Positions 1 through 64,000 of a stretch of DNA of 64,000 bases are shown piece by piece. The notes beneath the pieces were generated by a model. That model did no database searches and was not told the DNA's origin. It saw only the letters and a list, made by a program, of their open reading frames with translations. Where the stretch lies: the NCBI GenBank assembly GCA_964537935.1, contig CAZICT010000002.1, forward strand, positions 76,922-140,921, read 5' to 3'. The translations under genes and the position numbers were made by a program. The stretch's first letter is position 1, and each line of letters starts with the position of its first letter. This stretch comes from an uncultured Candidatus Saccharibacteria bacterium. GTDB taxonomy: Bacteria > Patescibacteriota > Saccharimonadia > Saccharimonadales > CAZICT01.

Positions 1-593
1 AGGTATGACCCAAGCGAATTCGGATCGCGCACGGTTGACATCACCCGCTCCAGGTCCGGCTTATCATCTATAAAAAATGCCGGTAATACACCGTTTTCGC
101 GGGAATATCCCAGATGTCTGAGCGCATCGTCCGGCAAAATTAAATATTGAACAACGCCAAATATTACCACTATCACACCTACGCCCAAGACAATTTTTGT
201 TGAGACTTCTAAAAGCCGCTTTGCATCAAATAGCCTTGTAAGCAGTACGCCATACAAAAAGAACAGCAGAAAACGAGTGTTATAAACCACCCCCAACCAC
301 TCAGCATCCGGTTCAGTAGGTTTTACAAGCGCTAGTAGCAATGTCAGCAGACCATAGGTGATAATGAGCCACACCAATCTATCTTTCAGCGCCTTAGTGA
401 ACCATGGCTGGCGCACACTTACCGTCAATGCCGCCAGGAAGCCTGCTATCAGAAACATGTCTTTGGCTACCTTCATAAATTCAAGCACGCCAAAGCTTGT
501 ACCTATCCAGGTGGAGAGCAATATATGCAACGGCATATAGGCCAGCAGTCCATAAAAAATATAAAGCGCGGTCTTTTGGAGCTTGTCGGTCAT
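1..593 (-). CDS. O-antigen ligase (Wzy_C)-family polytopic membrane protein, N-terminal part only (gene runs off the window start)
   Basis: Absent from the ORF track because it is truncated. My reverse-complement read from ATG (593-591) gives MTDKLQKTALYIFYGLLAYMPLHILLSTWIGTSFGVLEFMKVAKDMFLIAGFLAALT..., open to position 1. It has several hydrophobic spans and ...RVMSTVRDPNSLGSYL, which resembles the Wzy_C loop motif. Confidence 0.6.
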   Translation of the reverse strand, partial: MTDKLQKTALYIFYGLLAYMPLHILLSTWIGTSFGVLEFMKVAKDMFLIAGFLAALTVSVRQPWFTKALKDRLVWLIITYGLLTLLLALVKPTEPDAEWLGVVYNTRFLLFFLYGVLLTRLFDAKRLLEVSTKIVLGVGVIVVIFGVVQYLILPDDALRHLGYSRENGVLPAFFIDDKPDLERVMSTVRDPNSLGSY

Positions 594-620
594 TACTGTT
601 TTGTATTGTAAACTGAATGC

Positions 621-1733
621 ATGAGTAAGCATATCGTGATTGATGCGCGTATCCGGCGTAGCAGCACCGGGCGCTATACGCACGAACTGGTTGAGAAACT
701 TCAGAAAATTGACCTTAAAAACCGTTATACCATTCTGGTGGAGGCAGATGATCCTTGGGAGATGACCAGCCCTAACTTTACAACCGCGACCGCACCGTAC
801 GCCCAGTTTTCATTTAATCCTCTGGAGCAGATTAATTTTGCACGCCAACTCTACAGGCTCAAAGCCGATACCGTTCACTTTACAATGACGCAATTTCCTT
901 TGCTGTTTTTTCATAGGCGCATCGTAGTAACAACCCACGACCTCGGTATGCTAAAAACCCATCGCCCGAAAAAGACGCATCCGATCGTCTTTTGGCTCAA
1001 GAAAATTATGTACAGATTTCTGATGTGGCAATCCCACCGTAAAGCAAATCAAATAATTGTGCCGAGCGACTGGGTCAAACAAGACCTTTCAAGCCACCAT
1101 CCTTTTGCTGCCAACAAAATAACAAGGACCTACGAATCCGGCGCTTCGCAGCAAAATGTTACTGCCAAAAAGCCTAAAAATATCCAGAAAAAATTCATCC
1201 TTTACCAGGGCACGCCTTTTCCTCATAAAAACGTCAAAAAGCTGGTGGACGCCTTTAATATCCTTCATCAGTCAAACCCCGACCTGCATCTGCACTTTAA
1301 CGGAAAGATAGAGCAGTATTACGAAGAACTGCAAAGATATATTGCCAAACAACCTTCAAGGAGCAACATTCACGTAAACGGTTTTGTGCCGGACCCGGAG
1401 TCAAAGTGGATGTTCCAGCACTGTTTGGCCTTTGTGCACCCCACAAAAGATGAGGGCTTTGGCCTGCCGGGACTGGAAGCCATGGAGCAGGGCGCACCGG
1501 TTGTTTGCAGCGACATCCCAGTACTTAGGGAAGTTTACGGAGAAGCACCAGTTTATTTTGACCCCGATAGCGAGACTGATATCGCAGATAAAGTATCTTC
1601 TGTTATAAACGACGAAAAGCTACGTGAAGCGATGCGCAAAAAAGGCCATGCCCAAACAAAAAAATTCACCTGGGATCAAATGGCTAAAGAAACTTTGGCT
1701 GTTTATAACAAAACAATGGCTAGTGAATCCTGA
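621..1733 (+). CDS. Glycosyltransferase family 1/4 (GT-B fold)
   Basis: 370-aa ORF. EGFGLPGLEAMEQGAPVVCSDIPVLREVYG is the typical glycos_transf_1 E-x7-E region. Confidence 0.85.
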   Translation: MSKHIVIDARIRRSSTGRYTHELVEKLQKIDLKNRYTILVEADDPWEMTSPNFTTATAPYAQFSFNPLEQINFARQLYRLKADTVHFTMTQFPLLFFHRRIVVTTHDLGMLKTHRPKKTHPIVFWLKKIMYRFLMWQSHRKANQIIVPSDWVKQDLSSHHPFAANKITRTYESGASQQNVTAKKPKNIQKKFILYQGTPFPHKNVKKLVDAFNILHQSNPDLHLHFNGKIEQYYEELQRYIAKQPSRSNIHVNGFVPDPESKWMFQHCLAFVHPTKDEGFGLPGLEAMEQGAPVVCSDIPVLREVYGEAPVYFDPDSETDIADKVSSVINDEKLREAMRKKGHAQTKKFTWDQMAKETLAVYNKTMASES

Positions 1734-2229
1734 GTGGCTCTATCTTGGTTGTTTGCTTTAAGAGATCGGACTTTGACTCGCTCTTGGCACAATCATTTTT
1801 ATTGCCTGTGATGTAGTAATAGTTATCGCCTACCTTGGAAGCCGATTCTTCAAGAAAGCTCATACTGAGCTGGAGTCCGTCCTCTGTTTTAGTGTCAATC
1901 ATATCTGGTGTAACTTTGTTAAGCAGTGCCGGGACAGAACAGTTTTCTTCATCTTTGTTGGTTATTTTAATCTGGGCCGTATTGCCACTAATCTTGTAGC
2001 TGGCCGTTTTTGTCAGCTCAGATAGCGGCACCATGACCTCCCATTCTGTAACTGATAAATAAATTCGTGTTTCCTGCTCCTGCACTTCTGTAGTTTCTTC
2101 CGGCGTTTGTGGCTGCTTGCCTTTTTGTAACAGAATTACAGCGCCCACAGCTGCCGCAACCAACACCACAGCTATAAGCCCGATAGCGATAGTTTTCTTG
2201 GATCTTTTTTTGCCGAGCCGATATTTCAT
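1720..2229 (-). CDS. Hypothetical N-terminally membrane-anchored protein
   Basis: 169-aa ORF. Basic N-terminus followed by a TM segment (IAIGLIAVVLVAAAVGAVILL). The 3' end overlaps the convergent glycosyltransferase by 14 nt. Confidence 0.55.
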   Translation of the reverse strand: MKYRLGKKRSKKTIAIGLIAVVLVAAAVGAVILLQKGKQPQTPEETTEVQEQETRIYLSVTEWEVMVPLSELTKTASYKISGNTAQIKITNKDEENCSVPALLNKVTPDMIDTKTEDGLQLSMSFLEESASKVGDNYYYITGNKNDCAKSESKSDLLKQTTKIEPLRIH

Positions 2230-2312
2230 AACTACTTTAGATTTTAATCGAACTACTGCTCAAGCACTAGCGATTAAGCTTTTATGAAAAATACCTGCTA
2301 CAATTTCAGGTA

Positions 2313-2840
2313 ATGAAACGAACCGCAAAAAAGCGTGTCGCAAAATCTGCCAAACCTAAACTAACCCGAAGCCAGGTTATATTTTTGTTAGTTGTAGGTG
2401 TAATTATATTGGTTGGTGGCTATTATTTTGTCGTTAAACCTATACAGATCCGTGCCGAAAAAAACCGCTTCCTATCTGCTAAGTCTGAGCTACATACATC
2501 GGTTAGTGGTTTAGGCGTAGAGCTATCGAAACTGTCTGTTAATGAAGTAGACTATTGTTCATATTCAAGTGATAAATTTTCTAAAGGACGTTTAACTTGT
2601 ACTGTTTCATACAAAGCTAACTTGTCAGACAAGCTTTCATCAAGCTTGATTAAGAAGATAATTTCAGAAAATTCTGATTTTAGTAGCTATTCGTTGTATG
2701 AGGAAAGAGAAAATATCGTATTTGAAAAAAGTGATCAAAATCTAAGGTGCTATGCCTCATTCCTAAAGGGGCTTATTTTAGAATTAAACTTTGCTTGTAG
2801 CGGGCCAGCTATGACAGAGCATTTTCCTTTGAAGAACTAA
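2313..2840 (+). CDS. Hypothetical N-terminally membrane-anchored protein
   Basis: 175-aa ORF. Lys/Arg-rich N-terminus, then a TM segment (VIFLLVVGVIILVGGYYFVV). No recognisable catalytic motif. Confidence 0.55.
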   Translation: MKRTAKKRVAKSAKPKLTRSQVIFLLVVGVIILVGGYYFVVKPIQIRAEKNRFLSAKSELHTSVSGLGVELSKLSVNEVDYCSYSSDKFSKGRLTCTVSYKANLSDKLSSSLIKKIISENSDFSSYSLYEERENIVFEKSDQNLRCYASFLKGLILELNFACSGPAMTEHFPLKN

Positions 2841-2887
2841 AGCTTTACTTCAGTTAAATAAGCTTTATACTGTGAAGTATATTAACA

Positions 2888-5692
2888 TTGGTGGAACTTT
2901 TTGTGGCCAGGCGACCAACGGTAATATTTATCATTTCTGCTATCTTGTTCGGTGCAGCCACATTATTTATTTCTAAGCCGCATTTAAGTTTAGCAGAAGA
3001 ACAACCTTCTACCTGGCTAAGCGAATCAGATCCGACACTTACGCTCACAGAAACACTGCCGCCCGGCGGGCCAATAACAGATTATGTTGAGCCACTGGTG
3101 TGTACTGACAGAACCTTCACTATAAGACCGAAAAAAACTATTATCGTATGGCCCTTTAAACAAGATGAGAAAACTCTGGATGTTTGCGCAATAGACACCC
3201 AATTCGGAGCGCTCGGAAACGACTATCTTCATCTTGAAGGTACAGAAGTTGCCGGTGAACTTACTTTGGCAAAAAATAATCCACGGACTTATTTCCGTGC
3301 TATCCCGCGGTCAGCAAACATTTTCCGGTACGACATTGTAAATGGTAGGACTCGTCTTGAGCTTATTGAAGACTTTAGAAGCAAGCTTGCCTCTTCTAAC
3401 ACCTCTGCGGGTGAAGTAATCTATTACCCCAAGTCGGGTACAACTGGAAAGCTTGTTACCTCATTTAGCGGCGCACCGCTTGCTGTTGAATACTCTACCT
3501 CATCTTATTCTTATAGTGGTGAATGGATGGTTGTTGACACTCATATGGGTACTGTCCGCTATAACACAGTAACAGGTGATGTATTGCCGTTTAAGACACG
3601 ACAAACATACCAGCAAAATTCTAAATCTTTTATTCATACTGCTATTACAAATAATGGCCGGTACGCTGTGACTTCTTCAGGTCTACCTGCTTATATGCGT
3701 ATATATGACCTTGCCACCTGCCAAGAGGGGCTTGATTGGTACGACACAATCGAATCGTGCCAATACAAAGAGCTTTACCCCTTTCTCAAAACTCAAATAC
3801 CCAAATACTCATCCTCCTCATACATAAGATTTTTGGATAATAACAATCTAGACCTTTACATAACCTGGCAGCGAGAAGGCGATGATTGGCTAAAACGTGA
3901 AAGATATACATTAACAGCACCAAATAGTGTTGTGTTTGGACAGGATTCGCCGTCTTTTGGCTACCTTGCGCTTGGTGACTCTTTTGCTTCAGGAGAGGGA
4001 GCGTATAAATACAAAGCTTTTACCGATGTTCGTGATAATAAATGTCATCTATCGTTAGTGTCGTACCCTTATTTGCTGATGGAGCAGTTGGGTTTGGGTT
4101 TGAGTGAATCGGTAGCCTGTTCTGGAGCGAAAATACAGGATATTGCAGACACGTCTGTAAGCTATAATGACCGTTCCCAAGCAAAGGGTAAGAGTGAGAG
4201 TAGATATACACAAGAAATATTAAAACAATTTTTACCTGGTTATCGTGCTCAGCTCAAATTTCTTCAAGACTACAAACCAAGTGTCATAACAGTTTCCGTT
4301 GGTGGCAATGACATAGGATTTGCCAAAAAAATAAAATACTGCGTAGAGTCAGGCGACTGCTACCCGACGTATGAAGATAGAGTAGAAGTACTCTACGAAG
4401 TCGATCGGCTGTCTTGGCGACTCATCGATACATTTAAACAACTAAAGAAGGCCGCTCACCCCAAATCCAAAATATATGTTTTGGGTTATCCAAGCATAGT
4501 TAAGCCCGGCGGCAACTGTGGCTTAAACGTACGACTAAGCCAGACTGAACTTTTGTTTGCCGACCACTTAACTATCTATCTAAATAATGCGGTTGAACGA
4601 GCAGCCAAGTGGGCGGGAGTGTATTACGTAGATATTGAAGATGCGCTGAACGGTCACCGGCTATGCGAAACGCAGGATGTCAACACTGCGGTAAATGGTA
4701 TAACCGCCGGTGATGAGCCGACGAAGATTCTGTTTTTTGAGTTTGACGGACCATTGGGCCGCGAAAGCTTTCATCCGAACGAACTGGGACATCGCCACTA
4801 TGCAAAAACTATTCGGCAAAAGACCAATGACTTCACGGCTGAAATGCCGGAACCGGATACTACCGAATATCCGCCAGCAAAAGATGATTTAGTCATCCTG
4901 AATGTACATAAAAGCGGGCGCGACCTTAACTTAGCCAACTTCGATTCCGATACTGAAAATAATGTCATATACAAAGTAAATAAAGGTGCAGAGCAGAGAC
5001 AAAAAATCAACCAGGGTCACAATTTTAAGCCCAATAGCCGCGTGTTCCTCAAGCTATATTCTGACCCTATAGACCTCGGCACTATTGAGCTTGACGATAA
5101 CGGCGAAGCGGAGTTCACGCTTGATATACCAGGTAACGTTCCTGCCGGTTATCACATGCTGCATATATATGGCATAAACATGGCTGGTGAAAATATTGAC
5201 GTACAACGCCTGCTCTTTGTGGCCGAAACCGTTGATGATTGGGATGGCGATGGAGTTCTTAACACCGATGAGGTGTGTAAATATGGCGAACCTAGTGGCT
5301 TTGATTATGATAAGGATGAAATAGATGATGCGTGTGACGGATATATCGGCGAGCCGGAACCATTAATAACAAGTTATGAAGAATCCGGAGAAGCAGAGGA
5401 ATTACCTGGATTTGTAGCTGCAACTACCGGACCGACAACACGGGCAATATTTAATGGAAGCCCAGTTACAAACAATCCCCCTGTTTCAATACGAACAAAT
5501 AACGAACAACGCATGAACGTACTCGGCAGTGAAGCCGCATCACTGTTTGCAGCCGGAGACTCATCAACACCAAAGACAAAAGCGTGGCAATCGACTAAGA
5601 GCAATAATAGCTGGCTGATTTTTATAATTTCCATTATTGCCGTTTCTTTGTTGGGCGGAACCTTTGCCGCCGTGAGAGTCAAGCATCGTTAA
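2888..5692 (+). CDS. Large secreted/surface SGNH (GDSL) hydrolase with acidic Ca-binding-type repeats and a C-terminal membrane anchor
   Basis: 934-aa ORF with a TTG start in the track. SGNH blocks are present: GYLALGDSFASGEG (block I), VSVGGNDIGF (block III), FHPNELGH (block V). DDWDGDGVLNTDE...DYDKDEIDDACDG resembles thrombospondin-type-3 repeats. The C-terminal TM segment WLIFIISIIAVSLLGGTFAAV is followed by RVKHR. Confidence 0.8.
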   Translation: MVELFVARRPTVIFIISAILFGAATLFISKPHLSLAEEQPSTWLSESDPTLTLTETLPPGGPITDYVEPLVCTDRTFTIRPKKTIIVWPFKQDEKTLDVCAIDTQFGALGNDYLHLEGTEVAGELTLAKNNPRTYFRAIPRSANIFRYDIVNGRTRLELIEDFRSKLASSNTSAGEVIYYPKSGTTGKLVTSFSGAPLAVEYSTSSYSYSGEWMVVDTHMGTVRYNTVTGDVLPFKTRQTYQQNSKSFIHTAITNNGRYAVTSSGLPAYMRIYDLATCQEGLDWYDTIESCQYKELYPFLKTQIPKYSSSSYIRFLDNNNLDLYITWQREGDDWLKRERYTLTAPNSVVFGQDSPSFGYLALGDSFASGEGAYKYKAFTDVRDNKCHLSLVSYPYLLMEQLGLGLSESVACSGAKIQDIADTSVSYNDRSQAKGKSESRYTQEILKQFLPGYRAQLKFLQDYKPSVITVSVGGNDIGFAKKIKYCVESGDCYPTYEDRVEVLYEVDRLSWRLIDTFKQLKKAAHPKSKIYVLGYPSIVKPGGNCGLNVRLSQTELLFADHLTIYLNNAVERAAKWAGVYYVDIEDALNGHRLCETQDVNTAVNGITAGDEPTKILFFEFDGPLGRESFHPNELGHRHYAKTIRQKTNDFTAEMPEPDTTEYPPAKDDLVILNVHKSGRDLNLANFDSDTENNVIYKVNKGAEQRQKINQGHNFKPNSRVFLKLYSDPIDLGTIELDDNGEAEFTLDIPGNVPAGYHMLHIYGINMAGENIDVQRLLFVAETVDDWDGDGVLNTDEVCKYGEPSGFDYDKDEIDDACDGYIGEPEPLITSYEESGEAEELPGFVAATTGPTTRAIFNGSPVTNNPPVSIRTNNEQRMNVLGSEAASLFAAGDSSTPKTKAWQSTKSNNSWLIFIISIIAVSLLGGTFAAVRVKHR

Positions 5693-5733
5693 CTTTGGAG
5701 TAAACACGCTCCCCTACTCCCCTATCCAATTTA

Positions 5734-5762
5734 TTGACAAACTTGCATAAATTTGTTATAAT
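5734..5762 (+). promoter_or_regulatory. Consensus sigma-70-type promoter (TTGACA-N17-TATAAT)
   Basis: TTGACA at 5734-5739, an exact 17-nt spacer, and TATAAT at 5757-5762. It lies about 90 nt upstream of the 5852 ATG, which has a GGAGG Shine-Dalgarno. Confidence 0.65.
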
Positions 5763-5851
5763 ATAGTAAGATAGGAAGTGTACCCTTTTTAGCAGTCACG
5801 CTTAGTTTTCTCTGTTATTCTTAGAGTATCATCTAACGCACTGGAGGAGTT

Positions 5852-6088
5852 ATGGCTAACCTTAACCTTAACTACAAGGAACCAATCGTAGCGTCTGACG
5901 GCAACACGGTATCTATATCCAACGAAGGTCCTGTTACATTATTGTTTTTTCAAATCCGTAAACAGCAGCAAGACACGATTGATGCAGATGTGGTGGCTGG
6001 CGTGCGGCTGCACAATCTTAACGAACTAAAGCAGCTGCAAAAAACTATTGCCGATACTATCAAGCAGCACGAAACGCGTGAACCCTAG
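5852..6088 (+). CDS. Small hypothetical protein (possibly DUF3467-like)
   Basis: 78-aa ORF with a GGAGG RBS and a perfect upstream promoter. The family assignment is only a loose pattern impression. Confidence 0.55.
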   Translation: MANLNLNYKEPIVASDGNTVSISNEGPVTLLFFQIRKQQQDTIDADVVAGVRLHNLNELKQLQKTIADTIKQHETREP

Positions 6089-6096
6089 AGATAACC

Positions 6097-6591
6097 TTAC
6101 TCTTCTTCTGAGTCGTCAGTGTTCTGTTCAGCTAATGGGCTTGGCTTAAGTACCACGTGGCGATCGCGGCCTTCGCCTTCGGATTCGGTCACTAAGCCGT
6201 GTTGATCAGCTAACTTATGAACCGTGCGCCTGTCGGTTGGGTTCATCGGCTTAAGGTGTAGTGGCTCCTGGGTTTCTTTGACTTTATCAATCCAGGCTTG
6301 GGCTTTGGCCGCCAAGCGGTCGGCGCGTGATTTTTTATAATCGGCAATATCGACGTTCACGCGAGTATATTCATAGCCGTTACTTTTAAGAGCATTACTA
6401 ACCATAAACTGTAGTGCCCGCATAGTATCGCCGCGCTGGCCAATCAGGAAACCGTTGAGATGGGTACTTGGTACGTTGAGTTCAATTACTTCATCGTCTT
6501 CAGTCGTGGCATAAACATCTGTGTTAAGGCCAAAGAAAGACAATATATCTTCAAGATATTTTTTGGCGTACTGAATCGATTCTTCCATCAC
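6097..6591 (-). CDS. jag: Jag/KhpB-type RNA-binding protein (KH + R3H domains)
   Basis: 164-aa ORF. R3H-like MNPTDRRTVHKLADQHGLVTESEGEGRDRHVVLKP. A 4-nt ATGA overlap with yidC gives the canonical yidC-jag pairing. Confidence 0.85.
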   Translation of the reverse strand: MMEESIQYAKKYLEDILSFFGLNTDVYATTEDDEVIELNVPSTHLNGFLIGQRGDTMRALQFMVSNALKSNGYEYTRVNVDIADYKKSRADRLAAKAQAWIDKVKETQEPLHLKPMNPTDRRTVHKLADQHGLVTESEGEGRDRHVVLKPSPLAEQNTDDSEEE

Positions 6592-7523
6592 TTCCTCCTT
6601 TTTTTAGTGCTGGATTTTTTGGAGGACTTTTTGGGTTTGGAAGATTTTTTCTTTGTAGGTTTGGTGACAACTTCTCCTTCGATAACTTTCTTGGTGCCTG
6701 AGGGGGCGTTAGCGATAGCCTCCAGCTCTGTTTCGTCTTCCTTAAGAACCCGGCTTTGCTGGATATAAGCTACGACACCACCGACGAACCAATACAGACT
6801 TAAGGCCGAAGCCAAACCGATGGTAAAGAAGAAGATCATTATCGGGATAAAGAACCGCGTAGCCCGGCCAACAGCGGCATTAACTTCCTGTTGGTCTGAT
6901 TGCTTACCTTCGCTGGCTTCTCTTAGAATCGTACGGAGCTTGCGACCGTCTTCTGACTTTGGCATCAGCTGCTGACTCTGCAGATACTGAATTCCGGCAC
7001 TACCAAGGACTAACAGGAACGCCGGGACATAGAACGGGCCGATCGCAGCCCTGGTCAGATCCACCACCCCAAACAGTGTTTTATCGAAAAGGTCGATATT
7101 TCCGGCCAGCTCCCGCATCCAGCCGAGATTATTAATCCAGTCATAGGAATATGTTAGTAGCGCCTGCGGATCGGCCACCACTCGCTGCAAGCCCTGATAT
7201 AGGCCAATAAGTATAATCAGCTGGATTATTAGAATTCCGATGCTGCCAAAAGGACTGATTTCACGCTCTTTATAAAGCTGCATCACCATCATAGATTCTT
7301 TTTGCCGGTCGCCTTTTGCTTCTTTTTTGATGCGCTTGAGCTCCGGTTGTAATGCCCGCATTGCTTTGGCGTGGTGAAGCTGTTTTTTAACCAGCGGCCA
7401 CATCAACAAACGAATAACAACGGTAAATACAATTATTGCCAGTCCAAAATTATGACCGGGAATCAGTGCGTAAATAAAAACGAGCAGGTTAAAAATCGGT
7501 TTTACAATCAGGGCTTCAAACAT
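6588..7523 (-). CDS. yidC: Membrane protein insertase YidC (short monoderm type with a Lys-rich C-terminal tail)
   Basis: 311-aa polytopic ORF in the rnpA-yidC-jag context. The tail is KKKSSKPKKSSKKSSTKKRRK. Confidence 0.9.
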   Translation of the reverse strand: MFEALIVKPIFNLLVFIYALIPGHNFGLAIIVFTVVIRLLMWPLVKKQLHHAKAMRALQPELKRIKKEAKGDRQKESMMVMQLYKEREISPFGSIGILIIQLIILIGLYQGLQRVVADPQALLTYSYDWINNLGWMRELAGNIDLFDKTLFGVVDLTRAAIGPFYVPAFLLVLGSAGIQYLQSQQLMPKSEDGRKLRTILREASEGKQSDQQEVNAAVGRATRFFIPIMIFFFTIGLASALSLYWFVGGVVAYIQQSRVLKEDETELEAIANAPSGTKKVIEGEVVTKPTKKKSSKPKKSSKKSSTKKRRK

Positions 7524-7618
7524 TTATACTCCTTGCTTAATTCCATCATACCAGATTGTAGGGTCGGCATGACACCTTAAAATAGTCACTTTGTAGTGTT
7601 TGGACAGTCTTTTTTTAG

Positions 7619-7975
7619 TTATTTTTGCGACGAGATGATGCCGGCTTGTTTCAGCTGGGTATAGACCATTTTTGTAACTTCATCGGCCGGCAAGGTAGCG
7701 AGCGATTCATGAAATACGGTTATGACAATGTCATACGGTGCATTAAATTTCGGGGCCTGGAGCCGAACCGCTTCGTAGAGCCGTCGTCGAATTCGGTTAC
7801 GCACAACCGCACTTTTGCTGACCTTTTTGCTCACCACTACAGCTAACCGGTAGGTATCCCGGCGCTTGTTGGCTACATACTTAAGCGAACAAAGTGGTCC
7901 GCGCACTGTTTTACCGTGTTGATAAACATAACGCAGACTTCCATGTCCATGGAACCGGTTCTTTTTGGAAATCAT
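7619..7975 (-). CDS. rnpA: Ribonuclease P protein component
   Basis: 118-aa basic ORF directly downstream of rpmH. Contains KKNRFHG...RLAVVVSKKVSKSAVVRNRIRRRL. Confidence 0.9.
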   Translation of the reverse strand: MISKKNRFHGHGSLRYVYQHGKTVRGPLCSLKYVANKRRDTYRLAVVVSKKVSKSAVVRNRIRRRLYEAVRLQAPKFNAPYDIVITVFHESLATLPADEVTKMVYTQLKQAGIISSQK

Positions 7976-7990
7976 ATCCTTTAGTATATG

Positions 7991-8128
7991 TTACGCGGAC
8001 AGTTTGGTACGGCCTTTTAGTCGTCGGCGCTTCAGGATTGAGCGACCAGCCTTACTAGTCATGCGCTTCATAAAACCGTGCTGTCGGGCACGCTTACGCG
8101 TCTTTGGCTGATAGGTTCTTTTTGGCAT
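7991..8128 (-). CDS. rpmH: 50S ribosomal protein L34
   Basis: Not in the ORF track because it is under 60 aa. My reverse-complement translation is [45 protein letters not shown] followed by a stop. Confidence 0.95.
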
Positions 8129-8290
8129 CGTATCTTCCCTTTGTGACTTTATTCATAATGAGTCTTGGAGCACTCAGGCGAGCGCATCGCAGCTCATAAC
8201 AACCATAAGTTATGTATTGTACACCACTGCGAATGGTGCAATTTCTACGTCACGTTAAATTAACAATATTTACCCACTAATCCTAGCAAG

Positions 8291-8416
8291 TTTTCCACTT
8301 TTTACCAAGTTTTTTCCACAGATTAACAGAGGAGAATATATAATGTGTATAAATTTTACCCTGTTAAGCTGAATTTTTTGCAAATAGCTTTTATGGTCGT
8401 AAAAACATGTGGAAAA
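8291..8416. promoter_or_regulatory. DnaA-box cluster in the rpmH-dnaA intergenic region (oriC part 1 / dnaA promoter)
   Basis: TTTTCCACT at 8291-8299, TTTTCCACA at 8312-8320, and TGTGGAAAA at 8408-8416 (TTTTCCACA on the minus strand). All fit TTWTNCACA. The last box lies just upstream of a TGATATAGT extended -10-like element before dnaA. Confidence 0.6.
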
Positions 8417-8471
8417 GTCGTTAGTCTTTGATATAGTATGGAACTAAGTAGCTAATAATTCAGGAGAGGGT

Positions 8472-9839
8472 ATGCAAGACAGCTTGTGGCAAGCAGTACT
8501 TGGCGAGATAGAACTAACTGTTTCACGGGCAAGCTTTGTTACCTGGTTTAAAAATACCCATATGCTCCGTTATAAGGACAATACTTTGGTGGTCGGTGTA
8601 CCTAATGTCTTTATAAAGCAGCAGCTGGAACGCAAATATAACCAGCTAATTGCCGATATGCTGTCAAAAAACGGAGTTAAGCCAGATAAAATAGAATACA
8701 AAATCCATACCTTATCCGTTCCTCGTCGCAATAACGATGAACCTGTAATACTGACTACTCCGCCCGCCAAAACATCCACTCACACTACTAAACCGGTGTC
8801 TTCTACGCTGACTCACACCTATCGGCAGGGCCTTAACGAACGCTATACTTTTGAAAACTTCATAGTCGGATCCGGCAATGAACTTGCTTATGCCGCCTGT
8901 CAGGCGGTTGCGGCTTCGCCAGGGCTTAAATACAACCCGCTTTTTTTGTACGGTGGCGTGGGTATTGGCAAAACACACCTTATTCAAGCAGTTGGTAATG
9001 CGGTTTTAGCCAATAACCGGGATGCACATATTGTTTATGTTTCTACCGAGCAATTCGTCCAAGAGTTTTTAGACGCCATCCGCTATAAGAAAAATACTGA
9101 TTTTGCCGGCTACTACAGGAGTGCTGACGTGCTGATTATCGACGACGTACAGTTTATAGCTGGCAAAGAAAAAACTCAGGAGGAATTTTTCCATACCTTT
9201 AATGCCCTCCATCAGGCAAACAAACAAATCATTATTAGTAGCGATAAACCGCCTAGTGAAATTCCGACGCTTGAAGATCGTCTGCGGTCTCGATTTGCCT
9301 GGGGCATGTCAATCGATATGCAAAACCCGGACTTTGAGACTCGTTGTGCCATCATCCAGACAAAGGCCGCGACCCATAGCGTTACCCTTCCTGTTCCGGT
9401 TGTAGAATATCTGGCTAACCTTGTGCAATCCAATATTCGTGAGCTTGAAGGGGCGCTCAATCAACTATTGGCGTTTTGTGAAATGCGCGGGCTAGAACCG
9501 GATGTCATGATTGCTACCAATTTACTCGGTAATACTAAAGCTCGTCCAAAGCATATTAGCGCTAAACAAATCATTGAACGTACCGCCAAACACTTCCATA
9601 TACCGCTGGAAGATATACTTGGCCCAAAGCGAGACAAAGATATTGTTGTTCCCCGCCAGGTTGCTATGTATATGTTAAGAAGTGAGCTACATTTGAGTTT
9701 CCCTAAAATAGCTCGTGAACTAGGGCGCAAAGATCACACTACTGCCATACACTCCGTAGAAAAAATCGAAAAAGAAGCCAGCTTCGATCTTGATATTAAA
9801 AACGCTATCGAAGAAATAAAGGAACGGCTGTATGCATAA
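8472..9839 (+). CDS. dnaA: Chromosomal replication initiator DnaA
   Basis: 455-aa ORF. Walker A GGVGIGKTHL, LIIDDVQF, and the C-terminal DNA-binding region VAMYMLRSELHLSFPKIARELGRKDHTTAIHS. Confidence 0.97.
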   Translation: MQDSLWQAVLGEIELTVSRASFVTWFKNTHMLRYKDNTLVVGVPNVFIKQQLERKYNQLIADMLSKNGVKPDKIEYKIHTLSVPRRNNDEPVILTTPPAKTSTHTTKPVSSTLTHTYRQGLNERYTFENFIVGSGNELAYAACQAVAASPGLKYNPLFLYGGVGIGKTHLIQAVGNAVLANNRDAHIVYVSTEQFVQEFLDAIRYKKNTDFAGYYRSADVLIIDDVQFIAGKEKTQEEFFHTFNALHQANKQIIISSDKPPSEIPTLEDRLRSRFAWGMSIDMQNPDFETRCAIIQTKAATHSVTLPVPVVEYLANLVQSNIRELEGALNQLLAFCEMRGLEPDVMIATNLLGNTKARPKHISAKQIIERTAKHFHIPLEDILGPKRDKDIVVPRQVAMYMLRSELHLSFPKIARELGRKDHTTAIHSVEKIEKEASFDLDIKNAIEEIKERLYA

Positions 9840-9924
9840 GATAGCAAAGGGTGAGTTAGCGCCAGTGTCTGGGTTCACTAGTTACCTGCTGCTTGTTATT
9901 TATTACTTGTTATTTGCTAATACG

Positions 9925-10174
9925 TGTGGACAACAAGCGAATAACTTGTGGTTTAGGTTGAGCACAAAAACCCGACTTATACTCAAGCCGACGAACGTCA
10001 CTCACAGGCTGTCAAAAACCCACAGGTTTATAAGCAGTTTGTACAATTTTAGTACCCAGCTTAGGGTAAATTTTTACACATCAATTCAATCTGTTAATCG
10101 GCACTTATACACGATTTACACAGGGCCTATTAAAACTACTACTAAGTATATACATATATAACTAAGGAGCTTCT
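9925..10174. promoter_or_regulatory. DnaA-box cluster plus AT-rich stretch in the dnaA-dnaN intergenic region (oriC part 2, candidate DUE)
   Basis: TGTGGACAA at 9925-9933 (TTGTCCACA on the minus strand), TTTTACACA at 10072-10080, TTATACACG at 10105-10113, ATTTACACA at 10114-10122. These are followed by the AT-rich aagtatatacatatataac just before dnaN. Confidence 0.55.
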
Positions 10175-11266
10175 ATGAAACTGCAGGTCACTCAGGAAAA
10201 TCTATCTCGCGCACTTGGGCATGTATCGCGGGTGGCAAATACACGCGGCACCCTACCAATCCTATCCAACGTTTTACTTAAGATTGTCGGCAATAGGCTT
10301 AGTATTGCAGCGACCAATCTTGATATTGCTATTACCCACTATGTTGGTGCCAAAGTCAGTGAAGAAGGTGCCATAACAGTCCCTGCCCGGCTGATGCAGG
10401 ACTTCGTTGCCAGTCTGCCCGGCGGAGTAATAGATTTAAAACTGGATGACAACAAGCTTCATATTAGTACGGATAAATATAAATCAGTCATTAACGGTAT
10501 CAGCGCCGAAGATTACCCGGTGATGCCTGATATTGAAGACGGTAATACCTGGAAAATCGATAGTGAAACGCTTAAGAAAGGCTTACAGCAGGTCGTAATC
10601 GCAGCGTCAAACGATGAGGCTCGACCAGTACTGACCGGTGTTTATCTTCATAGTCATGAAGGAAAACTCTATATGGTGGCGACCGACAGCTATCGTTTGG
10701 CGGAAAAGCAGCTCGGTAAGGCACCGGAAGATATCGATTTGCTAATCCCGGCAAGCGCCTTACAGGATTTGCTTCGTATTCTTGGTGATCATTCCGGTGA
10801 GGTAAGCGTGACCCACGATGATCAACAGGTGCAGTTTAAGGTTGAAGATGCTGAATTGGTAACTCGCTTAATTGAAGGTAAATACCCTGATTATCGAAAG
10901 CTTATTCCGGAAAAGTTTGCTACTGCCGCGACCCTAAAACGCAGCGAATTTGTTAACATCACAAAAGTATCCAGTCTGTTTGCAAGAGAAAGCGCCGGCA
11001 GTATTACTTTAAGTATTGACGATGAGCAGAAGCAAGTAAGTATTCGCTCAATCGCATCACAAATCGGCGAAAACACAGCTGCAGCTGATGCCGAAGTAAC
11101 CGGCAGCGGTGATATAACTCTTAATTCCCGTTATGTTCTGGATGCGCTCAATGCGCTGAACGGCGAAACAGTTACCTTTTCATTTAATGGAAAACTTGAA
11201 GCGTCGGTTATAAAAGACGGTGATAGCACCGATTACATCCATGTGATTATGCCACTGAAGTCATAG
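10175..11266 (+). CDS. dnaN: DNA polymerase III beta sliding clamp
   Basis: 363-aa ORF after dnaA. Starts MKLQVTQENLSRAL...LPILSNVLL and ends ...IMPLKS, a typical clamp N-terminus and C-terminus. Confidence 0.95.
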   Translation: MKLQVTQENLSRALGHVSRVANTRGTLPILSNVLLKIVGNRLSIAATNLDIAITHYVGAKVSEEGAITVPARLMQDFVASLPGGVIDLKLDDNKLHISTDKYKSVINGISAEDYPVMPDIEDGNTWKIDSETLKKGLQQVVIAASNDEARPVLTGVYLHSHEGKLYMVATDSYRLAEKQLGKAPEDIDLLIPASALQDLLRILGDHSGEVSVTHDDQQVQFKVEDAELVTRLIEGKYPDYRKLIPEKFATAATLKRSEFVNITKVSSLFARESAGSITLSIDDEQKQVSIRSIASQIGENTAAADAEVTGSGDITLNSRYVLDALNALNGETVTFSFNGKLEASVIKDGDSTDYIHVIMPLKS

Positions 11267-11313
11267 ACTTCAGCGAGTCGCAAGTAAAAAGCAAAAAGTG
11301 TAAAGTTACAATT

Positions 11314-11658
11314 ATGAGAATTACCTCTTTCGAAGATATTGTAGCTTGGCAAAAAGCAAAAGTACTCACAATTGCGGTTTATAAATTGACGAATTCAAGT
11401 AACGATTACGGATTTAATAATCAGATTCAGCGAGCAAGCGTTTCGGTAATGAATAATATCGCTGAAGGTTTTGAAAGGCAGAGTAATAAAGAATTTAGAA
11501 AATTTTTATATATTGCAAAAGGTTCATGCGGAGAAGTTAGGTCAATGGTGAGACTGGGAGAAAGTTTAGGAGTAATGGACCGTAAAACTAGCGAAGAACT
11601 AATTACCCTATCCACTGAAGTATCGAGAATGTTATCAGGATTAATAAAAAGCTTATGA
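11314..11658 (+). CDS. Four-helix-bundle protein (23S rRNA intervening-sequence protein family)
   Basis: 114-aa ORF. The FEDIVAWQKAKVLTIAVYKLT...NIAEGFERQSNKEFRKFLYIAKGSCGEVRS pattern is characteristic of this family. Confidence 0.8.
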   Translation: MRITSFEDIVAWQKAKVLTIAVYKLTNSSNDYGFNNQIQRASVSVMNNIAEGFERQSNKEFRKFLYIAKGSCGEVRSMVRLGESLGVMDRKTSEELITLSTEVSRMLSGLIKSL

Positions 11659-11694
11659 CTTTATATTTTATAACTTTAAAAACTTTTAACTCCT

Positions 11695-12750
11695 ATGTTT
11701 CATGATATTCGCTTACAGGCGTTCCGCTCATATACGAATGAGTCTTTTGAGTTTACGCCGGGGGTAAACATCATTGTCGGTCCGAATGCCAGCGGAAAAA
11801 CCAATTTATTAGAGGCTCTTTTAATGATCGCAACCGGATCTTCCTACCGGGCACGCGACATCGAAGTTATTCAGCATGATGCTCCGTGGACACGCCTGGA
11901 CGTGTCAACCGATACTCAAAAACGCAGCGTAAAGTTAATACCACAGCAAAATGGAGTCGTACAGAAAGAGTTTATTATCGATAACAAGACATTTAAGCGC
12001 TTGAGTCTGCAGTACAGTATTCCGGTGGTGTTATTTGAGCCAAACCATTTATTACTACTGCATGGATCGCCTGACCTAAGACGTGAATACATAGATGAGC
12101 TGCTGTCTCAGATCGTGCCGGGATTTGATAATTTAAGGCGAAACTATAAACGGGCATTATCGCAACGAAATGCGCTCCTAAAGCTTGGAAACCCGTCACA
12201 GGACCAGCTTTTCGTGTGGAACTTGCGTCTAAGTGAGCTTGGCGGACAGATTGCCCTGCACCGCCAATCATTGGTTACAAAAATCGGACAAACTATTAGT
12301 GAAATTTATAATTCGCTTGCTCACACCGATGATACTGTTGAGATTGTTTATGCGAGCGTATGCGCCGGAGAACAATATGGCACCAAACTGCTTCAATTGC
12401 TTGAAAAGTCTCAAACTAAAGATCTGCAGAGAGGCTTCACTGGCTGCGGGCCGCACCGTGACGATATAGAAATCCGACTTCGTGGACATCTTGCTCAGGA
12501 AACCGCGTCGCGAGGCGAAATCAGAACACTACTACTGGCATTAAAAACCAAGGAACTGGAGCTTTTGGAAGAAAATCGGGATAAACGCCCACTGCTACTG
12601 CTTGACGATGTTTTTAGCGAGCTCGATGGTGCCCGCCGCAAGGCATTAACAGAGGTTATTCAAGGTTACCAAACATTTATCACCACCACTGACGCCGATG
12701 TAGTGGTCCAGCATTTCATGGACGCCTGCAACATAATCCCTCTAAGCTGA
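11695..12750 (+). CDS. recF: DNA replication/repair protein RecF
   Basis: 351-aa ORF. Walker A GPNASGKTNLLEAL and the C-terminal LLLLDDVFSELD signature. Confidence 0.93.
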   Translation: MFHDIRLQAFRSYTNESFEFTPGVNIIVGPNASGKTNLLEALLMIATGSSYRARDIEVIQHDAPWTRLDVSTDTQKRSVKLIPQQNGVVQKEFIIDNKTFKRLSLQYSIPVVLFEPNHLLLLHGSPDLRREYIDELLSQIVPGFDNLRRNYKRALSQRNALLKLGNPSQDQLFVWNLRLSELGGQIALHRQSLVTKIGQTISEIYNSLAHTDDTVEIVYASVCAGEQYGTKLLQLLEKSQTKDLQRGFTGCGPHRDDIEIRLRGHLAQETASRGEIRTLLLALKTKELELLEENRDKRPLLLLDDVFSELDGARRKALTEVIQGYQTFITTTDADVVVQHFMDACNIIPLS

Positions 12751-12753
12751 TTT

Positions 12754-13464
12754 TTATATCGGCTCAGTTATACGATAGCGTATTAAGTAGTTATCTGGAT
12801 TAAAACCAAGCGATCTGATATGTGTTAATGCATCACTTTTATACTGTTCAATCGTAGTATCTTTATGGGGTCCAAGATCTGCATTATTAAGGATAATTTT
12901 TATGTTTAAAACATAAATAGCGTTTCCGTCTTCAGATGCCTCATATGCACCGGTAATAGTATAGTGAAGGCTGCTTTCAGGAAGGTGTTTGGCGATAGGA
13001 TCTTCGGTATTGTCTTTGTCGGTTTCTTCAAGTTGGAGTATTTTTTGATCAGATGGTAATTGGTGGTAAGGGATATACTTCGCTTCAAAATTAAATGAGT
13101 GTTCATTAATAATTTCACCATTTACTGCTTCAATTGAATTAACTGAAAAAGCATATTGTCGGCCGGCAAATAATTCATCTAAGTACAGATATAGTGTCGA
13201 ACCTTCAATCTTAAAATATGAAACTAATTCTTCAGGGTCGTTAAGTCGCTCAAGATAATTAATATCTTCCTTAAGCTGTTTATTAAAAACCATCTTAATT
13301 GTAGTACTACTGGTAGCTATTTTACCGCGATCACCAGGAGTTATGGCTACTACCCTAAACTTAGAAGTAGAAATAATATATCCAATTAACAATATAATTA
13401 TGAGAAAACCACCAATTACTATCAGTAATCGCTGTTGTCGAATAGATGATTGCTTTTGGTTCAT
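12754..13464 (-). CDS. Bitopic membrane protein, last gene of the T4SS-like operon (PrgL/VirB8 position; function unproven)
   Basis: 236-aa ORF with one N-terminal TM segment (LLIVIGGFLIIILLIGYII). It starts 4 nt downstream of the CHAP gene stop. Confidence 0.6.
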   Translation of the reverse strand: MNQKQSSIRQQRLLIVIGGFLIIILLIGYIISTSKFRVVAITPGDRGKIATSSTTIKMVFNKQLKEDINYLERLNDPEELVSYFKIEGSTLYLYLDELFAGRQYAFSVNSIEAVNGEIINEHSFNFEAKYIPYHQLPSDQKILQLEETDKDNTEDPIAKHLPESSLHYTITGAYEASEDGNAIYVLNIKIILNNADLGPHKDTTIEQYKSDALTHIRSLGFNPDNYLIRYRITEPI

Positions 13465-13468
13465 ATTT

Positions 13469-14722
13469 CTATTCTATCCTCATAAATCCAGTTAACGCCG
13501 GCGAATTCATACTTTGGGTGGCCTCCTTGATGGTATTGCTCTCATTACCGCCAATCGATACATATGTTTCTGTACTAGCATCATAACTTACCACAATATT
13601 TACATGGGAGGGATATGGCCCTACACCTTCTTTATAAATCGCAATATCACCTGGTCTTGGTTCAAAACCCTGCTCTGTTGGTTCGTGGAAGAAGCCATTA
13701 TCTCTAGCGTAAGCCAACATACTCGCTACAGCCGGTATCGGCCCTTCTTCAAATGGTCTACCTGCTTCACGCAACACCCAACTTACAAAATATGCGCACC
13801 ACGCCAGATGATTATTATCTGTGTACTTAAGATAGCTACCGTCGGCTTCGTTAGCTCCAGCATCAAGTTCTCTACGGGCAATTTGTACTATACGCTCTCC
13901 TAGTGCCCCGGTTATCCCGTTTGAGCAAGAAATACCTCCCTGAAGACCTGCTAGAGCGGAGTAAACCACAAAAGCTCCATGCTGACTATTTGCAGGGTAC
14001 GAAAGTGAACCTCCATCAGTTTTTATCTGTCCCCAAGAAGTTGGGTTAAAGGCAGGGTCCCTTTCTCGATCAGCAATATTCATAACATAAGGAGAACCTT
14101 CAAAGCCCTGGGTGTCTCGGTCAAACCCTAGTTGCACTGCTTGGTTTATATATACAGACGCTCGACCGTTATAGCTAAAGAAAAGATCTTTGATTGCATC
14201 CGGTTGTGAATTACTTGTGCTTATCTCTCTATTTTCTTCTATAGGAGTACGTTGAGAAAAGTCCGTCTTCACCCTCTCAGCCATAAATAAAGTTTGACGT
14301 CTGAATTCTTCGTCTGTTACCTCTCCTTCGGGATATGGACCACCATCCCCGTTGTAAAACTGGTAAATGCCCTGGCCGTTACCTGGATTTCGACGTGCAA
14401 GTCCGGTCTCGAGTAGGTGAATAACGGCGAGTAAGGCCCACGGTACATCATGTTCTTGAGCTGCCTCTTCATAAAAAGGGCGGTTATCGTCGATTTGCTC
14501 TAACTGGGCATCGTTAAGAATTTCTCGTCCGGCGTAATCGGCGTTATTAATTTCTCCACTGGCACTTACTGATCCTGACGGGCTACAACCCGTTGCTGAA
14601 CTATAGTATGGGTAGTAGATTTCATCTCCTTCCGATAAAGCAGCGATTGGGGTATTTACTACAAACCCAAAACAGTATGTTAGTACTAATATGTATAGTA
14701 AGTATTTTTTAATCTTTATCAT
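13469..14722 (-). CDS. Secreted peptidoglycan hydrolase: lytic-transglycosylase-like N-domain plus CHAP amidase/peptidase C-domain
   Basis: SLT-like region VPWALLAVIHLLETGLARRNPGNGQGIYQF. CHAP motifs LAWCAYFVSWVLREAG (Cys), PSHVNIVVS (His) and IGGNESN. I prefer the ATG at 14722, which gives a signal-like MIKIKKYLLYILVL and an ATGA overlap with the upstream gene; the track start is 14746. Confidence 0.8.
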   Translation of the reverse strand: MIKIKKYLLYILVLTYCFGFVVNTPIAALSEGDEIYYPYYSSATGCSPSGSVSASGEINNADYAGREILNDAQLEQIDDNRPFYEEAAQEHDVPWALLAVIHLLETGLARRNPGNGQGIYQFYNGDGGPYPEGEVTDEEFRRQTLFMAERVKTDFSQRTPIEENREISTSNSQPDAIKDLFFSYNGRASVYINQAVQLGFDRDTQGFEGSPYVMNIADRERDPAFNPTSWGQIKTDGGSLSYPANSQHGAFVVYSALAGLQGGISCSNGITGALGERIVQIARRELDAGANEADGSYLKYTDNNHLAWCAYFVSWVLREAGRPFEEGPIPAVASMLAYARDNGFFHEPTEQGFEPRPGDIAIYKEGVGPYPSHVNIVVSYDASTETYVSIGGNESNTIKEATQSMNSPALTGFMRIE

Positions 14723-17700
14723 CGTCCATTCACCGACCAATGCCATGATTCACTCGGCAAATTATACAATCCATAATTTGCCGCATTTGCACTCAACCAA
14801 TTAAAGCAAGTACTTCCACTTGAACAGTTTCTGAAATCAAGCGCTTCTCCATTTTCATGATTTGAGGTTCCAGGACGAGCTGTAGGTGGGCTACATGCCC
14901 TTGAGGGCGTGTTGTCATTAGGGCAGCCGTGAGCAATACGCAATGCCTTTTGTTCGTCGTAGGATCGATACGCTCCGGCGGTTAAATTAACCCCGTCATC
15001 TTCAGCTGCTCGCAATAAGTTAATGACATTTTGAGCAATCGAAACATTAACATCAAAAGATACATTCCCACGAATAATACAGAGGCGAATCTCATAAAGG
15101 AGTACTTTACCTGGACCATATTTTTGAGCAATACCGCCGTCAGATATTTCTGGATCATCAGGACAACTCAAATCGGAGGTATCTGTACCACTCTCTATAG
15201 ACGTCGGTGTTGATGTGGAGGTATCAATGCCCTCGTCATACTCACCAGTAAAATGCATACTGCCCGCTTCTTCAACGGCCTCTTCAAGTAAACACGGATC
15301 AGCGTTTATGTTTACATCAAACGGCATATCATCAGGACGACCCACATCAAATACCCCTTCCGGGTTGGCTTCGAGTCGTCTATCGTATGATTCGTCACAC
15401 ATGTACTTTTCATTTACTTCTTCCTCGGTCATACCCGTTCCGTTATTAGCGGTAAATATTTCATGATCTGTGGGATACCCACTATTGATTACACCGTATG
15501 GGTTGCTGAGCGTAGCAGGTGGAAGTGCTTGACTGTGGGATGTGAATATTCCTGCAATTGAAGAAAAAGAAGATAGAAATGTTGATGGATTAAAGAAGCT
15601 GGCCATATTTTGAGTCATATTAACCGCAGTAACCGGCATATGCATTGCAAAGTTGCCAACGATACTCTCCTTTACGCTAGGTGAGAAGTAACGAGCAAAG
15701 AAACTTCTATTCTTAAGCTCGTATTTGTAGTTGTTATACATTTCTGCCTGAATTGAGGCGACTTCAGCATCTGATAAGTATTGACCACCAATCGTATCCG
15801 ATCTATCACCGCCTACTGACCCACCTAGGGAAGAGTTCTTCACAGCAATGCCAGCGTAGAGTGCTTCATAGGCATCGCCACCTTCTTCAGCGCCTGTAAT
15901 ACTGAAACCCAAAAACCAGTCGAGCGCTGTTTCCACAGCGCTTGCGATAACATCATCAAGCCCCGTTACTTCAAGTAGTTGCTGAATTACCTCGTCGATA
16001 CCTAGCGCGCTTGTAATTGCTGATACAGCATCATTAATAGCACCAACAATACCACCAATAGTTCCTCTATACAGGTCGCCTATACGGTCAATCGCACTCC
16101 ACCATGGTGCGCTAGTGAATCCAGCCCTGTCCTGCAATAGCTTCTTGTTAGGGCATACCAATTCACCAGGTTCTAGAATCTCGGGAGGCGTATTTGGGTT
16201 ATCATCACAATCTCGGCTAATTTGTGCTAATGCAGACACACTGCCAGGCTCCCAATATGCTGCTTGATATACTGGACTCTCTTCAAAATTATCAAATGTT
16301 TCAGCAAGTACTCTAGCATCCTCAGGGTCCATGTCTTCTCCAGCACGTTGTTGATCTGCTGCACTTAGTATCGTGGTGCCGAAGCCAGCATATTGATGCG
16401 CAAGGCTATCATATACAACTATGCTTAGCGCACCACTATCAACCGCACCTTGTATCTGGGCTATGGCATCTACAAGGCCTATTCCTGCCGCGAATGAAGC
16501 CAAGACTTTACGTAAACCAATATTCTTTATTCTAGCTGCCAAGTTATCTCCAACCCCATCACCGTCAATTGCCTCAACAGCTTCATCTACTGAGCTAGAA
16601 ACAGAATTACGGTCTGCATTATCTGCTGCCTCTACTCCTTCGGCATCTACGGTTTCTCCGTCTTCATTTGTTCGCGTTACGCGATCATTATCGGTGGCAC
16701 CTTTCCTGATGTCATCACACTTTTCCCCTCCCTCGAGCAAGCAATCAAGATATAAGCCATACCTTTCAGATACTCGACCAACGGTTTGTCTAACTGCATA
16801 TTGCTTGAAGGCGGTCTTTTTCTCTATATATTTTTCTCTTGTGTTATTTCTAGTTTTCTCAAATGGTTTCCATCTATTTACACCATAGTACTTCTTGAGT
16901 ATGCTGCGCATATGATGTCGCCTAATAATTTGTCGCGACTTTGTTTCTGATCTTGTGAATTCGTTAATAAACTTTCTAGCTTCACGAGAATCGAGATCTC
17001 TATATCTTCTGTCTGAGCTCGAGTCTACCCCTAAGTCTTCTAGTTGCCAGTTGGTCGGACGAGTATGTTGTCTGCCAAGTATTTCTCCTTGAGGGATTTT
17101 TGGAACTAACCGAACGTTATATTCTTGAATCAACTTCGATTCTAGGTTTGCCCCTCTCCAGTTCGTATAGAGGGTACTAAATACACCATTCCCTAAGTAC
17201 GTAAATCTATCACTCTCATTATTGAAATCAAGAACACCACTGCTCTCAAGTGACCTAATAATTAAATAACGGTTCATGTAGTACTCAAGCCTGCGTTCGA
17301 TAGCATACTCCGGTACTTGCCCTACCCGTTGTTCAATCTGCTCAATAATTGCAGTAACTTTGAAGGGCAACAAGAAAGAGATTAGCATCATTAAACCACC
17401 AATTAGGGTAAGTCCTAGGCTAACACCTATAAGTAATCCTTTTGACTTTAAATAAGAGTTTTGTCGTGCTTTAAGGTTAGCCTTCCAGTTAGAAGGGGGT
17501 ATGTTTGCAGATTCTTTCTCTGCTTTGCTTGTGAGTGGCTCGCTGGTGTCTTTATTCGCGTTACTTTCTGCAGCGGCAATTTCATCACCTGAGAGTATTT
17601 TTTTCGATTCGGAGCTTGACGGTGTAGCACCTTCGCTCGCACGATCTTCCATCGCCTTTTCTTCGGCTGCGTTGATGCCGGTCGTTTCGCGCAGAAACTC

Positions 17701-17748
17701 CGGTGTTATTTCTTCTTTTGCTGTTCGTTCATCTTGGTCTAAAGACAC
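14719..17748 (-). CDS. 1009-aa membrane protein with a C-terminal M15B/VanY-type D-Ala-D-Ala peptidase domain
   Basis: One TM segment near residue 110 (LLIGVSLGLTLIGGLMMLISFLLPF). The C-terminus has YRSYDEQKAL, SNHENGEALDF (SxHxxGxAxD) and ESWHWS (EWWH-like), the zinc-peptidase M15 motifs. Confidence 0.75.
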   Translation of the reverse strand: MSLDQDERTAKEEITPEFLRETTGINAAEEKAMEDRASEGATPSSSESKKILSGDEIAAAESNANKDTSEPLTSKAEKESANIPPSNWKANLKARQNSYLKSKGLLIGVSLGLTLIGGLMMLISFLLPFKVTAIIEQIEQRVGQVPEYAIERRLEYYMNRYLIIRSLESSGVLDFNNESDRFTYLGNGVFSTLYTNWRGANLESKLIQEYNVRLVPKIPQGEILGRQHTRPTNWQLEDLGVDSSSDRRYRDLDSREARKFINEFTRSETKSRQIIRRHHMRSILKKYYGVNRWKPFEKTRNNTREKYIEKKTAFKQYAVRQTVGRVSERYGLYLDCLLEGGEKCDDIRKGATDNDRVTRTNEDGETVDAEGVEAADNADRNSVSSSVDEAVEAIDGDGVGDNLAARIKNIGLRKVLASFAAGIGLVDAIAQIQGAVDSGALSIVVYDSLAHQYAGFGTTILSAADQQRAGEDMDPEDARVLAETFDNFEESPVYQAAYWEPGSVSALAQISRDCDDNPNTPPEILEPGELVCPNKKLLQDRAGFTSAPWWSAIDRIGDLYRGTIGGIVGAINDAVSAITSALGIDEVIQQLLEVTGLDDVIASAVETALDWFLGFSITGAEEGGDAYEALYAGIAVKNSSLGGSVGGDRSDTIGGQYLSDAEVASIQAEMYNNYKYELKNRSFFARYFSPSVKESIVGNFAMHMPVTAVNMTQNMASFFNPSTFLSSFSSIAGIFTSHSQALPPATLSNPYGVINSGYPTDHEIFTANNGTGMTEEEVNEKYMCDESYDRRLEANPEGVFDVGRPDDMPFDVNINADPCLLEEAVEEAGSMHFTGEYDEGIDTSTSTPTSIESGTDTSDLSCPDDPEISDGGIAQKYGPGKVLLYEIRLCIIRGNVSFDVNVSIAQNVINLLRAAEDDGVNLTAGAYRSYDEQKALRIAHGCPNDNTPSRACSPPTARPGTSNHENGEALDFRNCSSGSTCFNWLSANAANYGLYNLPSESWHWSVNGR

Positions 17749-17781
17749 AAAGGGTTACTCCACTTCGGTGTTCAAGGGTCA

Positions 17782-19695
17782 TTATACCCCAGGGTACAAA
17801 CGGTTTTCCAGGTCAATCGTTCCTTGAGGCTGGTTAAATTCGCCTTGCTGTTCAATTTGTTGAACCTGCTGAGGATTAGTGGTAATGAGCCCGGTTTCTG
17901 TTGGACTGGCTACAATCTGAATGTGGACGTGGTTTTGACCGGCAAAGAATAATCCTTGGCCAACCGGAAATTGACTTAGACGCTTCTTTTCTTCGGCGGT
18001 TAGTTTGAACACCTCAGACAACACATCAACCGCACTCGGAGACTGTTTTAAGAGTATTTGCATCGACGCGTTGGCTACGATTGCTCGGCCCATGCGGCTA
18101 CCCATAAAGTCTTCCACATCCTGCGTAATAGTTGTAATACCAAGGTTATATTTTCTTGCTCGTTTCGCCAGGCTAAATAGGAAATTAGCCGAATCTTCAT
18201 ACTTCATCAGCTGCCAAGCCTCGTCAACTACCAGTATTCGTTTCTTTTGATCGGTCTTTGTCTTGTTCCATATGTAATTAAGCACAATATACATCGCTAC
18301 CGGCCTTAGTTCATCTTCGAGGTCGCGGATGTTAAACACCACTAAAGGATTATTAATGTCGATATTGCTTTGCTGGGAAAAGATGCCGGCAAACGTACCG
18401 GTAGTATATTTACGCAATCGCTGGGCAAGTTGCGGCCCGTTGCCTCCCATATGCAGCAACGTGTCATAAAGGTCATTAATTGTCGGCGGCGGCGAGTTAT
18501 GAGTCAAGGGATCGTTGGTGATGCCTGCTTTGGCATAAGTTTCAATTAGTGCCGCATCCAGGTCAGCCTCTTCTGAAGGTGCAAGAGTTGGTGCAACCAC
18601 ACCGTTGCCTCCAGCGGCGGCCATCTGCGCCTGCGCACCACCCATCATTAGTCGTAAAAGTCCGTGTAGGGTTATAAGGTTACTTCTAAGAGCGTTATCG
18701 GCTTCTTCGGTGTCAACGACTTTTGGTATGTCAAACGGATTGATGCGGGTGGCCGAGTTAAGACTTAGTCGTACGTATGCGCCACCGACTGCCTCGGCCA
18801 TACGTTGATACTCATTTTCAGGGTCGATGATGAAGACTTCCGTACCGAACATCATACTGCGCAAGGCTTCAAGCTTAACAGTGAATGATTTACCTGCACC
18901 GGACTTGGCAAAAACAACCGAATTACCATTTTCTAAGGAGAAACGGTCAAAAATTACCAATCCTGAATTGTGCATATTAATGCCGTATAAAATTCCATTT
19001 TCCTGACTGAGCTCGGCTGAAGTAAACGGAAAGCTGGTCGATAGCGCGCCGGTGCTGAAGTTGCGCCGGATTTGCAGCTGATCAACAAAATGCGGAATGG
19101 TGCTGTTAAGTCCTTGCTCCTGCTGCGAGGTAGCGGGTTTTGAAAAGATTGATTGCTGGCCAAGCATTGACTCAACCTTGTGGGTAATAAACTCAAGCTC
19201 ATCTTTGCTTTCAGCGTAGAGCGTAAAGTAAAAACCAAAGCGGAAAAAGCGCTCCTCGCCGACCTGAAGTTTGTCACGCATTTCTTCGGCATCGAGAATG
19301 GCAGCTTGCTTACCCGGATCCCTGACGCGGCCCTTTTCTGCCTCTATCTGGATGCCGGCCTCAAGTTGGGAGACTTTTTTACGCAAGTTTTCTAATACGA
19401 CCTGGCTTTCCACCGGGTAAATATAAAGCGACATATCCATCACCTCATCGAGATTGACCATACTTGATAGCCATCCAGTAAAGACCTGGCGCGGATAACC
19501 ATAGACGTAATAGGTCCGGGCAATCCTGGTACCAAGTTGAAAGTGAGTGCCAAAAAACTCTATAGAACTCGGGGCAATAAAGTCACGCAGCGCTGTAATG
19601 CCTTTTTGAAAGGCAGCTTGGACTTCCTGCTCCTCACGGGCGCGTTGTGCCTGTGCTAAGGCAATTGGATCAACCGGCTGATTCTTTTTAGCCAT
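17782..19695 (-). CDS. virB4: VirB4/PrgJ/TraE-family type IV secretion ATPase
   Basis: 637-aa ORF. Walker A VVFAKSGAGKSFTVK and Walker B RILVVDEAWQLM. The N-domain pattern is ARTYYVYGYPRQVFTGWLSSM...SLYIYP. Confidence 0.85.
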   Translation of the reverse strand: MAKKNQPVDPIALAQAQRAREEQEVQAAFQKGITALRDFIAPSSIEFFGTHFQLGTRIARTYYVYGYPRQVFTGWLSSMVNLDEVMDMSLYIYPVESQVVLENLRKKVSQLEAGIQIEAEKGRVRDPGKQAAILDAEEMRDKLQVGEERFFRFGFYFTLYAESKDELEFITHKVESMLGQQSIFSKPATSQQEQGLNSTIPHFVDQLQIRRNFSTGALSTSFPFTSAELSQENGILYGINMHNSGLVIFDRFSLENGNSVVFAKSGAGKSFTVKLEALRSMMFGTEVFIIDPENEYQRMAEAVGGAYVRLSLNSATRINPFDIPKVVDTEEADNALRSNLITLHGLLRLMMGGAQAQMAAAGGNGVVAPTLAPSEEADLDAALIETYAKAGITNDPLTHNSPPPTINDLYDTLLHMGGNGPQLAQRLRKYTTGTFAGIFSQQSNIDINNPLVVFNIRDLEDELRPVAMYIVLNYIWNKTKTDQKKRILVVDEAWQLMKYEDSANFLFSLAKRARKYNLGITTITQDVEDFMGSRMGRAIVANASMQILLKQSPSAVDVLSEVFKLTAEEKKRLSQFPVGQGLFFAGQNHVHIQIVASPTETGLITTNPQQVQQIEQQGEFNQPQGTIDLENRLYPGV

Positions 19696-19713
19696 TGCTT
19701 CCCTCGTGCATTA

Positions 19714-20622
19714 TCATAGTTGGAGTTCCCTGTTTAAGTTGGGCTGCTCGGCATTGCCTTCACCTTTTTGGACAATCGGCACTGACAAATCATCGAAGTT
19801 CTTTAACTGCTGCCTGGTAGCGGTGTCTGGATTGTAGCTGTCGTAATAAAGCTCGATCAATTCCTGTGTATCAAGCGGCAAGCCCGGTATTCCGCATTGC
19901 TGTAGACCACCTAAGACGGCTTGTATACGATTACGAAGTTCGTCCTTTGCTTTAGCCAGGTCAGCTTCGTTGATAGTTACGTGCTGCTCCTTCGTGTTGA
20001 ATATTCCTTTCAGACCGCTGAAGAAATTCTTACTTTGCGTAATAGCCTTCTGAATGTCAGTGACTGGAAAATATGGAATAACTACATAGAACTTTTTATC
20101 CATGATGTTCGTTTGTTGTGACAAGCCATCAATAAAACCGATATAATCTTCCATCAGCAGCGATAGCAGCATATTGTCGTGTTCAGTCCGGATCTTATCA
20201 AGCTTCTCTATATAAGGACGCAGGTCCACCTTTTGCGAGCGGACGAATATTTGCACCGGAAAATAGAGTGAGTTCAAAAAGCCCTGATAGCCATACTCTA
20301 CCCCTTCTCTTTCCTGAGGACTCATAAGGTCGAAGTTGATAGATTTGACCATAATTACTGACCGAAACGAACCGTCGTTCATAATGACGATGCCATCGCG
20401 AATCTCAGCTATTTGCAGCGTGTTCTGAGTACTGTTCGGGTTGGTTTTAACAGCTACTGGTTGCGCTGGTGGTTGAGGGGGTTGGCCGGGTGGCACGTAC
20501 GCATTTCCAGATACCGCCGGTTGAGGGCCGTAAGCACCATACGCAGACTGGTCTGCCGGTAAAGCAGCAGACGGTACAGGTTGCGTTCCGTTAGATTGTT
20601 GATTAGCGGAATTTGGATCCAT
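19714..20622 (-). CDS. Hypothetical T4SS-associated protein: P/Q-rich N-terminus plus a VirB4-N-domain-like region with no ATPase
   Basis: 302-aa ORF with no Walker motifs. IAEIRDGIVIMNDGSFRSVIMVKSINFDLMSPQEREGVEYGYQGFLNSLYFPVQIFV and ...ELIELYYDSYNP resemble VirB4 N-terminal blocks by eye. Confidence 0.5.
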   Translation of the reverse strand: MDPNSANQQSNGTQPVPSAALPADQSAYGAYGPQPAVSGNAYVPPGQPPQPPAQPVAVKTNPNSTQNTLQIAEIRDGIVIMNDGSFRSVIMVKSINFDLMSPQEREGVEYGYQGFLNSLYFPVQIFVRSQKVDLRPYIEKLDKIRTEHDNMLLSLLMEDYIGFIDGLSQQTNIMDKKFYVVIPYFPVTDIQKAITQSKNFFSGLKGIFNTKEQHVTINEADLAKAKDELRNRIQAVLGGLQQCGIPGLPLDTQELIELYYDSYNPDTATRQQLKNFDDLSVPIVQKGEGNAEQPNLNRELQL

Positions 20623-20658
20623 AGTTATTGTTTGCCCACCTAAGGATTGGGATACGAT

Positions 20659-21756
20659 TTAATGTAGCGAAATCACCACCTCGTCATTTGGTGGATCCTT
20701 CTTGCGCGACTTTTCTGCCTGCCGGGCAATGGTCGCCACATCTAAATCGTCATTGTTAGCAAGTTCCAGTATAGCAGGGTCAGCTTTAGGTGTCACTGGC
20801 GCTTGTGCTTGAGTATTCGCCTGTGTTTGCTGATTGGGCTCAGCTTCTGCTTGCTCGGACAGAGGCTTAATAGTCCTAAGGTTTGAGTTTGCTTGTTCAG
20901 ATCTTTCTTGTGCGTCTTTTATCTTTTGTATTAACGCTTCTTCGTCTTCTGTAGGCGATTGACCGGCAGTCTTATTAACCGGCTGTGGTTTGACCGACTG
21001 GCTGCCATCAAATATTCCATAACCCTGCTCGGTTATCTGTGAGGCATCCGGCTGGTTCAGGAACCAATAGTCCGAAGGCTGGGTTGACGATTGGTCTTGT
21101 TGTTCTTGCTGTTGCAAGCGTTGCAATAACTGCTTGCGCCGAGCTTGGTCCGAAGTTTGCATAAGTTGGCTCAAGTGTTGAGCGGTAGGATTGCCCTGTT
21201 CGTCAAGCATATCTGCAGATACATAGTCATCTTCTGCGACCTGTTGAGGAAAGAATGCTGAAGGATCGACCAATCTATCAGAGTCACCTTGGTTCTGAAA
21301 GTATGCAGGCTGGGCAGACATGTTGACGCTGACGTTTTTGACGATCCAGCCACGACTGTCAATTGTATTAGCTAACGCCTCTAGGCGACTCTTAACTTCC
21401 TCTTTCGTATAGCCCTTGGTTAAGTTTTTCTCTTCTTTTTTAGGCGCGGTAATTGTAACTAGCTGTTTTGCCCCTGATTGGTCCCATACACGCTTACGCG
21501 GCTTTATAAAAAACCGGATTTTAGCAAGCAACCAAACTTCACTTGACTGATCTTTGCCAAAAGGCGCCGCCAGTAGTCCAAAAAAGATAATGACCGGCAA
21601 AAAAGGAACTGCTAAAAGCGGTTGTACCAGTGCGAGCTGAAAAGCTACATAACCGGTAATCAATACAATAATCGCATAAATAAACTGCTTGAGCGTCAGT
21701 GGCCCAAGTAGCTTATCTTCTGCTTCGATGTCTTGTAAAACTTTATACGTCGCCAT
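20659..21756 (-). CDS. PrgI-family (VirB3-like) membrane protein with a long Q/E-rich C-terminal extension
   Basis: 365-aa ORF. The N-terminus MATYKVLQDIEAEDKLLGPLTLKQFIYAIIVLITGYVAF plus a second TM segment is the PrgI-family hallmark. Confidence 0.7.
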   Translation of the reverse strand: MATYKVLQDIEAEDKLLGPLTLKQFIYAIIVLITGYVAFQLALVQPLLAVPFLPVIIFFGLLAAPFGKDQSSEVWLLAKIRFFIKPRKRVWDQSGAKQLVTITAPKKEEKNLTKGYTKEEVKSRLEALANTIDSRGWIVKNVSVNMSAQPAYFQNQGDSDRLVDPSAFFPQQVAEDDYVSADMLDEQGNPTAQHLSQLMQTSDQARRKQLLQRLQQQEQQDQSSTQPSDYWFLNQPDASQITEQGYGIFDGSQSVKPQPVNKTAGQSPTEDEEALIQKIKDAQERSEQANSNLRTIKPLSEQAEAEPNQQTQANTQAQAPVTPKADPAILELANNDDLDVATIARQAEKSRKKDPPNDEVVISLH

Positions 21757-21763
21757 GCATCAA

Positions 21764-24373
21764 TTAACTTTCTTCACCTGGTGCATCTGCTCTATCTTGT
21801 AGGGGAGCTGCATTAGGGTCATTTGCATATTGTGGGCGTGAGCTATAGCGAATAATATCATCAAGATGTCGCTTACCAGCTTCTGACATAGGCGCATTTA
21901 TATCCTTAGGTATTTCTAAGGCAGTATTCACGCTGTCTCTTACTGCTAGAGTGTCGCTAACCAAACTATTAACCAGTTGTTGATTTTCGGGGGATGCATA
22001 TGATTTATTAGCATCAAACTGGTTAATTTGCCCAATTACGCGCTTTGCTCTATCGGCTGCAACTTTCCATTCTTCTGATCCCTTTACTGTGCTCTGCATA
22101 ACCCCATAGCTTTCTTGAAGTTCTCGTTTGAGGGTATTGCTATGACTTTCCATAGCAGCTGGTTTGCCGCGAAGTGTGGTAACCGGGTCCTCAGCCCTAG
22201 TAGCTTTAAGTTCAGCATCATGCAAGGGTTGCCTGTCTTGAAGGGGTATTGAACCCGTGGGGCCCATCTGGGCCTTGATTAGACCAATAAGATCCCCTGC
22301 GCCTGGGGCGAGGTCATTACGACCAACCTTTTTAGTTAATGCATTTGCAAAACCTCCGAGTCTAGCTGCAGTATCTTCGCTTCCGCCAGCAGCATGTGCC
22401 ATAACCATTGACATTTGTTCCAAAGTAGACATTGCTCTCTCACCGTTTTTACCATCAGTGCCCTTAAAGCCAGTTCCTGTTAGTATCAAGCCTTGTGCAG
22501 CAGCTAGTTGCTGTGCCCTCCCCAGTCCAATTGTTGCCTGGGCTTGTTTAGCGTGCAGTTCTGCGTCTTTTTTGGTATATCCAAACATAGCCTGTAAGTT
22601 TTTTACAGACTCCATGTAGCTCGTACCCGCCACTGCTGCGCGGAGTATGTCATCGTTATCTTTTTGGGCTTGATACTCTGCAGATTTCATTACATCAGCA
22701 ACTACACCTGCTTGCAGTGTATCAATTGCAACACGTCCCTTATCTCCAAAGCCAAAATTACCCTTCATGCCTACCCCAACACCCACACCTGTTCTCCTAA
22801 TTCCTCTCGCTATAGCGCCGCCGACTTTTCCACCACGCTCCTGATAGCGTTGCCCTGTTCTGAAGTCTTGCCAGTTTTCGCCCATTTTCGCGCCACGATA
22901 TTTCTTCATACGGTCAAACAACCCTCTCTCTCGATCATTTACCATACCAGCGATATTAGAAAACACTCCTCCGGCATACTTAAAAGCTGCAGGTATCAAA
23001 AAGTACGGACCTACATAGGCTGAAATTTTAATTAAAGTTAGTCCAAGCCCATCAGGACCTGCGGCGTCACTGCTCAAAGAAGGCAAGTCCGACACGACTA
23101 AAGCAAAAGATTTGCCTGCGGCGAGCAGCACAACCACCAAAGGGTATAACATTAAAAGTTTCCAAAACGCTCCCCACCACAATTTCCATAACTTATCATT
23201 GCCCGGAAAAATCCATGACAATATCGCCAGCGGTGCTAAAATCATCAATGCAATAATTAGCGCCTGCCTAAATACCAGTAAAGTATATCCTATAAATAAG
23301 CCTACAGCGGCAACAAGTGCATAACTGAGCACTATTCCTATTGATAGCAGTACAACACCCGTTCCTGCCAAAATAATGCCTATGAAGAGTGCCGTGTTAT
23401 CGCCCGAAAGACTTGGTGCGAAGACATCTGAAAGAGTAATGCTAGCAAAGCTACGTGAGCCATCGGTAAAGCTACTCATTATCATACCACCAAGCCCATT
23501 TCCTATGGCGTTGCTGAAGCTGACTATAAACTTGGTTATCTCAAATGACAAAGCGATAAATATAGTCGCTACAACTAGGCGTGGTAAAGCTCGCTTGACC
23601 GTATATGCACTTACAAACTCAAATCCCAAGGCTGTACCAATAACCATTACCAGTAGTACTGGTACTAGAATTATATAGGCAAGGTTCCTGAGTCTTTCCC
23701 ATGCAGTGTGTAGACGAGGGTTTTCGTCTTCATCAATATACTGATCTGGCACCTGCAAGACGTTATTAATTGCCCTATCAAGGCCAGTAACAGCACGATC
23801 CAACTGTCTCAAAATAGGACAAAGCAACCACCCAAGATCCTCTACGTTATCCTGACAGGATTCCGGCTGAGAATTGTTAAGGTTTTGCTCTGCTAGATTC
23901 TGTAAAGATTCCTCAAATCCATCTGATACATTAACCTCAACAGGAGCAATAATATTCGTACCATCATCTGCACGCAAACATAGGTACCGTCCTGCGGGTG
24001 TGCCATCTTCAGAGTATGCTAGAAATAGCTTATGGTGTGTACCGCTCTTGCCAAATTGGAATACCGCTACATTTCCTTCTATTTCCAACGAAGCACCGCA
24101 TATTTGTACACTATCACCGCTATTCTCTACGGTAGAGACTGTCTCATAGGTATATATTCCAGGAACCTCTGTAGCTTGTCGGGAATCATTACTAAAAGTA
24201 TTATCTCCTTCCACTTCAAACTGGACACCTTCGAGTTCTCCGTTGCTAACCTCTGAGGACGTAGTAGCAGTGTAGGGTGTTTGTGCGCTAGCTTGTTGAG
24301 TAGTGAAAAGTGACAAACTAAAAAATTGGGCTATAAATATCCCAAAAAGCACAAGCTTTTTGTTTGCGGTCAT
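21764..24373 (-). CDS. VirB6/TrbL/PrgH-like polytopic channel protein (signal peptide, ectodomain, about 6-7 TM segments, ~400-aa cytoplasmic tail)
   Basis: 869-aa ORF. Signal-like MTANKKLVLFGIFIAQFFSLSLFTTQQASA, a central block of hydrophobic helices (residues ~230-480), and a position immediately upstream of PrgI-like and VirB4. Confidence 0.65.
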   Translation of the reverse strand: MTANKKLVLFGIFIAQFFSLSLFTTQQASAQTPYTATTSSEVSNGELEGVQFEVEGDNTFSNDSRQATEVPGIYTYETVSTVENSGDSVQICGASLEIEGNVAVFQFGKSGTHHKLFLAYSEDGTPAGRYLCLRADDGTNIIAPVEVNVSDGFEESLQNLAEQNLNNSQPESCQDNVEDLGWLLCPILRQLDRAVTGLDRAINNVLQVPDQYIDEDENPRLHTAWERLRNLAYIILVPVLLVMVIGTALGFEFVSAYTVKRALPRLVVATIFIALSFEITKFIVSFSNAIGNGLGGMIMSSFTDGSRSFASITLSDVFAPSLSGDNTALFIGIILAGTGVVLLSIGIVLSYALVAAVGLFIGYTLLVFRQALIIALMILAPLAILSWIFPGNDKLWKLWWGAFWKLLMLYPLVVVLLAAGKSFALVVSDLPSLSSDAAGPDGLGLTLIKISAYVGPYFLIPAAFKYAGGVFSNIAGMVNDRERGLFDRMKKYRGAKMGENWQDFRTGQRYQERGGKVGGAIARGIRRTGVGVGVGMKGNFGFGDKGRVAIDTLQAGVVADVMKSAEYQAQKDNDDILRAAVAGTSYMESVKNLQAMFGYTKKDAELHAKQAQATIGLGRAQQLAAAQGLILTGTGFKGTDGKNGERAMSTLEQMSMVMAHAAGGSEDTAARLGGFANALTKKVGRNDLAPGAGDLIGLIKAQMGPTGSIPLQDRQPLHDAELKATRAEDPVTTLRGKPAAMESHSNTLKRELQESYGVMQSTVKGSEEWKVAADRAKRVIGQINQFDANKSYASPENQQLVNSLVSDTLAVRDSVNTALEIPKDINAPMSEAGKRHLDDIIRYSSRPQYANDPNAAPLQDRADAPGEES

Positions 24374-24474
24374 GCCTATATACTAACAGAAAATCTAATA
24401 ACAGGGATGGTTTTAAGTACTTTTAACAAGAAATTAGCTTCTAAGACTTTAAGATAGTTTTTATCTAGTCTTAT

Positions 24475-25593
24475 CTAATTAGAGTCTTCGTTGTGAGCGG
24501 AGAAAATAACCTCTCGTCCAAACTCTACCCAAATAAGATCAGTATCATCGTTTGACAGTGGGTTTGGAATTGCCTCAAGCTGTATTATCACTTCGTCTTC
24601 AACCCAACCTAGTCCTGCGCCTTCTCTGCGTATAATGGTATGAACTTCCATTGAGCGTGGGCCCATTTCTGCGGTTGTATTGAAGGTGGCGTCTCGATTT
24701 ACAAAAACATATAACTTATCAACATCAAACTGAGGCCAACGTTCCGTATGTGCAGTTTTTAGCTCGTCGATTTGTCTGCTTGCACTGGTAATATAATCGC
24801 GCTTTAGATCGTTAGGTGCAGACAGAAACATATCAAGTACTCCAGGGTCAAAAACATTGTTTGTGCTAGCTTCCTCCACATCTAAGAGTCTATCAATAAT
24901 CTGGGCGGCGGCTTGGTCTAGATTGTCGTAATCAAAGTCTGTATAACGGGCGGGAACTATATCCGATGGTTGAAGTTCCCTGCCTTCAACAATAAACCTT
25001 TCAGTTGTCGGCGGCTCATAAAAGGCGTCAATGCCTACAAATTCATAAGGAATTACATATTGCACTGGATCAACTTCATCTGGTTGTTCGACTATTTGAA
25101 CAATTTCGGGTGTAACCCCGTGAGTGTTTGCTGATTCAACTTCTGCTTGTGTGTTTGGAGACTCGAGAGGTGTAGACGTGGTTATTGCCTCAGGCTCTGT
25201 TACAAGAGGCTCTACGATGATTGCCTCTTCAGTTATAGGAAGCTCGTTAATCGCTTCACCTATTTCTGTTTCTCGGTCTTCTAGGTTGGTGGTATCTTGT
25301 TGCTCCTCAGATACTGGCACTTCAGCTGACCCGCCTCTTGTTAGAGCAAACCCCGCTACACCAGTGGTTGCAACTAGAGTAAGTGCAATGATTGTATTAC
25401 GTTTTCCCTTATTTTTCTTTGGAGTAAAGCTTACTTCTTCTGATACCTCTGGCTCATTAACATTAGGTTGCTGATGAGTTTCCTTATCTACGATTGAGGT
25501 AATATTACCCCTGCTTGTATCAACGAAATACTCTTCATAAAGCGCCCTAAAGTCGCCTTCGGAATAGACTTCTGGCCTTTGGTCTGTTGACAT
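24475..25593 (-). CDS. Bitopic acidic protein, first gene of the T4SS-like operon
   Basis: 372-aa ORF with a single TM segment (TIIALTLVATTGVAGFAL), an E/T/P-rich linker and a ~170-aa C-terminal globular region. Confidence 0.6.
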   Translation of the reverse strand: MSTDQRPEVYSEGDFRALYEEYFVDTSRGNITSIVDKETHQQPNVNEPEVSEEVSFTPKKNKGKRNTIIALTLVATTGVAGFALTRGGSAEVPVSEEQQDTTNLEDRETEIGEAINELPITEEAIIVEPLVTEPEAITTSTPLESPNTQAEVESANTHGVTPEIVQIVEQPDEVDPVQYVIPYEFVGIDAFYEPPTTERFIVEGRELQPSDIVPARYTDFDYDNLDQAAAQIIDRLLDVEEASTNNVFDPGVLDMFLSAPNDLKRDYITSASRQIDELKTAHTERWPQFDVDKLYVFVNRDATFNTTAEMGPRSMEVHTIIRREGAGLGWVEDEVIIQLEAIPNPLSNDDTDLIWVEFGREVIFSAHNEDSN

Positions 25594-25779
25594 AATTCAC
25601 CACCTCTCTTAGATTCTCGATTACTTAAATAAAGATTGATATTTTGATTTGATTTTTATTATACCATGATGATTACATTTAGTCTATAGTAAAATATTTT
25701 ATAAAAACTCAAGATTGTTAAACTTGTATATATGGTGTTACCCTATTCGCAGGTGTGGAAGATTTAAAATAGGAAAAGT

Positions 25780-26685
25780 ATGGTGCGAGTAGCGCGAATT
25801 TTAAGCCTTTTATTACTTATAGGCATATCTAACGTAGCAGTAAAGCCGGTTTCTGCTGAAGGTATAGGTTATCGCGGTGGCTATAATTTTACTTACGTTA
25901 TCCCAGGCACTAATAATGGTAAATCTGCTGATGAAGCAGGAGTTATGCCCATACTTGGTTACTGGGAGTCTTCGTCAAATAGCAGAGATGATCCGAATAT
26001 AACATACGTTTACGACGGAAACGCCGTGAGCGTCAACGGCAACGCATACTACACTTTTACAATTGAATTCTGTGAAGGTGAGGGTTGGCTGTGCCCTGGT
26101 GAAGAAGATAATAGATCTGGTGCTCCCAATGAAGGTGAATTAGTTACAGACATAGTGACTTACGTTCACCGCGATCCGATCTCTGGTGAATTACGTGGAT
26201 ACGAATGTATTATTCATGAGGGTAATAACAGGCAGGACTGTGTAAATAAAATTGCCCAAGGGGCAACTGGGCTCGACCTGCAGTATATAAGTAGTTTTGG
26301 TGGCAGAAATGTTTTTAATAATGAATTTGCTAATCAAGGCGAGAATCCCGTAGAGCAAGATCCTACACCATCAGAAAATGAAGGAGACCCTACAGAAGTA
26401 CCTATTTCAAATATTGAGCTAGACTGTGAATCTAATAATCTCAATTCAGGCAATTGCAAAATCATCGAATATCTGGTTACGTTTATAAACGTGCTGTCTG
26501 CGCTATTCGGGATAGTTGCAGTGACGATGATTGTCTACGCCGGTATTCGCTACACTATGTCACAAGACAACCCCCAGACAGCATCTGAGGCCAAGGAGCG
26601 TATCCGCAATGTGGTTATCGCGGTGGTGGCCTACATATTTACCTATGCATTCTTGAACTACCTGATACCGGGCGGACTGTTTTAA
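25780..26685 (+). CDS. T4SS pilin-like protein (VirB2/TrbC-like C-terminal hairpin) with a large Cys-containing ectodomain, paralog 0
   Basis: Signal peptide MVRVARILSLLLLIGISNVAVKPVSA. The C-terminus IVAVTMIVYAGIRYTMSQDNPQTASEAKERIRNVVIAVVAYIF shares the motif found in the five downstream paralogs. Confidence 0.65.
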   Translation: MVRVARILSLLLLIGISNVAVKPVSAEGIGYRGGYNFTYVIPGTNNGKSADEAGVMPILGYWESSSNSRDDPNITYVYDGNAVSVNGNAYYTFTIEFCEGEGWLCPGEEDNRSGAPNEGELVTDIVTYVHRDPISGELRGYECIIHEGNNRQDCVNKIAQGATGLDLQYISSFGGRNVFNNEFANQGENPVEQDPTPSENEGDPTEVPISNIELDCESNNLNSGNCKIIEYLVTFINVLSALFGIVAVTMIVYAGIRYTMSQDNPQTASEAKERIRNVVIAVVAYIFTYAFLNYLIPGGLF

Positions 26686-26687
26686 CG

Positions 26688-27845
26688 TCAATAAGCTGGA
26701 TCAAATCCATTCGCAAGAGCGCCTAAACGCCAGGCGGTTTGACCGCCTACTCTTTCTTCTCCACCTATAATTACTATATTTTTAATACCGAGCCTTTTGA
26801 TCTCAGAAGCTGTTTCAACTGGAATTCTATCCCGCTCCACATACAGTACTGGTCCCCTTTTACCCGCTGAATAGGTGCTGGCTAGAACAGCGTCAGTTTC
26901 TGCATCAGAGTTAACGATATAGGCGGTATCAGCGGAGCTGCCGTACCTGACTCGACTTATGTATGTAGCGGTTTGATAACGGTTACTGCCAGCAAACCTT
27001 TGTACTTGCGCCTGGGGAAATTGTTCCTGAATTTCTGATTGGGTTTCGCTTGAAATAACATCTACGCCCCCAAGCAGAACAATCTTGTTGGGTTTAATTT
27101 TTTGCATATACTCAAGCGTAGCCGGATGCATGCCCTCATTTGTTATAAATAGCGCATTACCTTCTTCGTATGCCGATTGCATGAGTGCGGCATCAGTCTT
27201 CTTGTAAGCATTTACCAGATAAACAGTGCGGTGCTGGAAACCATAGTATTTACTTAGGTTGATAGCGGTTTCGATGCGAGACTCGCCCGCCCTCCTGTCA
27301 ATACGTTTAATATAGCCGCGAAGGCGCGACATCATGTTTTCGTTTACTGCATTCTCACCGCCAATAACAACTGCCCGCTCAGGATTCAGGCGTTGTATTT
27401 CTGCGATCACTGCCTGATATGTAGTTGTGTCTGAAGTAGATCGTGGAAGATAAAGAAGCGGAAAGTTGGGCGTCAGACTGGTGGCTAAGACTGCATCTGG
27501 ATACTGATAGCCATTAACCAGCACAACTACGCTTGCACCTCTCGGAAATCTTGCCTTTGATACCTCGATAGCTGAAGTAAATCGGTCATTTCCGCCTATG
27601 CGCGTGTAGACGCGTTGAGCTTCACTAATTTTTTGTTCGGATATGTTTATCCAGGCATTTTCGGGCAAAAAGCGTTCGCCTTCTACTAATGATTCTTGGT
27701 TAACCTGTTGAGTACGGTTGTTCACTGATTGATAGACGACGTAGCCGCCGACACCAAGCAAACTAACTATTCCCGTGACAATCAAAACCGGCACTAGTGC
27801 TATGCCGACCGTGTTTTTGCTCAATCTTTGTTTGTGGTTTTTCAT
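26688..27845 (-). CDS. Cell-wall-binding repeat 2 (CWB2) protein, three repeats, N-terminal TM/signal
   Basis: RIGGNDRFTSAIEVSK, RRAGESRIETAINLSK and RFAGSNRYQTATYISR each begin a CWB2-like repeat. Confidence 0.75.
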   Translation of the reverse strand: MKNHKQRLSKNTVGIALVPVLIVTGIVSLLGVGGYVVYQSVNNRTQQVNQESLVEGERFLPENAWINISEQKISEAQRVYTRIGGNDRFTSAIEVSKARFPRGASVVVLVNGYQYPDAVLATSLTPNFPLLYLPRSTSDTTTYQAVIAEIQRLNPERAVVIGGENAVNENMMSRLRGYIKRIDRRAGESRIETAINLSKYYGFQHRTVYLVNAYKKTDAALMQSAYEEGNALFITNEGMHPATLEYMQKIKPNKIVLLGGVDVISSETQSEIQEQFPQAQVQRFAGSNRYQTATYISRVRYGSSADTAYIVNSDAETDAVLASTYSAGKRGPVLYVERDRIPVETASEIKRLGIKNIVIIGGEERVGGQTAWRLGALANGFDPAY

Positions 27846-27952
27846 AACTTTGTCTTTTAATTTTCTTACTCTATGATTTAATATACAAGTAATATGCCGA
27901 ATGTCAAACAGATTATGCTTGCACCGGCCTTTTATGTAGACTAGATATAAAT

Positions 27953-28582
27953 ATGACTAAAAACATAACAAATCTAAATCACCTCAAGACAAAGGTTATA
28001 GTTACTGCTTTCATCGTTGCTGTATTAGCTGTTCTACTATTTCCTGGCAACACCTTTGCCCAGAGCGACTCTGGTGCCTTTGATGACCCGAGCGAGTCAC
28101 CAGGAAATACTTCCGATGTGGGACCGACAACAACAGGAACAACTGACAACAGGAGCGACGGTTTTAGATTCGATAACCCTAATGATAGGAGTGGCAACGG
28201 AGGAGATTCTGATTTTTTGGGTGCCGGCAGCGGTTGTAATAACAGTGAGTTCCTCGGGTTTCCTACATGGTATAAATACCTGTCTGTCACTTCGGATGGA
28301 TCGGGCGGATGTAACGTAGAGCTGCCACAAAAAGATGGTGAGACTGATGTTATTACAACAGTGGCCGCCATTGGCTTTGCGATATTTGAAATACTGTTAC
28401 GTATAAGCGCATTTTTAGCGATAGGCTTTGTTATTTACGGTGGCTATAAATACATGCTAAGCCAAGGTGAGCCAGATAGACTAAAGGGTGCCAGGAGCAC
28501 AATAATAAATGCATTAATAGGTTTAGTGATATCGATTTTATCTGTCGCTATTGTTAATCTTATTGCAGGTAGTATCACATGA
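27953..28582 (+). CDS. T4SS pilin-like protein, paralog 1
   Basis: Signal peptide ...LLFPGNTFAQ. The C-terminus is FLAIGFVIYGGYKYMLSQGEPDRLKGARSTIINALIGLVISIL. Confidence 0.7.
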   Translation: MTKNITNLNHLKTKVIVTAFIVAVLAVLLFPGNTFAQSDSGAFDDPSESPGNTSDVGPTTTGTTDNRSDGFRFDNPNDRSGNGGDSDFLGAGSGCNNSEFLGFPTWYKYLSVTSDGSGGCNVELPQKDGETDVITTVAAIGFAIFEILLRISAFLAIGFVIYGGYKYMLSQGEPDRLKGARSTIINALIGLVISILSVAIVNLIAGSIT

Positions 28583-28887
28583 TATTTAAGCAATTATTTA
28601 TAGCTATAGGACAGACTATAAATCCTACAGAGATTGATATCCCTCGTGTTACGCCATCCACCGGAGACGGTGGCACCATCGACACGGTATTGAGGGTAGT
28701 GTTTGGCATAGCAGGTGCGATAGCGGTAATAATGGTTACAATTGGTGGTCTTCAATATGTATTATCTCAAGGTAATCCGCAGTCTACCGCCAAAGCAAAG
28801 GATACAATACTTTATTCCCTTGTGGGCTTGGTGATAGTAATATTCGGATACTTTATAGTTGGTTTTGTTGCAGGTAGAGTTGCATGA
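28579..28887 (+). CDS. T4SS pilin-like protein, paralog 2 (short)
   Basis: ATGA overlap with paralog 1. Contains AIAVIMVTIGGLQYVLSQGNPQSTAKAKDTILYSLVGLVIVIF. Confidence 0.7.
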   Translation: MIFKQLFIAIGQTINPTEIDIPRVTPSTGDGGTIDTVLRVVFGIAGAIAVIMVTIGGLQYVLSQGNPQSTAKAKDTILYSLVGLVIVIFGYFIVGFVAGRVA

Positions 28888-29342
28888 AAAGGTTGATTTA
28901 TAAAATAAGCGTTGCCCTAATAGTATTTTTTACAGTAGCACCTGGTGCTGTCATTGCTGCTGAAGATCCTGGTGGTAATCCACCACAGCCAAACCCTAAC
29001 GCAAAAGTTAATGTCATAAACCCTAAATTGTGCAACGACTTACCAGTAAATGAAAAGCCAATAGTCTGTGAAGAAAATTATGATCAGGGGCCAGATAAAG
29101 AAAATGGTAACCGGATATATGGCCCAAACGGCACACTCACTAAAGTGGCCAACATACTGGCTTTGGTGGTGGGCGTAGCGGCAGTTATAGTTATCATTAT
29201 CGCAGGCTTTCAATATGTTCTGTCGTCCGGAGATTCAGCCAAGGTTAATACTGCAAAAAATATGATCATATATGCGATTGGCGGACTTCTTGTTACAGTA
29301 TTTGCAAGGGCAATAATAATATTTGTAGTAAGTAGACTATAA
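28884..29342 (+). CDS. T4SS pilin-like protein, paralog 3
   Basis: ATGA overlap with paralog 2. Signal peptide ...APGAVIAA. Contains VAAVIVIIIAGFQYVLSSGDSAKVNTAKNMIIYAIGGLLVTVF. Confidence 0.7.
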   Translation: MKRLIYKISVALIVFFTVAPGAVIAAEDPGGNPPQPNPNAKVNVINPKLCNDLPVNEKPIVCEENYDQGPDKENGNRIYGPNGTLTKVANILALVVGVAAVIVIIIAGFQYVLSSGDSAKVNTAKNMIIYAIGGLLVTVFARAIIIFVVSRL

Positions 29343-29355
29343 AAGGAGATAATAA

Positions 29356-29775
29356 ATGAAACGATTAGTAACACTAGCTTTGGCAGGCTTCCTGGTTTTC
29401 GGCGTGGGTGCCCTACTTCCGGCTGCTGTTGGGGCTGAAACTGCAAAAGATTATGTCTGTGAGGGTGTAGGCTATACCGGCGCAAGCTGTCCGGATACAA
29501 ATGCCGAAGGGAGTGTACAGCGTATTGTAGGAACAGTTATTAACATATTAAGCGTAATCGTCGGTGTCGTGGCGGTTATTATGATTATTATCGGAGGCTT
29601 TAAGTACATTACCTCTAGCGGTGACTCTAATAATGTTTCTAGCGCTAAGAACACCATCCTTTACGCAATAGTAGGGCTGGTAATAGTAGCCCTTGCTCAA
29701 GTAATAGTCATCTTTGTGCTCAACCGCGCCGATCCGCCAACTGACGATGGAAGCGGAATTATACGTTTGACTTGA
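29356..29775 (+). CDS. T4SS pilin-like protein, paralog 4
   Basis: AGGAG RBS and a signal peptide. Contains VVAVIMIIIGGFKYITSSGDSNNVSSAKNTILYAIVGLVIVAL. Confidence 0.75.
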   Translation: MKRLVTLALAGFLVFGVGALLPAAVGAETAKDYVCEGVGYTGASCPDTNAEGSVQRIVGTVINILSVIVGVVAVIMIIIGGFKYITSSGDSNNVSSAKNTILYAIVGLVIVALAQVIVIFVLNRADPPTDDGSGIIRLT

Positions 29776-29831
29776 TGCACCGTTAAATTATTTGGTATAA
29801 ATAACGTTATAGAATAACGAAAGGTTAATAA

Positions 29832-30254
29832 ATGACAAAACTAAAACAACTGCTTCTAAGCCTAATATTGCTGGCCGTGCCAGTAGTTGCGCCGCTTGCT
29901 TTGACAAGTGGTGCTCAAGCTCAAGTCAATCCCGGTTGTTTAGATGATACAGGTAACCCTGAGGACTGTCTTCGAGGTGGGGCCTGCATTGGCGATGATT
30001 GTCTAACAGAAAATGCTGACGACCGTGTTAGTGGCATGATTAATACTATTATTAACATTTTCTCTGTGGTTGTCGGTGTGGTGTCGGTCATAATGATTAT
30101 AGTCGGTGGATTTAAGTACATTACCTCAGGCGGTGACTCTGGAAATGTATCGAGCGCGAAGAACACCATCCTTTACGCTATCGTTGGTCTAATCATAGTT
30201 GCGCTAGCACAAGTCATAGTTCAGTTTGTACTAAATCGGGCTACTTCTGAATAA
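29832..30254 (+). CDS. T4SS pilin-like protein, paralog 5 (recent duplicate of paralog 4)
   Basis: Contains VVSVIMIIVGGFKYITSGGDSGNVSSAKNTILYAIVGLIIVAL. It shares exact DNA runs with paralog 4, for example aagaacaccatcctttacgc at 29647-29666 and 30159-30178. Confidence 0.75.
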   Translation: MTKLKQLLLSLILLAVPVVAPLALTSGAQAQVNPGCLDDTGNPEDCLRGGACIGDDCLTENADDRVSGMINTIINIFSVVVGVVSVIMIIVGGFKYITSGGDSGNVSSAKNTILYAIVGLIIVALAQVIVQFVLNRATSE

Positions 30255-30275
30255 TTTAAAATAAGAAAACGTATA

Positions 30276-30305
30276 AGCACCCCTTTTAAATACGGGGTGC
30301 TTTTT
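30276..30305 (+). terminator. Rho-independent terminator after the pilin array
   Basis: Stem agcacccc (30276-30283) pairs with ggggtgct (30294-30301), followed by a T-run. Confidence 0.7.
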
Positions 30306-30317
30306 ATTTATCGCCAC

Positions 30318-30348
30318 TTAAAAACTCCCGGGTAGATTCCCGGGAGTT
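30318..30348 (-). terminator. Rho-independent terminator of hsp20 (minus strand)
   Basis: Stem aactcccggg (30323-30332) pairs with cccgggagtt (30339-30348). On the minus strand the stem is followed by TTTTT. Confidence 0.7.
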
Positions 30349-30372
30349 CTATAATTGCAAACCAAACTGGAT

Positions 30373-30846
30373 TTACATAATCTGGATCTTCTTGACCGTA
30401 TCTTGCTTTACTTTGGTAAAGCTGATGGTTAGAACACCGTCTTTTAATACGGCTTCAATCTCGTCTTCTTTAACCGGCACTGGTAGAGCGATGCTTCGCG
30501 AAAATTCTCCCCAATAACATTCCTGGACAAAGTAATTTTCTACATCATCTTCGTTACCGGCTGAGAGCGTACCACGGATACTAAGCGTGTTATCAGAAAT
30601 ACTGACATCAAGATCGCTTTTATTTACCCCGGCTGTCCGTGCTTTAACTACTAACTTTTCTTTTGTCTCATACACATCGACTGCGAGCTGTCCCGGTACG
30701 GCATCCTCTTCGTCCCATTCATCTGCTGCAGCCGGTTCGTCTGCTGCGATTGGGTCTTGTGCAGGCATATCATCGTCTTCACCAAGAAATGCTGCGGTCA
30801 GCTCATCTTCCATCATGAGATCGTCATCACGGCTTCTACGCGCCAT
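30373..30846 (-). CDS. Hsp20/alpha-crystallin small heat-shock protein
   Basis: LAVDVYETKEKLVVKARTAGVNKSDLDVSISDNTLSIRG...AVLKDGVLTISF. I prefer the ATG at 30846 (MARRSRDD...), which is preceded by GGAGGG; the track start is 30891. Confidence 0.88.
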   Translation of the reverse strand: MARRSRDDDLMMEDELTAAFLGEDDDMPAQDPIAADEPAAADEWDEEDAVPGQLAVDVYETKEKLVVKARTAGVNKSDLDVSISDNTLSIRGTLSAGNEDDVENYFVQECYWGEFSRSIALPVPVKEDEIEAVLKDGVLTISFTKVKQDTVKKIQIM

Positions 30847-31051
30847 AAGTGTTTCCCTCCACTTGCTTTCGGTTATTTCTACAATTTGCAATTTTTGTTA
30901 CCACTCAGTATAGCTTAGATGCTACAAGAGGTGCAACCGGCTCCCCCACTATTTACAACAGTAGTAATCACAACACCTTTACAGTTAAGCGTATAGAATA
31001 ATTACCCAGTCCAAACTTTGGTTTTGTTTGTTAACAATATAAAGTTAAATT

Positions 31052-31720
31052 ATGTCAGCTTTAGACACTTTGCTGTCGATTGTGGCCCCACATGAGTGTG
31101 TGGGTTGTGGCAGTGAGGGATCAATATTATGCTTCAACTGCATTAATTCTATAACTTCTCCTCCTGACCGATGTTATAGATGCCATAAAGTCAGTACCGA
31201 CAGCGCAGTATGTCAGACGTGTCGGCGAAGCAGCAATCTAAAACACGTATGGGTGGTTGCAGATTATGAAAATGAAGCCAAAGCGGTGATTCAAAAGTTT
31301 AAGTTTGAAAGGGCCTACGCAGCAGCCTCTGTGATTGCCGGACTTATGAGTGAAGCGCTTCCCTTTTTGGCGGACCATTTAGTTGTAGCGGTACCAACGG
31401 CATCAGTACGTGTTCGAGAGCGCGGCTATGATCAATCGAGGTTGATAGCCAAGCGTATAGCCACTGCAAAAGACCTGCAGTATGCTCCCTTGCTTGCTCG
31501 TGGACTGCAAAGCCGTCAGGTTGGTGCAAGCAGGCGGCAGCGCATAGAACAAATGAGGAATATGTTCCGTGTAACTTCTCCAAAATTGGCAGAAGGCAGA
31601 CGGGTATTACTTGTAGACGACGTTTCGACTACCGGAGCTACTATCGAGGCTGCTGCTAAAACGCTTAAAAACGCAGGAGTTCAAACTGTTGATGCCGTTA
31701 TCTTTGCCCAGAAACAATAA
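31052..31720 (+). CDS. comF: ComF-family phosphoribosyltransferase-domain protein (ComFC-like)
   Basis: N-terminal Cys pairs (CVGCGS...CFNC, CYRC...CQTC) and the PRTase motif VLLVDDVSTTGATIEAA. Confidence 0.85.
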   Translation: MSALDTLLSIVAPHECVGCGSEGSILCFNCINSITSPPDRCYRCHKVSTDSAVCQTCRRSSNLKHVWVVADYENEAKAVIQKFKFERAYAAASVIAGLMSEALPFLADHLVVAVPTASVRVRERGYDQSRLIAKRIATAKDLQYAPLLARGLQSRQVGASRRQRIEQMRNMFRVTSPKLAEGRRVLLVDDVSTTGATIEAAAKTLKNAGVQTVDAVIFAQKQ

Positions 31721-31748
31721 AAGCCAATTTTGTGGCTTTATAAATAGC

Positions 31749-31838
31749 TGGCGGAGAGAGTGGGATTCGAACCCACGGTACCCTTGCGGGCACGGCAGTT
31801 TTCAAGACTGCTACCTTCAACCACTCGGTCATCTCTCC
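31749..31838 (-). tRNA. tRNA-Ser (anticodon UGA), CCA encoded
   Basis: Hand-folded from the reverse complement GGAGAGATGACCGAGTGGTTGAAGGTAGCAGTCTTGAAAACTGC...GGGTTCGAATCCCACTCTCTCCGCCA. It has a 7-bp acceptor stem, the anticodon stem-loop GCAGT-CTTGAAA-ACTGC, and a long variable arm. Confidence 0.9.
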
Positions 31839-31886
31839 GTTCGCAAAATTATAGCATAAAGCCCTAAAACGGGATACAATACCGTT

Positions 31887-32243
31887 ATGAATTTATCACG
31901 AAGCACACAAAGAAAAGGTGACATAGGGGTTACTCAAGCAATTGCCACCTTTACACGTAAAGGGTATGATGTTGCCCTCCCGATAACCGAATCCTCTCCT
32001 TACGACATACTTATTGACGATGGAGAGGGAGTGTGGCGGGTGCAGGTTCGATATAGTAGCGGCAAAGAAGTTGATCTTCGAAGAGTACATTCTAACTCAA
32101 AAGGTTATGTAGTAAAAAAGCCCAAAGACAATGCGTACGATTGGTTGTATGTACTAAAAAGCTCAGGAGAAGAGTACTTGATAAAGAAGTGCTATTCAAA
32201 TAGACGTTCAATACGACCAAGAAAAGAACATTTATTGTACTAA
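31887..32243 (+). CDS. Small PD-(D/E)XK-type endonuclease (group-I-intron-associated/Hjc-like family)
   Basis: 118-aa ORF. KGDIGVTQAIATFTRKGYDVALPITESSPYDILIDDGEGVWRVQVRYSS fits the D...(D/E)xK core. Confidence 0.6.
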   Translation: MNLSRSTQRKGDIGVTQAIATFTRKGYDVALPITESSPYDILIDDGEGVWRVQVRYSSGKEVDLRRVHSNSKGYVVKKPKDNAYDWLYVLKSSGEEYLIKKCYSNRRSIRPRKEHLLY

Positions 32244-32245
32244 AT

Positions 32246-32338
32246 TGGCGGAGAGAGAGGGATTCGAACCCTCGCGGGAGCTTGCGCCCCCCTAACGATT
32301 TAGCAAACCGTCCCCTTCAGCCACTTGGGTACCTCTCC
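32246..32338 (-). tRNA. tRNA-Ser (anticodon GCU), CCA encoded
   Basis: Reverse complement GGAGAGGTACCCAAGTGGCTGAAGGGGACGGTTTGCTAAATCGT...GGGTTCGAATCCCTCTCTCTCCGCCA. The anticodon stem is ACGGT/ATCGT (one G-U pair), the loop is TTGCTAA, and there is a long variable arm. Confidence 0.88.
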
Positions 32339-32442
32339 GTAGGGGAATAACAGATGTGAGTATAGCAATTTAGAAGTAATTTGTCATTTTAAATTAGCGA
32401 AATGTAATTTTAAGATTATTTAACTATTGTTACAATACGCTT

Positions 32443-32757
32443 ATGCCCAGTAGTGAGCTTTCTGTAGTGTTCAGCTATGTGTATCTCCTGCGCTCTTTGG
32501 CTAACAATAGTCTATATATAGGGTTTACGCACGATCTGCGAAAACGATTAGCAGTACATAACAAAGGCTTAAATCGCTCAACAAAAGCATATGCACCATG
32601 GAAGCTGCTATACTACGAAGCACACAGAAATGAGATAGATGCTCGCCGAAGAGAGAAATATCTTAAAACTATTTCGGGCAAAAGAGCGCTGAGAAGAATG
32701 TTACGAGAGCAGTTTCAACAGTCAAGCGATTTTAAGCAACAGAAAGTCTACTACTAG
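32443..32757 (+). CDS. GIY-YIG nuclease-family protein (UPF0213-like)
   Basis: 104-aa ORF. YVYLLRSLANNSLYIGFTHDLRKRLAVHNKG...WKLLYYE is the GIY-YIG core. Confidence 0.8.
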   Translation: MPSSELSVVFSYVYLLRSLANNSLYIGFTHDLRKRLAVHNKGLNRSTKAYAPWKLLYYEAHRNEIDARRREKYLKTISGKRALRRMLREQFQQSSDFKQQKVYY

Positions 32758-32759
32758 GT

Positions 32760-33326
32760 ATGCAAGAGGAGCAGCAGCCGGCTAAAGATGAGCCGCAAAG
32801 TCAGTGGGAGTATAAATCGGAGGATGAGGCGTCTACGACTAGTCCTGAAGTTACCCGGAAGCCCTCGGAGGTATCGGTCAAGTGGACGGCTTCTGAATAT
32901 ATAGCACACGAAAAGTCCGCTGGTTGGTACGCCCTGCTCGGTGTTGCAGTGGCGATTGCCGCTTTGTTGGTCTATGTATTTACCCGAGATATTGTTTCAG
33001 GAGTAGTTATCGGAATTATTGGAATGGCGTTTGGTGTTTTTGCCGCACGTCGACCTAAAGAACTTGAGTATGCCATATTGCCGTCAGGTGTGCATATCGG
33101 ACAGAGGCGGTATGAATATGAGCGTTTAAAGTCTTTTTCTTTAGTGCACGAAGGACCGGTTAGAGCCATCATCATTACTCCCTTGCAGCGGTTTTCGTTA
33201 CCGATAAGTATTTATTTTGCATCCGAAGACGAGCAAAAGATTGTCGACGCGCTCAGTAATTATCTGCCCTACGAGGAGCGCGATCACGATATCATTGACC
33301 GCGCAATGAAAAAAATCCGCTTCTAA
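32760..33326 (+). CDS. Hypothetical two-TM membrane protein
   Basis: 188-aa ORF with hydrophobic segments WYALLGVAVAIAALLVYVF and VVIGIIGMAFGVFAA. Confidence 0.6.
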   Translation: MQEEQQPAKDEPQSQWEYKSEDEASTTSPEVTRKPSEVSVKWTASEYIAHEKSAGWYALLGVAVAIAALLVYVFTRDIVSGVVIGIIGMAFGVFAARRPKELEYAILPSGVHIGQRRYEYERLKSFSLVHEGPVRAIIITPLQRFSLPISIYFASEDEQKIVDALSNYLPYEERDHDIIDRAMKKIRF

Positions 33327-33382
33327 GACTAGCATTCACCTCTGTTTTATGCTAAAATCATGCCTGCTTGTTCAAGCATCAA

Positions 33383-33459
<77 letters not shown>

Positions 33460-33472
33460 TATCTGAATCCTA

Positions 33473-33500
33473 AATAGACGCCCGGACGGCGTCTATTTTG
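33473..33500 (+). terminator. Rho-independent terminator after tRNA-Arg
   Basis: aatagacgcc (33473-33482) pairs with ggcgtctatt (33488-33497), followed by a T-run. Confidence 0.65.
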
Positions 33501-33539
33501 TTATTGTTATCCCATGGCATTTGAAAGACTGGACCCTGA

Positions 33540-33650
33540 AGAACTACGATTAGAATTAATGAACCTGAGATGGTTGACGACTACGGCTGGCTTACGTTAA
33601 ATAATTTGCCTAAGCCGCTCCACTATCAATTTGATTATTTTATGAGTTAA
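33540..33650 (+). pseudogene. Possible remnant of a Nudix-hydrolase C-terminus
   Basis: A 36-codon open frame between stops reads RTTIRINEPEMVDDYGWLTLNNLPKPLHYQFDYFMS*. The E..E....W..L.NLP.PL pattern resembles MutT/Nudix C-termini. There is no start codon and no Nudix box. Confidence 0.25.
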
Positions 33651-33961
33651 CATGGCAAAAACTGAAACTTATTATGCTGGTAGGTAAGCAAGCGTAGCTC
33701 TAACCTCAGCTACTAAGGTGTACTAATTTTCACAAATTTCTTTTACCGGAAGTGGTACCGTGAAATTGGAGGGAGGTTAACAGTGTTAAGTATTTATTCA
33801 GTTCCCCGCTACTACATCCGTGACAGTGAGACGAATGAGCTTTGGTGCTTTGATGCAAGCTTATACCTCGGAAAGTAGCTTATAAATTTATTTGACTTCC
33901 CAAAAACGAGGGCGTAGTGTGAGTGCAACAACACTTAAAAAGCCACCGGCAAATAAACACT

Positions 33962-34165
33962 ATGGCCGAACAAATAAGAAAACGAATACCTCAAACCACT
34001 TCTCGGCAGAAAGATGAGTGTCAAAAAACTCCTGCTGAAGCGCAACACCAGGAAGAGGTGCAGGCAGAAATAGAAGAAATACGCAAAGACCCTTCGCCGG
34101 AAGCGTCAATACAGCGCATAGATACGGTATTAGCCGCTCTCGGTGATCTAGCAATAGCAGCTTAA
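33962..34165 (+). CDS. Small hypothetical acidic protein (doubtful)
   Basis: Track ORF 33923-34165 (GTG start); the internal ATG at 33962 gives MAEQIRKRIPQTTSRQKDE.... No recognisable family, and it lies inside a gene-poor stretch. Confidence 0.3.
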   Translation: MAEQIRKRIPQTTSRQKDECQKTPAEAQHQEEVQAEIEEIRKDPSPEASIQRIDTVLAALGDLAIAA

Positions 34166-34221
34166 GGCTTCCGCGAATATCCTTACAAATACTTCTGCTT
34201 ATTTACCTTATACTCTGAAAT

Positions 34222-34848
34222 ATGAAGATAACCGTATTTGGAGCAAGTGGAAAAGTTGGCAAGCGATTTATAAAGCAAGCGCTTGATGCAGGCCACGAAG
34301 TAACGGCATTTATACATAAGAAACAACTGAAGCCGCACCCTGCCCTATCAATACACAAGGGCGATATTTATAAACCGGCAGACGTAGAAGAGGCTATTTC
34401 TGGAAGTGATGTGGTCGTTAGTGCCTTAGGAAGTTGGGGGAGAGTCAGAAAAGACATTCTGTCTACCGGTATGCGGCATATAATTCCGGCAATGAAAGCT
34501 CACCATGTGTCAAGAATCGTTACGCTTACTGGTGCTGATGTGCGTGATGAAGTCGACGCGCTTAGCTCGATGCATCACATTATGCATACGGTACTGTTTG
34601 CAATTGCGCACCGCACACTTAAGGATGGCGAGAGTCACATAACCTTACTGCGCGAAAGCGGCCTGGAGTGGACAGTGCTGCGTTCGCCGGCAATGAACAA
34701 CGTTGGCCAGACTAATAATTTTGTGTTCAGCGAAAAAAGACCATTGCCCTGGCAGACTGTCTTGCGCGACGATGTTGCACGGGCAATCCTGCGTCTGCTT
34801 GAGCAAAATATTTATATCCATCAATGTCCGTTTATCGTCAGGAAATAA
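34222..34848 (+). CDS. NAD(P)H-binding (atypical SDR / flavin-reductase-like) protein
   Basis: MKITVFGASGKVGKRFIKQALDAGHEVTAFI is a Rossmann GxxGxxG N-terminus. Confidence 0.8.
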   Translation: MKITVFGASGKVGKRFIKQALDAGHEVTAFIHKKQLKPHPALSIHKGDIYKPADVEEAISGSDVVVSALGSWGRVRKDILSTGMRHIIPAMKAHHVSRIVTLTGADVRDEVDALSSMHHIMHTVLFAIAHRTLKDGESHITLLRESGLEWTVLRSPAMNNVGQTNNFVFSEKRPLPWQTVLRDDVARAILRLLEQNIYIHQCPFIVRK

Positions 34849-34876
34849 CTTAAAACTGATACAATTGGTATTCGTT

Positions 34877-34968
34877 GGAGAGATGCAGGAGTGGTTGAAC
34901 TGGACGGTCTCGAAAACCGTTGTGCCGTTTGCGCGGTACCGAGGGTTCGAATCCCTCTCTCTCCGCCA
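34877..34968 (+). tRNA. tRNA-Ser (anticodon CGA), CCA encoded
   Basis: GGAGAGATGCAGGAGTGGTTGAACTGGACGGTCTCGAAAACCGT...GAGGGTTCGAATCCCTCTCTCTCCGCCA. The anticodon stem is ACGGT/ACCGT, the loop is CTCGAAA, and there is a long variable arm. Confidence 0.9.
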
Positions 34969-34969
34969 T

Positions 34970-35614
34970 TCATTTCATAAGCACTGCAAAAGCGTGATTC
35001 CAGGTATCGCGAGCTACGCCGTACTCGACCCACAATAAACTGAGCGGCTCAAGCAGTCGGCTTTTTTCTATCCGGCCGATATCAACTATATCTTTCCAGC
35101 CCATGTCGACCAGAAGTTCAGCGGCCTGAGTTTTGGCAGAATTATTATTACCGCAAATGAATATCGTAGGAATGCCTTCTTTGAACTCCGGCTTTACCAT
35201 ATGAGCGTGGTTAATGCTGTTGAGAGTTTTGACAACATGGCTGTCTGGCAGACTTTGCTGTACAAGCTCTCCCCCGCTCATGTTATGACCGACCGAAAGT
35301 TCCGGTGGGCCATCATCATGAAAGATTAACGGGTTGGTAACATCAATGACTACTTTGCCAGCCAGTTCTGGACGGACCTGAGCCAATACGTCTTCGGTGG
35401 CGTGCCAAGCGGTCGCTAGGATTGCCAAATCACCAAAGTCTGCTGCTTCAGTAGTATTGCCGACTTTTCCGTGCTTGCCGGCCTTTTTGCTCCACTGTTT
35501 CAACTCCTTGCTGTCGTGCTGGCGCGTGCCAAGCATTACTTCATGGTAGCAAGCTATAAGTCCTTTACCGAGGTTTTGGGCAACTTCCCCTGATCCGATT
35601 ATTCCGATTTTCAT
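34970..35614 (-). CDS. NADP oxidoreductase, coenzyme-F420-dependent-like family (NADPH-dependent reductase fold)
   Basis: MKIGIIGSGEVAQNLGKGL..., a Rossmann N-terminus, in a 214-aa ORF. The stop codon abuts the tRNA-Ser CCA end. Confidence 0.7.
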   Translation of the reverse strand: MKIGIIGSGEVAQNLGKGLIACYHEVMLGTRQHDSKELKQWSKKAGKHGKVGNTTEAADFGDLAILATAWHATEDVLAQVRPELAGKVVIDVTNPLIFHDDGPPELSVGHNMSGGELVQQSLPDSHVVKTLNSINHAHMVKPEFKEGIPTIFICGNNNSAKTQAAELLVDMGWKDIVDIGRIEKSRLLEPLSLLWVEYGVARDTWNHAFAVLMK

Positions 35615-36771
35615 TCCAGCTCCTTTGCTATTTTACGGGCTTTCTTGTTCAGCCGTCGGTTACTTGCCTTTCTTTTTTGTTCACTCGACTGTAACGGTGC
35701 TTTACGATACGTGGTGTCGGTGTCTTGGCTTTGAGTTTGTTTATCAGGCTCACTGCTGACGAGTCCGCTTTTTGCTGAGGCCTTCTCGAACGGGTTTCGG
35801 GCACGGCTTAGCCTTTCTCCTAACAAAATAATCGCGCCAACGATAGCAAGCTGAAAGCCTATGTTCACTACTAAATTTTGCACCCGAACAGTAAGGTTTT
35901 GGGCAACATCCTGGATGACAACCTGAACACCTTGGCTATCGCCTAATATATCACCCTGAATACGTTCGGTTTGGGATGGCAGGAATACACCAAAAAGGTA
36001 TGTGAAGACCATCAGGCTAATACCTACGCTGACAAAGCCGAGTCCAAGGCTTCTTAAGCCTCGGCGTTTTGACGGACCGCTAAATATTATCCCGGCAGCC
36101 GATAGAGCAATGATAGCGCCAAGATAGTACGGTGCTTGTCTAGCGAATTGAAATATCGTTTGCACAATTGAAGCACGCTCAAAAATTGTGGTTCCTTCTT
36201 GATTTCTTGGTAAATCTTCAGCCGTAAGTACGGTGTCGGGTAAAAATTCCTTACTGTCAATAATAGACTGACGGATATCTGCAGATAGCTGTACTTCATT
36301 ATAGAATATCGGTTTACAGGATGAAGTAAATGGGTCTATAGCGTCAACGTTCCCACTGCAAACCGGTTGAGCGGCTAATCGCTGGCTGGCATATACACCA
36401 AGGTGGTCTGCCAGATTCTTTTTAGCACCAGTGAAATCCAAACTGAATTCTGGATTGTCTTGATCGCTCTCAAGCCAGTCATAAATACTGTCGATAAATT
36501 TTTCAGCATTGTTTCGCAATATCGCATCACTGAAGGCGCCGTCCACTATTTTGCGGACCGTAGGATCTTTAACCGGAAAGCCGTTATCCGCATTAGCCTC
36601 AATGGTCGCCGCCCGAAAGCGCGAATAAGCTTCAACTTCATTTAACGCCTCTTTGGCAACCTGTGGCGTTTCAAACACCATCATTAATGCAACTATGCCG
36701 ACAGCCGAAAACAAAACAAAGCGAAATACTGAATTAGACAGCCCATACATGATACGGCGCAACGATATCAT
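35611..36771 (-). CDS. Hypothetical membrane protein, paralog A (N-terminal TM, ectodomain, C-terminal TM cluster, basic tail)
   Basis: 386-aa ORF. It shares the blocks IDSIYDWLESD, DPFTSSC and EFLPDTVLTAEDL with the upstream neighbour. Confidence 0.65.
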   Translation of the reverse strand: MISLRRIMYGLSNSVFRFVLFSAVGIVALMMVFETPQVAKEALNEVEAYSRFRAATIEANADNGFPVKDPTVRKIVDGAFSDAILRNNAEKFIDSIYDWLESDQDNPEFSLDFTGAKKNLADHLGVYASQRLAAQPVCSGNVDAIDPFTSSCKPIFYNEVQLSADIRQSIIDSKEFLPDTVLTAEDLPRNQEGTTIFERASIVQTIFQFARQAPYYLGAIIALSAAGIIFSGPSKRRGLRSLGLGFVSVGISLMVFTYLFGVFLPSQTERIQGDILGDSQGVQVVIQDVAQNLTVRVQNLVVNIGFQLAIVGAIILLGERLSRARNPFEKASAKSGLVSSEPDKQTQSQDTDTTYRKAPLQSSEQKRKASNRRLNKKARKIAKELE

Positions 36772-36806
36772 TAGTGCTTATTGTACGATAACGTTAACCT
36801 CTTAAG

Positions 36807-37871
36807 CTACTTGTTTTGCCGGCCCGGGTTTGGCTTTATGGCCTGACGGGCAGAATCGGTTTTGGTTCGGGCAAATAAAAATACAGCCAGACCGGATCCA
36901 AACAGTATAAGACTGCACCAAAGTTGCGCCATAAACACTGCCTGCTCGAAGCTTTTTACCAGTGGGATAACTACATCGGCAATTACACCTTCGGCTGTGG
37001 ATTGCAGAACATTCTGAACTATAAAATGAGCAATAACAGAACCGATAAATATCATTATCGCAACCACATAAAGTATCCTGCCGACCGCTTTTAGGCCCTG
37101 CCAGCGCTCCGGCGACAAAAGCACTACGGCCGCGGCTGTTAGCGCGGTCAGTATGCCAAGTATGACTGCTGCTGATGTGGCAAAACCGTATACTTCCGGA
37201 GGTGTTACCAGCTGTTCGCTTGATCGCGGCTGCAACTCGTCGTCATTGCTGTTTACATCCTCAGCAGTAATTATTGTTTCCGGCAAAAAATCAGAATTAT
37301 TCTCAAGCTCGGAAGTGAATCTGTCGGCAGCAGCCTGGGCGCTTACGCTTGGCGGTAAACAGGTTGCAGTAAACGGGTCGATATCGCTAGGGCTTGCCGA
37401 CGGCTCAGAGCAAGGCGGTAGGCCTGATAACTCTTTCTGAGCCAAGGTATTGATTTCTTCGATAAAGCGTTGTTTGGGCTCGGTAAGGTCAATAGTGAAC
37501 TGTATGTCAGATGTATCCCCTTCCAGCCAGGCATAAACTCCATCAATTACTTTTTCTAAGTTGACTCTGATAACCTCCGGCGGCAACGCCCGTTCAACTG
37601 CTGCTTGAAGCTCCGGACTGCTTAGGTCAAATTCTTCATTTTTTTGAGGTTCGCGACTATCCGTTTTGTCCAGCTGGACAATCAAACTGTCTATGGCCGT
37701 GTCATACGCACCGCTATCGGCGACAATGTCTTTAACTTTTTCCTTTTCGCCAAGTACCAGAGTCAGACTAATTGAGGCGACAAGCATAAATAGAAGGATA
37801 CTTAGTGCTGACTTGCTGAGAAATAGGCCGATTTGGCGAAGCACGTACATTCCAATGCTCATTGTAAACAA
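36807..37871 (-). CDS. Hypothetical membrane protein, paralog B
   Basis: 354-aa ORF with the blocks IDGVYAWLEGD, DPFTATC and DFLPETIITAEDV and the same architecture as 35611-36771. Confidence 0.65.
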   Translation of the reverse strand: MFTMSIGMYVLRQIGLFLSKSALSILLFMLVASISLTLVLGEKEKVKDIVADSGAYDTAIDSLIVQLDKTDSREPQKNEEFDLSSPELQAAVERALPPEVIRVNLEKVIDGVYAWLEGDTSDIQFTIDLTEPKQRFIEEINTLAQKELSGLPPCSEPSASPSDIDPFTATCLPPSVSAQAAADRFTSELENNSDFLPETIITAEDVNSNDDELQPRSSEQLVTPPEVYGFATSAAVILGILTALTAAAVVLLSPERWQGLKAVGRILYVVAIMIFIGSVIAHFIVQNVLQSTAEGVIADVVIPLVKSFEQAVFMAQLWCSLILFGSGLAVFLFARTKTDSARQAIKPNPGRQNK

Positions 37872-37930
37872 GTTATTTCAAACTTGCGATAGGTATTTAT
37901 GATAGGGGTGTAAAGCGCTACAATACTCAT

Positions 37931-38329
37931 ATGGAACCAAGTATTTTCACTAAAATTATCAATGGAGAGATTCCATCCCACAAAGTGTACGAGGATGATA
38001 GAACACTCGCCTTTCTGGATATTCACCCGCTTCAGCCAGGACACACCTTGGTTATACCCAAAGCTCAAGTAGACCACTTCGATGACCTGGATCAAACAGA
38101 TTATCAGGCAGTATTTGCAACCGTCAAGAAAGTTGCAGCCCGACTAAAGCAGGTTTTGGGAGCTGAACGTGCTTGTTTGCGTGTAGAAGGCTTTGATGTG
38201 CCGCATGCTCATGTGCATGTTTACCCCTGTAATTCACCTCAGGATTTCTATGGTAGACCCGGTCAGGCTGCAACAGAGCCGGATAACGGAGCTCTGGCTG
38301 CTATGGCTAAGCGTCTCGCCTTCAAGTAA
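37931..38329 (+). CDS. HIT-family (HinT-like) nucleotide hydrolase
   Basis: IFTKIINGEIPSHKVYEDD...HPLQPGHTLVIPK...VPHAHVHVYP contains the histidine triad. Confidence 0.9.
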   Translation: MEPSIFTKIINGEIPSHKVYEDDRTLAFLDIHPLQPGHTLVIPKAQVDHFDDLDQTDYQAVFATVKKVAARLKQVLGAERACLRVEGFDVPHAHVHVYPCNSPQDFYGRPGQAATEPDNGALAAMAKRLAFK

Positions 38330-38339
38330 AATAGTATTT

Positions 38340-38516
38340 ATGTCAAACGGACTCATTGCATTTATGTTCGCTGCCGGACTTGCCGGATGGGTGTACTCTA
38401 AGATTCATCGCCAGACAGGCGGTAACACCCAGTCAGCCTTGACCGTTGCAGCTGCTGCCGGGCTCATTGGATTCATTTTCTTTTTTACGCTACTACGTAT
38501 GCTTATTTCAAACTAG
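38340..38516 (+). CDS. Small (58-aa) two-TM membrane protein
   Basis: The ATG at 38340 gives MSNGLIAFMFAAGLAGWVYSKIHRQTGGNTQSALTVAAAAGLIGFIFFFTLLRMLISN. The longer track ORF from 38193 overlaps the HIT gene and is unlikely. Confidence 0.5.
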   Translation: MSNGLIAFMFAAGLAGWVYSKIHRQTGGNTQSALTVAAAAGLIGFIFFFTLLRMLISN

Positions 38517-38566
38517 CCATTTAATACTAATAAATTCTTGGATTTGCCACTACAAACAAGTATTAT

Positions 38567-39424
38567 ATGGCTATGGACGAAGTGGGTTTGGGCAAGTCTT
38601 TGCAGGACGCAAGAAAAAAGGCCGGCTTAACGCAACAGGAATTATGCGTAAGGGCCGGGCTGAGTTATTCAACGCTGGCAAAGATAGAGAGAGGCGCAAT
38701 TAAATCCCCTTCTATTTTTACTATTCAAAGCATCGCTGCGGCCTTGAACTTAACTCTTGGTGAGCTTCTTGGTGAAGTGCTGCCAACCTCAGTTAAAGCA
38801 CCGAAAAAGCGCTCTAAGAGCGGTGTAAGGTTTGTGTATTTTGATATCAATGGTTGTCTGGTGCGCTTTTTCCATAGAGCTTTTACAAGGCTGGCTGAAG
38901 ATACCGGAGCTCCGGCGGACATCGTGGAGACAACTTTTTGGCACTATAACGATAGTGTTTGTCGTGGAGAGCTGGAAATGTCGGAGTTTAATCGAATATT
39001 TGCCCGAAGGCTCCGCGTGGATTCGCTGGATTGGATGTCATATTATCTTGAAGCCATAGACCCTATTGATGATATGCAGGAGCTGGCAGTTTGGGCAGCC
39101 GAAAACTATCACATCGGGCTTTTGAGTAACATTATGCCGGGCTTCATTGATGCCATGCTAGATAAAGGATTGCTACCTAAGTTGGATTATGACAGCATTA
39201 TTGATTCATCTGTCGTCGGCGCCATTAAGCCCGAAGAAGAGATTTATTTAGCCGCGCAGACGGCAGCTATAGATTGCAAGCCAGAAGAGATATTGCTGGT
39301 TGATGATTCGCGCTCTAACCTTATGGCCGCCGAACGAGCGGGCTGGCGAGTGTTGTGGTTTGATGATTTCCGGCCTCAAGAGAGTGCCCGTAAGGTGCGC
39401 GAAGCTCTCGAGCCCGAAGATTAG
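38567..39424 (+). CDS. Fusion protein: XRE-family HTH domain plus HAD-superfamily hydrolase-like domain
   Basis: The HTH is LQDARKKAGLTQQELCVRAGLSYSTLAKIERG. HAD-like motifs are YFDINGCL (motif I with N at D+2), LLSN, KPEEEIY and LLVDDSRSN. Confidence 0.75.
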   Translation: MAMDEVGLGKSLQDARKKAGLTQQELCVRAGLSYSTLAKIERGAIKSPSIFTIQSIAAALNLTLGELLGEVLPTSVKAPKKRSKSGVRFVYFDINGCLVRFFHRAFTRLAEDTGAPADIVETTFWHYNDSVCRGELEMSEFNRIFARRLRVDSLDWMSYYLEAIDPIDDMQELAVWAAENYHIGLLSNIMPGFIDAMLDKGLLPKLDYDSIIDSSVVGAIKPEEEIYLAAQTAAIDCKPEEILLVDDSRSNLMAAERAGWRVLWFDDFRPQESARKVREALEPED

Positions 39425-41982
39425 TTCGCCTTAGAAAAGCGCTCGTACTCTGTTTGCAATTTTTCTGCTTGTGCTTGGGCTTCTTTGAGTTGGACACGTG
39501 TTTCTTCAACAAGATGCTTGGGAGCCTTATCCACGTAGTTTTTGTTACTAAGACGACCCTCCAGTTGGGCAATCGATGCCTTGGTCTGCTGGATTTTATT
39601 GGCAATCTTAGTTACATATTCTTTGGCTGTCTGAGTATCGACATCAAGCCAGCAATCAAATTTGGTGTCGGTGAGCCGCAACCCCTGACCGGATTCTACG
39701 TCCTCTACAGCATTAAGGCGTGTTAGCTGTTTGATGAGAGCCGCGTGATCGCGCAGGAACGCTTCTCCGCGGTGGTACAAAGTGAGTCCATTTAGCTTCA
39801 TGACGCTTTTGATGTAGCGAACTTCCGTTACTATAGTGCGAAGCTCTTCAAAAGCAGCTGCCCCCTTCTTGTTATAGGCCGGTATATTTTTAGGCCAGCT
39901 GCTGACAGCGAGCAGCGTATCCCCGCTCCAGGTAAGTGTTTGCCAAATAGTTTCAGTGACAAACGGCGTGAATGGGTGTGCTAACTTGAGTATTGTTTCA
40001 AGACAATAAGCCAGCATATCCAAATTCGGAATAGACTTACTGGCTTCGATGTACCAGTCGGCTACATCATCCCACACAAGATGATAAACAATATCGCTTG
40101 CTTCGGAAAATCTGTATTCATCAAGGTGTAATGACATGCTTTCGACTGCTTGATGTAATTTACTCAACAACCAATGATCGGCTTCGGATTGCGGCTTGGG
40201 TGCGGATGGCTGGACTTTTGTATCGCCAATCTTGTCTTCGATGAAACGGGCCACATTCCACAGCTTGTTACAGAAGTTGCGCGCTCCGACCAGCTTGCTT
40301 CGATCAAACGGCCTGTTACTGGCCGGTGATTCGCCCGTTACAATTCCCAGGCGAAAGGCGTCTGACCCGTATCTATCAACCTCTTCCATAGGGTTTATTA
40401 CATTCCCTTTGGATTTACTCATTTTCTGTCCGTTCTCATCTTGGATAAGTCCATGTAGATAAACAGCTTTAAATGGAATATCACCAGTAACATACAGCCC
40501 GAACATAATCATGCGAGAAACCCAGGGGTAGAGGATATCCGCACCTGTTTCCAGTAGGCTGGTGGGGTAAAATTGCTTAAAATCAGACCCATCAGGGAAA
40601 TCTAAAGTGGCATAAGGCCAGCTTGAGCTGCTGAACCAAGTATCAAAAACATCCGGATCACGCCGGTAAGTTTTACCGTCAACCTCAATTATTTCCTGGT
40701 CTACCCGTTCGTCATAAATCCATTCGTCATGATCATCGACGTTCTGAAAGGCCGGGATCGGTATACCCCAGGCGATTTGTCTGGAAATATTCCAGTCTTT
40801 CAAGCCTTTATAGTAGTTGACTAGCTGTTGTTTCTTACTTGAGGGATAAAAAGTAATCCGGTCTTCGTCAAGCGCCTTGATAGCCGGTTCAGCAAGCGGT
40901 TGAATATCAATGAACCACTGTTCCATCAGCATCGGCTCGATTACCGTACCGCACTTGTAGCATTTACCGATACGATTTTGATAATTTTCATCGACTTTTA
41001 TTAACAGATCCATATCCTTCAGGGCTTTAACTACCGCCTTACGCCCTTCCAGTACTGTCATTCCCCTAAATCTTCCGGTCTTTTCGTTCAATGTGCCGTC
41101 ATGGTTAATAACCCGTACTGCCGGTAAGTTGTGCCGCTGGGCAACTTCCCAGTCGTCAAAGCTATGAGCTGGTGTTACTTTCACCGCCCCTGTTCCGAAC
41201 TCCGGATCAACCATGTCATCGGCTACGACTTGAATATCGAACGGCCCGTTGACCCCATGCACCGTTACGACTTTGCCGACGTATTCTTTATATCGCTCAT
41301 CATCCGGATGCACAGCTACAGCAGTATCTCCGAATTTAGTTTCCGGACGAGTGGTAGCCAGCTCGAAAGGACCGTATTTCATGTAATACAAAGGTGTGGT
41401 AGCGTCTTCATAAGCTACCTCGATATCAGCGAAGCCGGTACGGTGGTACGTGCAGTAGTTTACCAGTCGTTCACCTCTGTAGATTAAGCCTTCATCCCAC
41501 ATCTTCTTAAAGGTGTCATAGGCTCGACGGACAATCTTGTCGTCAAGTGTGAAAGTGTAACGTGACCAGTCGACACTGGCTCCTAAACGGCGAAATTGCG
41601 ATTCGTAGTTTTCCTTATTTTGAGCGACAAAGTCCCAGATTTGCTGGTACAGCTCTTCCCTGCTGAAGTCAAAGCGACTTTTTTCTTGTTTTTGTAGCTC
41701 CTTCTCATAGACCGATTGGGTTTCAAAGCCAGCGTGATCTGCCCCTGGTAATAATAGGCTGGCCTCCCCTTTCATGCGGTGGTAGCGAACGGCTATATCT
41801 TCAAGTCCAAGAGTTAGACCATGGCCAAGATGTAAATTGCCATTGGCGTTGGGTGGCGGCACAACAATACTAAATGTATCTTTCGATCCCCTGGCCTTCG
41901 GTGCAAAAGCCCCGCCTTTTTCCCATAACGCATAGATATCTGATTCATATTGTTTTGGTTCATAGACTTTCGGTAATTGCAT
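39421..41982 (-). CDS. valS: Valine--tRNA ligase
   Basis: PPPNANGNLHLGHG (HIGH), KMSKSKGN (KMSKS) and a C-terminal coiled coil. I prefer the ATG at 41982 (MQLPKVYEPKQYE...) over the track's TTG at 42003. Confidence 0.95.
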   Translation of the reverse strand: MQLPKVYEPKQYESDIYALWEKGGAFAPKARGSKDTFSIVVPPPNANGNLHLGHGLTLGLEDIAVRYHRMKGEASLLLPGADHAGFETQSVYEKELQKQEKSRFDFSREELYQQIWDFVAQNKENYESQFRRLGASVDWSRYTFTLDDKIVRRAYDTFKKMWDEGLIYRGERLVNYCTYHRTGFADIEVAYEDATTPLYYMKYGPFELATTRPETKFGDTAVAVHPDDERYKEYVGKVVTVHGVNGPFDIQVVADDMVDPEFGTGAVKVTPAHSFDDWEVAQRHNLPAVRVINHDGTLNEKTGRFRGMTVLEGRKAVVKALKDMDLLIKVDENYQNRIGKCYKCGTVIEPMLMEQWFIDIQPLAEPAIKALDEDRITFYPSSKKQQLVNYYKGLKDWNISRQIAWGIPIPAFQNVDDHDEWIYDERVDQEIIEVDGKTYRRDPDVFDTWFSSSSWPYATLDFPDGSDFKQFYPTSLLETGADILYPWVSRMIMFGLYVTGDIPFKAVYLHGLIQDENGQKMSKSKGNVINPMEEVDRYGSDAFRLGIVTGESPASNRPFDRSKLVGARNFCNKLWNVARFIEDKIGDTKVQPSAPKPQSEADHWLLSKLHQAVESMSLHLDEYRFSEASDIVYHLVWDDVADWYIEASKSIPNLDMLAYCLETILKLAHPFTPFVTETIWQTLTWSGDTLLAVSSWPKNIPAYNKKGAAAFEELRTIVTEVRYIKSVMKLNGLTLYHRGEAFLRDHAALIKQLTRLNAVEDVESGQGLRLTDTKFDCWLDVDTQTAKEYVTKIANKIQQTKASIAQLEGRLSNKNYVDKAPKHLVEETRVQLKEAQAQAEKLQTEYERFSKAN

Positions 41983-42048
41983 GGGTGTTTTTCCTTGTTC
42001 CAACTGTCATCATATCACTTATCCAACAACGGAGGTTAGATTGTAAGT

Positions 42049-42115
42049 TTTCACGTGAAATATGACAAACAAACTCAAAGCTTTTCACGTGAAAGCTTCG
42101 TGTTTTTTTGTCATA
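42049..42115. promoter_or_regulatory. Twin 12-bp palindromes TTTCACGTGAAA, the second nested in a ~55-bp hairpin (candidate operator or leader structure)
   Basis: TTTCACGTGAAA occurs at 42049-42060 and 42083-42094. The outer arms tatgacaaacaaac (42061-42074) and gtttttttgtcata (42102-42115) pair at 13 of 14 positions. Confidence 0.5.
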
Positions 42116-42262
42116 ACTCATTTTTCCTAGAAGGTACAGCCACTTCGGGCTAAGGATTTGTTTGTTTGATTACAGTTTATCAAAAGTCCGGCCACTTGTC
42201 AGTACCGGTATACGCTGAGGAAACTTTATAAACTGAAGTGGTTACCATAAACAGGGATATTT

Positions 42263-42271
42263 TGATATAAT
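42263..42271 (+). promoter_or_regulatory. Extended -10 promoter element (TGATATAAT) for the FemAB-like gene
   Basis: TGnTATAAT match 23 nt upstream of the GTG start. GGAGG at 42286-42290 serves as the RBS. Confidence 0.45.
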
Positions 42272-42293
42272 CCAGGGAAAGAGCGGAGGAGAG

Positions 42294-43409
42294 GTGCCTG
42301 AAGGGCTTCAACAGATAAAAAAGGCCAATAAGGGCACGAAGTATGCCCGTAAATGGAGTAATTTTCGTCGACTTACTTCTTTGCAAGAAAGAGAAACCAG
42401 CGACACCACGGGCGAAGCTTGGGACACCAGCGTGGCTAAGGCAACGAGATGGTGCCATCTCCTTCAGTCCGACGGATGGGCAACTGTTAAGGCGAAAACC
42501 GCCTGGCGTGCAAGACAGGTGATTATTGATAGCGGCAAGGATTCTCTGCCGGTCGTCTTGTATGGCCGCAGCGTACCGGGCCTTGGGACTCTTCATTATG
42601 TTCCCAAATTGGCTAATCTTGATTCGTCGGCTGTCCAACGGTTTACAACATCGCTCAAAAGTACAGTCCGGTCCTCTATAGCTATACGGTTAGAACTTGA
42701 TCAGCCGTATGATGAAATTCTGCATGATGAGCTGTTAAGACAGGGGTGGATTAAAAGCACATCAATCCAGTATGCCCACACGGTATTGGTAGATGTCAGC
42801 CGATCTCCGGCGGAAATGTTGGCCGGTTTTAAGAAAAGGGCGCGGTGGGAGATTAGCGCCAGCTCTCGGCGCGGTGTAGTGGTAGAGCGGGTTGATTGCA
42901 CTCCGGACAAACTAAAACTTTTCTTTAATATGCTCAGAATTACCTCGAGACGAGCGAATTTTAAGACCCGCAATCAGAAGTTCTCCGAGCGTTACTGGAA
43001 GCTGTATTGTGAACGCGGGCAGGGAGCATTTTATTTATCGCGGCATGAACACGACGTTCTGGCGATGGCGTTTATCATTAAGATCGGCGACAGGGCCTAC
43101 TATAAAGACGGCGCATCCTTAAGGCATAAATCTAATCTGTTCGGGAGCAGAGCGCTGCATTGGCAGATAATGCAAGACTTGCACAACGAAGGTTATTCGG
43201 TCTATGACATGTGCGGCGTACCGGGACCACTCAACGATGACCCCGGCTATAAAGGCGTGCACACATTTAAGACAGGGTTTGCAGAGCCGGTTGAGTTGCA
43301 GGGAAGTTATGTTTTACCGATTGGCAGGCGCAAATATGAAGCCTGGAGTCGATTGGAGCCTTTAATGCTCAAAGCCTACCTGACGCTTTACAATGACATG
43401 TGGTACTAA
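42294..43409 (+). CDS. FemAB-family peptidoglycan interpeptide-bridge aminoacyl-tRNA transferase
   Basis: HLLQSDGWATVKAKTAW..., ERYWKLY..., AYYKDGASLRHKSNLFGSRALHWQIMQDLHNEGYSVYDMCGV. The start is uncertain (GTG at 42294 or a TTG about 28 codons later). Confidence 0.8.
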   Translation: MPEGLQQIKKANKGTKYARKWSNFRRLTSLQERETSDTTGEAWDTSVAKATRWCHLLQSDGWATVKAKTAWRARQVIIDSGKDSLPVVLYGRSVPGLGTLHYVPKLANLDSSAVQRFTTSLKSTVRSSIAIRLELDQPYDEILHDELLRQGWIKSTSIQYAHTVLVDVSRSPAEMLAGFKKRARWEISASSRRGVVVERVDCTPDKLKLFFNMLRITSRRANFKTRNQKFSERYWKLYCERGQGAFYLSRHEHDVLAMAFIIKIGDRAYYKDGASLRHKSNLFGSRALHWQIMQDLHNEGYSVYDMCGVPGPLNDDPGYKGVHTFKTGFAEPVELQGSYVLPIGRRKYEAWSRLEPLMLKAYLTLYNDMWY

Positions 43410-43413
43410 TGAT

Positions 43414-44475
43414 TCACATACTTAAGCTTGGGGCTATATCAAGTGTTGTTGGGTCGGCTGTCGGTTGCTCCAGTTGGGCATGGTAGCAGCCCAGGGCGGC
43501 GATCATAGCACCGTTGTCGGTGCATAACTTAGGGTCAGAATACTCTATAGCAGCTGGCAATCTTTCAGCAAGTTGTCTGCGTAATTCTTGACTGCTAGCT
43601 ACGCCACCACCTATAACCACGCTCTTTGGACGAAACTCCTCATAAGCTTGGACGGTTTTATCAACGACAGTTTCTATTGCGATATTTTGAAAGCTGGCTG
43701 CTATATCGTACTTGTGAGCGTCTGAGAGCCGCTCAGCGATGCGGAAAGATTCAAACCGATGATCTTCCCCAATAAGCTCTTGGGCGGTGCGTAAAACGGC
43801 TGTTTTGAGCCCAGAAAAGCTAAAGTCGTAAGGGTTGCTTAGTCTGGCCTTCGGAAATTCGAATGCAGAAGGGTTGCCATTTAAGGCCGCCTTGCTGATG
43901 CTGGGCCCACCAGGGTAGGGAAGTCCTATAATTTTTGCCACCTTATCAAAAGCTTCGCCGATAGCGTCATCTCGGGTTTGGCCAAGTAACCTGTAATTAA
44001 AGTGATTTTGCCACAAGACTAGTTGTGAGTGGCCGCCAGAGACTATCAGACCGAGCATCGGAAACTCCGGTTGACGGGACGGAAGTGTATAGCCCTGCAG
44101 CGAAGTCTCCGTTATGAAGTTAGCGTAAATATGCCCTTCAACGTGGTTTATAGCATACAACGGCTTATTGTTTATAAGCGCCAGCGTCTTAGCGGTTTGA
44201 ACACCGACCAGCAGACTGCCCCCCAGTCCGGCACCGTAAGTTACTGCAATTCCATCTACATCGCTCCACTCACAATCAGCATCTGCAAACGCTTGATTGA
44301 TAACAGGAGTGATAGCTTCGATGTGACTTCGGGCAGCAATTTCCGGCACCACACCGCCGTACTGGGCATGCAAATCCATACTCGTGGCAATCACGTTGGA
44401 TAATAATCTATTCCCATCTTCGACTATTGCGGCTGCCGTCTCATCACAGCTGGTTTCTATACCGATAATTTTCAC
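43414..44475 (-). CDS. tsaD: tRNA N6-adenosine threonylcarbamoyltransferase TsaD
   Basis: KIIGIETSCDETAAAIV, GVVPEIAARSH and VSGGHS motifs. I prefer the GTG at 44475, giving MKIIGIETSCDET; the track uses the TTG at 44517. Confidence 0.92.
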   Translation of the reverse strand: MKIIGIETSCDETAAAIVEDGNRLLSNVIATSMDLHAQYGGVVPEIAARSHIEAITPVINQAFADADCEWSDVDGIAVTYGAGLGGSLLVGVQTAKTLALINNKPLYAINHVEGHIYANFITETSLQGYTLPSRQPEFPMLGLIVSGGHSQLVLWQNHFNYRLLGQTRDDAIGEAFDKVAKIIGLPYPGGPSISKAALNGNPSAFEFPKARLSNPYDFSFSGLKTAVLRTAQELIGEDHRFESFRIAERLSDAHKYDIAASFQNIAIETVVDKTVQAYEEFRPKSVVIGGGVASSQELRRQLAERLPAAIEYSDPKLCTDNGAMIAALGCYHAQLEQPTADPTTLDIAPSLSM

Positions 44476-44608
44476 TATGTCATAATAGCAGAATAGGGAT
44501 GAACCGAAAGATATCAAAATAACTACATTGACAAAAACACAATAATAGTTTAATATTAACGCATGATATCTCTGGTTGAGTTATCTCCCAGTACGGTATC
44601 AGTCCCTT

Positions 44609-45156
44609 GAGAAAGCGTATAGTTCTATGCCATTTCAGGGTAGGATGTCTGTGCACCGGACTAGCAGTGCGCACACATCCTATCCTGAGATACAGGATAC
44701 GGCAAGAGGAGGGTGCGAAGTATGCGTACTTACTGTCGTTCGGCCAATCGACGCGCGACGACCTTTGAGCTCGGCCTGGCATTGGACGAAATGGCAACCC
44801 CGGACTCTGTCTTCCAGTCAAGGTACGAGGACATCGAAGCAATTTGGCGTGAGCAGCTCGTCGACGATGCTGACCAGCCGATAGATCTGAGCAAGGTCAT
44901 GGTCTTCGACGACTTCGTCGACAGCTTCGGCAGCGAGCCACCCCGTTGGCCATTCTCTCGCGAGGATGGACCCTTCCACCTGGAAGACCCGATGGCCGAA
45001 AGCCTGGACATCCTGGATGAGTTCAATGAGGACTGGCTCTACGAGGAGTCGGTGCTCTAGGCGGGAAGGCAGGTGTGTGGTGCACTAAATACATCGGTCT
45101 AACCGACTTATTGCACCATACACCTCCCTCCGCTTCATTTTTCTATACGCTTTCTC
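44609..45156. other. 548-bp compositionally foreign cassette bounded by a perfect 14-bp inverted repeat
   Basis: gagaaagcgtatag at 44609-44622 and its exact reverse complement ctatacgctttctc at 45143-45156. Inside are a 19-bp imperfect hairpin (44638-44685), a GC3-rich ORF, and a 14-bp hairpin (45071-45084 / 45112-45125). Confidence 0.45.
44722..45060 (+). CDS. Orphan acidic protein encoded in GC3-rich, foreign-looking DNA
   Basis: GGAGGG lies 8 nt before the ATG at 44722. The ORF is 112 aa, and roughly three quarters of its codons end in G/C by hand count, versus about 37% in the first 30 codons of adjacent murE. Several overlapping ORFs on other frames are typical of high-GC DNA. Confidence 0.6.
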   Translation: MRTYCRSANRRATTFELGLALDEMATPDSVFQSRYEDIEAIWREQLVDDADQPIDLSKVMVFDDFVDSFGSEPPRWPFSREDGPFHLEDPMAESLDILDEFNEDWLYEESVL

Positions 45157-45211
45157 TCTTTCTTTATACATGTTTAAGGCTCGGCGCTAATATACCCGTA
45201 TACTAGTTATT

Positions 45212-46570
45212 ATGAATCCAAAGCGCTTACTCAAAAAAATTATTCCTTTATCGGTTTTTAGAATTATTGAACCAACCGGACACTTGGTAGAAGCGATGCT
45301 GCTCCACGCCCGGGCCGGCTTTCCGCTTCGCGGCGTCAGAGTAATCGGCGTTACGGGCACCAATGGCAAAACCAGCACCGCTTTCTTAATCCATAAAATG
45401 CTCACCGAGGCCGGTTATAAGGCTGGCCTAATGACAACCGTGGCCTACGGAGTCGGGAGCGATATTAAGCCGCAAGTTGCCCACATGACAAGCGTCTCGG
45501 TGCCGACGCTCTTAAAAAGAGTCAAAGAGATGAAGGCCGAAGGTATGGATTGGCTGGTGCTAGAGACAACCAGCCATGCATTGGCACAGCATAGGGTATG
45601 GGGTGTCGAATATTCCGTTGCGGTGCTCACTAATATCACCCATGAACATCTTGATTATCACGGATCCTTTGAGCGTTACCGGCAAGCTAAGCGCAAGCTT
45701 TTTATCCAGACCAACCGAAACAAAAAAGGGCTACAAACAGGTATTGTCAACGCAGACGACCCTTATGCCGAGGAGTTTGCTGCTGCCATAAAACACCCTG
45801 TTTTTTATGGACAGACTGATGCCGATGTAAGAGCGACTGGTATTTCGCTGTCACCGGCCGGCAGCACATATAAAGCGGTTACTGATGATGAAACCTATGA
45901 CATTAGCTGTCATTTACCAGGCAGCTTTAATGTTAGCAACTCTCTTGCGGCGATTGCTGTTGGGCGGGTGCTTGGTCTGAGTAAAGAACAAATTGAGCAG
46001 GGAATTTCGGCACTAAAAAATGTCGAAGGCCGCATGGATAGAATTGATGAAGGCCAGGACTTTGACGTGATTGTAGATTACGCGCACACGCCGGATAGTT
46101 TTGAGAAGCTGCTTGGCGACATAAAACCGATGGTCAAAGGTAAATTAATCGTAATGTTCGGTTCGGCCGGCCGCAGAGATGAAGCTAAAAGGGCAGTTCA
46201 AGGGGAGTTAGCCGGACACTATGCTGATGAAGTAGTAGTTACCGAAGAAGATGACCGTGATATTGACGGCCAAGAAATCATGGAGCAAATTGCCAAAGGG
46301 GTTGAGAAGGCCGGCAAAACGAAAGATAAAGACTTGTTTTTAGTTCATGACAGAACCGAGGCCATAAGCTTTGCAATCAACCGAGCTAAAAAAGGTGATA
46401 CCGTGATGTTGCTTGGCAAAGGACATGAAAAAGATATTTTACGCCCGGGACCGAAAGCCGCTGAGCTACGTCATTTGCCGCAAGATGATCACAATACCGA
46501 CCGCGTCATTGAATTTCCTTGGGACGAGGTCGCAGTCGCCCGCCAAGCTCTTAAGTCATTGCAAAAATAA
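45212..46570 (+). CDS. murE: Mur ligase, MurE-type (UDP-MurNAc-L-Ala-D-Glu : diamino-acid ligase)
   Basis: GVTGTNGKTSTAFLIHKML, NADDPYAEEF, DYAHTPDS, and GKGHE in a 452-aa ORF. The substrate-specificity motif region reads EEDDRD rather than the DAP-type DNPR. Confidence 0.8.
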   Translation: MNPKRLLKKIIPLSVFRIIEPTGHLVEAMLLHARAGFPLRGVRVIGVTGTNGKTSTAFLIHKMLTEAGYKAGLMTTVAYGVGSDIKPQVAHMTSVSVPTLLKRVKEMKAEGMDWLVLETTSHALAQHRVWGVEYSVAVLTNITHEHLDYHGSFERYRQAKRKLFIQTNRNKKGLQTGIVNADDPYAEEFAAAIKHPVFYGQTDADVRATGISLSPAGSTYKAVTDDETYDISCHLPGSFNVSNSLAAIAVGRVLGLSKEQIEQGISALKNVEGRMDRIDEGQDFDVIVDYAHTPDSFEKLLGDIKPMVKGKLIVMFGSAGRRDEAKRAVQGELAGHYADEVVVTEEDDRDIDGQEIMEQIAKGVEKAGKTKDKDLFLVHDRTEAISFAINRAKKGDTVMLLGKGHEKDILRPGPKAAELRHLPQDDHNTDRVIEFPWDEVAVARQALKSLQK

Positions 46571-46597
46571 ATAAATCAGTGTATAGTATCGAGTCCC

Positions 46598-46873
46598 ATG
46601 GAAGAAAAAGGTATTAGATTAGACGCGCTGGTAGCGCTGTTAAACGGACAAAATTCCGAGCTTGCTGATGATTGTAAAAAAGCTGGAAGGCTTAGAGAGC
46701 TTATCAATGAACGTGGAGAAGATCCGGAAACTGATATTGATCATGCTTTTGCACTTGGTCGTATCAGCGGCAAATTTGAAGTTATTAATGCATTTGCGGC
46801 ACTCATAATGACAGAGAGTTTTGAAAATGTACATGGTATCTCGGTTGAATCTCTGGCTCAGGAAGAAAATTAG
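46598..46873 (+). CDS. Hypothetical small acidic protein
   Basis: 91-aa ORF with no recognisable motif. Confidence 0.5.
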   Translation: MEEKGIRLDALVALLNGQNSELADDCKKAGRLRELINERGEDPETDIDHAFALGRISGKFEVINAFAALIMTESFENVHGISVESLAQEEN

Positions 46874-46952
46874 ATATAACATCTAATTGACATAATTATA
46901 ACTTTATGTTAACATTAAAGTGTTCAATAAAAATAAAAAAGGAACACAAAAA

Positions 46953-47222
46953 ATGTCAGAAAAATTAGATATAGACGTAAAACTAGATCTTCTAGAGGAA
47001 AAGAAAGCGCTAGAGGATATGGAGGCTTCCGCTTCTCCAGAAGATGAAGCAACTCTTGGTGAATTACGTGGCGAACTGGACGAAAAAAGAAGGGCAGCCG
47101 GACTCATAGGAGGTACAGCTATAAAGACCTATGAAGTAGGCCCCGATGGAGTCGTTAATTTTAATCGTCAACCAGGAGAAGCACCTGACGAAGGACCTTA
47201 CAAGGGTGGTCGCCGTGCTTAG
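46953..47222 (+). CDS. Hypothetical small acidic protein
   Basis: The ATG at 46953 has AAGGA 9 nt upstream and gives 89 aa (MSEKLDIDVKLDLLEEKK...). The track start at 46920 is less likely. Confidence 0.5.
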   Translation: MSEKLDIDVKLDLLEEKKALEDMEASASPEDEATLGELRGELDEKRRAAGLIGGTAIKTYEVGPDGVVNFNRQPGEAPDEGPYKGGRRA

Positions 47223-48079
47223 AGTGTCAGTGTAGTGCAGCGGATTGAGCCGCCGCCTTTGGCAAGTTCGGGGTTTGAGAGCGTTATCGTTTTCAAACCC
47301 CGTTTTTGAAGTTCAGCCTGGAAGCCTACAGCGCCTTCATTCATTATTACCGTTTCGCCGGTAGAAACCAGGTTAAGAGCAAATCTTTCCGTAGCTTCTT
47401 TGTAGGTGACCTCAATTTTATCCAGGTATTCGATTGCCCTAATTCTTTCCTGGCTTTCAGGCGTAAAAGCTTCAGGGCACCAGGCAATGAGCTCATCATT
47501 TATAACTGCTAAAGCCAGGTCCAGGTCATAAAAGATACTGTCAGGCCAGCCGGAGTAGCGATTTAAGACCGGCTGTCCATTCGAATCCAACAGCGGAACA
47601 GTTTTAAGTCCGACAACTTCGAGTAAAGGCAAGGAGCTAGCCAAGAAGTCATGAACTTCGCGATCAGTTCGGTAGTCGCTGCCACAAAACAGATAGTTAC
47701 CGCAACGCAGTGCGTCGCCCTGGCCGCTGAACCGCAGATTATCGGGGATTTCTATAATAGTTTTACCAAGATTTTCAAGTACCTCGCGAGCGTAGGCTTC
47801 TTCGGCTTTCCGGGCATTGGGTAGCCGCGACATTATAGACACATCATTAATTACCAGAGCCCAGTTAGCGGTGTACACGCCGTCCTGGCAATCCCTTGGC
47901 GGCCAAACGGTAACAACTTCTATTCCGGCTGTTTGCAGTGCATGGTGGATTGCATCATGTTCGGCGCTTGCCTTATTGCGGTCGATTGCTACAGAAGCGT
48001 CCATAAAAGGATTGATGGCTTGATTGTCATCAAAATACTTAGCCCCTGACATTAATACTTTTTGATTTATAAAATTCAT
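47219..48079 (-). CDS. Guanidino-group-modifying enzyme superfamily protein (amidinotransferase / DDAH / arginine-deiminase-related)
   Basis: 286-aa ORF ending ...AKGGGSIRCTTLTL, which carries the catalytic Cys motif of this superfamily. Confidence 0.7.
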   Translation of the reverse strand: MNFINQKVLMSGAKYFDDNQAINPFMDASVAIDRNKASAEHDAIHHALQTAGIEVVTVWPPRDCQDGVYTANWALVINDVSIMSRLPNARKAEEAYAREVLENLGKTIIEIPDNLRFSGQGDALRCGNYLFCGSDYRTDREVHDFLASSLPLLEVVGLKTVPLLDSNGQPVLNRYSGWPDSIFYDLDLALAVINDELIAWCPEAFTPESQERIRAIEYLDKIEVTYKEATERFALNLVSTGETVIMNEGAVGFQAELQKRGLKTITLSNPELAKGGGSIRCTTLTL

Positions 48080-48262
48080 ATGAGCTTAGAAGTGTAAATC
48101 GGGCTTGGAGATGGTTTTTTATAAAATGGAGGCGCTATATAAACTGCCTGCAACATCTTTTGAAAAAACCAGGACCAAGCCCGGATCCCGGACGAGCGGG
48201 GAAGTGTTGAAGAAATGTCTTCTCGCAACGCCCGTCCGGGTGTCCGCTACAACTGAGTGAGC

Positions 48263-48586
48263 TCAGCGCAATGCTGGCTGGTTCACGTAGGAGACCTTCT
48301 TGTCCCGCCCACGCAGTGGCTTCCGCTTGAGGGCGATTGCCTTGCTTGTTACCATCTCAAGGTAGTACCTGCGGAGCTTTTCGTAGTCCTCATCGCTGAG
48401 TTGCCCCCGCTCGACCCTGATGGTGACGAACGTCTCACCGGAGTTCTTGTGCTGACGAAAGCTGACGTGCAGCTGTTCGTTGCCCTGAAGCTCTGTGATG
48501 AATTCCTCGAACCTGGATTCAGGTATCGAAGTGGCGTTGAGCCTGATTGAGCCGTCGCTTGCGAGTCTTGCTTCAATCTTTGGCAT
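48263..48586 (-). CDS. Orphan protein encoded in a second GC3-rich, foreign-looking segment
   Basis: The ATG at 48586 (MPKIEARLASDGSIRLNATS...) has AAAGGG upstream and gives 107 aa. A 60-nt hand count (48361-48420) is 60% GC. Confidence 0.55.
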   Translation of the reverse strand: MPKIEARLASDGSIRLNATSIPESRFEEFITELQGNEQLHVSFRQHKNSGETFVTIRVERGQLSDEDYEKLRRYYLEMVTSKAIALKRKPLRGRDKKVSYVNQPALR

Positions 48587-48642
48587 GATAGCCCTTTGGT
48601 TGTAGGGTACGGACATGTAAAAAATATCACATTTATATGCTT

Positions 48643-48671
48643 TTGACAAATTAACTCATTTAATTTTTAAT
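48643..48671 (+). promoter_or_regulatory. Promoter TTGACA-N17-TTTAAT positioned for a leaderless or near-leaderless transcript
   Basis: TTGACA at 48643-48648 and TTTAAT at 48666-48671. The ATG at 48678 lies 6 nt after the -10 element, and no Shine-Dalgarno is present. Confidence 0.4.
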
Positions 48672-48677
48672 ATATTG

Positions 48678-49364
48678 ATGATGGCATCAGAATCGCGGCG
48701 TGAGTCAGCTGAGTTACAAAACCAGGAATTAGTGAGAATCAAAGAAGCGGAAGCTAAGCATCAGCGTTCCAGTATGATTCGTAGCGCCTTCTCTCTTATG
48801 CAGGAGCTTGTTCAGCAGCAACAAGCGGCTATTGATGAACTAGCGGAGGCTGGTTTTCCGGACGGATCCGAAGTCGAGTACTGGGTACTTGAAAGTGAAG
48901 TAGCGTTTCCATTCGATGAAGAAGGAAAACCACAGCGCGCATATGGATTTTTGCTTGTTCCTGATGAAAGTATCGGGCAAAAGCGCCAAGGACGCGAGAA
49001 GCTTGAAGTTTTCTTAAGGGCCGCCGAGGCTTCGGAGGACGATGAACACATAGAGCCAAGCTGGCTGGAGGAACCAACAGATAAAACTGAAATGGTAATG
49101 CGTCATACGGACAGTGAAGGAACAGTCAAGTCATATTTATTAAGCGAAGAAATCCTTGAACCTTTTCAGCATCCTTACCACATCGGCAGACAAATCAGGC
49201 AAGCCGACCTTGAGGACACAGAAACGTATTACCAGCACTTTTCCAGCCGCATTAATCCACGCGACAAGAAAACCGGTGAGCTCTTTGAGCTCTTTACCAA
49301 TTGGTCAACTTCTCTACAGCGTATACGTATCGTAGGCTCTGATACAGTAATAGATTTTGATTAG
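48678..49364 (+). CDS. Hypothetical acidic protein
   Basis: About 228 aa with a coiled-coil-like N-terminus and no recognisable domain. Confidence 0.6.
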   Translation: MMASESRRESAELQNQELVRIKEAEAKHQRSSMIRSAFSLMQELVQQQQAAIDELAEAGFPDGSEVEYWVLESEVAFPFDEEGKPQRAYGFLLVPDESIGQKRQGREKLEVFLRAAEASEDDEHIEPSWLEEPTDKTEMVMRHTDSEGTVKSYLLSEEILEPFQHPYHIGRQIRQADLEDTETYYQHFSSRINPRDKKTGELFELFTNWSTSLQRIRIVGSDTVIDFD

Positions 49365-49476
49365 AGAATATCAACCTAGACTCAAATATTTTAGTGCAAT
49401 ATGTTGCCTAGATTAAATAACTAATTTATTGTATGAGTAAATTCGTAACCAGCCGTAAGTGAGGTGCATAACAATA

Positions 49477-50940
49477 ATGGAAGGTGATCCATCCCAGGGT
49501 AGGGAGCAACGAACCCATTTGCATGTACATTTTGAAGTTACTGAAATGGCAGAAATAGAAGCGATTACAAGGCGGTCTGCTGAAAGCCAGAGAATTGCCC
49601 ATGAGGTAAGGCTTCCCGCTCCGTTACAAGAGTTAACCGTAGAAGCAGAAGGCGATGATAAATCATATAGCTTCCGTACGGTGGTTAGGCTTTACGAGAC
49701 AGATGAAGATGATTCGCGTATTGCGACATTTATAAATAGGTCAAAGTACCTAACTAACGCCGAACCTCTGCACGATAATGAAGACAACATTTTATTAATA
49801 AATGAAAATGGATTTCAGTACATCTTTTTAGTTAATAAAGATAAAACTGCTATAGCCATACAGACTGCTGGCAAGCATGACGAAGAAGTAAATGTGATGC
49901 AGCGGGCACAGCGAAGCCTTGAACATGAACATCATTCGGTAGAGGACTCATTTCATAACTTTTTGACTATAAATGAAGGCCTGCTTACCGACTTATTATC
50001 CGAGTTTGATCATTCTGGCAAAACATTGACCATTCCTATCAGGGCAACTGAACCGCTATCTTCAGAGCTAGAGACAGAGCTGCCTCCGCATGCAAGAGAA
50101 ATACCTAAATTGCGCTTCGATGACTTAGGAGGCATAGAAGATATAAAAGAAGAGCTGATGGAAGTTGCATTGATGCTTTGTAATCCTGAGATTCTCCATA
50201 AGTATGGATTGCCGCGTCCACACGGCTTATTTCTATACGGTCCTCCTGGTACAGGCAAGACTACACTAGTCGAAGCGCTTGCTAATGAGCTCAATGCAAC
50301 CCTTACTGTCGTTAAGTCCAGTGAGATATACGGTAAGTGGATGGGAGAATCGGAAAAGAATTTCCAGGCAATCATTGACCAGGCCTTAGCGGCTACCGAA
50401 CCCTATGTCTTGTTGTTCGATGAAATAGATTCAATCATCAGGTTTGATGGCGGTTCGGCATATAGCACGGTTGCAGGAATCTTTAAGCGCGAAATTGGAC
50501 AGCTCAGCGAACAAAACCCTAACGTAGTAGTTGCCGCCACCAGCAATAAGACGCCAGGAGAAATTGATGAGGCATTATTTCGTCCCGGGCGTTTCGATGC
50601 TCACATTTATGTGCCTGCGCCTAATGAAGATGGACGAAAATCTATATTTGAGGCAATTGTTTCGCGATTTATTGTTCAATCGAGTCAACCTAGCGAGATG
50701 GTTCTTTTATCAGCGGGCGTCAGTTGTGAGCCAAAGGTCCGGCTTTTTGAGCCATCTATTAATTTTGCGGACTTAGCAAAAGCGACGGACGGTTTTACGG
50801 GTGCAGATATCAATGCTGTTATTGTGCGGGCCGTGAAAAAGATCGCAATGCAAGAAATACGTACAGGTAAACAAACCTCGACTATTTCTACTGAAGCTCT
50901 TATTAAAGCTGTAAACGCCCATAAAACACAAAAAGCCTAG
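49477..50940 (+). CDS. AAA-family ATPase (single classic AAA module, Cdc48/FtsH/proteasomal-ATPase clade) with an unknown ~210-aa N-domain
   Basis: Contains LRFDDLGGIEDIKEEL, Walker A GPPGTGKT, Walker B VLLFDEIDS, the second region of homology ATSNKTPGEIDEALFRPGRFD, and no protease domain. The start is either the ATG at 49477 or the GTG at 49459. Confidence 0.85.
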   Translation: MEGDPSQGREQRTHLHVHFEVTEMAEIEAITRRSAESQRIAHEVRLPAPLQELTVEAEGDDKSYSFRTVVRLYETDEDDSRIATFINRSKYLTNAEPLHDNEDNILLINENGFQYIFLVNKDKTAIAIQTAGKHDEEVNVMQRAQRSLEHEHHSVEDSFHNFLTINEGLLTDLLSEFDHSGKTLTIPIRATEPLSSELETELPPHAREIPKLRFDDLGGIEDIKEELMEVALMLCNPEILHKYGLPRPHGLFLYGPPGTGKTTLVEALANELNATLTVVKSSEIYGKWMGESEKNFQAIIDQALAATEPYVLLFDEIDSIIRFDGGSAYSTVAGIFKREIGQLSEQNPNVVVAATSNKTPGEIDEALFRPGRFDAHIYVPAPNEDGRKSIFEAIVSRFIVQSSQPSEMVLLSAGVSCEPKVRLFEPSINFADLAKATDGFTGADINAVIVRAVKKIAMQEIRTGKQTSTISTEALIKAVNAHKTQKA

Positions 50941-50961
50941 CTCCGTGAGTGCAAAAATCTA

Positions 50962-50990
50962 TTGCATCCAAATTAGCACTTAGGTATTAT
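50962..50990 (+). promoter_or_regulatory. groESL promoter (TTGCAT-N17-TATTAT)
   Basis: TTGCAT at 50962-50967, a 17-nt spacer, and TATTAT at 50985-50990. It overlaps the first CIRCE element. Confidence 0.55.
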
Positions 50991-50999
50991 GAGTGCTTG
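50973..50999. promoter_or_regulatory. CIRCE (HrcA operator) copy 1
   Basis: TTAGCACTT-N9-GAGTGCTTG versus the consensus TTAGCACTC-N9-GAGTGCTAA. Confidence 0.75.
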
Positions 51000-51002
51000 A
51001 AG

Positions 51003-51029
51003 TTGGCACTCTCACTATTAAAGTGCTAA
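51003..51029. promoter_or_regulatory. CIRCE (HrcA operator) copy 2
   Basis: TTGGCACTC-N9-AAGTGCTAA, with one mismatch per arm. Confidence 0.75.
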
Positions 51030-51069
51030 CTACATTATTACGAGTTGATTTAAATTAGGAGGTTAAGCT

Positions 51070-51363
51070 ATGGCAGTAAAAGTTCAACCACTTGCAGATT
51101 ACGTGGTTGCGGAGCAAGAAGCCGCAGAAACGAAGACAGCGAGTGGTTTATATATTCCCGACAAGGCCCAGGAGAAGCCAAAAATCGCTAAGGTCTTGGC
51201 CGTCGGCCCCGGCCGTATTGGCGATGACAACGAACGAATCCCGGTTGAGGTAAAAGTGGGTGATCGGATTGTTTACGGTGGTTACAGCAATACCGAAATC
51301 AAGGTTGACGGCAAAGAATATATTCTAATTAAAGAAGAAAATATCTACGCAATCGTTAAGTAG
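51070..51363 (+). CDS. groES: Co-chaperonin GroES
   Basis: 97-aa ORF. VKVQPLADYVV...ASGLYIPD...VLAVGPG.... Confidence 0.97.
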   Translation: MAVKVQPLADYVVAEQEAAETKTASGLYIPDKAQEKPKIAKVLAVGPGRIGDDNERIPVEVKVGDRIVYGGYSNTEIKVDGKEYILIKEENIYAIVK

Positions 51364-51377
51364 AAAGGGAAGTAACT

Positions 51378-53030
51378 ATGGCAAAAAAAGTATTTTATGA
51401 TGACGATGCGAGGCGTCGAGTACTCGCCGGTGCGCAAATTCTCTACGATGCAGTTAAAACAACCATGGGGCCGAAAGGTCGCAATGTCGTTATTAGCAAA
51501 TCTTACGGTAATCCGACAGTAACCCACGATGGAGTTACAGTGGCTAAAGGTGTTGAAATTGAAGATAAAGACGACGAAACGCTTGGCTACAAAGTGGGGG
51601 CTGAATTAATCAAGCAAGCCGCTAATAAAATGAATGATGTTGCTGGTGACGGTACCACCACCGTAACTGTCCTGACGTACCACATCTTGAATGAAGCTAA
51701 CAAGCTGATTGCCGCCGGACACAACCCGATGCTGCTAAGAAAAGGATTAGAAGCGGCAGCTCACGATGTCATTAACAAGCTGTCAACCATGGCTGAAGAT
51801 ATTAAAGCCAAGAAATCCCGCGTTGCTGAAGTTGCAACCATTTCTGCCGGTGACGCTCAAATCGGAAACCTTATCGCCGATATTATCGATAAAGTCGGCA
51901 AAGACGGCGTGGTAACGGTAGAGGAAGGCCAGAGCCTGGAGCTTGAATCTGAAGTTGTTGAAGGTTTCACTTTTGACCGCGGCTTCGTCAGTCCCTACAT
52001 GGTGACCGACACTGCCCGCATGGAAGCAACCATGGATAAGCCGGCTATCGTCATTACCGACAAAAAGATCAGCTCTATCCAGGAGTTCCTGCCATTACTT
52101 GAAAAGTTGGCACAGTCAGGCAAGAAAGACATGGTACTGATTGCCGAGGATGTTGAAGGTGAAGCTCTCGGTACACTCATTCTTAATAAGCTCAAGGGTG
52201 TATTCAATACCTTGGCGGTTAAAGCACCGGCATTCGGTGACCGCCGAAAAGATATCCTAAACGATATAGCTATCCTTACTGGAGCAACGGTGATTTCCGA
52301 AGACCGCGGTATGACGTTTGAGAATGTAGATCTAAACGTCGTCGGAAGCGCCCGCAAAGTACTTGTTACCAAAGATGAAACTACAATTATCGAGGGTGCG
52401 GGTTCTGTTTCTGAGGTGCAGGCTCGGATTGAGCAAATCACTACGCAAGCCGCCGCCGCTACCAGTGAGTATGACAAGGAAAATCTGGATAAGCGCCGGG
52501 CAGCGCTCGGTGGTAAAGTCGCCGTCATTAAAGTCGGTGGTGCCACCGAAACTGAAATTGAAGAAAAGAAATTCCGGGTCGATGACGCCGTAGCCGCCGT
52601 TAAGGCAGCGCTGGACGAGGGCATTGTACCGGGTGGCGGCGTAACGCTCATTAATTTAACGTCTGCCGTTAAAAATAATAGCAGCGATGACGATGCTGTT
52701 GCGGCTGGCCGGCAATTACTGGTTAAGGCGCTTGAGCAGCCCTTTAGAATTTTGCTGTCAAATGCCGGACTTAACGCGGACGCGTGGTTACCGCAAGTCA
52801 AAGCCGGTAAAGCCGGTCAAGGCGTGGACGTGAACAAGCCCACGGCTCTGGCAGACATGAAGTCGGTTGGTGTAATTGACCCAGCTCGCGTAACCAAGGA
52901 AGCGATTCAAAACTCGGTTTCTATTGCCGGTACCAGCATGACTATGGGAGCGTTGGTAGTTGAGGTGCCTGAAAAAGAAGCACCGGCGCCAGCCGGTGGC
53001 GGTATGCCCGGCGGCATGGGAATGATGTAA
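51378..53030 (+). CDS. groEL: Chaperonin GroEL
   Basis: 550-aa ORF. AKKVFYDDDARRRVLAG...GPKGRNVV...AGDGTTT...GGGMPGGMGMM. Confidence 0.98.
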   Translation: MAKKVFYDDDARRRVLAGAQILYDAVKTTMGPKGRNVVISKSYGNPTVTHDGVTVAKGVEIEDKDDETLGYKVGAELIKQAANKMNDVAGDGTTTVTVLTYHILNEANKLIAAGHNPMLLRKGLEAAAHDVINKLSTMAEDIKAKKSRVAEVATISAGDAQIGNLIADIIDKVGKDGVVTVEEGQSLELESEVVEGFTFDRGFVSPYMVTDTARMEATMDKPAIVITDKKISSIQEFLPLLEKLAQSGKKDMVLIAEDVEGEALGTLILNKLKGVFNTLAVKAPAFGDRRKDILNDIAILTGATVISEDRGMTFENVDLNVVGSARKVLVTKDETTIIEGAGSVSEVQARIEQITTQAAAATSEYDKENLDKRRAALGGKVAVIKVGGATETEIEEKKFRVDDAVAAVKAALDEGIVPGGGVTLINLTSAVKNNSSDDDAVAAGRQLLVKALEQPFRILLSNAGLNADAWLPQVKAGKAGQGVDVNKPTALADMKSVGVIDPARVTKEAIQNSVSIAGTSMTMGALVVEVPEKEAPAPAGGGMPGGMGMM

Positions 53031-53083
53031 GGGTTTGTCAACGCTCGTCAAGAGTAGACTTCTCTTACCAAAAAACACATAAA

Positions 53084-53115
53084 ATTACTCTGGAGCCAAT
53101 CCAGAGTAATTTTTA
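53084..53115 (+). terminator. Rho-independent terminator after groEL
   Basis: attactctgg (53084-53093) pairs with ccagagtaat (53101-53110), followed by TTTTT. Confidence 0.75.
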
Positions 53116-53211
53116 TTTGTATTTAAGATACTAATAAATGAAATATAGACAAAGTCAATAATTTATGTTATTATGAAATAGTATTGTATATAAAACAAAA
53201 ATATAACAAAA

Positions 53212-53736
53212 ATGTCAGAAAAACTATCCAGCACAATAGAATTGCCCCCACCGCATCCAGAAGCGGATGTTCAAGCCTTGCCGGAGGTGGCTCAGCCAAG
53301 CTATGAAGCGGTAGACTACTTAATCCAAACTCATGAAGAAGCAGTCCGTAAAGGCCGTAATGAGCTGGCTGATAACCTGGGCAGATTTCTGGAAGAATCA
53401 CCGGAATTATTGCTTGGAGATAACTGGGTAGCCCAACGTCTTGCCGGGTTCATAGAAGGCGTTAAGGCATATGAAGCAGATTCTACTCTGGAATTCCATG
53501 CACCATGGTTTGATTTAAAGGCAGGTGAGACGGATTTAGGCACTAAACTTGCTGGTACAGAGATTGTTTTAGACGTTCTTGGCTTTACGCCTCAAGCAAA
53601 AAGTCCAGATACCGACATTATAGGTTACGATTCCGAACTGTTTCCACGAATCAGCGTAGCGCGAATTGTCTCAGAGGGCGGTAAGCAGCTTAGCTATGTT
53701 GTCGGCACTAAACCTTCTACAACAGCAGCAGCCTAA
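53212..53736 (+). CDS. Hypothetical protein
   Basis: 174-aa ORF with a TAGACA-N17-TATTAT-like promoter upstream. No recognisable domain. Confidence 0.55.
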   Translation: MSEKLSSTIELPPPHPEADVQALPEVAQPSYEAVDYLIQTHEEAVRKGRNELADNLGRFLEESPELLLGDNWVAQRLAGFIEGVKAYEADSTLEFHAPWFDLKAGETDLGTKLAGTEIVLDVLGFTPQAKSPDTDIIGYDSELFPRISVARIVSEGGKQLSYVVGTKPSTTAAA

Positions 53737-53745
53737 GCTCATAAT

Positions 53746-54060
53746 TTATAATGAATCTTTTGGGTCGACTTCTATATCTACAGAACCTACGACATTTTCC
53801 GGTTCTAACGATTCCAGGAGTCGAGTCGGATAAGCTACCTGCTTTTTATAATACGAACTTTCCCGATTGGGCCCATTCATTTTTATCCCTAAAAGCTTAG
53901 CCTTTTGCTGCTCAATAACAAGCAGCTTAAGGGCTTGAACTATTAAATCAGCCTCAGCTCTGGTTCCTTTTAGTACCACACAATCTTCCTGGGTAGTTAC
54001 CCAACCTGCATTGTAGTTAGCCTCATAGCCGCCTTCTTTTTTTACATCGTATCTTTCCAT
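53746..54060 (-). CDS. Hypothetical protein (downstream of the CYTH-kinase gene)
   Basis: 104-aa ORF located 13 nt after the 54074 stop. Confidence 0.5.
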   Translation of the reverse strand: MERYDVKKEGGYEANYNAGWVTTQEDCVVLKGTRAEADLIVQALKLLVIEQQKAKLLGIKMNGPNRESSYYKKQVAYPTRLLESLEPENVVGSVDIEVDPKDSL

Positions 54061-54073
54061 TTTTTAACTCCTT

Positions 54074-55213
54074 TTAAGTATAAATAACCATGTCGGCCGA
54101 TTTCTTCTGGGATTGGCCATGTTTGGCATATGTTGGTTCGGCAACTTCCATGCAATAGCGGAAATTAGACTCTATTGGCCAGGATGTTTCACGCGTGCCT
54201 AAATCGCGCTGAACGCGTCGGGCTACCCGAGTGGCTACCGGCGCATCGACGAACAATTTAACATCGAGCGCATCAACCATATCGGGGTGCAGGGTATAGA
54301 GACCTTCAACGATAATGGGATTACCCGGCAGTGCTTTAATATGCTCAGTTATACCTTGCGGGTCACAATCAACCATACTGTACCGTGGCTTTTCAACGGT
54401 TTGGCCGCTCGCTAGTTCGCCGAGTTGTTGGCCGATGAAACGAAGACTCCAGGCTTCCGGATGATCCCAGTTTATTTCCTCAAACGTATAGCCGAAGGCC
54501 CGGCGCATATACGTTTTGCCGCGGTAGTAGTCATCGGTGCTGATAAGCATTCCATTCGTTTCTTCTCTAAGCTTCCGGGCAAGCGTGGTCTTGCCGCTCC
54601 CGCTGCCCCCGGCAATACCGATGACCATGGGGTTGGCCTGTGCAGCTTGCCGTTCCCGCAGCTCCTCGATTACTTCTTCTTGATTGGTCGGAGACGGTGC
54701 TTCACGTGTTTGCTTGATGCCGATATTGCGGTTTTTAAACCGAGGGTTTGTGGTGACATCCTGCCATTTATCTGCCAGCTCCGCTTCCTGAGCAAGCGAG
54801 CCGCCCTCTAACTCCGCCAACCAGAACTGTTCTCCATTAATGGTGAGGCGGTCGAGCGCCAGTCGCCCGGCCATGTGGGGCAGGTGGTAGCGTAATTTAG
54901 AAATATGATTAACCCCTTTTGTTTCCCAGTAATCAAAACTGTCGGGCGATATCTCAACTTCCAGTTCTTGCCGAAATGGCAACTCTCCCAATTTCAGCGT
55001 TGCGGTGTAATGTTGGCGGTTATTTGCGAACGATTCTTTACGGACCCGTAGTTCGGGATGCTCGTGCGGCGCGGAAATATATGTCTGATCTATCCTGACC
55101 GGTTGCTCATGAGCTATGAACTCTTTTGCTTCATGTTGGCCAAGAAGATATTTACGTTCTTTTTCAACTGCAAGTTCCGGCATATCGGCTCCTTTTTTAA
55201 CTGCCAGCTTCAC
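54074..55213 (-). CDS. Fusion protein: N-terminal CYTH (triphosphate-tunnel) domain plus C-terminal uridine-kinase-type P-loop kinase
   Basis: The CYTH ExExK motif in LAVEKERKYLL, the kinase P-loop IGIAGGSGSGKTTLARKL, and LISTDDYY. Confidence 0.75.
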   Translation of the reverse strand: MKLAVKKGADMPELAVEKERKYLLGQHEAKEFIAHEQPVRIDQTYISAPHEHPELRVRKESFANNRQHYTATLKLGELPFRQELEVEISPDSFDYWETKGVNHISKLRYHLPHMAGRLALDRLTINGEQFWLAELEGGSLAQEAELADKWQDVTTNPRFKNRNIGIKQTREAPSPTNQEEVIEELRERQAAQANPMVIGIAGGSGSGKTTLARKLREETNGMLISTDDYYRGKTYMRRAFGYTFEEINWDHPEAWSLRFIGQQLGELASGQTVEKPRYSMVDCDPQGITEHIKALPGNPIIVEGLYTLHPDMVDALDVKLFVDAPVATRVARRVQRDLGTRETSWPIESNFRYCMEVAEPTYAKHGQSQKKSADMVIYT

Positions 55214-55304
55214 CGTAACTAAATAACAGTGATTAGTATAGAAAGTTCATTTTGAGTCAATATATTTTGACAATTTCATAAAAATAAGGATATATAATCA
55301 GTCA

Positions 55305-55952
55305 ATGCATTGGATACGTACACACATTCTTGAGCAACTTTTATATCACGAAACGCGGCGCAACCGAGATCTACGGCCACCAGGAGTCGAAAGTAATCTA
55401 TTTCAGTATCATCTAAGCCAATTGGTAAAAGACGGCTGGGTCGCAAAAACACCCGAAAGATACATGCTTGCGCCGCGAGGGCTTGCATGGGCAGATAAGT
55501 ACAGCGGTCAGCTAAAAGATATCCGGCCGCAAACCAAACTTGTGACTATCATAGGGCTCCGGAACGAAAAGGGTGAGTACGCATTAATACGTAAGGCCCG
55601 CCAGCCATTTGTTGGTAAATGGTACATGCCTTCCGGCAAGATGCGCTACGGTGAGCCTATTGTCGTGGCCGCTCATCGTGAGGCGCACGAAAAACTTGGG
55701 CTAACTGATGTACCAATGGAATTTACGGGAACTATTCGAGTGTGTGTACGGAGCACCGAATGTATCGTTACCGATTACCTCGGCTTTATGTTTGAAGTAA
55801 TAAGCCGCAAGTGCGAAACGCCATATCAAGTACGCTGGTTCTTACCTAAAGCGTCAAATGACCAAGAATTTGCACCAGGCACGCTCGAAACTATTGAGGC
55901 GCTGAAGTGTCGCATACCACATACCGAGACTCTATTGGAAGATGAGCTATAA
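55305..55952 (+). CDS. Winged-HTH plus Nudix-hydrolase-domain protein
   Basis: The N-terminal LFQYHLSQLVKDGWVAK is a wHTH-like region. The Nudix box is GKMRYGEPIVVAAHREAHEKLGL. Confidence 0.75.
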   Translation: MHWIRTHILEQLLYHETRRNRDLRPPGVESNLFQYHLSQLVKDGWVAKTPERYMLAPRGLAWADKYSGQLKDIRPQTKLVTIIGLRNEKGEYALIRKARQPFVGKWYMPSGKMRYGEPIVVAAHREAHEKLGLTDVPMEFTGTIRVCVRSTECIVTDYLGFMFEVISRKCETPYQVRWFLPKASNDQEFAPGTLETIEALKCRIPHTETLLEDEL

Positions 55953-56023
55953 ACATACTACTCAAAGGTATTGCATAAAATGCTATTTTGTACTATTGTT
56001 TAGTAAAACATAGGAGTTGTTTT

Positions 56024-56446
56024 ATGTGGCCTTTTAATCGAAACAAGAAAGAACAATCAAATTATCCGCCGGAAGTTCAAGACTACTATCAGTCAGAAAA
56101 GCGTGAACGCACTGGCATTGCCTGGTTATTAGCTTTGGGGACACTTATAGCTACGGTGATCATAGCTATTAGTTTATTCTTTGGCGGCCGATGGCTGTTC
56201 AACACCATATTTAACAGTGATGACGATACCTCAACCAGTCAAACCGACCAAACACAAAACGGTGACCCGCAAACCCAGTCAGAAACGGATGAAGCTCCTG
56301 TCGTTGAAGATCAGCCAGAGGCGACCGAAGACAACAATCAAGATGACGAATCAGAAGTGACTGAGTCTGAGGCCCCACAGCCAACCACAACGCCGAATAC
56401 CGGACCGGCCGCTACGGAGCTTCCGAACACTGGACCTGGTTTGTAA
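56024..56446 (+). CDS. N-terminally anchored acidic, low-complexity protein ending in LPNTGPGL
   Basis: AGGAG lies 7 nt before the ATG at 56024. TM segment IAWLLALGTLIATVIIAISLFF, then a T/Q/D/E-rich tail. The C-terminus is ...ATELPNTGPGL*. Confidence 0.6.
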   Translation: MWPFNRNKKEQSNYPPEVQDYYQSEKRERTGIAWLLALGTLIATVIIAISLFFGGRWLFNTIFNSDDDTSTSQTDQTQNGDPQTQSETDEAPVVEDQPEATEDNNQDDESEVTESEAPQPTTTPNTGPAATELPNTGPGL

Positions 56447-56603
56447 ATTTCCTCACATGCCAACACTTTGGCACATGCTAAACTAAAACTAGATAATGAT
56501 ATTTCGCTATATCAGAGCAGGAAACTATAAACAGGAGATAAGAGAGGTCGTAATCAGGAAATATCCACGCCTCTGCATGGAATAACCTATAGGAGGTGGG
56601 TTA

Positions 56604-56984
56604 ATGGCACAGTTAACACGGCAAGAGGTACAGCAAATTGTTGATGGCGCACGGAAAAATATCCTGGATCGGGTGCTCAGTCGTCAGGACATAGTGCGTG
56701 CGACCGAAGCTATTCGTGACCGGCTCATGAATTATACTCAAGACATTTTGCAAGTACATCAACAAAATCTAATTCGACGTAATGACACCCAAATCACAGA
56801 ACTAGCTAAACGGCTTATATCAATTGAAAACAGAGTAGCCGGAATGGAACAAGAAATTAAAATTGTTATTAACTTGTTGCAGCAGTTAGCCGAGCGTGAG
56901 CCGCAACAGGTGATAATGCCGGTAATGGCTGAGGGCGGTAAGCCGGTTACGCCCGAGCGGCGATACACCTACGCCAGCACCTAA
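56604..56984 (+). CDS. Hypothetical coiled-coil protein
   Basis: 126-aa ORF preceded by a GGAGGTGG RBS. Confidence 0.6.
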   Translation: MAQLTRQEVQQIVDGARKNILDRVLSRQDIVRATEAIRDRLMNYTQDILQVHQQNLIRRNDTQITELAKRLISIENRVAGMEQEIKIVINLLQQLAEREPQQVIMPVMAEGGKPVTPERRYTYAST

Positions 56985-56986
56985 AA

Positions 56987-57015
56987 AGCCTGGGGAATAA
57001 ATCCCAGGCTTTTTA
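56987..57015. terminator. Bidirectional rho-independent terminator between convergent genes
   Basis: agcctggg (56987-56994) pairs with cccaggct (57003-57010), flanked by an A-run on the left and a T-run on the right. Confidence 0.7.
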
Positions 57016-57039
57016 TTCAGGTATTTAAGTCAACGGCTT

Positions 57040-57471
57040 TCAGTTATTGTGTTGCTGAGTAAAGTAGTTTATCTCGTTTATCACATCCAGGAGGGCTTGA
57101 GCTCGTGCTTTGTCGTCGGTTATTTTTTTGGCGGTTTCAAACGCCTCTTTAAGTTTTGTTTGATCATCCGAAGCTTGAATCATCATCATCAGCGTACGGA
57201 ATTTTTCTTCTGGCTGCTGCTCAAGGTGTCCAACGAGCGGTGTTAACTGCTGTAGAGCCTGCTGCTTCAAGTCTAGCAGTTCATCGGAATGTCCGCCTCC
57301 GCTAGAAGGAGTATGCGCATTTGGTGAAGCGTGTGCACTATTTACGCTACCGTTATGAGTTGGCGGCATAAAACCGTTGTCTGCGCCGGTCTGATTGCTA
57401 TTGCCATCTTGTGCAAGGGCTGCAAAAGGCGTTGAATTATTTGATTGTTGTTGGTCGTCGTTGCCGAACAT
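57040..57471 (-). CDS. Hypothetical protein (low-complexity N-half, helical C-half)
   Basis: The ATG at 57471 (MFGNDDQQQSNN...) has AAGGGG upstream and gives 143 aa. Confidence 0.55.
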   Translation of the reverse strand: MFGNDDQQQSNNSTPFAALAQDGNSNQTGADNGFMPPTHNGSVNSAHASPNAHTPSSGGGHSDELLDLKQQALQQLTPLVGHLEQQPEEKFRTLMMMIQASDDQTKLKEAFETAKKITDDKARAQALLDVINEINYFTQQHNN

Positions 57472-57601
57472 TTGTCCACCCCTTGCCCGCATCAGGCGGG
57501 CGTTTAACGTTAAACTATTTTCAAATTACAAACTTATCTTAAAACATAAGAATTAAAAATTCTACCCTATTACTAAAGATACGTTTGTTAAAGATAATGA
57601 A

Positions 57602-58663
57602 ATGAACAAGCTAAAAATGTACAATGTGGATATGCTCGATAACCTAAAATATATCCATGACCGTGATGCTCAAGATGCACTTGGTATAGCCGAGAAGCAA
57701 TGGCAGCAATTACAAACTCCTTATGACATACCTGAAATAACTGCCGATATTCACAATATAGTCTTCGCAGGCATGGGAGGCTCGGCTCTGGCAGCCCTTC
57801 TAAGCATGAGCTGGCCAGGTTATGATCGGCCATTCGAAATTTGCCGTAACTATGACATTCCAAGCTACGTGGATGGTAATACGTTGTTTATCGCATCGAG
57901 CTATTCCGGCAATACCGAGGAAACCTTAGAGGCCCTTAGTAAAGCCGAAGAAAAAGGCGCGGTTATCGCGGTTATCGCTAACGGCGGCATGCTTGTCGAA
58001 CGGGCAAAGGAGAAAAATTATCCCTTGGCAGTACTGCCTGATACCGGCCAACCGCGCTTTAGCGTACTGGCTGGAATCAAGGCCATAGTGTCGCTTCTTG
58101 AAAAGACGGGACTGATTAGTGCCGAAGATGCAGCAAAACAGATTAATGAGGCAAGTGATTTTCTGAAACAATCGGTTACGGCCTGGTTGCCTACAGTTCC
58201 GACAGCACAAAACCCTGCTAAACAAATTGCTCTTGAGGTTATCGGCAAATCGGCAGTTATTTATTCCGGACCGAAGTTATATCCGGCGGCCTATAAATGG
58301 AAAATCGGATTTAATGAGAATGCCAAACATGTGGCTTGGGTCAACCAATACCCGGAATTTAATCACAATGAATTTCTTGGCTGGTCGAGCCATCCCCCAG
58401 ATAAGCCTTATACGGTAATTGATCTTCGAAGCAGCCTTGAGCACGAACGGGTCCAAAAGCGGTTCGATGTCAGTCAGCGATTGCTTTCTGGGCAGAGGCC
58501 GGCACCAATCGTGGTAAATATAGAGGGACGAACGCTGTTGGATCAGCTCCTTTGGGCCGCTGCCTTTGGAGATTTTGTAACTCTCTATACCGCGCTGTTA
58601 AATGGTCTCAACCCGACTCCGGTCGACCTGATTGAGAACTTCAAAAAGGAACTGAATGCCTAA
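57602..58663 (+). CDS. Bifunctional phosphoglucose/phosphomannose isomerase (SIS-domain, archaeal/bacterial PGI-PMI type)
   Basis: 353-aa ORF. VFAGMGGSALAA and ASSYSGNTEETL are SIS motifs. The C-terminal ...NEFLGW...DLR region is typical of bact-PGI_C. Confidence 0.75.
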   Translation: MNKLKMYNVDMLDNLKYIHDRDAQDALGIAEKQWQQLQTPYDIPEITADIHNIVFAGMGGSALAALLSMSWPGYDRPFEICRNYDIPSYVDGNTLFIASSYSGNTEETLEALSKAEEKGAVIAVIANGGMLVERAKEKNYPLAVLPDTGQPRFSVLAGIKAIVSLLEKTGLISAEDAAKQINEASDFLKQSVTAWLPTVPTAQNPAKQIALEVIGKSAVIYSGPKLYPAAYKWKIGFNENAKHVAWVNQYPEFNHNEFLGWSSHPPDKPYTVIDLRSSLEHERVQKRFDVSQRLLSGQRPAPIVVNIEGRTLLDQLLWAAAFGDFVTLYTALLNGLNPTPVDLIENFKKELNA

Positions 58664-59406
58664 TGAAGGTGGAAGATAGGATTAGAGGTCTCGGCACTAT
58701 TTTAGGAATCTGGGCTCACCCGGATGATGAAACATTTAGCATGGGCGGGCTTATGGCTGTAGCCACGCAAAATGGTCAAACGGTTGCTTGCATAACGGCC
58801 ACCAAAGGAGAGCAGGGGGTACAGGATGAGGCCAAGTGGCCGGCTGAGCGGCTTGCAGAAATCCGCGAAACCGAGCTGGAGAACGCCTTGCAAATCCTGG
58901 GTGTAACAAACCACCACTGGCTTGGTTATTCAGACGGAGCATGTGCGGCAATAGAAGATACTGTGGCCGTTAATAACATAGTGCCTTTTATAGAGAAGTA
59001 TCGCCCTGATACTGTTATAACCTTTCCTCCAGACGGCTTAACCGGACACGATGATCATCGCAGTGTCTCTCGGTGGACTCGTTTGGCGGTTGAAGCAAGT
59101 GCTGTAAACACCAACCTGTACTACGCGGTCGATACTAAAGAAATATACGATAAATACCTTCGAGAAGCCGATCAGAAATTTAATATTTTTTTCATGGTTG
59201 ACGAACCGGTATTGATACCTGAAGCAGAATGCGACATGGCGTTTACATTCTCTGACGAGGTGGTTGCTCTTAAGTTGGACGCTCTTAAGGTAATGCCATC
59301 CCAAACCTCCGGTATGTTTGAAGGTAACGACAGTCATTGGATGGAAGGGTCGCTTTGCTGCGAGGCTTTTGTTTCATCTGACAGGAGCAGTGAATACTGG
59401 GCTTAG
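58663..59406 (+). CDS. PIG-L/LmbE-family N-acetylglucosaminyl deacetylase
   Basis: ILGIWAHPDDETFSMGG and GHDDH motifs. Confidence 0.8.
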   Translation: MKVEDRIRGLGTILGIWAHPDDETFSMGGLMAVATQNGQTVACITATKGEQGVQDEAKWPAERLAEIRETELENALQILGVTNHHWLGYSDGACAAIEDTVAVNNIVPFIEKYRPDTVITFPPDGLTGHDDHRSVSRWTRLAVEASAVNTNLYYAVDTKEIYDKYLREADQKFNIFFMVDEPVLIPEAECDMAFTFSDEVVALKLDALKVMPSQTSGMFEGNDSHWMEGSLCCEAFVSSDRSSEYWA

Positions 59407-59921
59407 ATCGGTTTTGGTTTAAGTCCCATCAAGAATCCGATATAACTTACGGCTACATGAAGACCGAAGTAAGCAACAATAATAGCCATTATCTCCTTGC
59501 CGTCCAATAAAATTAGCGGACTGACGAACACCAGGCCGCCAATTACGTAATCAAGCTGATCAAAAGGAAACCAGCTTGTACCTGGAGCTATGTTGCGCTG
59601 CCGCTTTAGGTAGCTTTCAACGGCATCACCAACCAAGGCGCCTAAGCCGAGGACGCAGCCCACAATAAATAAATTATGTTCATCGAAACCGGTAAGTAGC
59701 GGTGACAGAATATATCCGGTTACTCCACCCATCAATGTACCGAACAATAATCCACGCCAGGTCTTGTTATCACCGAGGATGCGCCGGCCGCGGCGGCTTT
59801 TGCCCATATCGAGAGGTGTATTCCAGTGTTTTATTATTGGAGTGCGTGACGCAAGAATAGGCGTCATGTTGGCAATACCCGCTGGTAGGAAGAAAAGTAC
59901 TGATGTGACGAAGATATCCAT
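59403..59921 (-). CDS. CDP-archaeol synthase (CarS/DUF46)-family membrane cytidylyltransferase homolog
   Basis: 172-aa polytopic ORF. RILGDNKTWRGLLFG and GALVGDAVESYLKRQ...FDQLDYV align by eye with the Archaeoglobus CarS blocks RILGDGKTWRGF and GAMFGDLCGSFIKRR...VDQLMF. Confidence 0.7.
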   Translation of the reverse strand: MDIFVTSVLFFLPAGIANMTPILASRTPIIKHWNTPLDMGKSRRGRRILGDNKTWRGLLFGTLMGGVTGYILSPLLTGFDEHNLFIVGCVLGLGALVGDAVESYLKRQRNIAPGTSWFPFDQLDYVIGGLVFVSPLILLDGKEIMAIIVAYFGLHVAVSYIGFLMGLKPKPI

Positions 59922-59926
59922 GATGT

Positions 59927-60580
59927 TTATGTCGCTTGAGTAAATTTTTTACGAAGCCGATGATACTTTGGGTACAGTAAGGACTGCATTCGTGGTCGCC
60001 CTGTTACAAGGCGGGCGGTTGACAATACGGTTTTAAAATCGGTTTGTGAAGGTAGCTCGCTTATCATGGTATAGGTTTTACCAATGCCTGCGCGGCCGTG
60101 GGCATCACTACTAGCCACGGGAGGGATATTATGCATCCGTGACCATGAAACTGCCTGCTTGCCACGATCCTGAAAGAATGCCCGGCCATTACAGACTTCA
60201 ATGCAGTCAATGTCCTCGGCAATGGCATCAAGGGTTGAGCGGCTTAAGCCTTTGCGGACCGTCTCAAACGGGTGAGGGATATAGACTAGGCCTCCCTGGC
60301 TTTTAATCAGTGCTATTGTCTCTTTGGCTGATAAGCCCGGCGGAACAGTTTCATGTAAAAATAGGCCAATAATTTCACCCTCGTGAGTCATGATTTCTTC
60401 TCCGACTATAATCGCATGGCCCAGTTCAGCCTGTAGCGCTTGAGCAAAATCTATACGATTATGATCAGTTACGGCTACACAATCCAGTAGGCCGGTTTTT
60501 AAAACCTGACGGTACTGTTTAGCGGTAATTCCACCGTCAGGTGAGGCGATTGAGTGGGTGTGCAGATCGAGCTTATACAT
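59927..60580 (-). CDS. PHP-domain metal-dependent phosphoesterase
   Basis: MYKLDLHTHSIASPDG...VAVTDHN...PHPF...SSDAHG. Confidence 0.8.
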   Translation of the reverse strand: MYKLDLHTHSIASPDGGITAKQYRQVLKTGLLDCVAVTDHNRIDFAQALQAELGHAIIVGEEIMTHEGEIIGLFLHETVPPGLSAKETIALIKSQGGLVYIPHPFETVRKGLSRSTLDAIAEDIDCIEVCNGRAFFQDRGKQAVSWSRMHNIPPVASSDAHGRAGIGKTYTMISELPSQTDFKTVLSTARLVTGRPRMQSLLYPKYHRLRKKFTQAT

Positions 60581-60582
60581 AA

Positions 60583-61212
60583 CTAAAGTTTACGGCTAAT
60601 TTTTATCAGGCGCTCAAAGGCTGTATAGGTGGATAGAAGCGCAATGACAATGACAATCGGAGCCAGCCATCCGCCGAGTAAACCGATTACCAACAGGGCC
60701 ATGCGGACTTCGAAACGCAGCAAACCGTCTTGAAAAATGCGATTGACCTCTGAGACGCTCAGATTTGACTTGGCAACAGCTGTTTCGCCCTTAGCTTTGA
60801 CATAACTGACACAAAGGCTGGCGCCGCAGGCGGCTACCGCCCAGACAGCTATGTGGGCATCAGGTGTATTAATGAAATAAGCGGCTACACCTACGTAGAG
60901 CAATACTTCTTTCATGCGGTCGGTACTGGCATCCAGCAACATGCCGGCAGCTGAATCACGTTTTTGCAGTCGGGCCAAAGCACCGTCCAGCGAATCGAAC
61001 AAACCGAATACTACGAGCAGCGCAGCAGCTATGATATGTTGACCACCGGCAATCAACCAGGCGATCGGTCCATGCGCTAATAAGCCGATTATCGTAACGC
61101 TGTCAGGCGATAACTTTCCGCCGCTAATGGAATTAAGTTGCCGCGCCAGGCGCTCCATGCCGGCTTTAACTATGCGCCGACAGGCATCCAAAAAGGAATT
61201 TATAATATCCAT
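60583..61212 (-). CDS. CDP-alcohol phosphatidyltransferase-family protein
   Basis: FDSLDGALARLQKRDSAAGMLLDASTDRMKE matches D-x2-DG-x2-AR-x8-G-x3-D-x3-D. I prefer the ATG at 61212 (MDIINSF...) over the track's 61266. Confidence 0.8.
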   Translation of the reverse strand: MDIINSFLDACRRIVKAGMERLARQLNSISGGKLSPDSVTIIGLLAHGPIAWLIAGGQHIIAAALLVVFGLFDSLDGALARLQKRDSAAGMLLDASTDRMKEVLLYVGVAAYFINTPDAHIAVWAVAACGASLCVSYVKAKGETAVAKSNLSVSEVNRIFQDGLLRFEVRMALLVIGLLGGWLAPIVIVIALLSTYTAFERLIKISRKL

Positions 61213-61303
61213 TAATATCCGATTATACCGTATTCTGCGGTAAACTTTGACTGCACATTCAGCCATAGGCTTAAGCAGTGCTTTATAATAAGCATTAGTA
61301 AGT

Positions 61304-61975
61304 ATGAAAGCTCTTTCGCAACAGCTTCACGGGATAGTTACAGCGCTACTTTATGTCAGCGCAGTAGGGGTGTTGCTGTTTGTTTTGCGCTCTATTGAGA
61401 GCGGAACAATCCGGTACTGGTTCTTGTTATGGAATTTGGTGCTTGCCTGGCTACCGCTGTTATTTGCCTTATGGTTGCGTAAAAGGCTTGTGTCTACTCC
61501 GTGGTTGAGCTGGCGTAATTTGGTTCTTAGTGGTATGTGGCTGGGGTTTTTACCGAATAGCTTTTATCTGGTTAGCGACCTTATTCATTTGCACAGCAGC
61601 GGTGAAGTTAGTCTGCTGTATGACGCAGTGATGTTCTGCGCCTTTATCTTTGCCGGCTTCATCGTTGGAATGATGAGTACGGTTATTGTGCATCTGGAGC
61701 TAGTGAAACGGCTTGGCTGGATGAGGTCCAGAGTAATTATTGCCTCAGTACTGCTTGCCGCTAGTTTTGCAATCCACCTGGGAAGGAGCTTGCGCTGGAA
61801 TACCTGGGATGTGCTAGTCAATCCGGCCGGTATCTTATTCGATGTGTCAGAACGGGTAATTAATCCAACTTCGTATGATCAGGCCTTCATAACTACCGGC
61901 ATATTCTTCTTGCTGTTGTCCAGTATTTATATGGTAGCGTGGCGCAGCTTTCATCTTGTCCGTAGCCTTAAATAA
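61304..61975 (+). CDS. DUF1361-family polytopic membrane protein
   Basis: 223-aa ORF. The YWFLLWNLVLAWLPLLFALWL pattern is typical of DUF1361. Confidence 0.6.
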   Translation: MKALSQQLHGIVTALLYVSAVGVLLFVLRSIESGTIRYWFLLWNLVLAWLPLLFALWLRKRLVSTPWLSWRNLVLSGMWLGFLPNSFYLVSDLIHLHSSGEVSLLYDAVMFCAFIFAGFIVGMMSTVIVHLELVKRLGWMRSRVIIASVLLAASFAIHLGRSLRWNTWDVLVNPAGILFDVSERVINPTSYDQAFITTGIFFLLLSSIYMVAWRSFHLVRSLK

Positions 61976-61989
61976 CCTGTTATACTTCG

Positions 61990-63651
61990 ATGGTAATGAA
62001 TAATCTGAAGCAGGAAATCGAACAGGCTATTGCCGATATATGCAAACAAGTGTTCAATACTGACGCCGCCCCCAATTTAACACGACCGGATGAACAATTC
62101 GGTGATTATGCAACCAATGTAGCGCTACAAATCGCGAAACAGCTTAAGGGCAATCCCAGGGAAATAGCCGAAACCATTAAAGATAAGCTGCAACACCCGG
62201 CAGTTTCTGCAACCGAAGTAGCCGGGCCGGGCTTTATTAATTTACGACTTAACGATGAAGCGCTGCTGGCGCAAGCCGGTGGATTGCTGACGAAATCCCG
62301 AGAGGGCATGAACGCGGTGATTGAGACTAATAATCCAAACCCGTTTAAAGCAATGCATATCGGTCATGCCTTTAATGCCATATTGGCCGATACTATCGCC
62401 AACTTACTCGAGAATGATGGGGCATTAACTCACCGGGTCAGTTATCACGGCGATATCGGCGCTCATGTTGGAAGAAGTATGTACAGCCTGCTCAAATTTG
62501 TTGAGGGTGATGCTTCTAAGCTGGAAAATATTGCTTTGGAAGAACGAAACAAATTCATGTCGCGTATGTACGCCGAAGGAGCAAAGGCGTATAAAGAAGA
62601 CGAAGCTGCCCGCATGGAGATTGAAGAACTTACCAAAATGTCATTCAGTCGCGATGATAAGCTTTATGCCCAGGTCTATGACATTTGTTTAAGGTGGAGC
62701 CTGGAACAAATTGATGAAACGGTTGCCCGCCTGGGGAATAAACCGGTTGAACGTCGATTTCTGGAAAGTGATGCCGAAGTTCGTGGAGTTGAAATTGTTC
62801 GGCGGCATACGCCGGCAATATTTCAGGAGAGCGACGGAGCCTTGGTGTTTCCCGGCAGCAAGTACGGAGCGTTTGACAATGTGTTTGTCAGCGCCCGGGG
62901 AACTGGTTTGTATGCAGCCCGTGACTTAGGCCTGATGCAACTCAAAAATGAATATTATCATCCAAACAAAAGCTATATTGTGACGGCCGAAGAACAAAGA
63001 GATTACTTTAAAGGAGTCATCGCCGCCGCCGAGTTGTGTCTGCCGGAGCTCGCTGGAGTGACCGAAAATATCACTACTGGCACGGTAAAGCTTTCGACCG
63101 GTAAAATGAGCTCGCGTAGTGGTGAGGTTATAGAGATAGATTGGCTGTTTGAGCGCATTGCTGAAGCTATAAAAGAGCGTGGCGGTGAGCCAACCGACCC
63201 CATGATTGCCGGAGCGCTGCGTTACCAATTCCTAAAAGTACGTATCGGTAGCGATGTGGTGTTTGACGTAAACGAATCAGTTAGCTTGCAAGGTAACAGC
63301 GGCCCATATCTTCAGTACGCCCACGCTCGAGGGCGTTCTATTCTGCGCAAAGCCGGCGCTACCACAGAAGTTCAGTCGAGTAATCTGCAGCTAAATCCCT
63401 ATGAACGGACGCTCACTAGAAAACTTGGCGAATATGCCGAAATAGTTTCACTGGCTGCCAAAGACTTGCTGCCTCATCATATCTGTACGTATCTCTATGA
63501 ACTGGCTCAATTATTTAATCGTTTTTATGAACATAATCAGGTAATCGGCAGCCCGGAAGAGGCGCAGCGACTAAAACTGGTTGCGATTTATACCGATACG
63601 TTGAAGCACGGCCTGAAGCTACTTGGCATACCGGCGCCGGAAAAAATGTAA
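61990..63651 (+). CDS. argS: Arginine--tRNA ligase
   Basis: 553-aa ORF. NPNPFKAMHIGHAFNAIL (HIGH) and the C-terminal anticodon-binding DALR-type region ending ...LLGIPAPEKM. Confidence 0.95.
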   Translation: MVMNNLKQEIEQAIADICKQVFNTDAAPNLTRPDEQFGDYATNVALQIAKQLKGNPREIAETIKDKLQHPAVSATEVAGPGFINLRLNDEALLAQAGGLLTKSREGMNAVIETNNPNPFKAMHIGHAFNAILADTIANLLENDGALTHRVSYHGDIGAHVGRSMYSLLKFVEGDASKLENIALEERNKFMSRMYAEGAKAYKEDEAARMEIEELTKMSFSRDDKLYAQVYDICLRWSLEQIDETVARLGNKPVERRFLESDAEVRGVEIVRRHTPAIFQESDGALVFPGSKYGAFDNVFVSARGTGLYAARDLGLMQLKNEYYHPNKSYIVTAEEQRDYFKGVIAAAELCLPELAGVTENITTGTVKLSTGKMSSRSGEVIEIDWLFERIAEAIKERGGEPTDPMIAGALRYQFLKVRIGSDVVFDVNESVSLQGNSGPYLQYAHARGRSILRKAGATTEVQSSNLQLNPYERTLTRKLGEYAEIVSLAAKDLLPHHICTYLYELAQLFNRFYEHNQVIGSPEEAQRLKLVAIYTDTLKHGLKLLGIPAPEKM

Positions 63652-63685
63652 AAGCTGCGATGATTCGGTACAATAACTATTAATA

Positions 63686-64000
63686 ATGAAAACAGCACTT
63701 ATTCTTTATCCTCATCAGTTATTTAAAATTGAGCATTTACCCGAAGTCGATACCGTAATCATGGTCGAAGAACCGTTATTCTTTGGGGTAGACCATGAAT
63801 TCCAGTTAAGGTTGCATAAACAAAAACTTATTTTGCATCGGGCAAGCATGCGCCGGTATGTCGAAGAAGTTCTGTGGCCTGCCGATTATAAAGTTGATTA
63901 TGTTGACCTCGATGTATTTATGGACAGCGGTGATATTTTGGATCGAACCAAAAAGTTCGATACCGTCTATCTGTTTGACACGGTTGAAGATATTTTGATG
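63686..64000 (+). CDS. Cryptochrome/photolyase-related protein (DPRP family), N-terminal part (runs off the window end)
   Basis: The ATG at 63686 gives MKTALILYPHQLFKIEHLPEVDTVIMVEEPLFFG...LHKQKLILHRASMRRY, typical of the deoxyribodipyrimidine-photolyase-related family. Confidence 0.6.
   Translation, partial: MKTALILYPHQLFKIEHLPEVDTVIMVEEPLFFGVDHEFQLRLHKQKLILHRASMRRYVEEVLWPADYKVDYVDLDVFMDSGDILDRTKKFDTVYLFDTVEDILM

Follow-up and report, generated by a model that had tools for sequence, protein, structure and literature searches.

The 64,000-nt stretch of DNA analyzed here (the window), from an environmental Saccharimonadales genome, carries a type IV secretion system (T4SS) which is very probably an orthologue of the conserved chromosomal T4SS of Saccharibacteria and other Patescibacteria, presumably acting as a non-conjugative host-contact conduit. 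Its core is supported as a monoderm (MPF_FATA-type) T4SS with an array of VirB2-like pilins. The locus is already known, as indicated by its gene-for-gene match to the published SEML1_0005-0022 locus: it was first noted in TM7x in 2020 (McLean 2020; PMC7427843), found by Tn-seq to be essential in Southlakia epibionticum in 2023 (Wang 2023; PMC10633639), and surveyed across Patescibacteria in 2025 (Quinonero-Coronel 2025; PMC12102498). The pilin array, the absence of relaxase and coupling protein (T4CP), and the proximity to dnaA have likewise been published (PMC7427843, PMC10633639, PMC12102498, PMC12857230), so that the novelty implied by an initial annotation of this DNA does not hold. The locus is biologically important and represents the origin-proximal T4SS cluster common to all Saccharibacteria-type ultrasmall epibionts.

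All eight co-directional minus-strand genes reported in the initial annotation were recovered as open reading frames (Table 1). Its description of the block as joined by tiny gaps or ATGA overlaps stands in part: the intergenic gaps (101, 7, 36, 18, 33, and 4 nt, with one 28-nt overlap) are mostly within 4–36 nt, but one reaches 101 nt, and the 4-nt ATGA overlaps belong to the pilin array (28579–28582 and 28884–28887). The block is convergent with the dnaA-dnaN-recF cluster (8472..12750, plus strand), and the reported 3-nt distance to recF was reproduced. As for the reported vicinity of oriC, we infer it from this gene cluster and three DnaA boxes with one mismatch each at 8312–8416, the number of boxes across the window being not above chance.

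Table 1 Features of the T4SS locus and its chromosomal surroundings in the window
Feature	Size (aa)	Coordinates	Strand	Basis or remark
dnaA		8472–9839	+	Pfam
dnaN		10175–11266	+	Pfam
23S-rRNA-IVP-family gene		11314–11658	+	Pfam
recF		11695–12750	+	Pfam; 3 nt from block end
Minus-strand block, eight genes		25593–12754	-	Open reading frames
Bitopic protein, Ig-like	236	12754..13464	-	AF2 model, Foldseek, weak Pfam Big_5
SLT-like plus CHAP/NlpC-P60 wall hydrolase, secreted or anchored	425	13469..14746	-	Pfam CHAP, profiles
Bitopic envelope protein, VanY-ended	1009	14719..17748	-	Pfam VanY
VirB4 ATPase, CD1110/MPF_FATA type	637	17782..19695	-	NCBIfam NF045971, PDB, motifs
TrsD/TraC-like protein, free-standing VirB4 N-terminal-domain homolog	302	19714..20622	-	NCBIfam, PF26593
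PrgI/VirB3-like protein	365	20659..21756	-	Pfam PrgI
Extended VirB6/TrbL-like polytopic protein (PrgH counterpart)	869	21764..24373	-	PF19590, AF2/Foldseek
Bitopic, strongly acidic protein; first gene of block	372	24475..25593	-	TM and composition
Divergent intergenic region, AT-rich		25594..25779		Between block and first pilin gene; presumed promoters
Promoter-like site, TAGACT-17-TATAAT with TG		25686–25658	-	Consensus match only
Pilin genes (n = 6), whole span		25780–30254	+	Divergent from block
Pilin paralog 1	301	25780..26685	+	PF18895 E 1.9e-8; NF045849 E 1.3e-7
CWB2-repeat wall-binding protein, membrane-anchored	385	26688..27845	-	Pfam CW_binding_2
Pilin paralog 2	209	27953–28582	+	PF18895
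Pilin paralog 3	102	28579–28887	+	PF18895
Pilin paralog 4	152	28884–29342	+	PF18895
Pilin paralog 5	139	29356–29775	+	PF18895
Pilin paralog 6	140	29832–30254	+	PF18895

The membrane platform is centered on the VirB4 ATPase, residues 27–590 of which match positions 179–732 of NCBIfam profile NF045971 (E 6e-108, 362 bits, cutoff 325); both motifs first noticed in it, KSGAGKSF and VVDEAWQL, are present, and PDB entry 4ag5 (E 3.6e-47), TrwK, and PrgJ of pCF10 (E 3e-43) are matched as well. Judging from profile coverage, this VirB4 is split: it is without the first ~180 profile positions, and these are supplied by the adjoining TrsD-like gene, the product of which matches TrsD (E 9e-6), VirB4_plasma (E 6e-6), and positions 2–100 of the CD1110 profile in NCBIfam, and is annotated in precomputed data as TraC-like (PF26593). 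Relatives of the VirB4 number at least 579 at the species level; the best 80, all from Saccharimonadales/Saccharibacteria MAGs and 84–90% identical, were examined to ±10 kb and are referred to below as the related loci. The TrsD-like protein is kept in 79 of these 80 loci (62–82% identity) and the PrgI-like gene in 76. In the latter protein, an N-terminal PrgI domain with two TM segments (Pfam E 1.3e-9, residues 5–91; TM segments within 15–68) is followed by a long Q/E-rich C-terminal extension. The 869-aa protein begins with a signal peptide and an ecto-domain, which are followed by a TM core (~180–470) and, at the C-terminus, a large helical domain. It yielded no match in local Pfam or NCBIfam scans; a database protein identical to it and most of its homologs carry PF19590 (TrbL_3), and Pfam TrbL is weakly matched by 2 of 26 orthologs. 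Its AF2 model (pLDDT 73.8) retrieves TrwI/VirB6 chains 7o3v_F/G/J and 8rt9_F as the top PDB hits in Foldseek (probability 0.93–0.98, E 0.08–0.2, TM-score ≤0.46), which provides moderate support for a VirB6 identity. The VirB4, PrgI/VirB3-like, and VirB6/TrbL-like assignments made from the bare sequence are thus borne out, the last with moderate support.

Six pilin-like paralogs had been proposed to be transcribed divergently from the block, and indeed all six match PF18895 (T4SS_pilin), with E values of 2e-6 to 1e-13 for paralogs 2–6, in which TrbC matches are as good as 4e-7. The Mycoplasma ICE pilin-like profile NF045849 is also matched by all six, once above the cutoff (E 7e-6 to 1.7e-10 for paralogs 2–6). 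Paralog 1 combines a signal peptide, a large variable Cys-containing ecto-domain, and a C-terminal VirB2/PrgF-like 2-TM hairpin; in paralogs 2–6, the N-terminal parts are variable and the 2-TM hairpin is conserved, with the loop G..Y..S.(G/D)...AK. Pairwise identity among the paralogs is 21–25%. A profile of the window pilins aligns with PrgF of pCF10 (hhalign E 4.3e-5), and this alignment, together with the NF045849 match, relates this six-fold amplified set to monoderm pilins. PrgF is itself a VirB2-like pilin, and conjugation requires it (bioRxiv 10.64898/2025.12.18.695078); accordingly, the statement in the initial annotation that pCF10-type channels have no VirB2 pilin is outdated, and the view of the system as a hybrid, a monoderm core fused to pilins, falls with it. 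The CWB2 protein (CW_binding_2, Pfam E 3e-31) does contain three CWB2 repeats, but its gene, previously listed as divergent alongside the pilins, lies on the minus strand inside the array, antiparallel to the pilins and not co-transcribed with them. It has no homolog across the 80 related loci and is lineage-specific. The same holds, at the sequence level, for the 372-aa protein, for which no Pfam, NCBIfam, or PDB match and no homolog across these loci was found; as first described, it is bitopic and acidic, with one TM segment (residues 66–86) and 75 D+E versus 26 K+R.

Three envelope proteins follow virB4. The 1009-aa protein, whose family directly follows virB4 in 78 of the 80 related loci, has an acidic N-terminus, a TM region (103–136), a conserved body of ~850 aa, and, as predicted, a C-terminal VanY/M15 peptidoglycan peptidase (residues 900–995, Pfam E 2e-10; LdcB/VanY-type enzymes in the PDB at 1e-15 with its profile). 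In the 425-aa hydrolase, the CHAP domain is recognized (Pfam E 5e-9), whereas the SLT part of the original SLT+CHAP assignment is weakly supported (lytic transglycosylases MltC/MltF/EmtA in the PDB, E 0.006–0.9, residues 67–131, with E113 invariant). The profile of the protein also matches CwlO (E 6e-5) and the Tn916-like Orf16 hydrolase (E 0.07); G126 and C317 are likewise invariant, and a VirB1/PrgK-like role is assigned to it. The 236-aa protein, the family of which is found just before recF in 21 related loci, had been considered VirB8/PrgL-like. This assignment is not supported: the AF2 model (pLDDT 66) consists of a TM helix, an Ig-like beta-sandwich, and a small alpha/beta domain, and in Foldseek it retrieves Ig-like and S-layer domains and no NTF2/VirB8 match. 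Neither this model nor the sequence searches with the 372-aa protein identified a VirB8-like fold.

Across 73 orthologs of the 1009-aa protein, a conserved ~850-aa body is combined with interchangeable enzyme modules at the C-terminus. VanY/M15 is present in 63 of them, and the other modules include EEP plus CHAP, a GDSL lipase, EEP plus a PL7 polyuronate lyase, and a PtpB-like phosphatase, as well as HExxH-protease-like and SxxK-peptidase-like modules recognized by motif evidence only. We found no description of module swapping after VirB4 in the literature consulted, and the observation may be new. That the ~1000-aa protein is a host-directed working head and not a VirB1-type housekeeping wall opener is a tentative and rather unlikely proposition; if true, the pattern, which resembles that of polymorphic toxins, would mean that the T4SS presents an enzyme matched to the host envelope in order to breach it.

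A Pfam scan covering 53 ORFs of the 64-kb window, of which 43 lie outside the block, detected no VirD4/T4CP, relaxase, integrase, or replication genes, and phmmer searches of the window and the 80 related loci with PcfC and PcfG of pCF10 likewise revealed no T4CP or relaxase; T4CP, relaxase, integrase, and replication genes are also absent within ±10 kb of the 80 loci. No scanned ORF matched VirB7/9/10, the VirB11 ATPase, or VirB5 of diderm MPF_T systems in Pfam or NCBIfam. Apart from VirB5, which had not been mentioned, these absences from the window agree with the initial annotation. It is nonetheless conceivable that the locus is an ordinary ICE or conjugation module with relaxase, coupling protein, and integrase located outside the window, given that prgH-I-J-K-L of pCF10 comprises similar VirB4, PrgI, VirB6-like, and hydrolase genes in a similar order and that the 5,713 VirD4-like homologs of Patescibacteria lie mostly far from virB4 (PMC12102498); such genes being common elsewhere in Patescibacteria genomes, a remote T4CP is possible in the source genome. 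However, we consider this explanation highly improbable and largely refuted by synteny. In all 57 related Saccharimonadales loci with sufficient flank, each representing a different species, recF lies 4.6–8.5 kb after virB4 and the block occupies the same position between Hsp20/ComF and recF-dnaN-dnaA, the recurrent order being ComF-Hsp20-pilins-VirB6-PrgI-TrsD-VirB4-three genes-recF-dnaN-dnaA, with the pilin array found in 46 of 50 loci. Furthermore, the GC content of the block is no different from that of its flanks, and VirB4 is conserved at least as much as DnaA (median identity 86.5% versus 75%, a gap inflated by the choice of loci by VirB4 similarity). Just 103 Patescibacteria genomes have relaxases, and S. 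epibionticum can dispense with its T4CP homolog (PMC12102498). The comparison thus supports a block chromosomally fixed beside recF/dnaN/dnaA and inherited vertically, and because of this fixed position it is not an ordinary ICE, in line with the original reading that it is not a conjugative element.

We infer a function in host contact, a reading that was already advanced from the sequence and agrees with the published interpretation and with Tn-seq essentiality in S. epibionticum (PMC10633639). Pilins and hydrolases would be brought to the membrane by Sec, and the hydrolases would make an opening in the wall of the epibiont itself; the VirB4/TrsD/VirB3/VirB6 platform would then pull pilins from the membrane and polymerize them into a short pilus or tube bridging to the host bacterium. 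With no T4CP, the system would not conjugate DNA and would instead serve as a conduit through which Sec-dependent proteins reach the host envelope and/or host material is taken up, a role that would explain its essentiality for epibiotic growth. Tubular structures suggested to be T4SS pili have been seen at a Patescibacteria-host interface (10.64898/2026.06.21.733656). Another reading is a nucleic-acid uptake machine akin to H. pylori ComB or archaeal Ced, which would bring in host DNA or RNA to supply nucleotides. One cultured member feeds on host RNA and shows tubular structures at the interface, Patescibacteria are without nucleotide synthesis, ComF is encoded two genes from the pilin array in the window and in relatives, the absence of T4CP is compatible with import, and the VirB4 weakly matches CedB and CedD in NCBIfam. 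Yet the CedB match is limited to the P-loop region (55 bits versus a cutoff of 700), no nucleic-acid-binding component was recognized within the locus, and deletion of comEC in S. epibionticum abolishes competence and preserves viability while the T4SS is still essential (PMC12857230), which indicates that transformation-type uptake is not the essential role; we regard an uptake machine as improbable. Only slightly better are the prospects of an adhesive pilus or surface fiber for host attachment alone, with nothing translocated. Such a fiber would fit the lack of T4CP and the presence of six divergent pilins, whose ecto-domains are variable and contain Cys, and the pilin diversification resembles the antigenic/host-range variation of Bartonella and Anaplasma VirB2 arrays (PMC12102498), but adhesion and motility of Saccharibacteria are already served by type IV pili (PMC12857230), and both the extended VirB6-like channel protein and the 1009-aa protein, which carries an enzyme at its tip and is conserved right behind virB4, point to something beyond a fiber.

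The window locus can be compared with several known systems. Bordetella Ptl, an analogy drawn by McLean et al., and Brucella VirB likewise export Sec-delivered substrates without a coupling protein, but they are diderm MPF_T systems with VirB7/9/10/11, and homology is limited to VirB4 and VirB6. In the Mycoplasma ICE (ICEA), which like the window locus belongs to a monoderm whose genome is reduced, CDS15-CDS16-CDS17 bring together a small 2-TM pilin-like protein (NF045849), a VirB6-like polytopic protein, and VirB4 (NF045975, E 4e-77); unlike the window locus it is mobile, with CDS5 as its T4CP and a DDE recombinase, and it has no wall hydrolases, since the bacterium is wall-less. Enterococcus pCF10 displays the mirrored order prgF (pilin), prgH (VirB6), prgI (VirB3), prgJ (VirB4), prgK (CHAP hydrolase), and a bitopic protein. 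The window locus shares this gene order, has no T4CP or relaxase in the 64 kb, and is not carried on a mobile element, whereas pCF10 is plasmid-borne and encodes PcfC (T4CP), the PcfG relaxase, oriT, the adhesin PrgB, and NTF2-type PrgL/PrgD. Moreover, the window locus is chromosomal and fixed, with six pilins instead of one, VirB4 split into TrsD plus ATPase, VirB6 and PrgI three- to four-fold larger, the hydrolase function of PrgK spread over two genes, and a last gene (236 aa) with no NTF2-like match.

Much closer is the locus of S. epibionticum ML1 (SEML1_0005-0019), from an oral genus different from that of the window, in which SEML1_0005-0011 and 0014-0019 are essential (PMC10633639). 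From the recF side, it encodes in the same order an Ig-like exported protein, a wall hydrolase, a ~1000–1100-aa protein, VirB4, a ~300-aa TrsD-like protein, PrgI, a ~900–1000-aa VirB6-like protein, and six divergent PF18895 pilins, with Hsp20, ComF-like, and tRNA-Ser genes beyond, and likewise without a locus-linked T4CP or relaxase. The 236-aa and 1009-aa proteins are the counterparts of essential SEML1_0005, annotated as Ig/FnIII plus OmpATb-N, and essential SEML1_0007, respectively. Upstream of VirB6, S. epibionticum encodes another large polytopic protein (0013) together with a non-essential NTF2-like protein (SEML1_0012), a location distinct from the block end at which VirB8 had been placed in the window; positional comparison reveals in this slot an unrelated-looking gene, that of the 372-aa acidic protein, next to a single VirB6-like gene. 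Further differences are the hydrolase (phage-tail lysozyme plus glucosaminidase versus SLT-like plus CHAP) and the CWB2 gene within the pilin array, which S. epibionticum is without. Finally, the T4SS of the Patescibacteria clade (PMC12102498) and TM7x (PMC7427843) share with the window an MPF_FATA-related VirB4, a TrsD adjoining it, PrgI and VirB6 nearby, VirB2-like arrays (2–11 genes, ~25% identity), the absence of relaxase, and proximity to dnaA/dnaN; with no locus-linked T4CP and no substantive difference from these systems, the window represents one more member of this group.

The ORF map of the window recovers the gene list of the initial annotation, namely eight co-directional minus-strand genes (25593-12754; 372, 869, 365, 302, 637, 1009, 425 and 236 aa) and six plus-strand pilin genes oriented away from them. 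The CWB2 gene, formerly described as transcribed divergently together with the pilins, lies antiparallel within their array. The small gaps reported for the minus-strand block hold in part, its genes being spaced by 4-101 nt with one 28-nt overlap; the 4-nt ATGA overlaps are found between the pilin genes. Using the supplementary tables of Wang et al. 2023 (PMC10633639), we mapped the locus gene by gene onto that of Southlakia epibionticum (see table). The latter's type IV secretion system (T4SS; SEML1_0006-0019) is essential in co-culture by Tn-seq, comprises essential pilins within a Gram-positive-like cluster and lacks coupling and relaxase proteins (PMC10633639). A conserved Saccharibacteria T4SS region encoding homologs of VirB4, VirB6 and VirB2 together with an array of 4-6 small Sec-signal proteins had been described earlier (McLean et al. 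2020, PMC7427843). In a survey of Patescibacteria (Quinonero-Coronel et al. 2025, PMC12102498), VirB4 was of MPF_FATA ancestry, TrsD lay beside VirB4, pilin genes formed arrays of 2-11 members at ~25% identity, relaxases were rare and the loci were located near dnaA/dnaN; these findings are summarised in a 2025 FEMS review (PMC12857230). Thus, every element of the initial reading is already in print: the feature is real, was read correctly in its essentials, and is the canonical, published Saccharibacteria/Patescibacteria T4SS locus. A prophage/tail-lysozyme origin and a diderm VirB-type system were also considered and rejected.

Features of the window and C-terminal modules of the post-VirB4 protein in related loci (L handles)
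Feature	Sequence	Coordinates	Strand	S. epibionticum counterpart or remark
934-aa GDSL protein	window	2888-5692		TTG start
Three 1-mismatch DnaA boxes	window	8312-8416		directly upstream of dnaA
dnaA	window	8472-9839		precedes dnaN
dnaN	window	10175-11266		precedes recF
PF05635 gene	window	11314-11658		between dnaN and recF
recF	window	11695-12750		stop 3 nt from end of last block gene
236-aa gene	window		minus	SEML1_0005, exported Ig-like protein
425-aa gene	window		minus	SEML1_0006, lysozyme-type hydrolase
1009-aa gene	window	14719-17748	minus	SEML1_0007, 1113-aa protein
VirB4	window	17782-19695	minus	SEML1_0008
TrsD-like 302-aa gene	window		minus	SEML1_0009
PrgI	window	20659-21756	minus	SEML1_0010
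VirB6-like 869-aa gene	window	21764-24373	minus	SEML1_0011
372-aa gene	window	24475-25593	minus	same slot as SEML1_0012
Six pilin genes	window	25780-30254	plus	SEML1_0014-0019
CWB2 gene	window	26688-27845	minus	antiparallel inside pilin array
Hsp20	window			SEML1_0020
~225-aa gene, tRNA-Ser	window	30373-31838		SEML1_0021, SEML1_0022
Two tRNA-Ser, one tRNA-Arg and endonuclease genes	window	31749-33459
PD-(D/E)XK endonuclease	window	31887-32243
GIY-YIG endonuclease	window	32443-32757
CarS-like gene	window	59403-59921
CDP-alcohol phosphatidyltransferase	window	60583-61266
EEP + CHAP	L004	12000-15902
EEP + CHAP	L077	11924-15748
GDSL lipase	L052	11935-14982
EEP + PL7 polyuronate lyase	L013	11940-16817		1uai, E 5.7e-28
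PtpB-like phosphatase	L046	11995-17115		1ywf, E 4e-9
HExxH module, metalloprotease-like	L078	10732-14109		motif only
SxxK-like module	L039	11643-14879		motif only
HxH module	L001	3306-6326		motif only

Profile and structure-database searches bear out the assignment of VirB4, which exceeds the CD1110 VirB4 family's curated cutoff (E 6e-108), with the Mycoplasma ICE VirB4 as second-best family, and matches the Thermoanaerobacter VirB4 domain structure 4ag5 (E 3.6e-47) as well as TrwK; pCF10 PrgJ aligns to it with an E value of 3e-43. Its alignment begins at profile position 179, and the product of the 302-aa gene, annotated as PF26593 (TraC-like), matches TrsD and, in three VirB4 models, the initial ~100-250 positions. 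VirB4 is split, the N-terminal part missing from the ATPase being encoded separately by the 302-aa gene. A PrgI domain occupies the N-terminus of the 365-aa protein. The link of the 869-aa protein to VirB6/TrbL is more mixed: local Pfam and NCBIfam scans of this protein and six homologs detected no VirB6 family, because PF19590 is absent from the Pfam copy scanned, whereas precomputed annotation places PF19590 (TrbL_3 in the contig look-up) on the identical database protein and on ~95% of the listed homologs. Its AlphaFold2 model (pLDDT 73.8) has several TrwI/VirB6 chains of the R388 T4SS as top PDB matches (probability 0.93-0.98, E 0.08-0.2, TM-score up to 0.46). The PF19590 annotation and the structure match argue, with moderate strength, for an extended VirB6-type protein. 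The only PDB matches of a 26-ortholog sequence profile, to the influenza HA2 coiled-coil, were rejected as spurious.

All six plus-strand proteins carry the PF18895 T4SS_pilin domain, in some cases together with TrbC/VirB2, and share a C-terminal hairpin of two transmembrane (TM) helices preceded by variable N-terminal parts. The initial annotation regarded the locus as a hybrid of a monoderm core and a VirB2-like pilin array, assuming that VirB2 is missing from pCF10-type channels. This assumption has been overturned: pCF10 conjugation requires PrgF, a VirB2-like pilin, and nearly all conjugative plasmids of Gram-positive bacteria carry such proteins (bioRxiv 10.64898/2025.12.18.695078). A profile of the six window pilins aligned to PrgF over the two TM helices and the intervening loop (MSQDNPQT vs MSNDDPRT; hhalign E 4.3e-5, probability 69%), and PrgF as query gave weak matches to pilin ORFs in four related loci. 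Furthermore, NCBIfam NF045849, a pilin-like conjugal transfer protein of Mycoplasma ICEs, matched all six pilins (E 7e-6 to 1.7e-10), one of them above the cutoff. The simplest reading of these alignments is that the array represents a native monoderm PrgF-type pilin amplified six-fold, with the probable layout prgF (x6), then prgH-I-(trsD)-J-K. In a profile search of 1.84 billion representatives, the pilin family proved very large, with 77,148 clusters (50% identity) at E values up to 1e-3; the top 150 matches were listed without taxonomy, and the Firmicutes/Mycoplasma question was addressed by NCBIfam and hhalign. The best-scoring among the listed matches (P0139, 1775 aa; P0140, P0138 and P0149) are predicted polyproteins in which the pilin 2-TM repeat occurs 6-17 times in tandem. 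They could be genuine fusions, or else read-through products of a wrongly assigned genetic code; one polyprotein cluster contains a protein labelled Candidatus Altiarchaeales (MCK4491598.1).

The last gene of the block had been taken for a PrgL/VirB8 analog. The model of the 236-aa protein combines a TM helix with an Ig-like sandwich and a small alpha/beta domain, without an NTF2/VirB8 match, in agreement with the published annotation of SEML1_0005. It is probably not VirB8-like, a conclusion of moderate strength because a word-indexed homolog search recovered only the protein itself, the alignment, taken from a profile search, comprised 16 usable sequences, mostly of one subfamily, and the pLDDT is only 66. 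The NTF2-like protein of S. epibionticum, SEML1_0012, is encoded upstream of VirB6 and is non-essential (PMC10633639 supplementary tables); the window has the 372-aa acidic protein in this slot. Neither the latter nor the CWB2 protein has a homolog in 80 related Saccharimonadales loci chosen by VirB4 similarity, in the slot-specific ORF set or in the PDB, and both genes are apparently lineage-specific. On either side of the VirB6-like gene, the slots (sampled in L006, L020, L024, L044, L051, L057, L065, L070, L007, L014, L016 and others among these loci) are a hypervariable accessory position, occupied by genes for 230-470-aa proteins, nearly all BLAST singletons.

The 425-aa protein contains a CHAP/NlpC-P60 domain; its N-domain, in which one glutamate is invariant, more weakly resembles lytic transglycosylases. 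The 1009-aa protein ends in a VanY/M15 domain. The 1009-aa family is encoded directly 3' of virB4 in 78 of the 80 loci and combines a conserved body of ~850 aa with a C-terminus that varies among species: the VanY-type end is common to 63 of 73 long members, and other modules are given in the table. For the L006 ortholog, phmmer found no match in the PDB, and its GDPD-like C-terminus, seen as a motif only, is not claimed. Such swapping resembles that of polymorphic effectors and hints that the post-VirB4 protein may act on the host envelope. The modular C-terminus is possibly unreported, our literature search not having been exhaustive. The 934-aa protein upstream of the origin cluster also has a GDSL lipase/acylhydrolase domain (E 1e-13) and shows no sequence relation to the post-VirB4 family.

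The window contains several further genes of note. A 23S-rRNA-intervening-sequence-family gene (PF05635, E 7e-34) lies in the origin cluster; in some relatives, such a gene separates PrgI from TrsD within the T4SS block (L004 ~8486, L033 ~5663, L077 ~8572, L007 ~19389), and it appears to move around. The small PD-(D/E)XK and GIY-YIG genes may be homing-type or selfish endonucleases at the tRNA cluster. A CarS-like gene of the CDP-archaeol synthase family (PF01864, E 3.7e-27), a lipid-synthesis family better known from archaea, adjoins the CDP-alcohol phosphatidyltransferase gene. Over the whole window, DnaA boxes are not above chance (16 counted vs 15 expected); only the local clustering of three within 105 bp upstream of dnaA is suggestive, and the position of oriC is thus putative. 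A promoter/terminator scan scarcely exceeded shuffles, and a single plausible site was retained.

At least 579 relatives of VirB4 were found with one genome per GTDB species, the best 80 of which all come from Saccharimonadales/Saccharibacteria MAGs (84-90% identity). The recurring order is ComF - Hsp20 - pilin array - VirB6-like - PrgI - TrsD - VirB4 - large protein - hydrolase - ~250-aa bitopic protein - recF - dnaN - dnaA; wherever the downstream flank reaches at least 9 kb (57 loci), recF without exception follows virB4 by 4.6-8.5 kb, and of the 50 loci that include upstream sequence, 46 have the pilin array. The median identities to the window are 86.5% for VirB4, 72% for TrsD, 75% for DnaA, 69% for DnaN and 55% for RecF; it should be noted that selection by VirB4 similarity somewhat inflates the VirB4 figure and its gap to DnaA. 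PrgI (45%), the VirB6-like protein (32%) and the pilins (40-50%) are less similar. In the same genomes VirB4 is more conserved than DnaA, DnaN and RecF, the membrane and surface parts of the operon being only 25-50% identical. GC content is even across the block and its flanks. The fixed synteny with recF, the recurrence of the pilin array, the conservation and the uniform GC identify a vertically inherited core locus rather than an ICE. An ordinary ICE, named by the initial annotation as the refuting alternative, would be missing from relatives, and we consider it highly improbable. The earlier remark that neither VirD4 nor a relaxase is recognisable in the 64 kb is also borne out: in Pfam scans of 53 ORFs, no coupling protein (T4CP), relaxase, integrase or replication gene was detected, and outside the block there were only housekeeping genes (including yidC, rnpA, ValRS, TsaD, a Mur ligase, GroEL and ArgRS), and pCF10 PcfC (VirD4) and PcfG (relaxase) queries matched nothing in the window or the 80 loci.

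From the parts list, conservation and fixed position, a mechanism can be proposed in which Sec-targeted pilins and hydrolases would be inserted or exported, the hydrolases would open the epibiont wall, and the VirB4/TrsD/PrgI/VirB6 platform would pull out pilins and polymerise a short tube directed at the host. Lacking both T4CP and relaxase, such a machine would not conjugate and might instead act as a host-contact conduit, by Ptl-like export of Sec-dependent proteins or by uptake of host material. Nucleic-acid import is favoured by ComF adjoining the pilin-array side and by a preprint on RNA feeding (10.64898/2026.06.21.733656), but comEC deletion is viable (PMC12857230), which speaks against transformation as the essential role, and we judge this alternative quite unlikely. 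That the locus makes an adhesive fibre only is, in our estimate, unlikely. The modular C-terminus of the post-VirB4 protein offers a way to test how the machine acts on the host envelope.

Few machines are known to be essential for epibiotic life in this very large and largely uncultured bacterial radiation, and the Patescibacteria T4SS is one of them. The window contains no new kind of system, and confirms the canonical locus in a Saccharimonadales genome from the environment; to the published picture it adds very strong VirB4 conservation and a fixed origin-proximal position over dozens of species. Residual interest attaches to the modular post-VirB4 protein and to the link with PrgF, for which the alignments provide direct sequence evidence: the pilin array is an amplified native monoderm PrgF-type pilin rather than a diderm graft.

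Follow-up and report, generated by a model that had tools for sequence, protein, structure and literature searches.

What kind of DNA occupies the space between tsaD and murE in this genome, and how did it get there? The window, a stretch of 64,000 nt from an uncultured Candidatus Saccharibacteria bacterium, carries at this junction a short GC-rich orphan gene enclosed by a perfect 14-bp inverted repeat. The gene could be a mobile cassette, a piece of host DNA, or a lineage-specific acquisition of a more ordinary kind. The features of the locus are as follows.

43414-44475, minus strand: tsaD, the left neighbour (PF00814, E=1.6e-86), with a likely start at GTG 44475 (VKIIGIETS...)
44483-44491, minus strand: extended -10-like box TGCTATTAT, 7 nt before the tsaD start, in native flank
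44528-44556, plus strand: sigma-70-like promoter TTGACA-17-TAATAT with 10/12 consensus matches, presumed to serve the orphan gene
44609-44622, unstranded: left repeat arm GAGAAAGCGTATAG, invariant in the 7 strain contigs that cover it
44632-44691, plus strand: 5'-leader hairpin with 25-nt arms (44632-44656 / 44667-44691, 84% complementary) and a 10-nt loop
44706-44713, plus strand: Shine-Dalgarno (SD) sequence GAGGAGGG, 8 nt upstream of the orphan ATG
44722-45060, plus strand: orphan ORF of 112 aa, from ATG 44722 to TAG 45060
45059-45142, plus strand: terminator-like 3' hairpin (stem 45059-45135), then CA and TTTTT (45138-45142)
45143-45156, unstranded: right repeat arm CTATACGCTTTCTC, exact reverse complement of GAGAAAGCGTATAG, polymorphic
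45198-45204, plus strand: murE -10 box GTATACT, 7 nt before ATG 45212, in native flank
45212-46570, plus strand: murE-type Mur ligase gene, the right neighbour (PF08245 and PF02875)

When the base composition was analyzed, the orphan ORF stood apart from the rest of the window. Its GC content is 0.578, with 0.63, 0.37, and 0.735 at the three codon positions; GC3 in 40 long ORFs of the window is 0.437 +/- 0.061, a mean that the orphan exceeds by approximately 4.9 SD. The richest 339-nt GC stretch of the entire 64 kb (0.593) starts at 44741, within this ORF. Codon usage differs in the same direction: the orphan prefers GAC, GAG, TTC, and GTC while the native genes prefer GAT, GAA, TTT, and GTT (GC- versus AT-ending codons, Fisher p=1.5e-7). 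The ORF displays a 3-periodicity of the coding type (chi-square p=1.6e-7). No Pfam family was detected in the alternative-frame and antisense ORFs of the region, and by inspection of the frame table the antisense frame has an atypical GC1 < GC2. An SD-like motif was found in 15 of the 46 starts checked in the window; murE and tsaD have none. A sequence-only reading had previously reported a 112-aa ORF with an SD sequence between tsaD and murE, a hand count of 57% GC for 44761-44820 against 38% for 45241-45300, and G/C-ending codons at about three quarters of positions. The ORF and its SD are present at those coordinates, Pfam domains identify both neighbours, and the computed values (0.567 versus 0.383, and the GC3 given above) agree with the counts.

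The predicted product was rightly called very acidic, with a pI of 4.05, 28 D+E versus 9 K+R residues, and a net charge of about -19. The charge is split, residues 1-13 being basic (net +4) and the body very acidic (net -23). GRAVY is -0.55, and no membrane segment was found (maximum 19-residue hydropathy 0.47). The AlphaFold model is mostly coil, and its confidence (pLDDT 50) is too low to support fold searching or charge mapping. The product would be cytoplasmic and largely disordered.

The locus itself is not an assembly artefact, since contigs from 8 sequencing runs repeat the tsaD-ORF-murE context with 99.4-100% identity; 10 out of 10 contigs read that encode the orphan protein show the same context, and the ORF DNA is identical across all eight contigs. 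Among about 15 billion proteins, a word-indexed search returned the query as its sole match and an exhaustive phmmer search returned the query plus two spurious repeat proteins, in agreement with the initial impression that the protein resembles nothing recognised. There was no significant match in Pfam, PHROGs, PADLOC, NCBIfam, or PDB. Blastn and tblastn searches of phages and plasmids gave weak chance-level or low-complexity acidic-codon matches only, and viral contigs scanned with the protein yielded nothing. Judged by these sequence searches, the orphan ORF is a true ORFan. A second GC3-rich orphan is located 3 kb away at 48263-48586, and its protein was also unique in the protein search.

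Next, we consider the junction in relatives. The wider neighbourhood comprises valS, a femAB-type gene, tsaD, murE (whose homologs are called diaminopimelate-adding ligase by the sources), and a DDAH-type gene. Among 86 divergent tsaD/murE loci the gap is shorter than 100 bp in 43 (mode 21-25 bp), 100-300 bp in 5, 300-1000 bp in 8, and 1-5 kb in 30. At the middle of the short junction of 21-25 bp is a conserved palindromic -10 box, AGTATACT, and the larger gaps hold unrelated ORFs without a Pfam family, except for DUF5663 in two of them. As the junctions are either short or filled with unrelated lineage-specific ORFs, the site is a recurrent insertion slot. The comparison shows that the start codons ancestrally lay 21-25 bp apart around AGTATACT, and that many Saccharimonadales lineages independently gained unrelated ORFs there.

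Both native flanks carry recognisable start signals. The TsaD N-termini of relatives align from the residue encoded by GTG 44475, and relatives with an occupied slot retain a similar (GT)ATAACAG motif at the position of TGCTATTAT, which is a putative tsaD promoter. In 41 out of 46 short-gap loci and in 51 out of 76 other related loci, a TATA[CA]T motif stops 6-8 nt short of the murE start. The position of GTATACT, 7 nt before the murE ATG, implies a leaderless murE mRNA.

The orphan is the sole occupant of the tsaD-murE gap in one isolated species. It was absent from every relative examined: neither tblastn nor blastn found a match in 150 related loci, and the flanks of the unit did not align with the intergenic DNA of relatives. 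Of the two nearest relatives, both with a MurE 75% identical, one has an empty gap of 233 bp and the other a 534-aa ORF. Closer relatives were sought in genome scans, metagenome scans, and a MurE search, all of which end at 73-75% identity. The nearest sequenced relative is too distant to date the gain or to place the insertion borders. A diverged membership in the 190-aa family found in the slot of relatives was rejected by hhalign profile comparison (probability 0.06%).

The orphan unit looks self-contained, consisting of a promoter, a 159-nt hairpin-rich leader, an SD sequence, the ORF, and a terminator-like hairpin. The promoter sits to the left of the left repeat arm in AT-rich DNA (GC 0.17-0.33), and the composition around it is like that of native intergenic DNA. 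Folding of the leader (44563-44730) gives -65.8 kcal/mol (z=-4.6), and a leader helix (44603-44609 / 44703-44710) covers the SD in part. In strain L004 a G-U pair of the leader hairpin becomes A-U at position 44640. For the 3' region (45055-45220) the folding energy is -47.3 kcal/mol (z=-4.8); the arms of its hairpin (45067-45088 / 45108-45129) are 22 nt long and 86% complementary. A simple terminator scan missed this hairpin because its loop is larger than the accepted 3-8 nt, and we infer that it acts as a terminator. The ORF body shows no unusual structure (z=-1.0). No Rfam family reached the gathering score in the region, and at E<=10 only chance microRNA-hairpin matches to the 3' hairpin appeared. 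The two hairpins seen by eye in the sequence-only reading are thus real and longer than stated. They resemble each other no more than shuffled sequences do (same strand p=0.28, opposite strand p=0.12), and IS200/IS605-type ends were thereby ruled out.

The perfect inverted repeat reported in the same reading is also present, its arms separated by 520 nt in a unit of 548 bp. Local shuffles of both flanks gave 14 bp in 0 out of 3000 trials, with P(>=12)=0.002. Across the window, chance predicts 0.23 perfect inverted repeats of 14 bp within 1 kb; 3 were seen, and one of equal length (57735/58249) falls within a conserved gene of the SIS type. The repeat is thus suggestive of more than chance and not compelling. 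Given how improbable it is in its local flanks, dismissing it may be wrong. Since GC begins to rise near 44560, some 50 bp outside the left arm, the composition island is not exactly delimited by the repeat. Across strains the repeat is not uniformly conserved: 4 out of 7 contigs reaching the right arm carry a 2-bp deletion (CTATACGC--TCTC), a degradation found in one population. No further copies of the 14-mer occur in the 64 kb at up to 2 mismatches, and among the fetched loci it was found in same-species contigs only, the 150 related loci being without it. The hairpins, too, lack a second copy in the window and in the 150 related loci, and viral contigs contained neither the repeat nor the hairpins.

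Foreign composition together with absence from all relatives examined makes a lineage-specific acquisition the best reading. The locus probably holds a lineage-specific orphan gene of foreign composition, organised as a monocistronic self-contained unit in a recurrently variable divergent tsaD/murE slot. It is a real yet ordinary lineage-specific acquisition, and composition and phyletic absence are the two observations that suggest its horizontal origin. About 580 bp (roughly 44560-45142) would have been acquired from an unsampled donor of ~57-60% GC, by an illegitimate or transformation-type route and not by transposition. Transcription would start at the native-type promoter at 44528-44556 and pass through the 159-nt leader, and translation would be driven by the strong SD. 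The transcript would end at the 45059-45142 hairpin and T-run, insulating murE, which would keep its own leaderless promoter at 45198-45204. The 14-bp repeat may be an insertion by-product or chance, and at most would close the unit in read-through RNA.

Such an acquisition resembles the single-gene genomic islets (ORFans) in its atypical codons, its restriction to one lineage, and its place in a variable core-gene slot. It differs from them in comprising one gene with no integrase, tRNA, or phage remnant at the site and no donor found, and its slot falls in the middle of a divergent promoter that both neighbours share, only 21-25 bp wide.

It is unlikely that the segment is a non-functional relic, i.e., foreign DNA with a frame kept open by chance and no consequential protein. 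A relic would fit an orphan without homologs whose structure model is poor and mostly coil, the ORF offers no polymorphism for testing selection, and the second GC3-rich orphan indicates that the genome holds such pieces. Against this, a full set of signals is correctly spaced (a near-consensus promoter, an SD, an intact periodic 112-codon frame, and a terminator-like hairpin), and every population sampled has kept the orphan in its reduced genome.

A role for the repeat at the RNA level is rather improbable. Its arms would pair in read-through transcripts and close the 548-nt unit as a compact domain, with stabilisation, silencing, or an RNase III-type processing stalk as possible outcomes. 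For the 566-nt RNA the predicted folding energy is -241.9 kcal/mol (z=-7.5), and both the MFE and the centroid structure are closed by the 14-bp helix; by inspection the deletion allele still pairs 8+4 bp with a 2-nt bulge, and the leader helix covers part of the SD. However, the right arm lies just beyond the terminator-like T-run, and terminated transcripts would not contain it. All the added stability comes from three repeats chosen by eye, the ORF body having z=-1.0, and no Rfam family matched. The predicted mRNA is compact and closed by 5'/3' pairing as in hok-type fold-back mRNAs, but it differs from them in that the 3' arm lies past the terminator-like hairpin and that its 112-aa product is acidic and hydrophilic, where hok-type systems encode a short hydrophobic peptide.

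A MITE-like non-autonomous cassette, with the 14-bp terminal inverted repeats used in trans by a transposase encoded elsewhere, we consider very improbable. The unit does resemble MITEs in being short and ending in a perfect repeat, which lies in both non-coding flanks where it is locally improbable, and the composition is foreign. But no target-site duplication of 2-12 bp is present (the flanks read ...CCCTT / TCTTTC...), nor any direct repeat of at least 4 bp within 25 nt of the ends. The unit is single copy in the window and missing from related loci, no transposase or recombinase domain was found among the genes called within ~6 kb, and a significant flanking inverted repeat occurs at 0 out of 38 occupied slots in relatives. 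The right-arm deletion, the GC island that begins outside the left arm, and the equal-length repeat within a conserved gene also count against a cassette, and unlike MITEs the unit includes a complete gene together with a terminator-like hairpin. The orphan unit as a mobile cassette is not supported; of the two alternatives first offered for it, mobile cassette or foreign gene, only the latter finds support, from composition and absence from relatives. The unit also resembles an integron gene cassette in having one promoter-distal ORF followed by an imperfect palindrome. It differs in the promoter-like site ahead of the ORF; no GTTRRRY attC core was found on the plus strand in 45040-45211, the only RYYYAAC (45097) lies in the apical loop of the hairpin, and neither an integron integrase within ~6 kb nor a cassette array was called.

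Host-to-epibiont transfer from high-GC Actinobacteria had been proposed as the source. Saccharibacteria known from culture live on Actinomycetota and can import DNA, which together with the GC-rich, foreign composition would favour capture of the orphan from such a host. Gene acquisition by Saccharibacteria is also documented, the arginine deiminase system being an example (PMC8764695). No homolog was found among the ~15 billion proteins, in which the well-sampled Actinomycetota are included, and none was found in any taxon or in any protein, phage, plasmid, or viral-contig database searched; with no donor found, an actinobacterial origin is unsupported. A GC3 of 0.73 with an overall GC of 0.58 presumably suits a donor of roughly 57-60% GC and not one of 65-72%. 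There is only a slim chance that capture from an actinobacterial host explains the orphan. Of the three observations that the sequence-only reading listed as refuting its idea, two have now been made: high-GC taxa yield no homolog, and the repeat varies between strains.

Still less can be expected of a combined reading, in which the repeat-bounded unit would be a new passenger-carrying non-autonomous element or invertible cassette that puts host DNA into the tsaD/murE promoter. If it were true, the orphans at 44722-45060 and 48263-48586 would be host-genome traces, usable to identify the host. An inverton, in which a recombinase flips the 520-bp segment and alters expression of the orphan gene, tsaD, or murE, is extremely improbable: its known anatomy of inverted repeats bounding a short intergenic segment next to a gene start is matched by 14-bp repeats around ~0.5 kb of intergenic DNA beside a gene start, but contigs from 8 runs are all in one orientation (assemblies show the majority state only), no recombinase was called within ~6 kb, the repeat is degraded in one population, and the murE and tsaD -10 boxes sit outside the segment.

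Returning to the lineage-specific gene, we can offer only a tentative and rather doubtful function for its product. It may be an electrostatic decoy or inhibitor whose partner is basic or binds nucleic acids, much as DNA-mimic, anti-restriction, or immunity proteins act. The orphan is like Ocr, ArdA, and acidic immunity proteins in size (112 aa), low pI, and presumed arrival on foreign DNA. It shares no sequence or family similarity with any of these proteins, and the resemblance is one of composition only. Interest in the acidic protein would depend on its turning out to inhibit a nucleic-acid-binding protein of a host or phage.

The orphan gene is one more lineage-specific orphan, and its practical impact is small. 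If the donor of either GC3-rich orphan were found in the same samples, it would provide a sequence clue to the host of the epibiont. For the Saccharimonadales, the tsaD/murE slot is a precise and recurrent site of gene gain in the divergent promoter of two essential genes, and a tidy system for studying how reduced genomes take in new genes without breaking the promoters of their neighbours.

The orphan ORF, its putative promoter, its leader and a terminator-like hairpin form a unit in the gap between tsaD and murE, whose features are as follows (window positions):

7 nt before the tsaD GTG at 44475: tsaD-side box TGCTATTAT
44528-44556: near-consensus promoter TTGACA-17-TAATAT, in AT-rich native-like DNA left of the left repeat arm
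44609-44622: left repeat arm, GAGAAAGCGTATAG
44632-44656 / 44667-44691: arms of the 5' hairpin (25 nt, 84%)
44722-45060, + strand: orphan ORF, ATG to TAG, 112 aa, with GAGGAGGG 8 nt upstream
45059-45135: long 3' hairpin (z=-4.8; arms 45067-45088 / 45108-45129, 22 nt, 86%), followed by CA and TTTTT
45143-45156: right repeat arm, exact reverse complement of the left, with 520 nt between the arms
45198-45204: murE -10 box GTATACT, then AGTTATT and the ATG

The ORF has a GC content of 0.578 (GC1/2/3 = 0.63/0.37/0.735) vs a GC3 of 0.437 +/- 0.061 in native long ORFs, and the highest-GC 339-nt stretch of the 64 kb (0.593) falls within it. GC is strongly periodic by codon position (chi-square p=1.6e-7) in the usual coding pattern, GC1 > GC2 with GC3 highest, while the antisense ORF sharing third positions has GC1 < GC2 and a Ser/Arg-rich translation. 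Codon preference is reversed relative to native genes (GAC:GAT 11:4 vs 128:209, GAG:GAA 9:4 vs 128:269, TTC:TTT 7:1 vs 64:135; Fisher p = 1.5e-7 overall). No Pfam family was found in alternative frames, RNA structure in the ORF body is nothing unusual (z=-1.0 sense, +1.2 antisense), and an Rfam search of the unit matched no family. Periodicity, antisense pattern, codon choice, the lack of unusual structure in the ORF body and the Rfam result together indicate that the + strand carries a protein-coding gene, or did until recently. The sequence-only reading had reported this ORF with a GGAGGG before its ATG, about three quarters of its codons ending in G/C, and hand-counted GC values for two 60-nt samples (recomputed as 0.567 and 0.383), all of which we reproduced.

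The encoded protein is strongly acidic, as had been noticed (pI 4.05; D+E 28 vs K+R 9); residues 1-13 are basic (net +4), the remainder is very acidic (net -23), and no membrane-type segment was found. AlphaFold without an alignment gave a poor model (pLDDT 50) with a single helix at residues 30-45 and coil elsewhere. A word-indexed search of 5.8 billion clusters returned the query itself only, and 1.84 billion representatives, searched exhaustively with phmmer, gave nothing beyond the query and two repeat proteins judged spurious. There was no significant match to the protein in Pfam, PHROGs, PADLOC, NCBIfam or PDB, and phage, plasmid and viral-contig searches gave no meaningful match. The protein, earlier said to match nothing recognisable, is a true ORFan. 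Going by charge and disorder, our committed guess, itself unlikely, is that it would act on a basic or nucleic-acid-binding protein as a decoy or inhibitor.

The slot, i.e., the gap between the divergent start codons of tsaD and murE, appears to carry the promoters of both genes. Short slots of relatives have a conserved palindrome, AGTATACT, at their centre (related loci L018-L150), and a TATA[CA]T box with its end 6-8 nt (mode 7) upstream of the murE ATG is present in 41/46 short-gap loci and 51/76 others. No SD was found before murE and tsaD. We infer a bidirectional -10 box shared by tsaD and murE, the mRNAs of both being leaderless. In the window, the positions of the two boxes leave both native promoters clear of the insert, whose maximum extent is 44492-45197, with a GC-rich core at ~44560-45142. 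Within it, the 159-nt leader forms hairpins (z=-4.6), one helix overlapping part of the SD, and the hairpin at 45059-45135 with its T-run can be read as an intrinsic terminator; a simple terminator scan missed it, since that scan accepts loops of 3-8 nt and this one is longer. With promoter, leader and terminator-like hairpin, the unit thus looks like an independent monocistronic gene, probably insulated from murE. The promoter and terminator of the unit, like the leaderless starts, are predictions from sequence. The -35 region of the orphan promoter (CATTGACAAAAACAC..., 44526-44547) weakly matches the sequence immediately following murE in several relatives (L010 5353-5374; L013 5380-5398; L053 5283-5312; L090 4853-4874), hinting at a shared native type of promoter and not at common ancestry of the locus.

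The flanking genes encode TsaD (PF00814, E=1.6e-86) and a Mur ligase whose close relatives all come from Saccharibacteria/Saccharimonadales genomes. The same context is found in 10/10 contigs read that encode the exact orphan protein (the eight shown represent 8 sequencing runs), and strain contigs are 99.4-100% identical to the window, so the arrangement is no mis-assembly. The best MurE outside the species is 75% identical, and genome and metagenome scans end at 73-74% (full-length genes); the species carrying the ORF is thus isolated. Among 86 related Saccharimonadales loci in which tsaD and murE adjoin divergently, the start codons are <100 bp apart in 43 (mode 21-25 bp), 100-300 bp in 5, 300-1000 bp in 8 and 1-5 kb in 30. 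The + strand ORFs in larger gaps vary from lineage to lineage and match their own genomes in GC; DUF5663, in two, is the only Pfam family among them. The two nearest relatives are unlike each other, one with a 233-bp slot without a called gene, the other with a 534-aa ORF. In DNA and six-frame comparison the unit showed no similarity to any related locus or to other parts of the window. The junction comparison that had been proposed, made here at related loci, returned short slots or unrelated ORFs, and the locus is a recurrent insertion slot. Membership of the orphan in a 190-aa family preceding murE in several 70-72% relatives was rejected (hhalign probability 0.06%).

Both arms of the 14-bp inverted repeat described earlier are present, and the two hairpins are real, the 5' one having longer arms (25 nt) than reported. 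Chance origin of the repeat is locally improbable: a 14-bp match in the two flanks was reached in 0/3000 shuffles (P(>=12) = 0.002). Window-wide, 0.23 perfect 14-bp inverted repeats <1 kb apart are expected and 3 were observed; one, of ATAACTGCCGAT type (57735-57748 / 58249-58262, spaced by 514 bp), falls within a conserved SIS-type gene of 353 aa and, being equal in length and similar in spacing, served as a chance control. In RNA, the predicted fold pairs the arms and closes the whole unit (z=-7.5), but the right arm, starting directly after the T-run, is situated past the putative terminator. The core of the repeat (GTATAG / CTATAC) differs from the junction palindrome GTATAC by one mismatch, which may be a relic or chance. 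The proposed mobile cassette finds no support: no target-site duplication was found at the repeat ends, no recombinase among the genes called within ~6 kb, and no further copy of the arm, for which a search had been advised, in the window or related loci, and the right arm varies among strains, reading CTATACGC--TCTC in 4/7 strain contigs that reach it (all 4 from SRR363873xx runs). No inverted repeat beyond chance flanks any of 38 occupied slots of relatives (longest 10 bp), and the GC island starts ~50 bp outside the left arm. The two hairpins are unrelated to each other, with no second copy of the 5' one in the window or viral contigs or of the 3' one within the window, and no attC-type core was found at the unit.

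Long imperfect hairpins (26-29-nt arms) occur in two more intergenic regions, 42035-42120 (valS/femAB) and 48100-48183 (DDAH/orphan), and are therefore general in the intergenic DNA of this genome. An inverted repeat at 50973-51029, TTAGCACT...N9...AGTGCTAA, immediately precedes groES/groEL (51070-53030) and resembles a CIRCE heat-shock operator. Two small acidic orphans with unusually low GC3 (0.26) directly follow murE (46598-46873 and 46920-47222, +); neither matches a family significantly, and the two nearest relatives show neither one behind murE, so the region downstream of murE is also variable. A second GC3-rich orphan (48263-48586, -; 107 aa from the ATG at 48586; GC 0.55, GC3 0.72) sits between a DDAH-type gene and the next gene; it retrieved only itself from the 5.8 billion clusters (word-indexed), has no significant family match and is missing from the same position in locus L157. 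A type IV secretion/conjugation-like cluster (13469-24373, -) lies ~25 kb from the orphan unit and includes:

13469-14746, -: CHAP-domain hydrolase
14719-17748, -: 1009-aa protein with a VanY domain
17782-19695, -: TraG/VirB4-type P-loop ATPase
20659-21756, -: PrgI-family protein

Composition and distribution, the two lines of support for a horizontal origin, suggest that this part of the earlier proposal stands. Its high-GC donor, an actinobacterial host, finds no support: no homolog turned up in the databases searched, and at a GC3 of 0.73 a donor of ~57-60% GC is a closer fit than one from the typical high-GC Actinomycetota. The reading we favour is a gene specific to the lineage and foreign in composition, which would have come to lie in a permissive site between two divergent, presumably leaderless genes and would now be driven by a native-type promoter. 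Lineage-specific orphan genes of this kind are common in bacterial genomes; the conserved palindromic -10 box doubling as a gene-gain slot, although a by-product, is a more reusable observation than the orphan gene.
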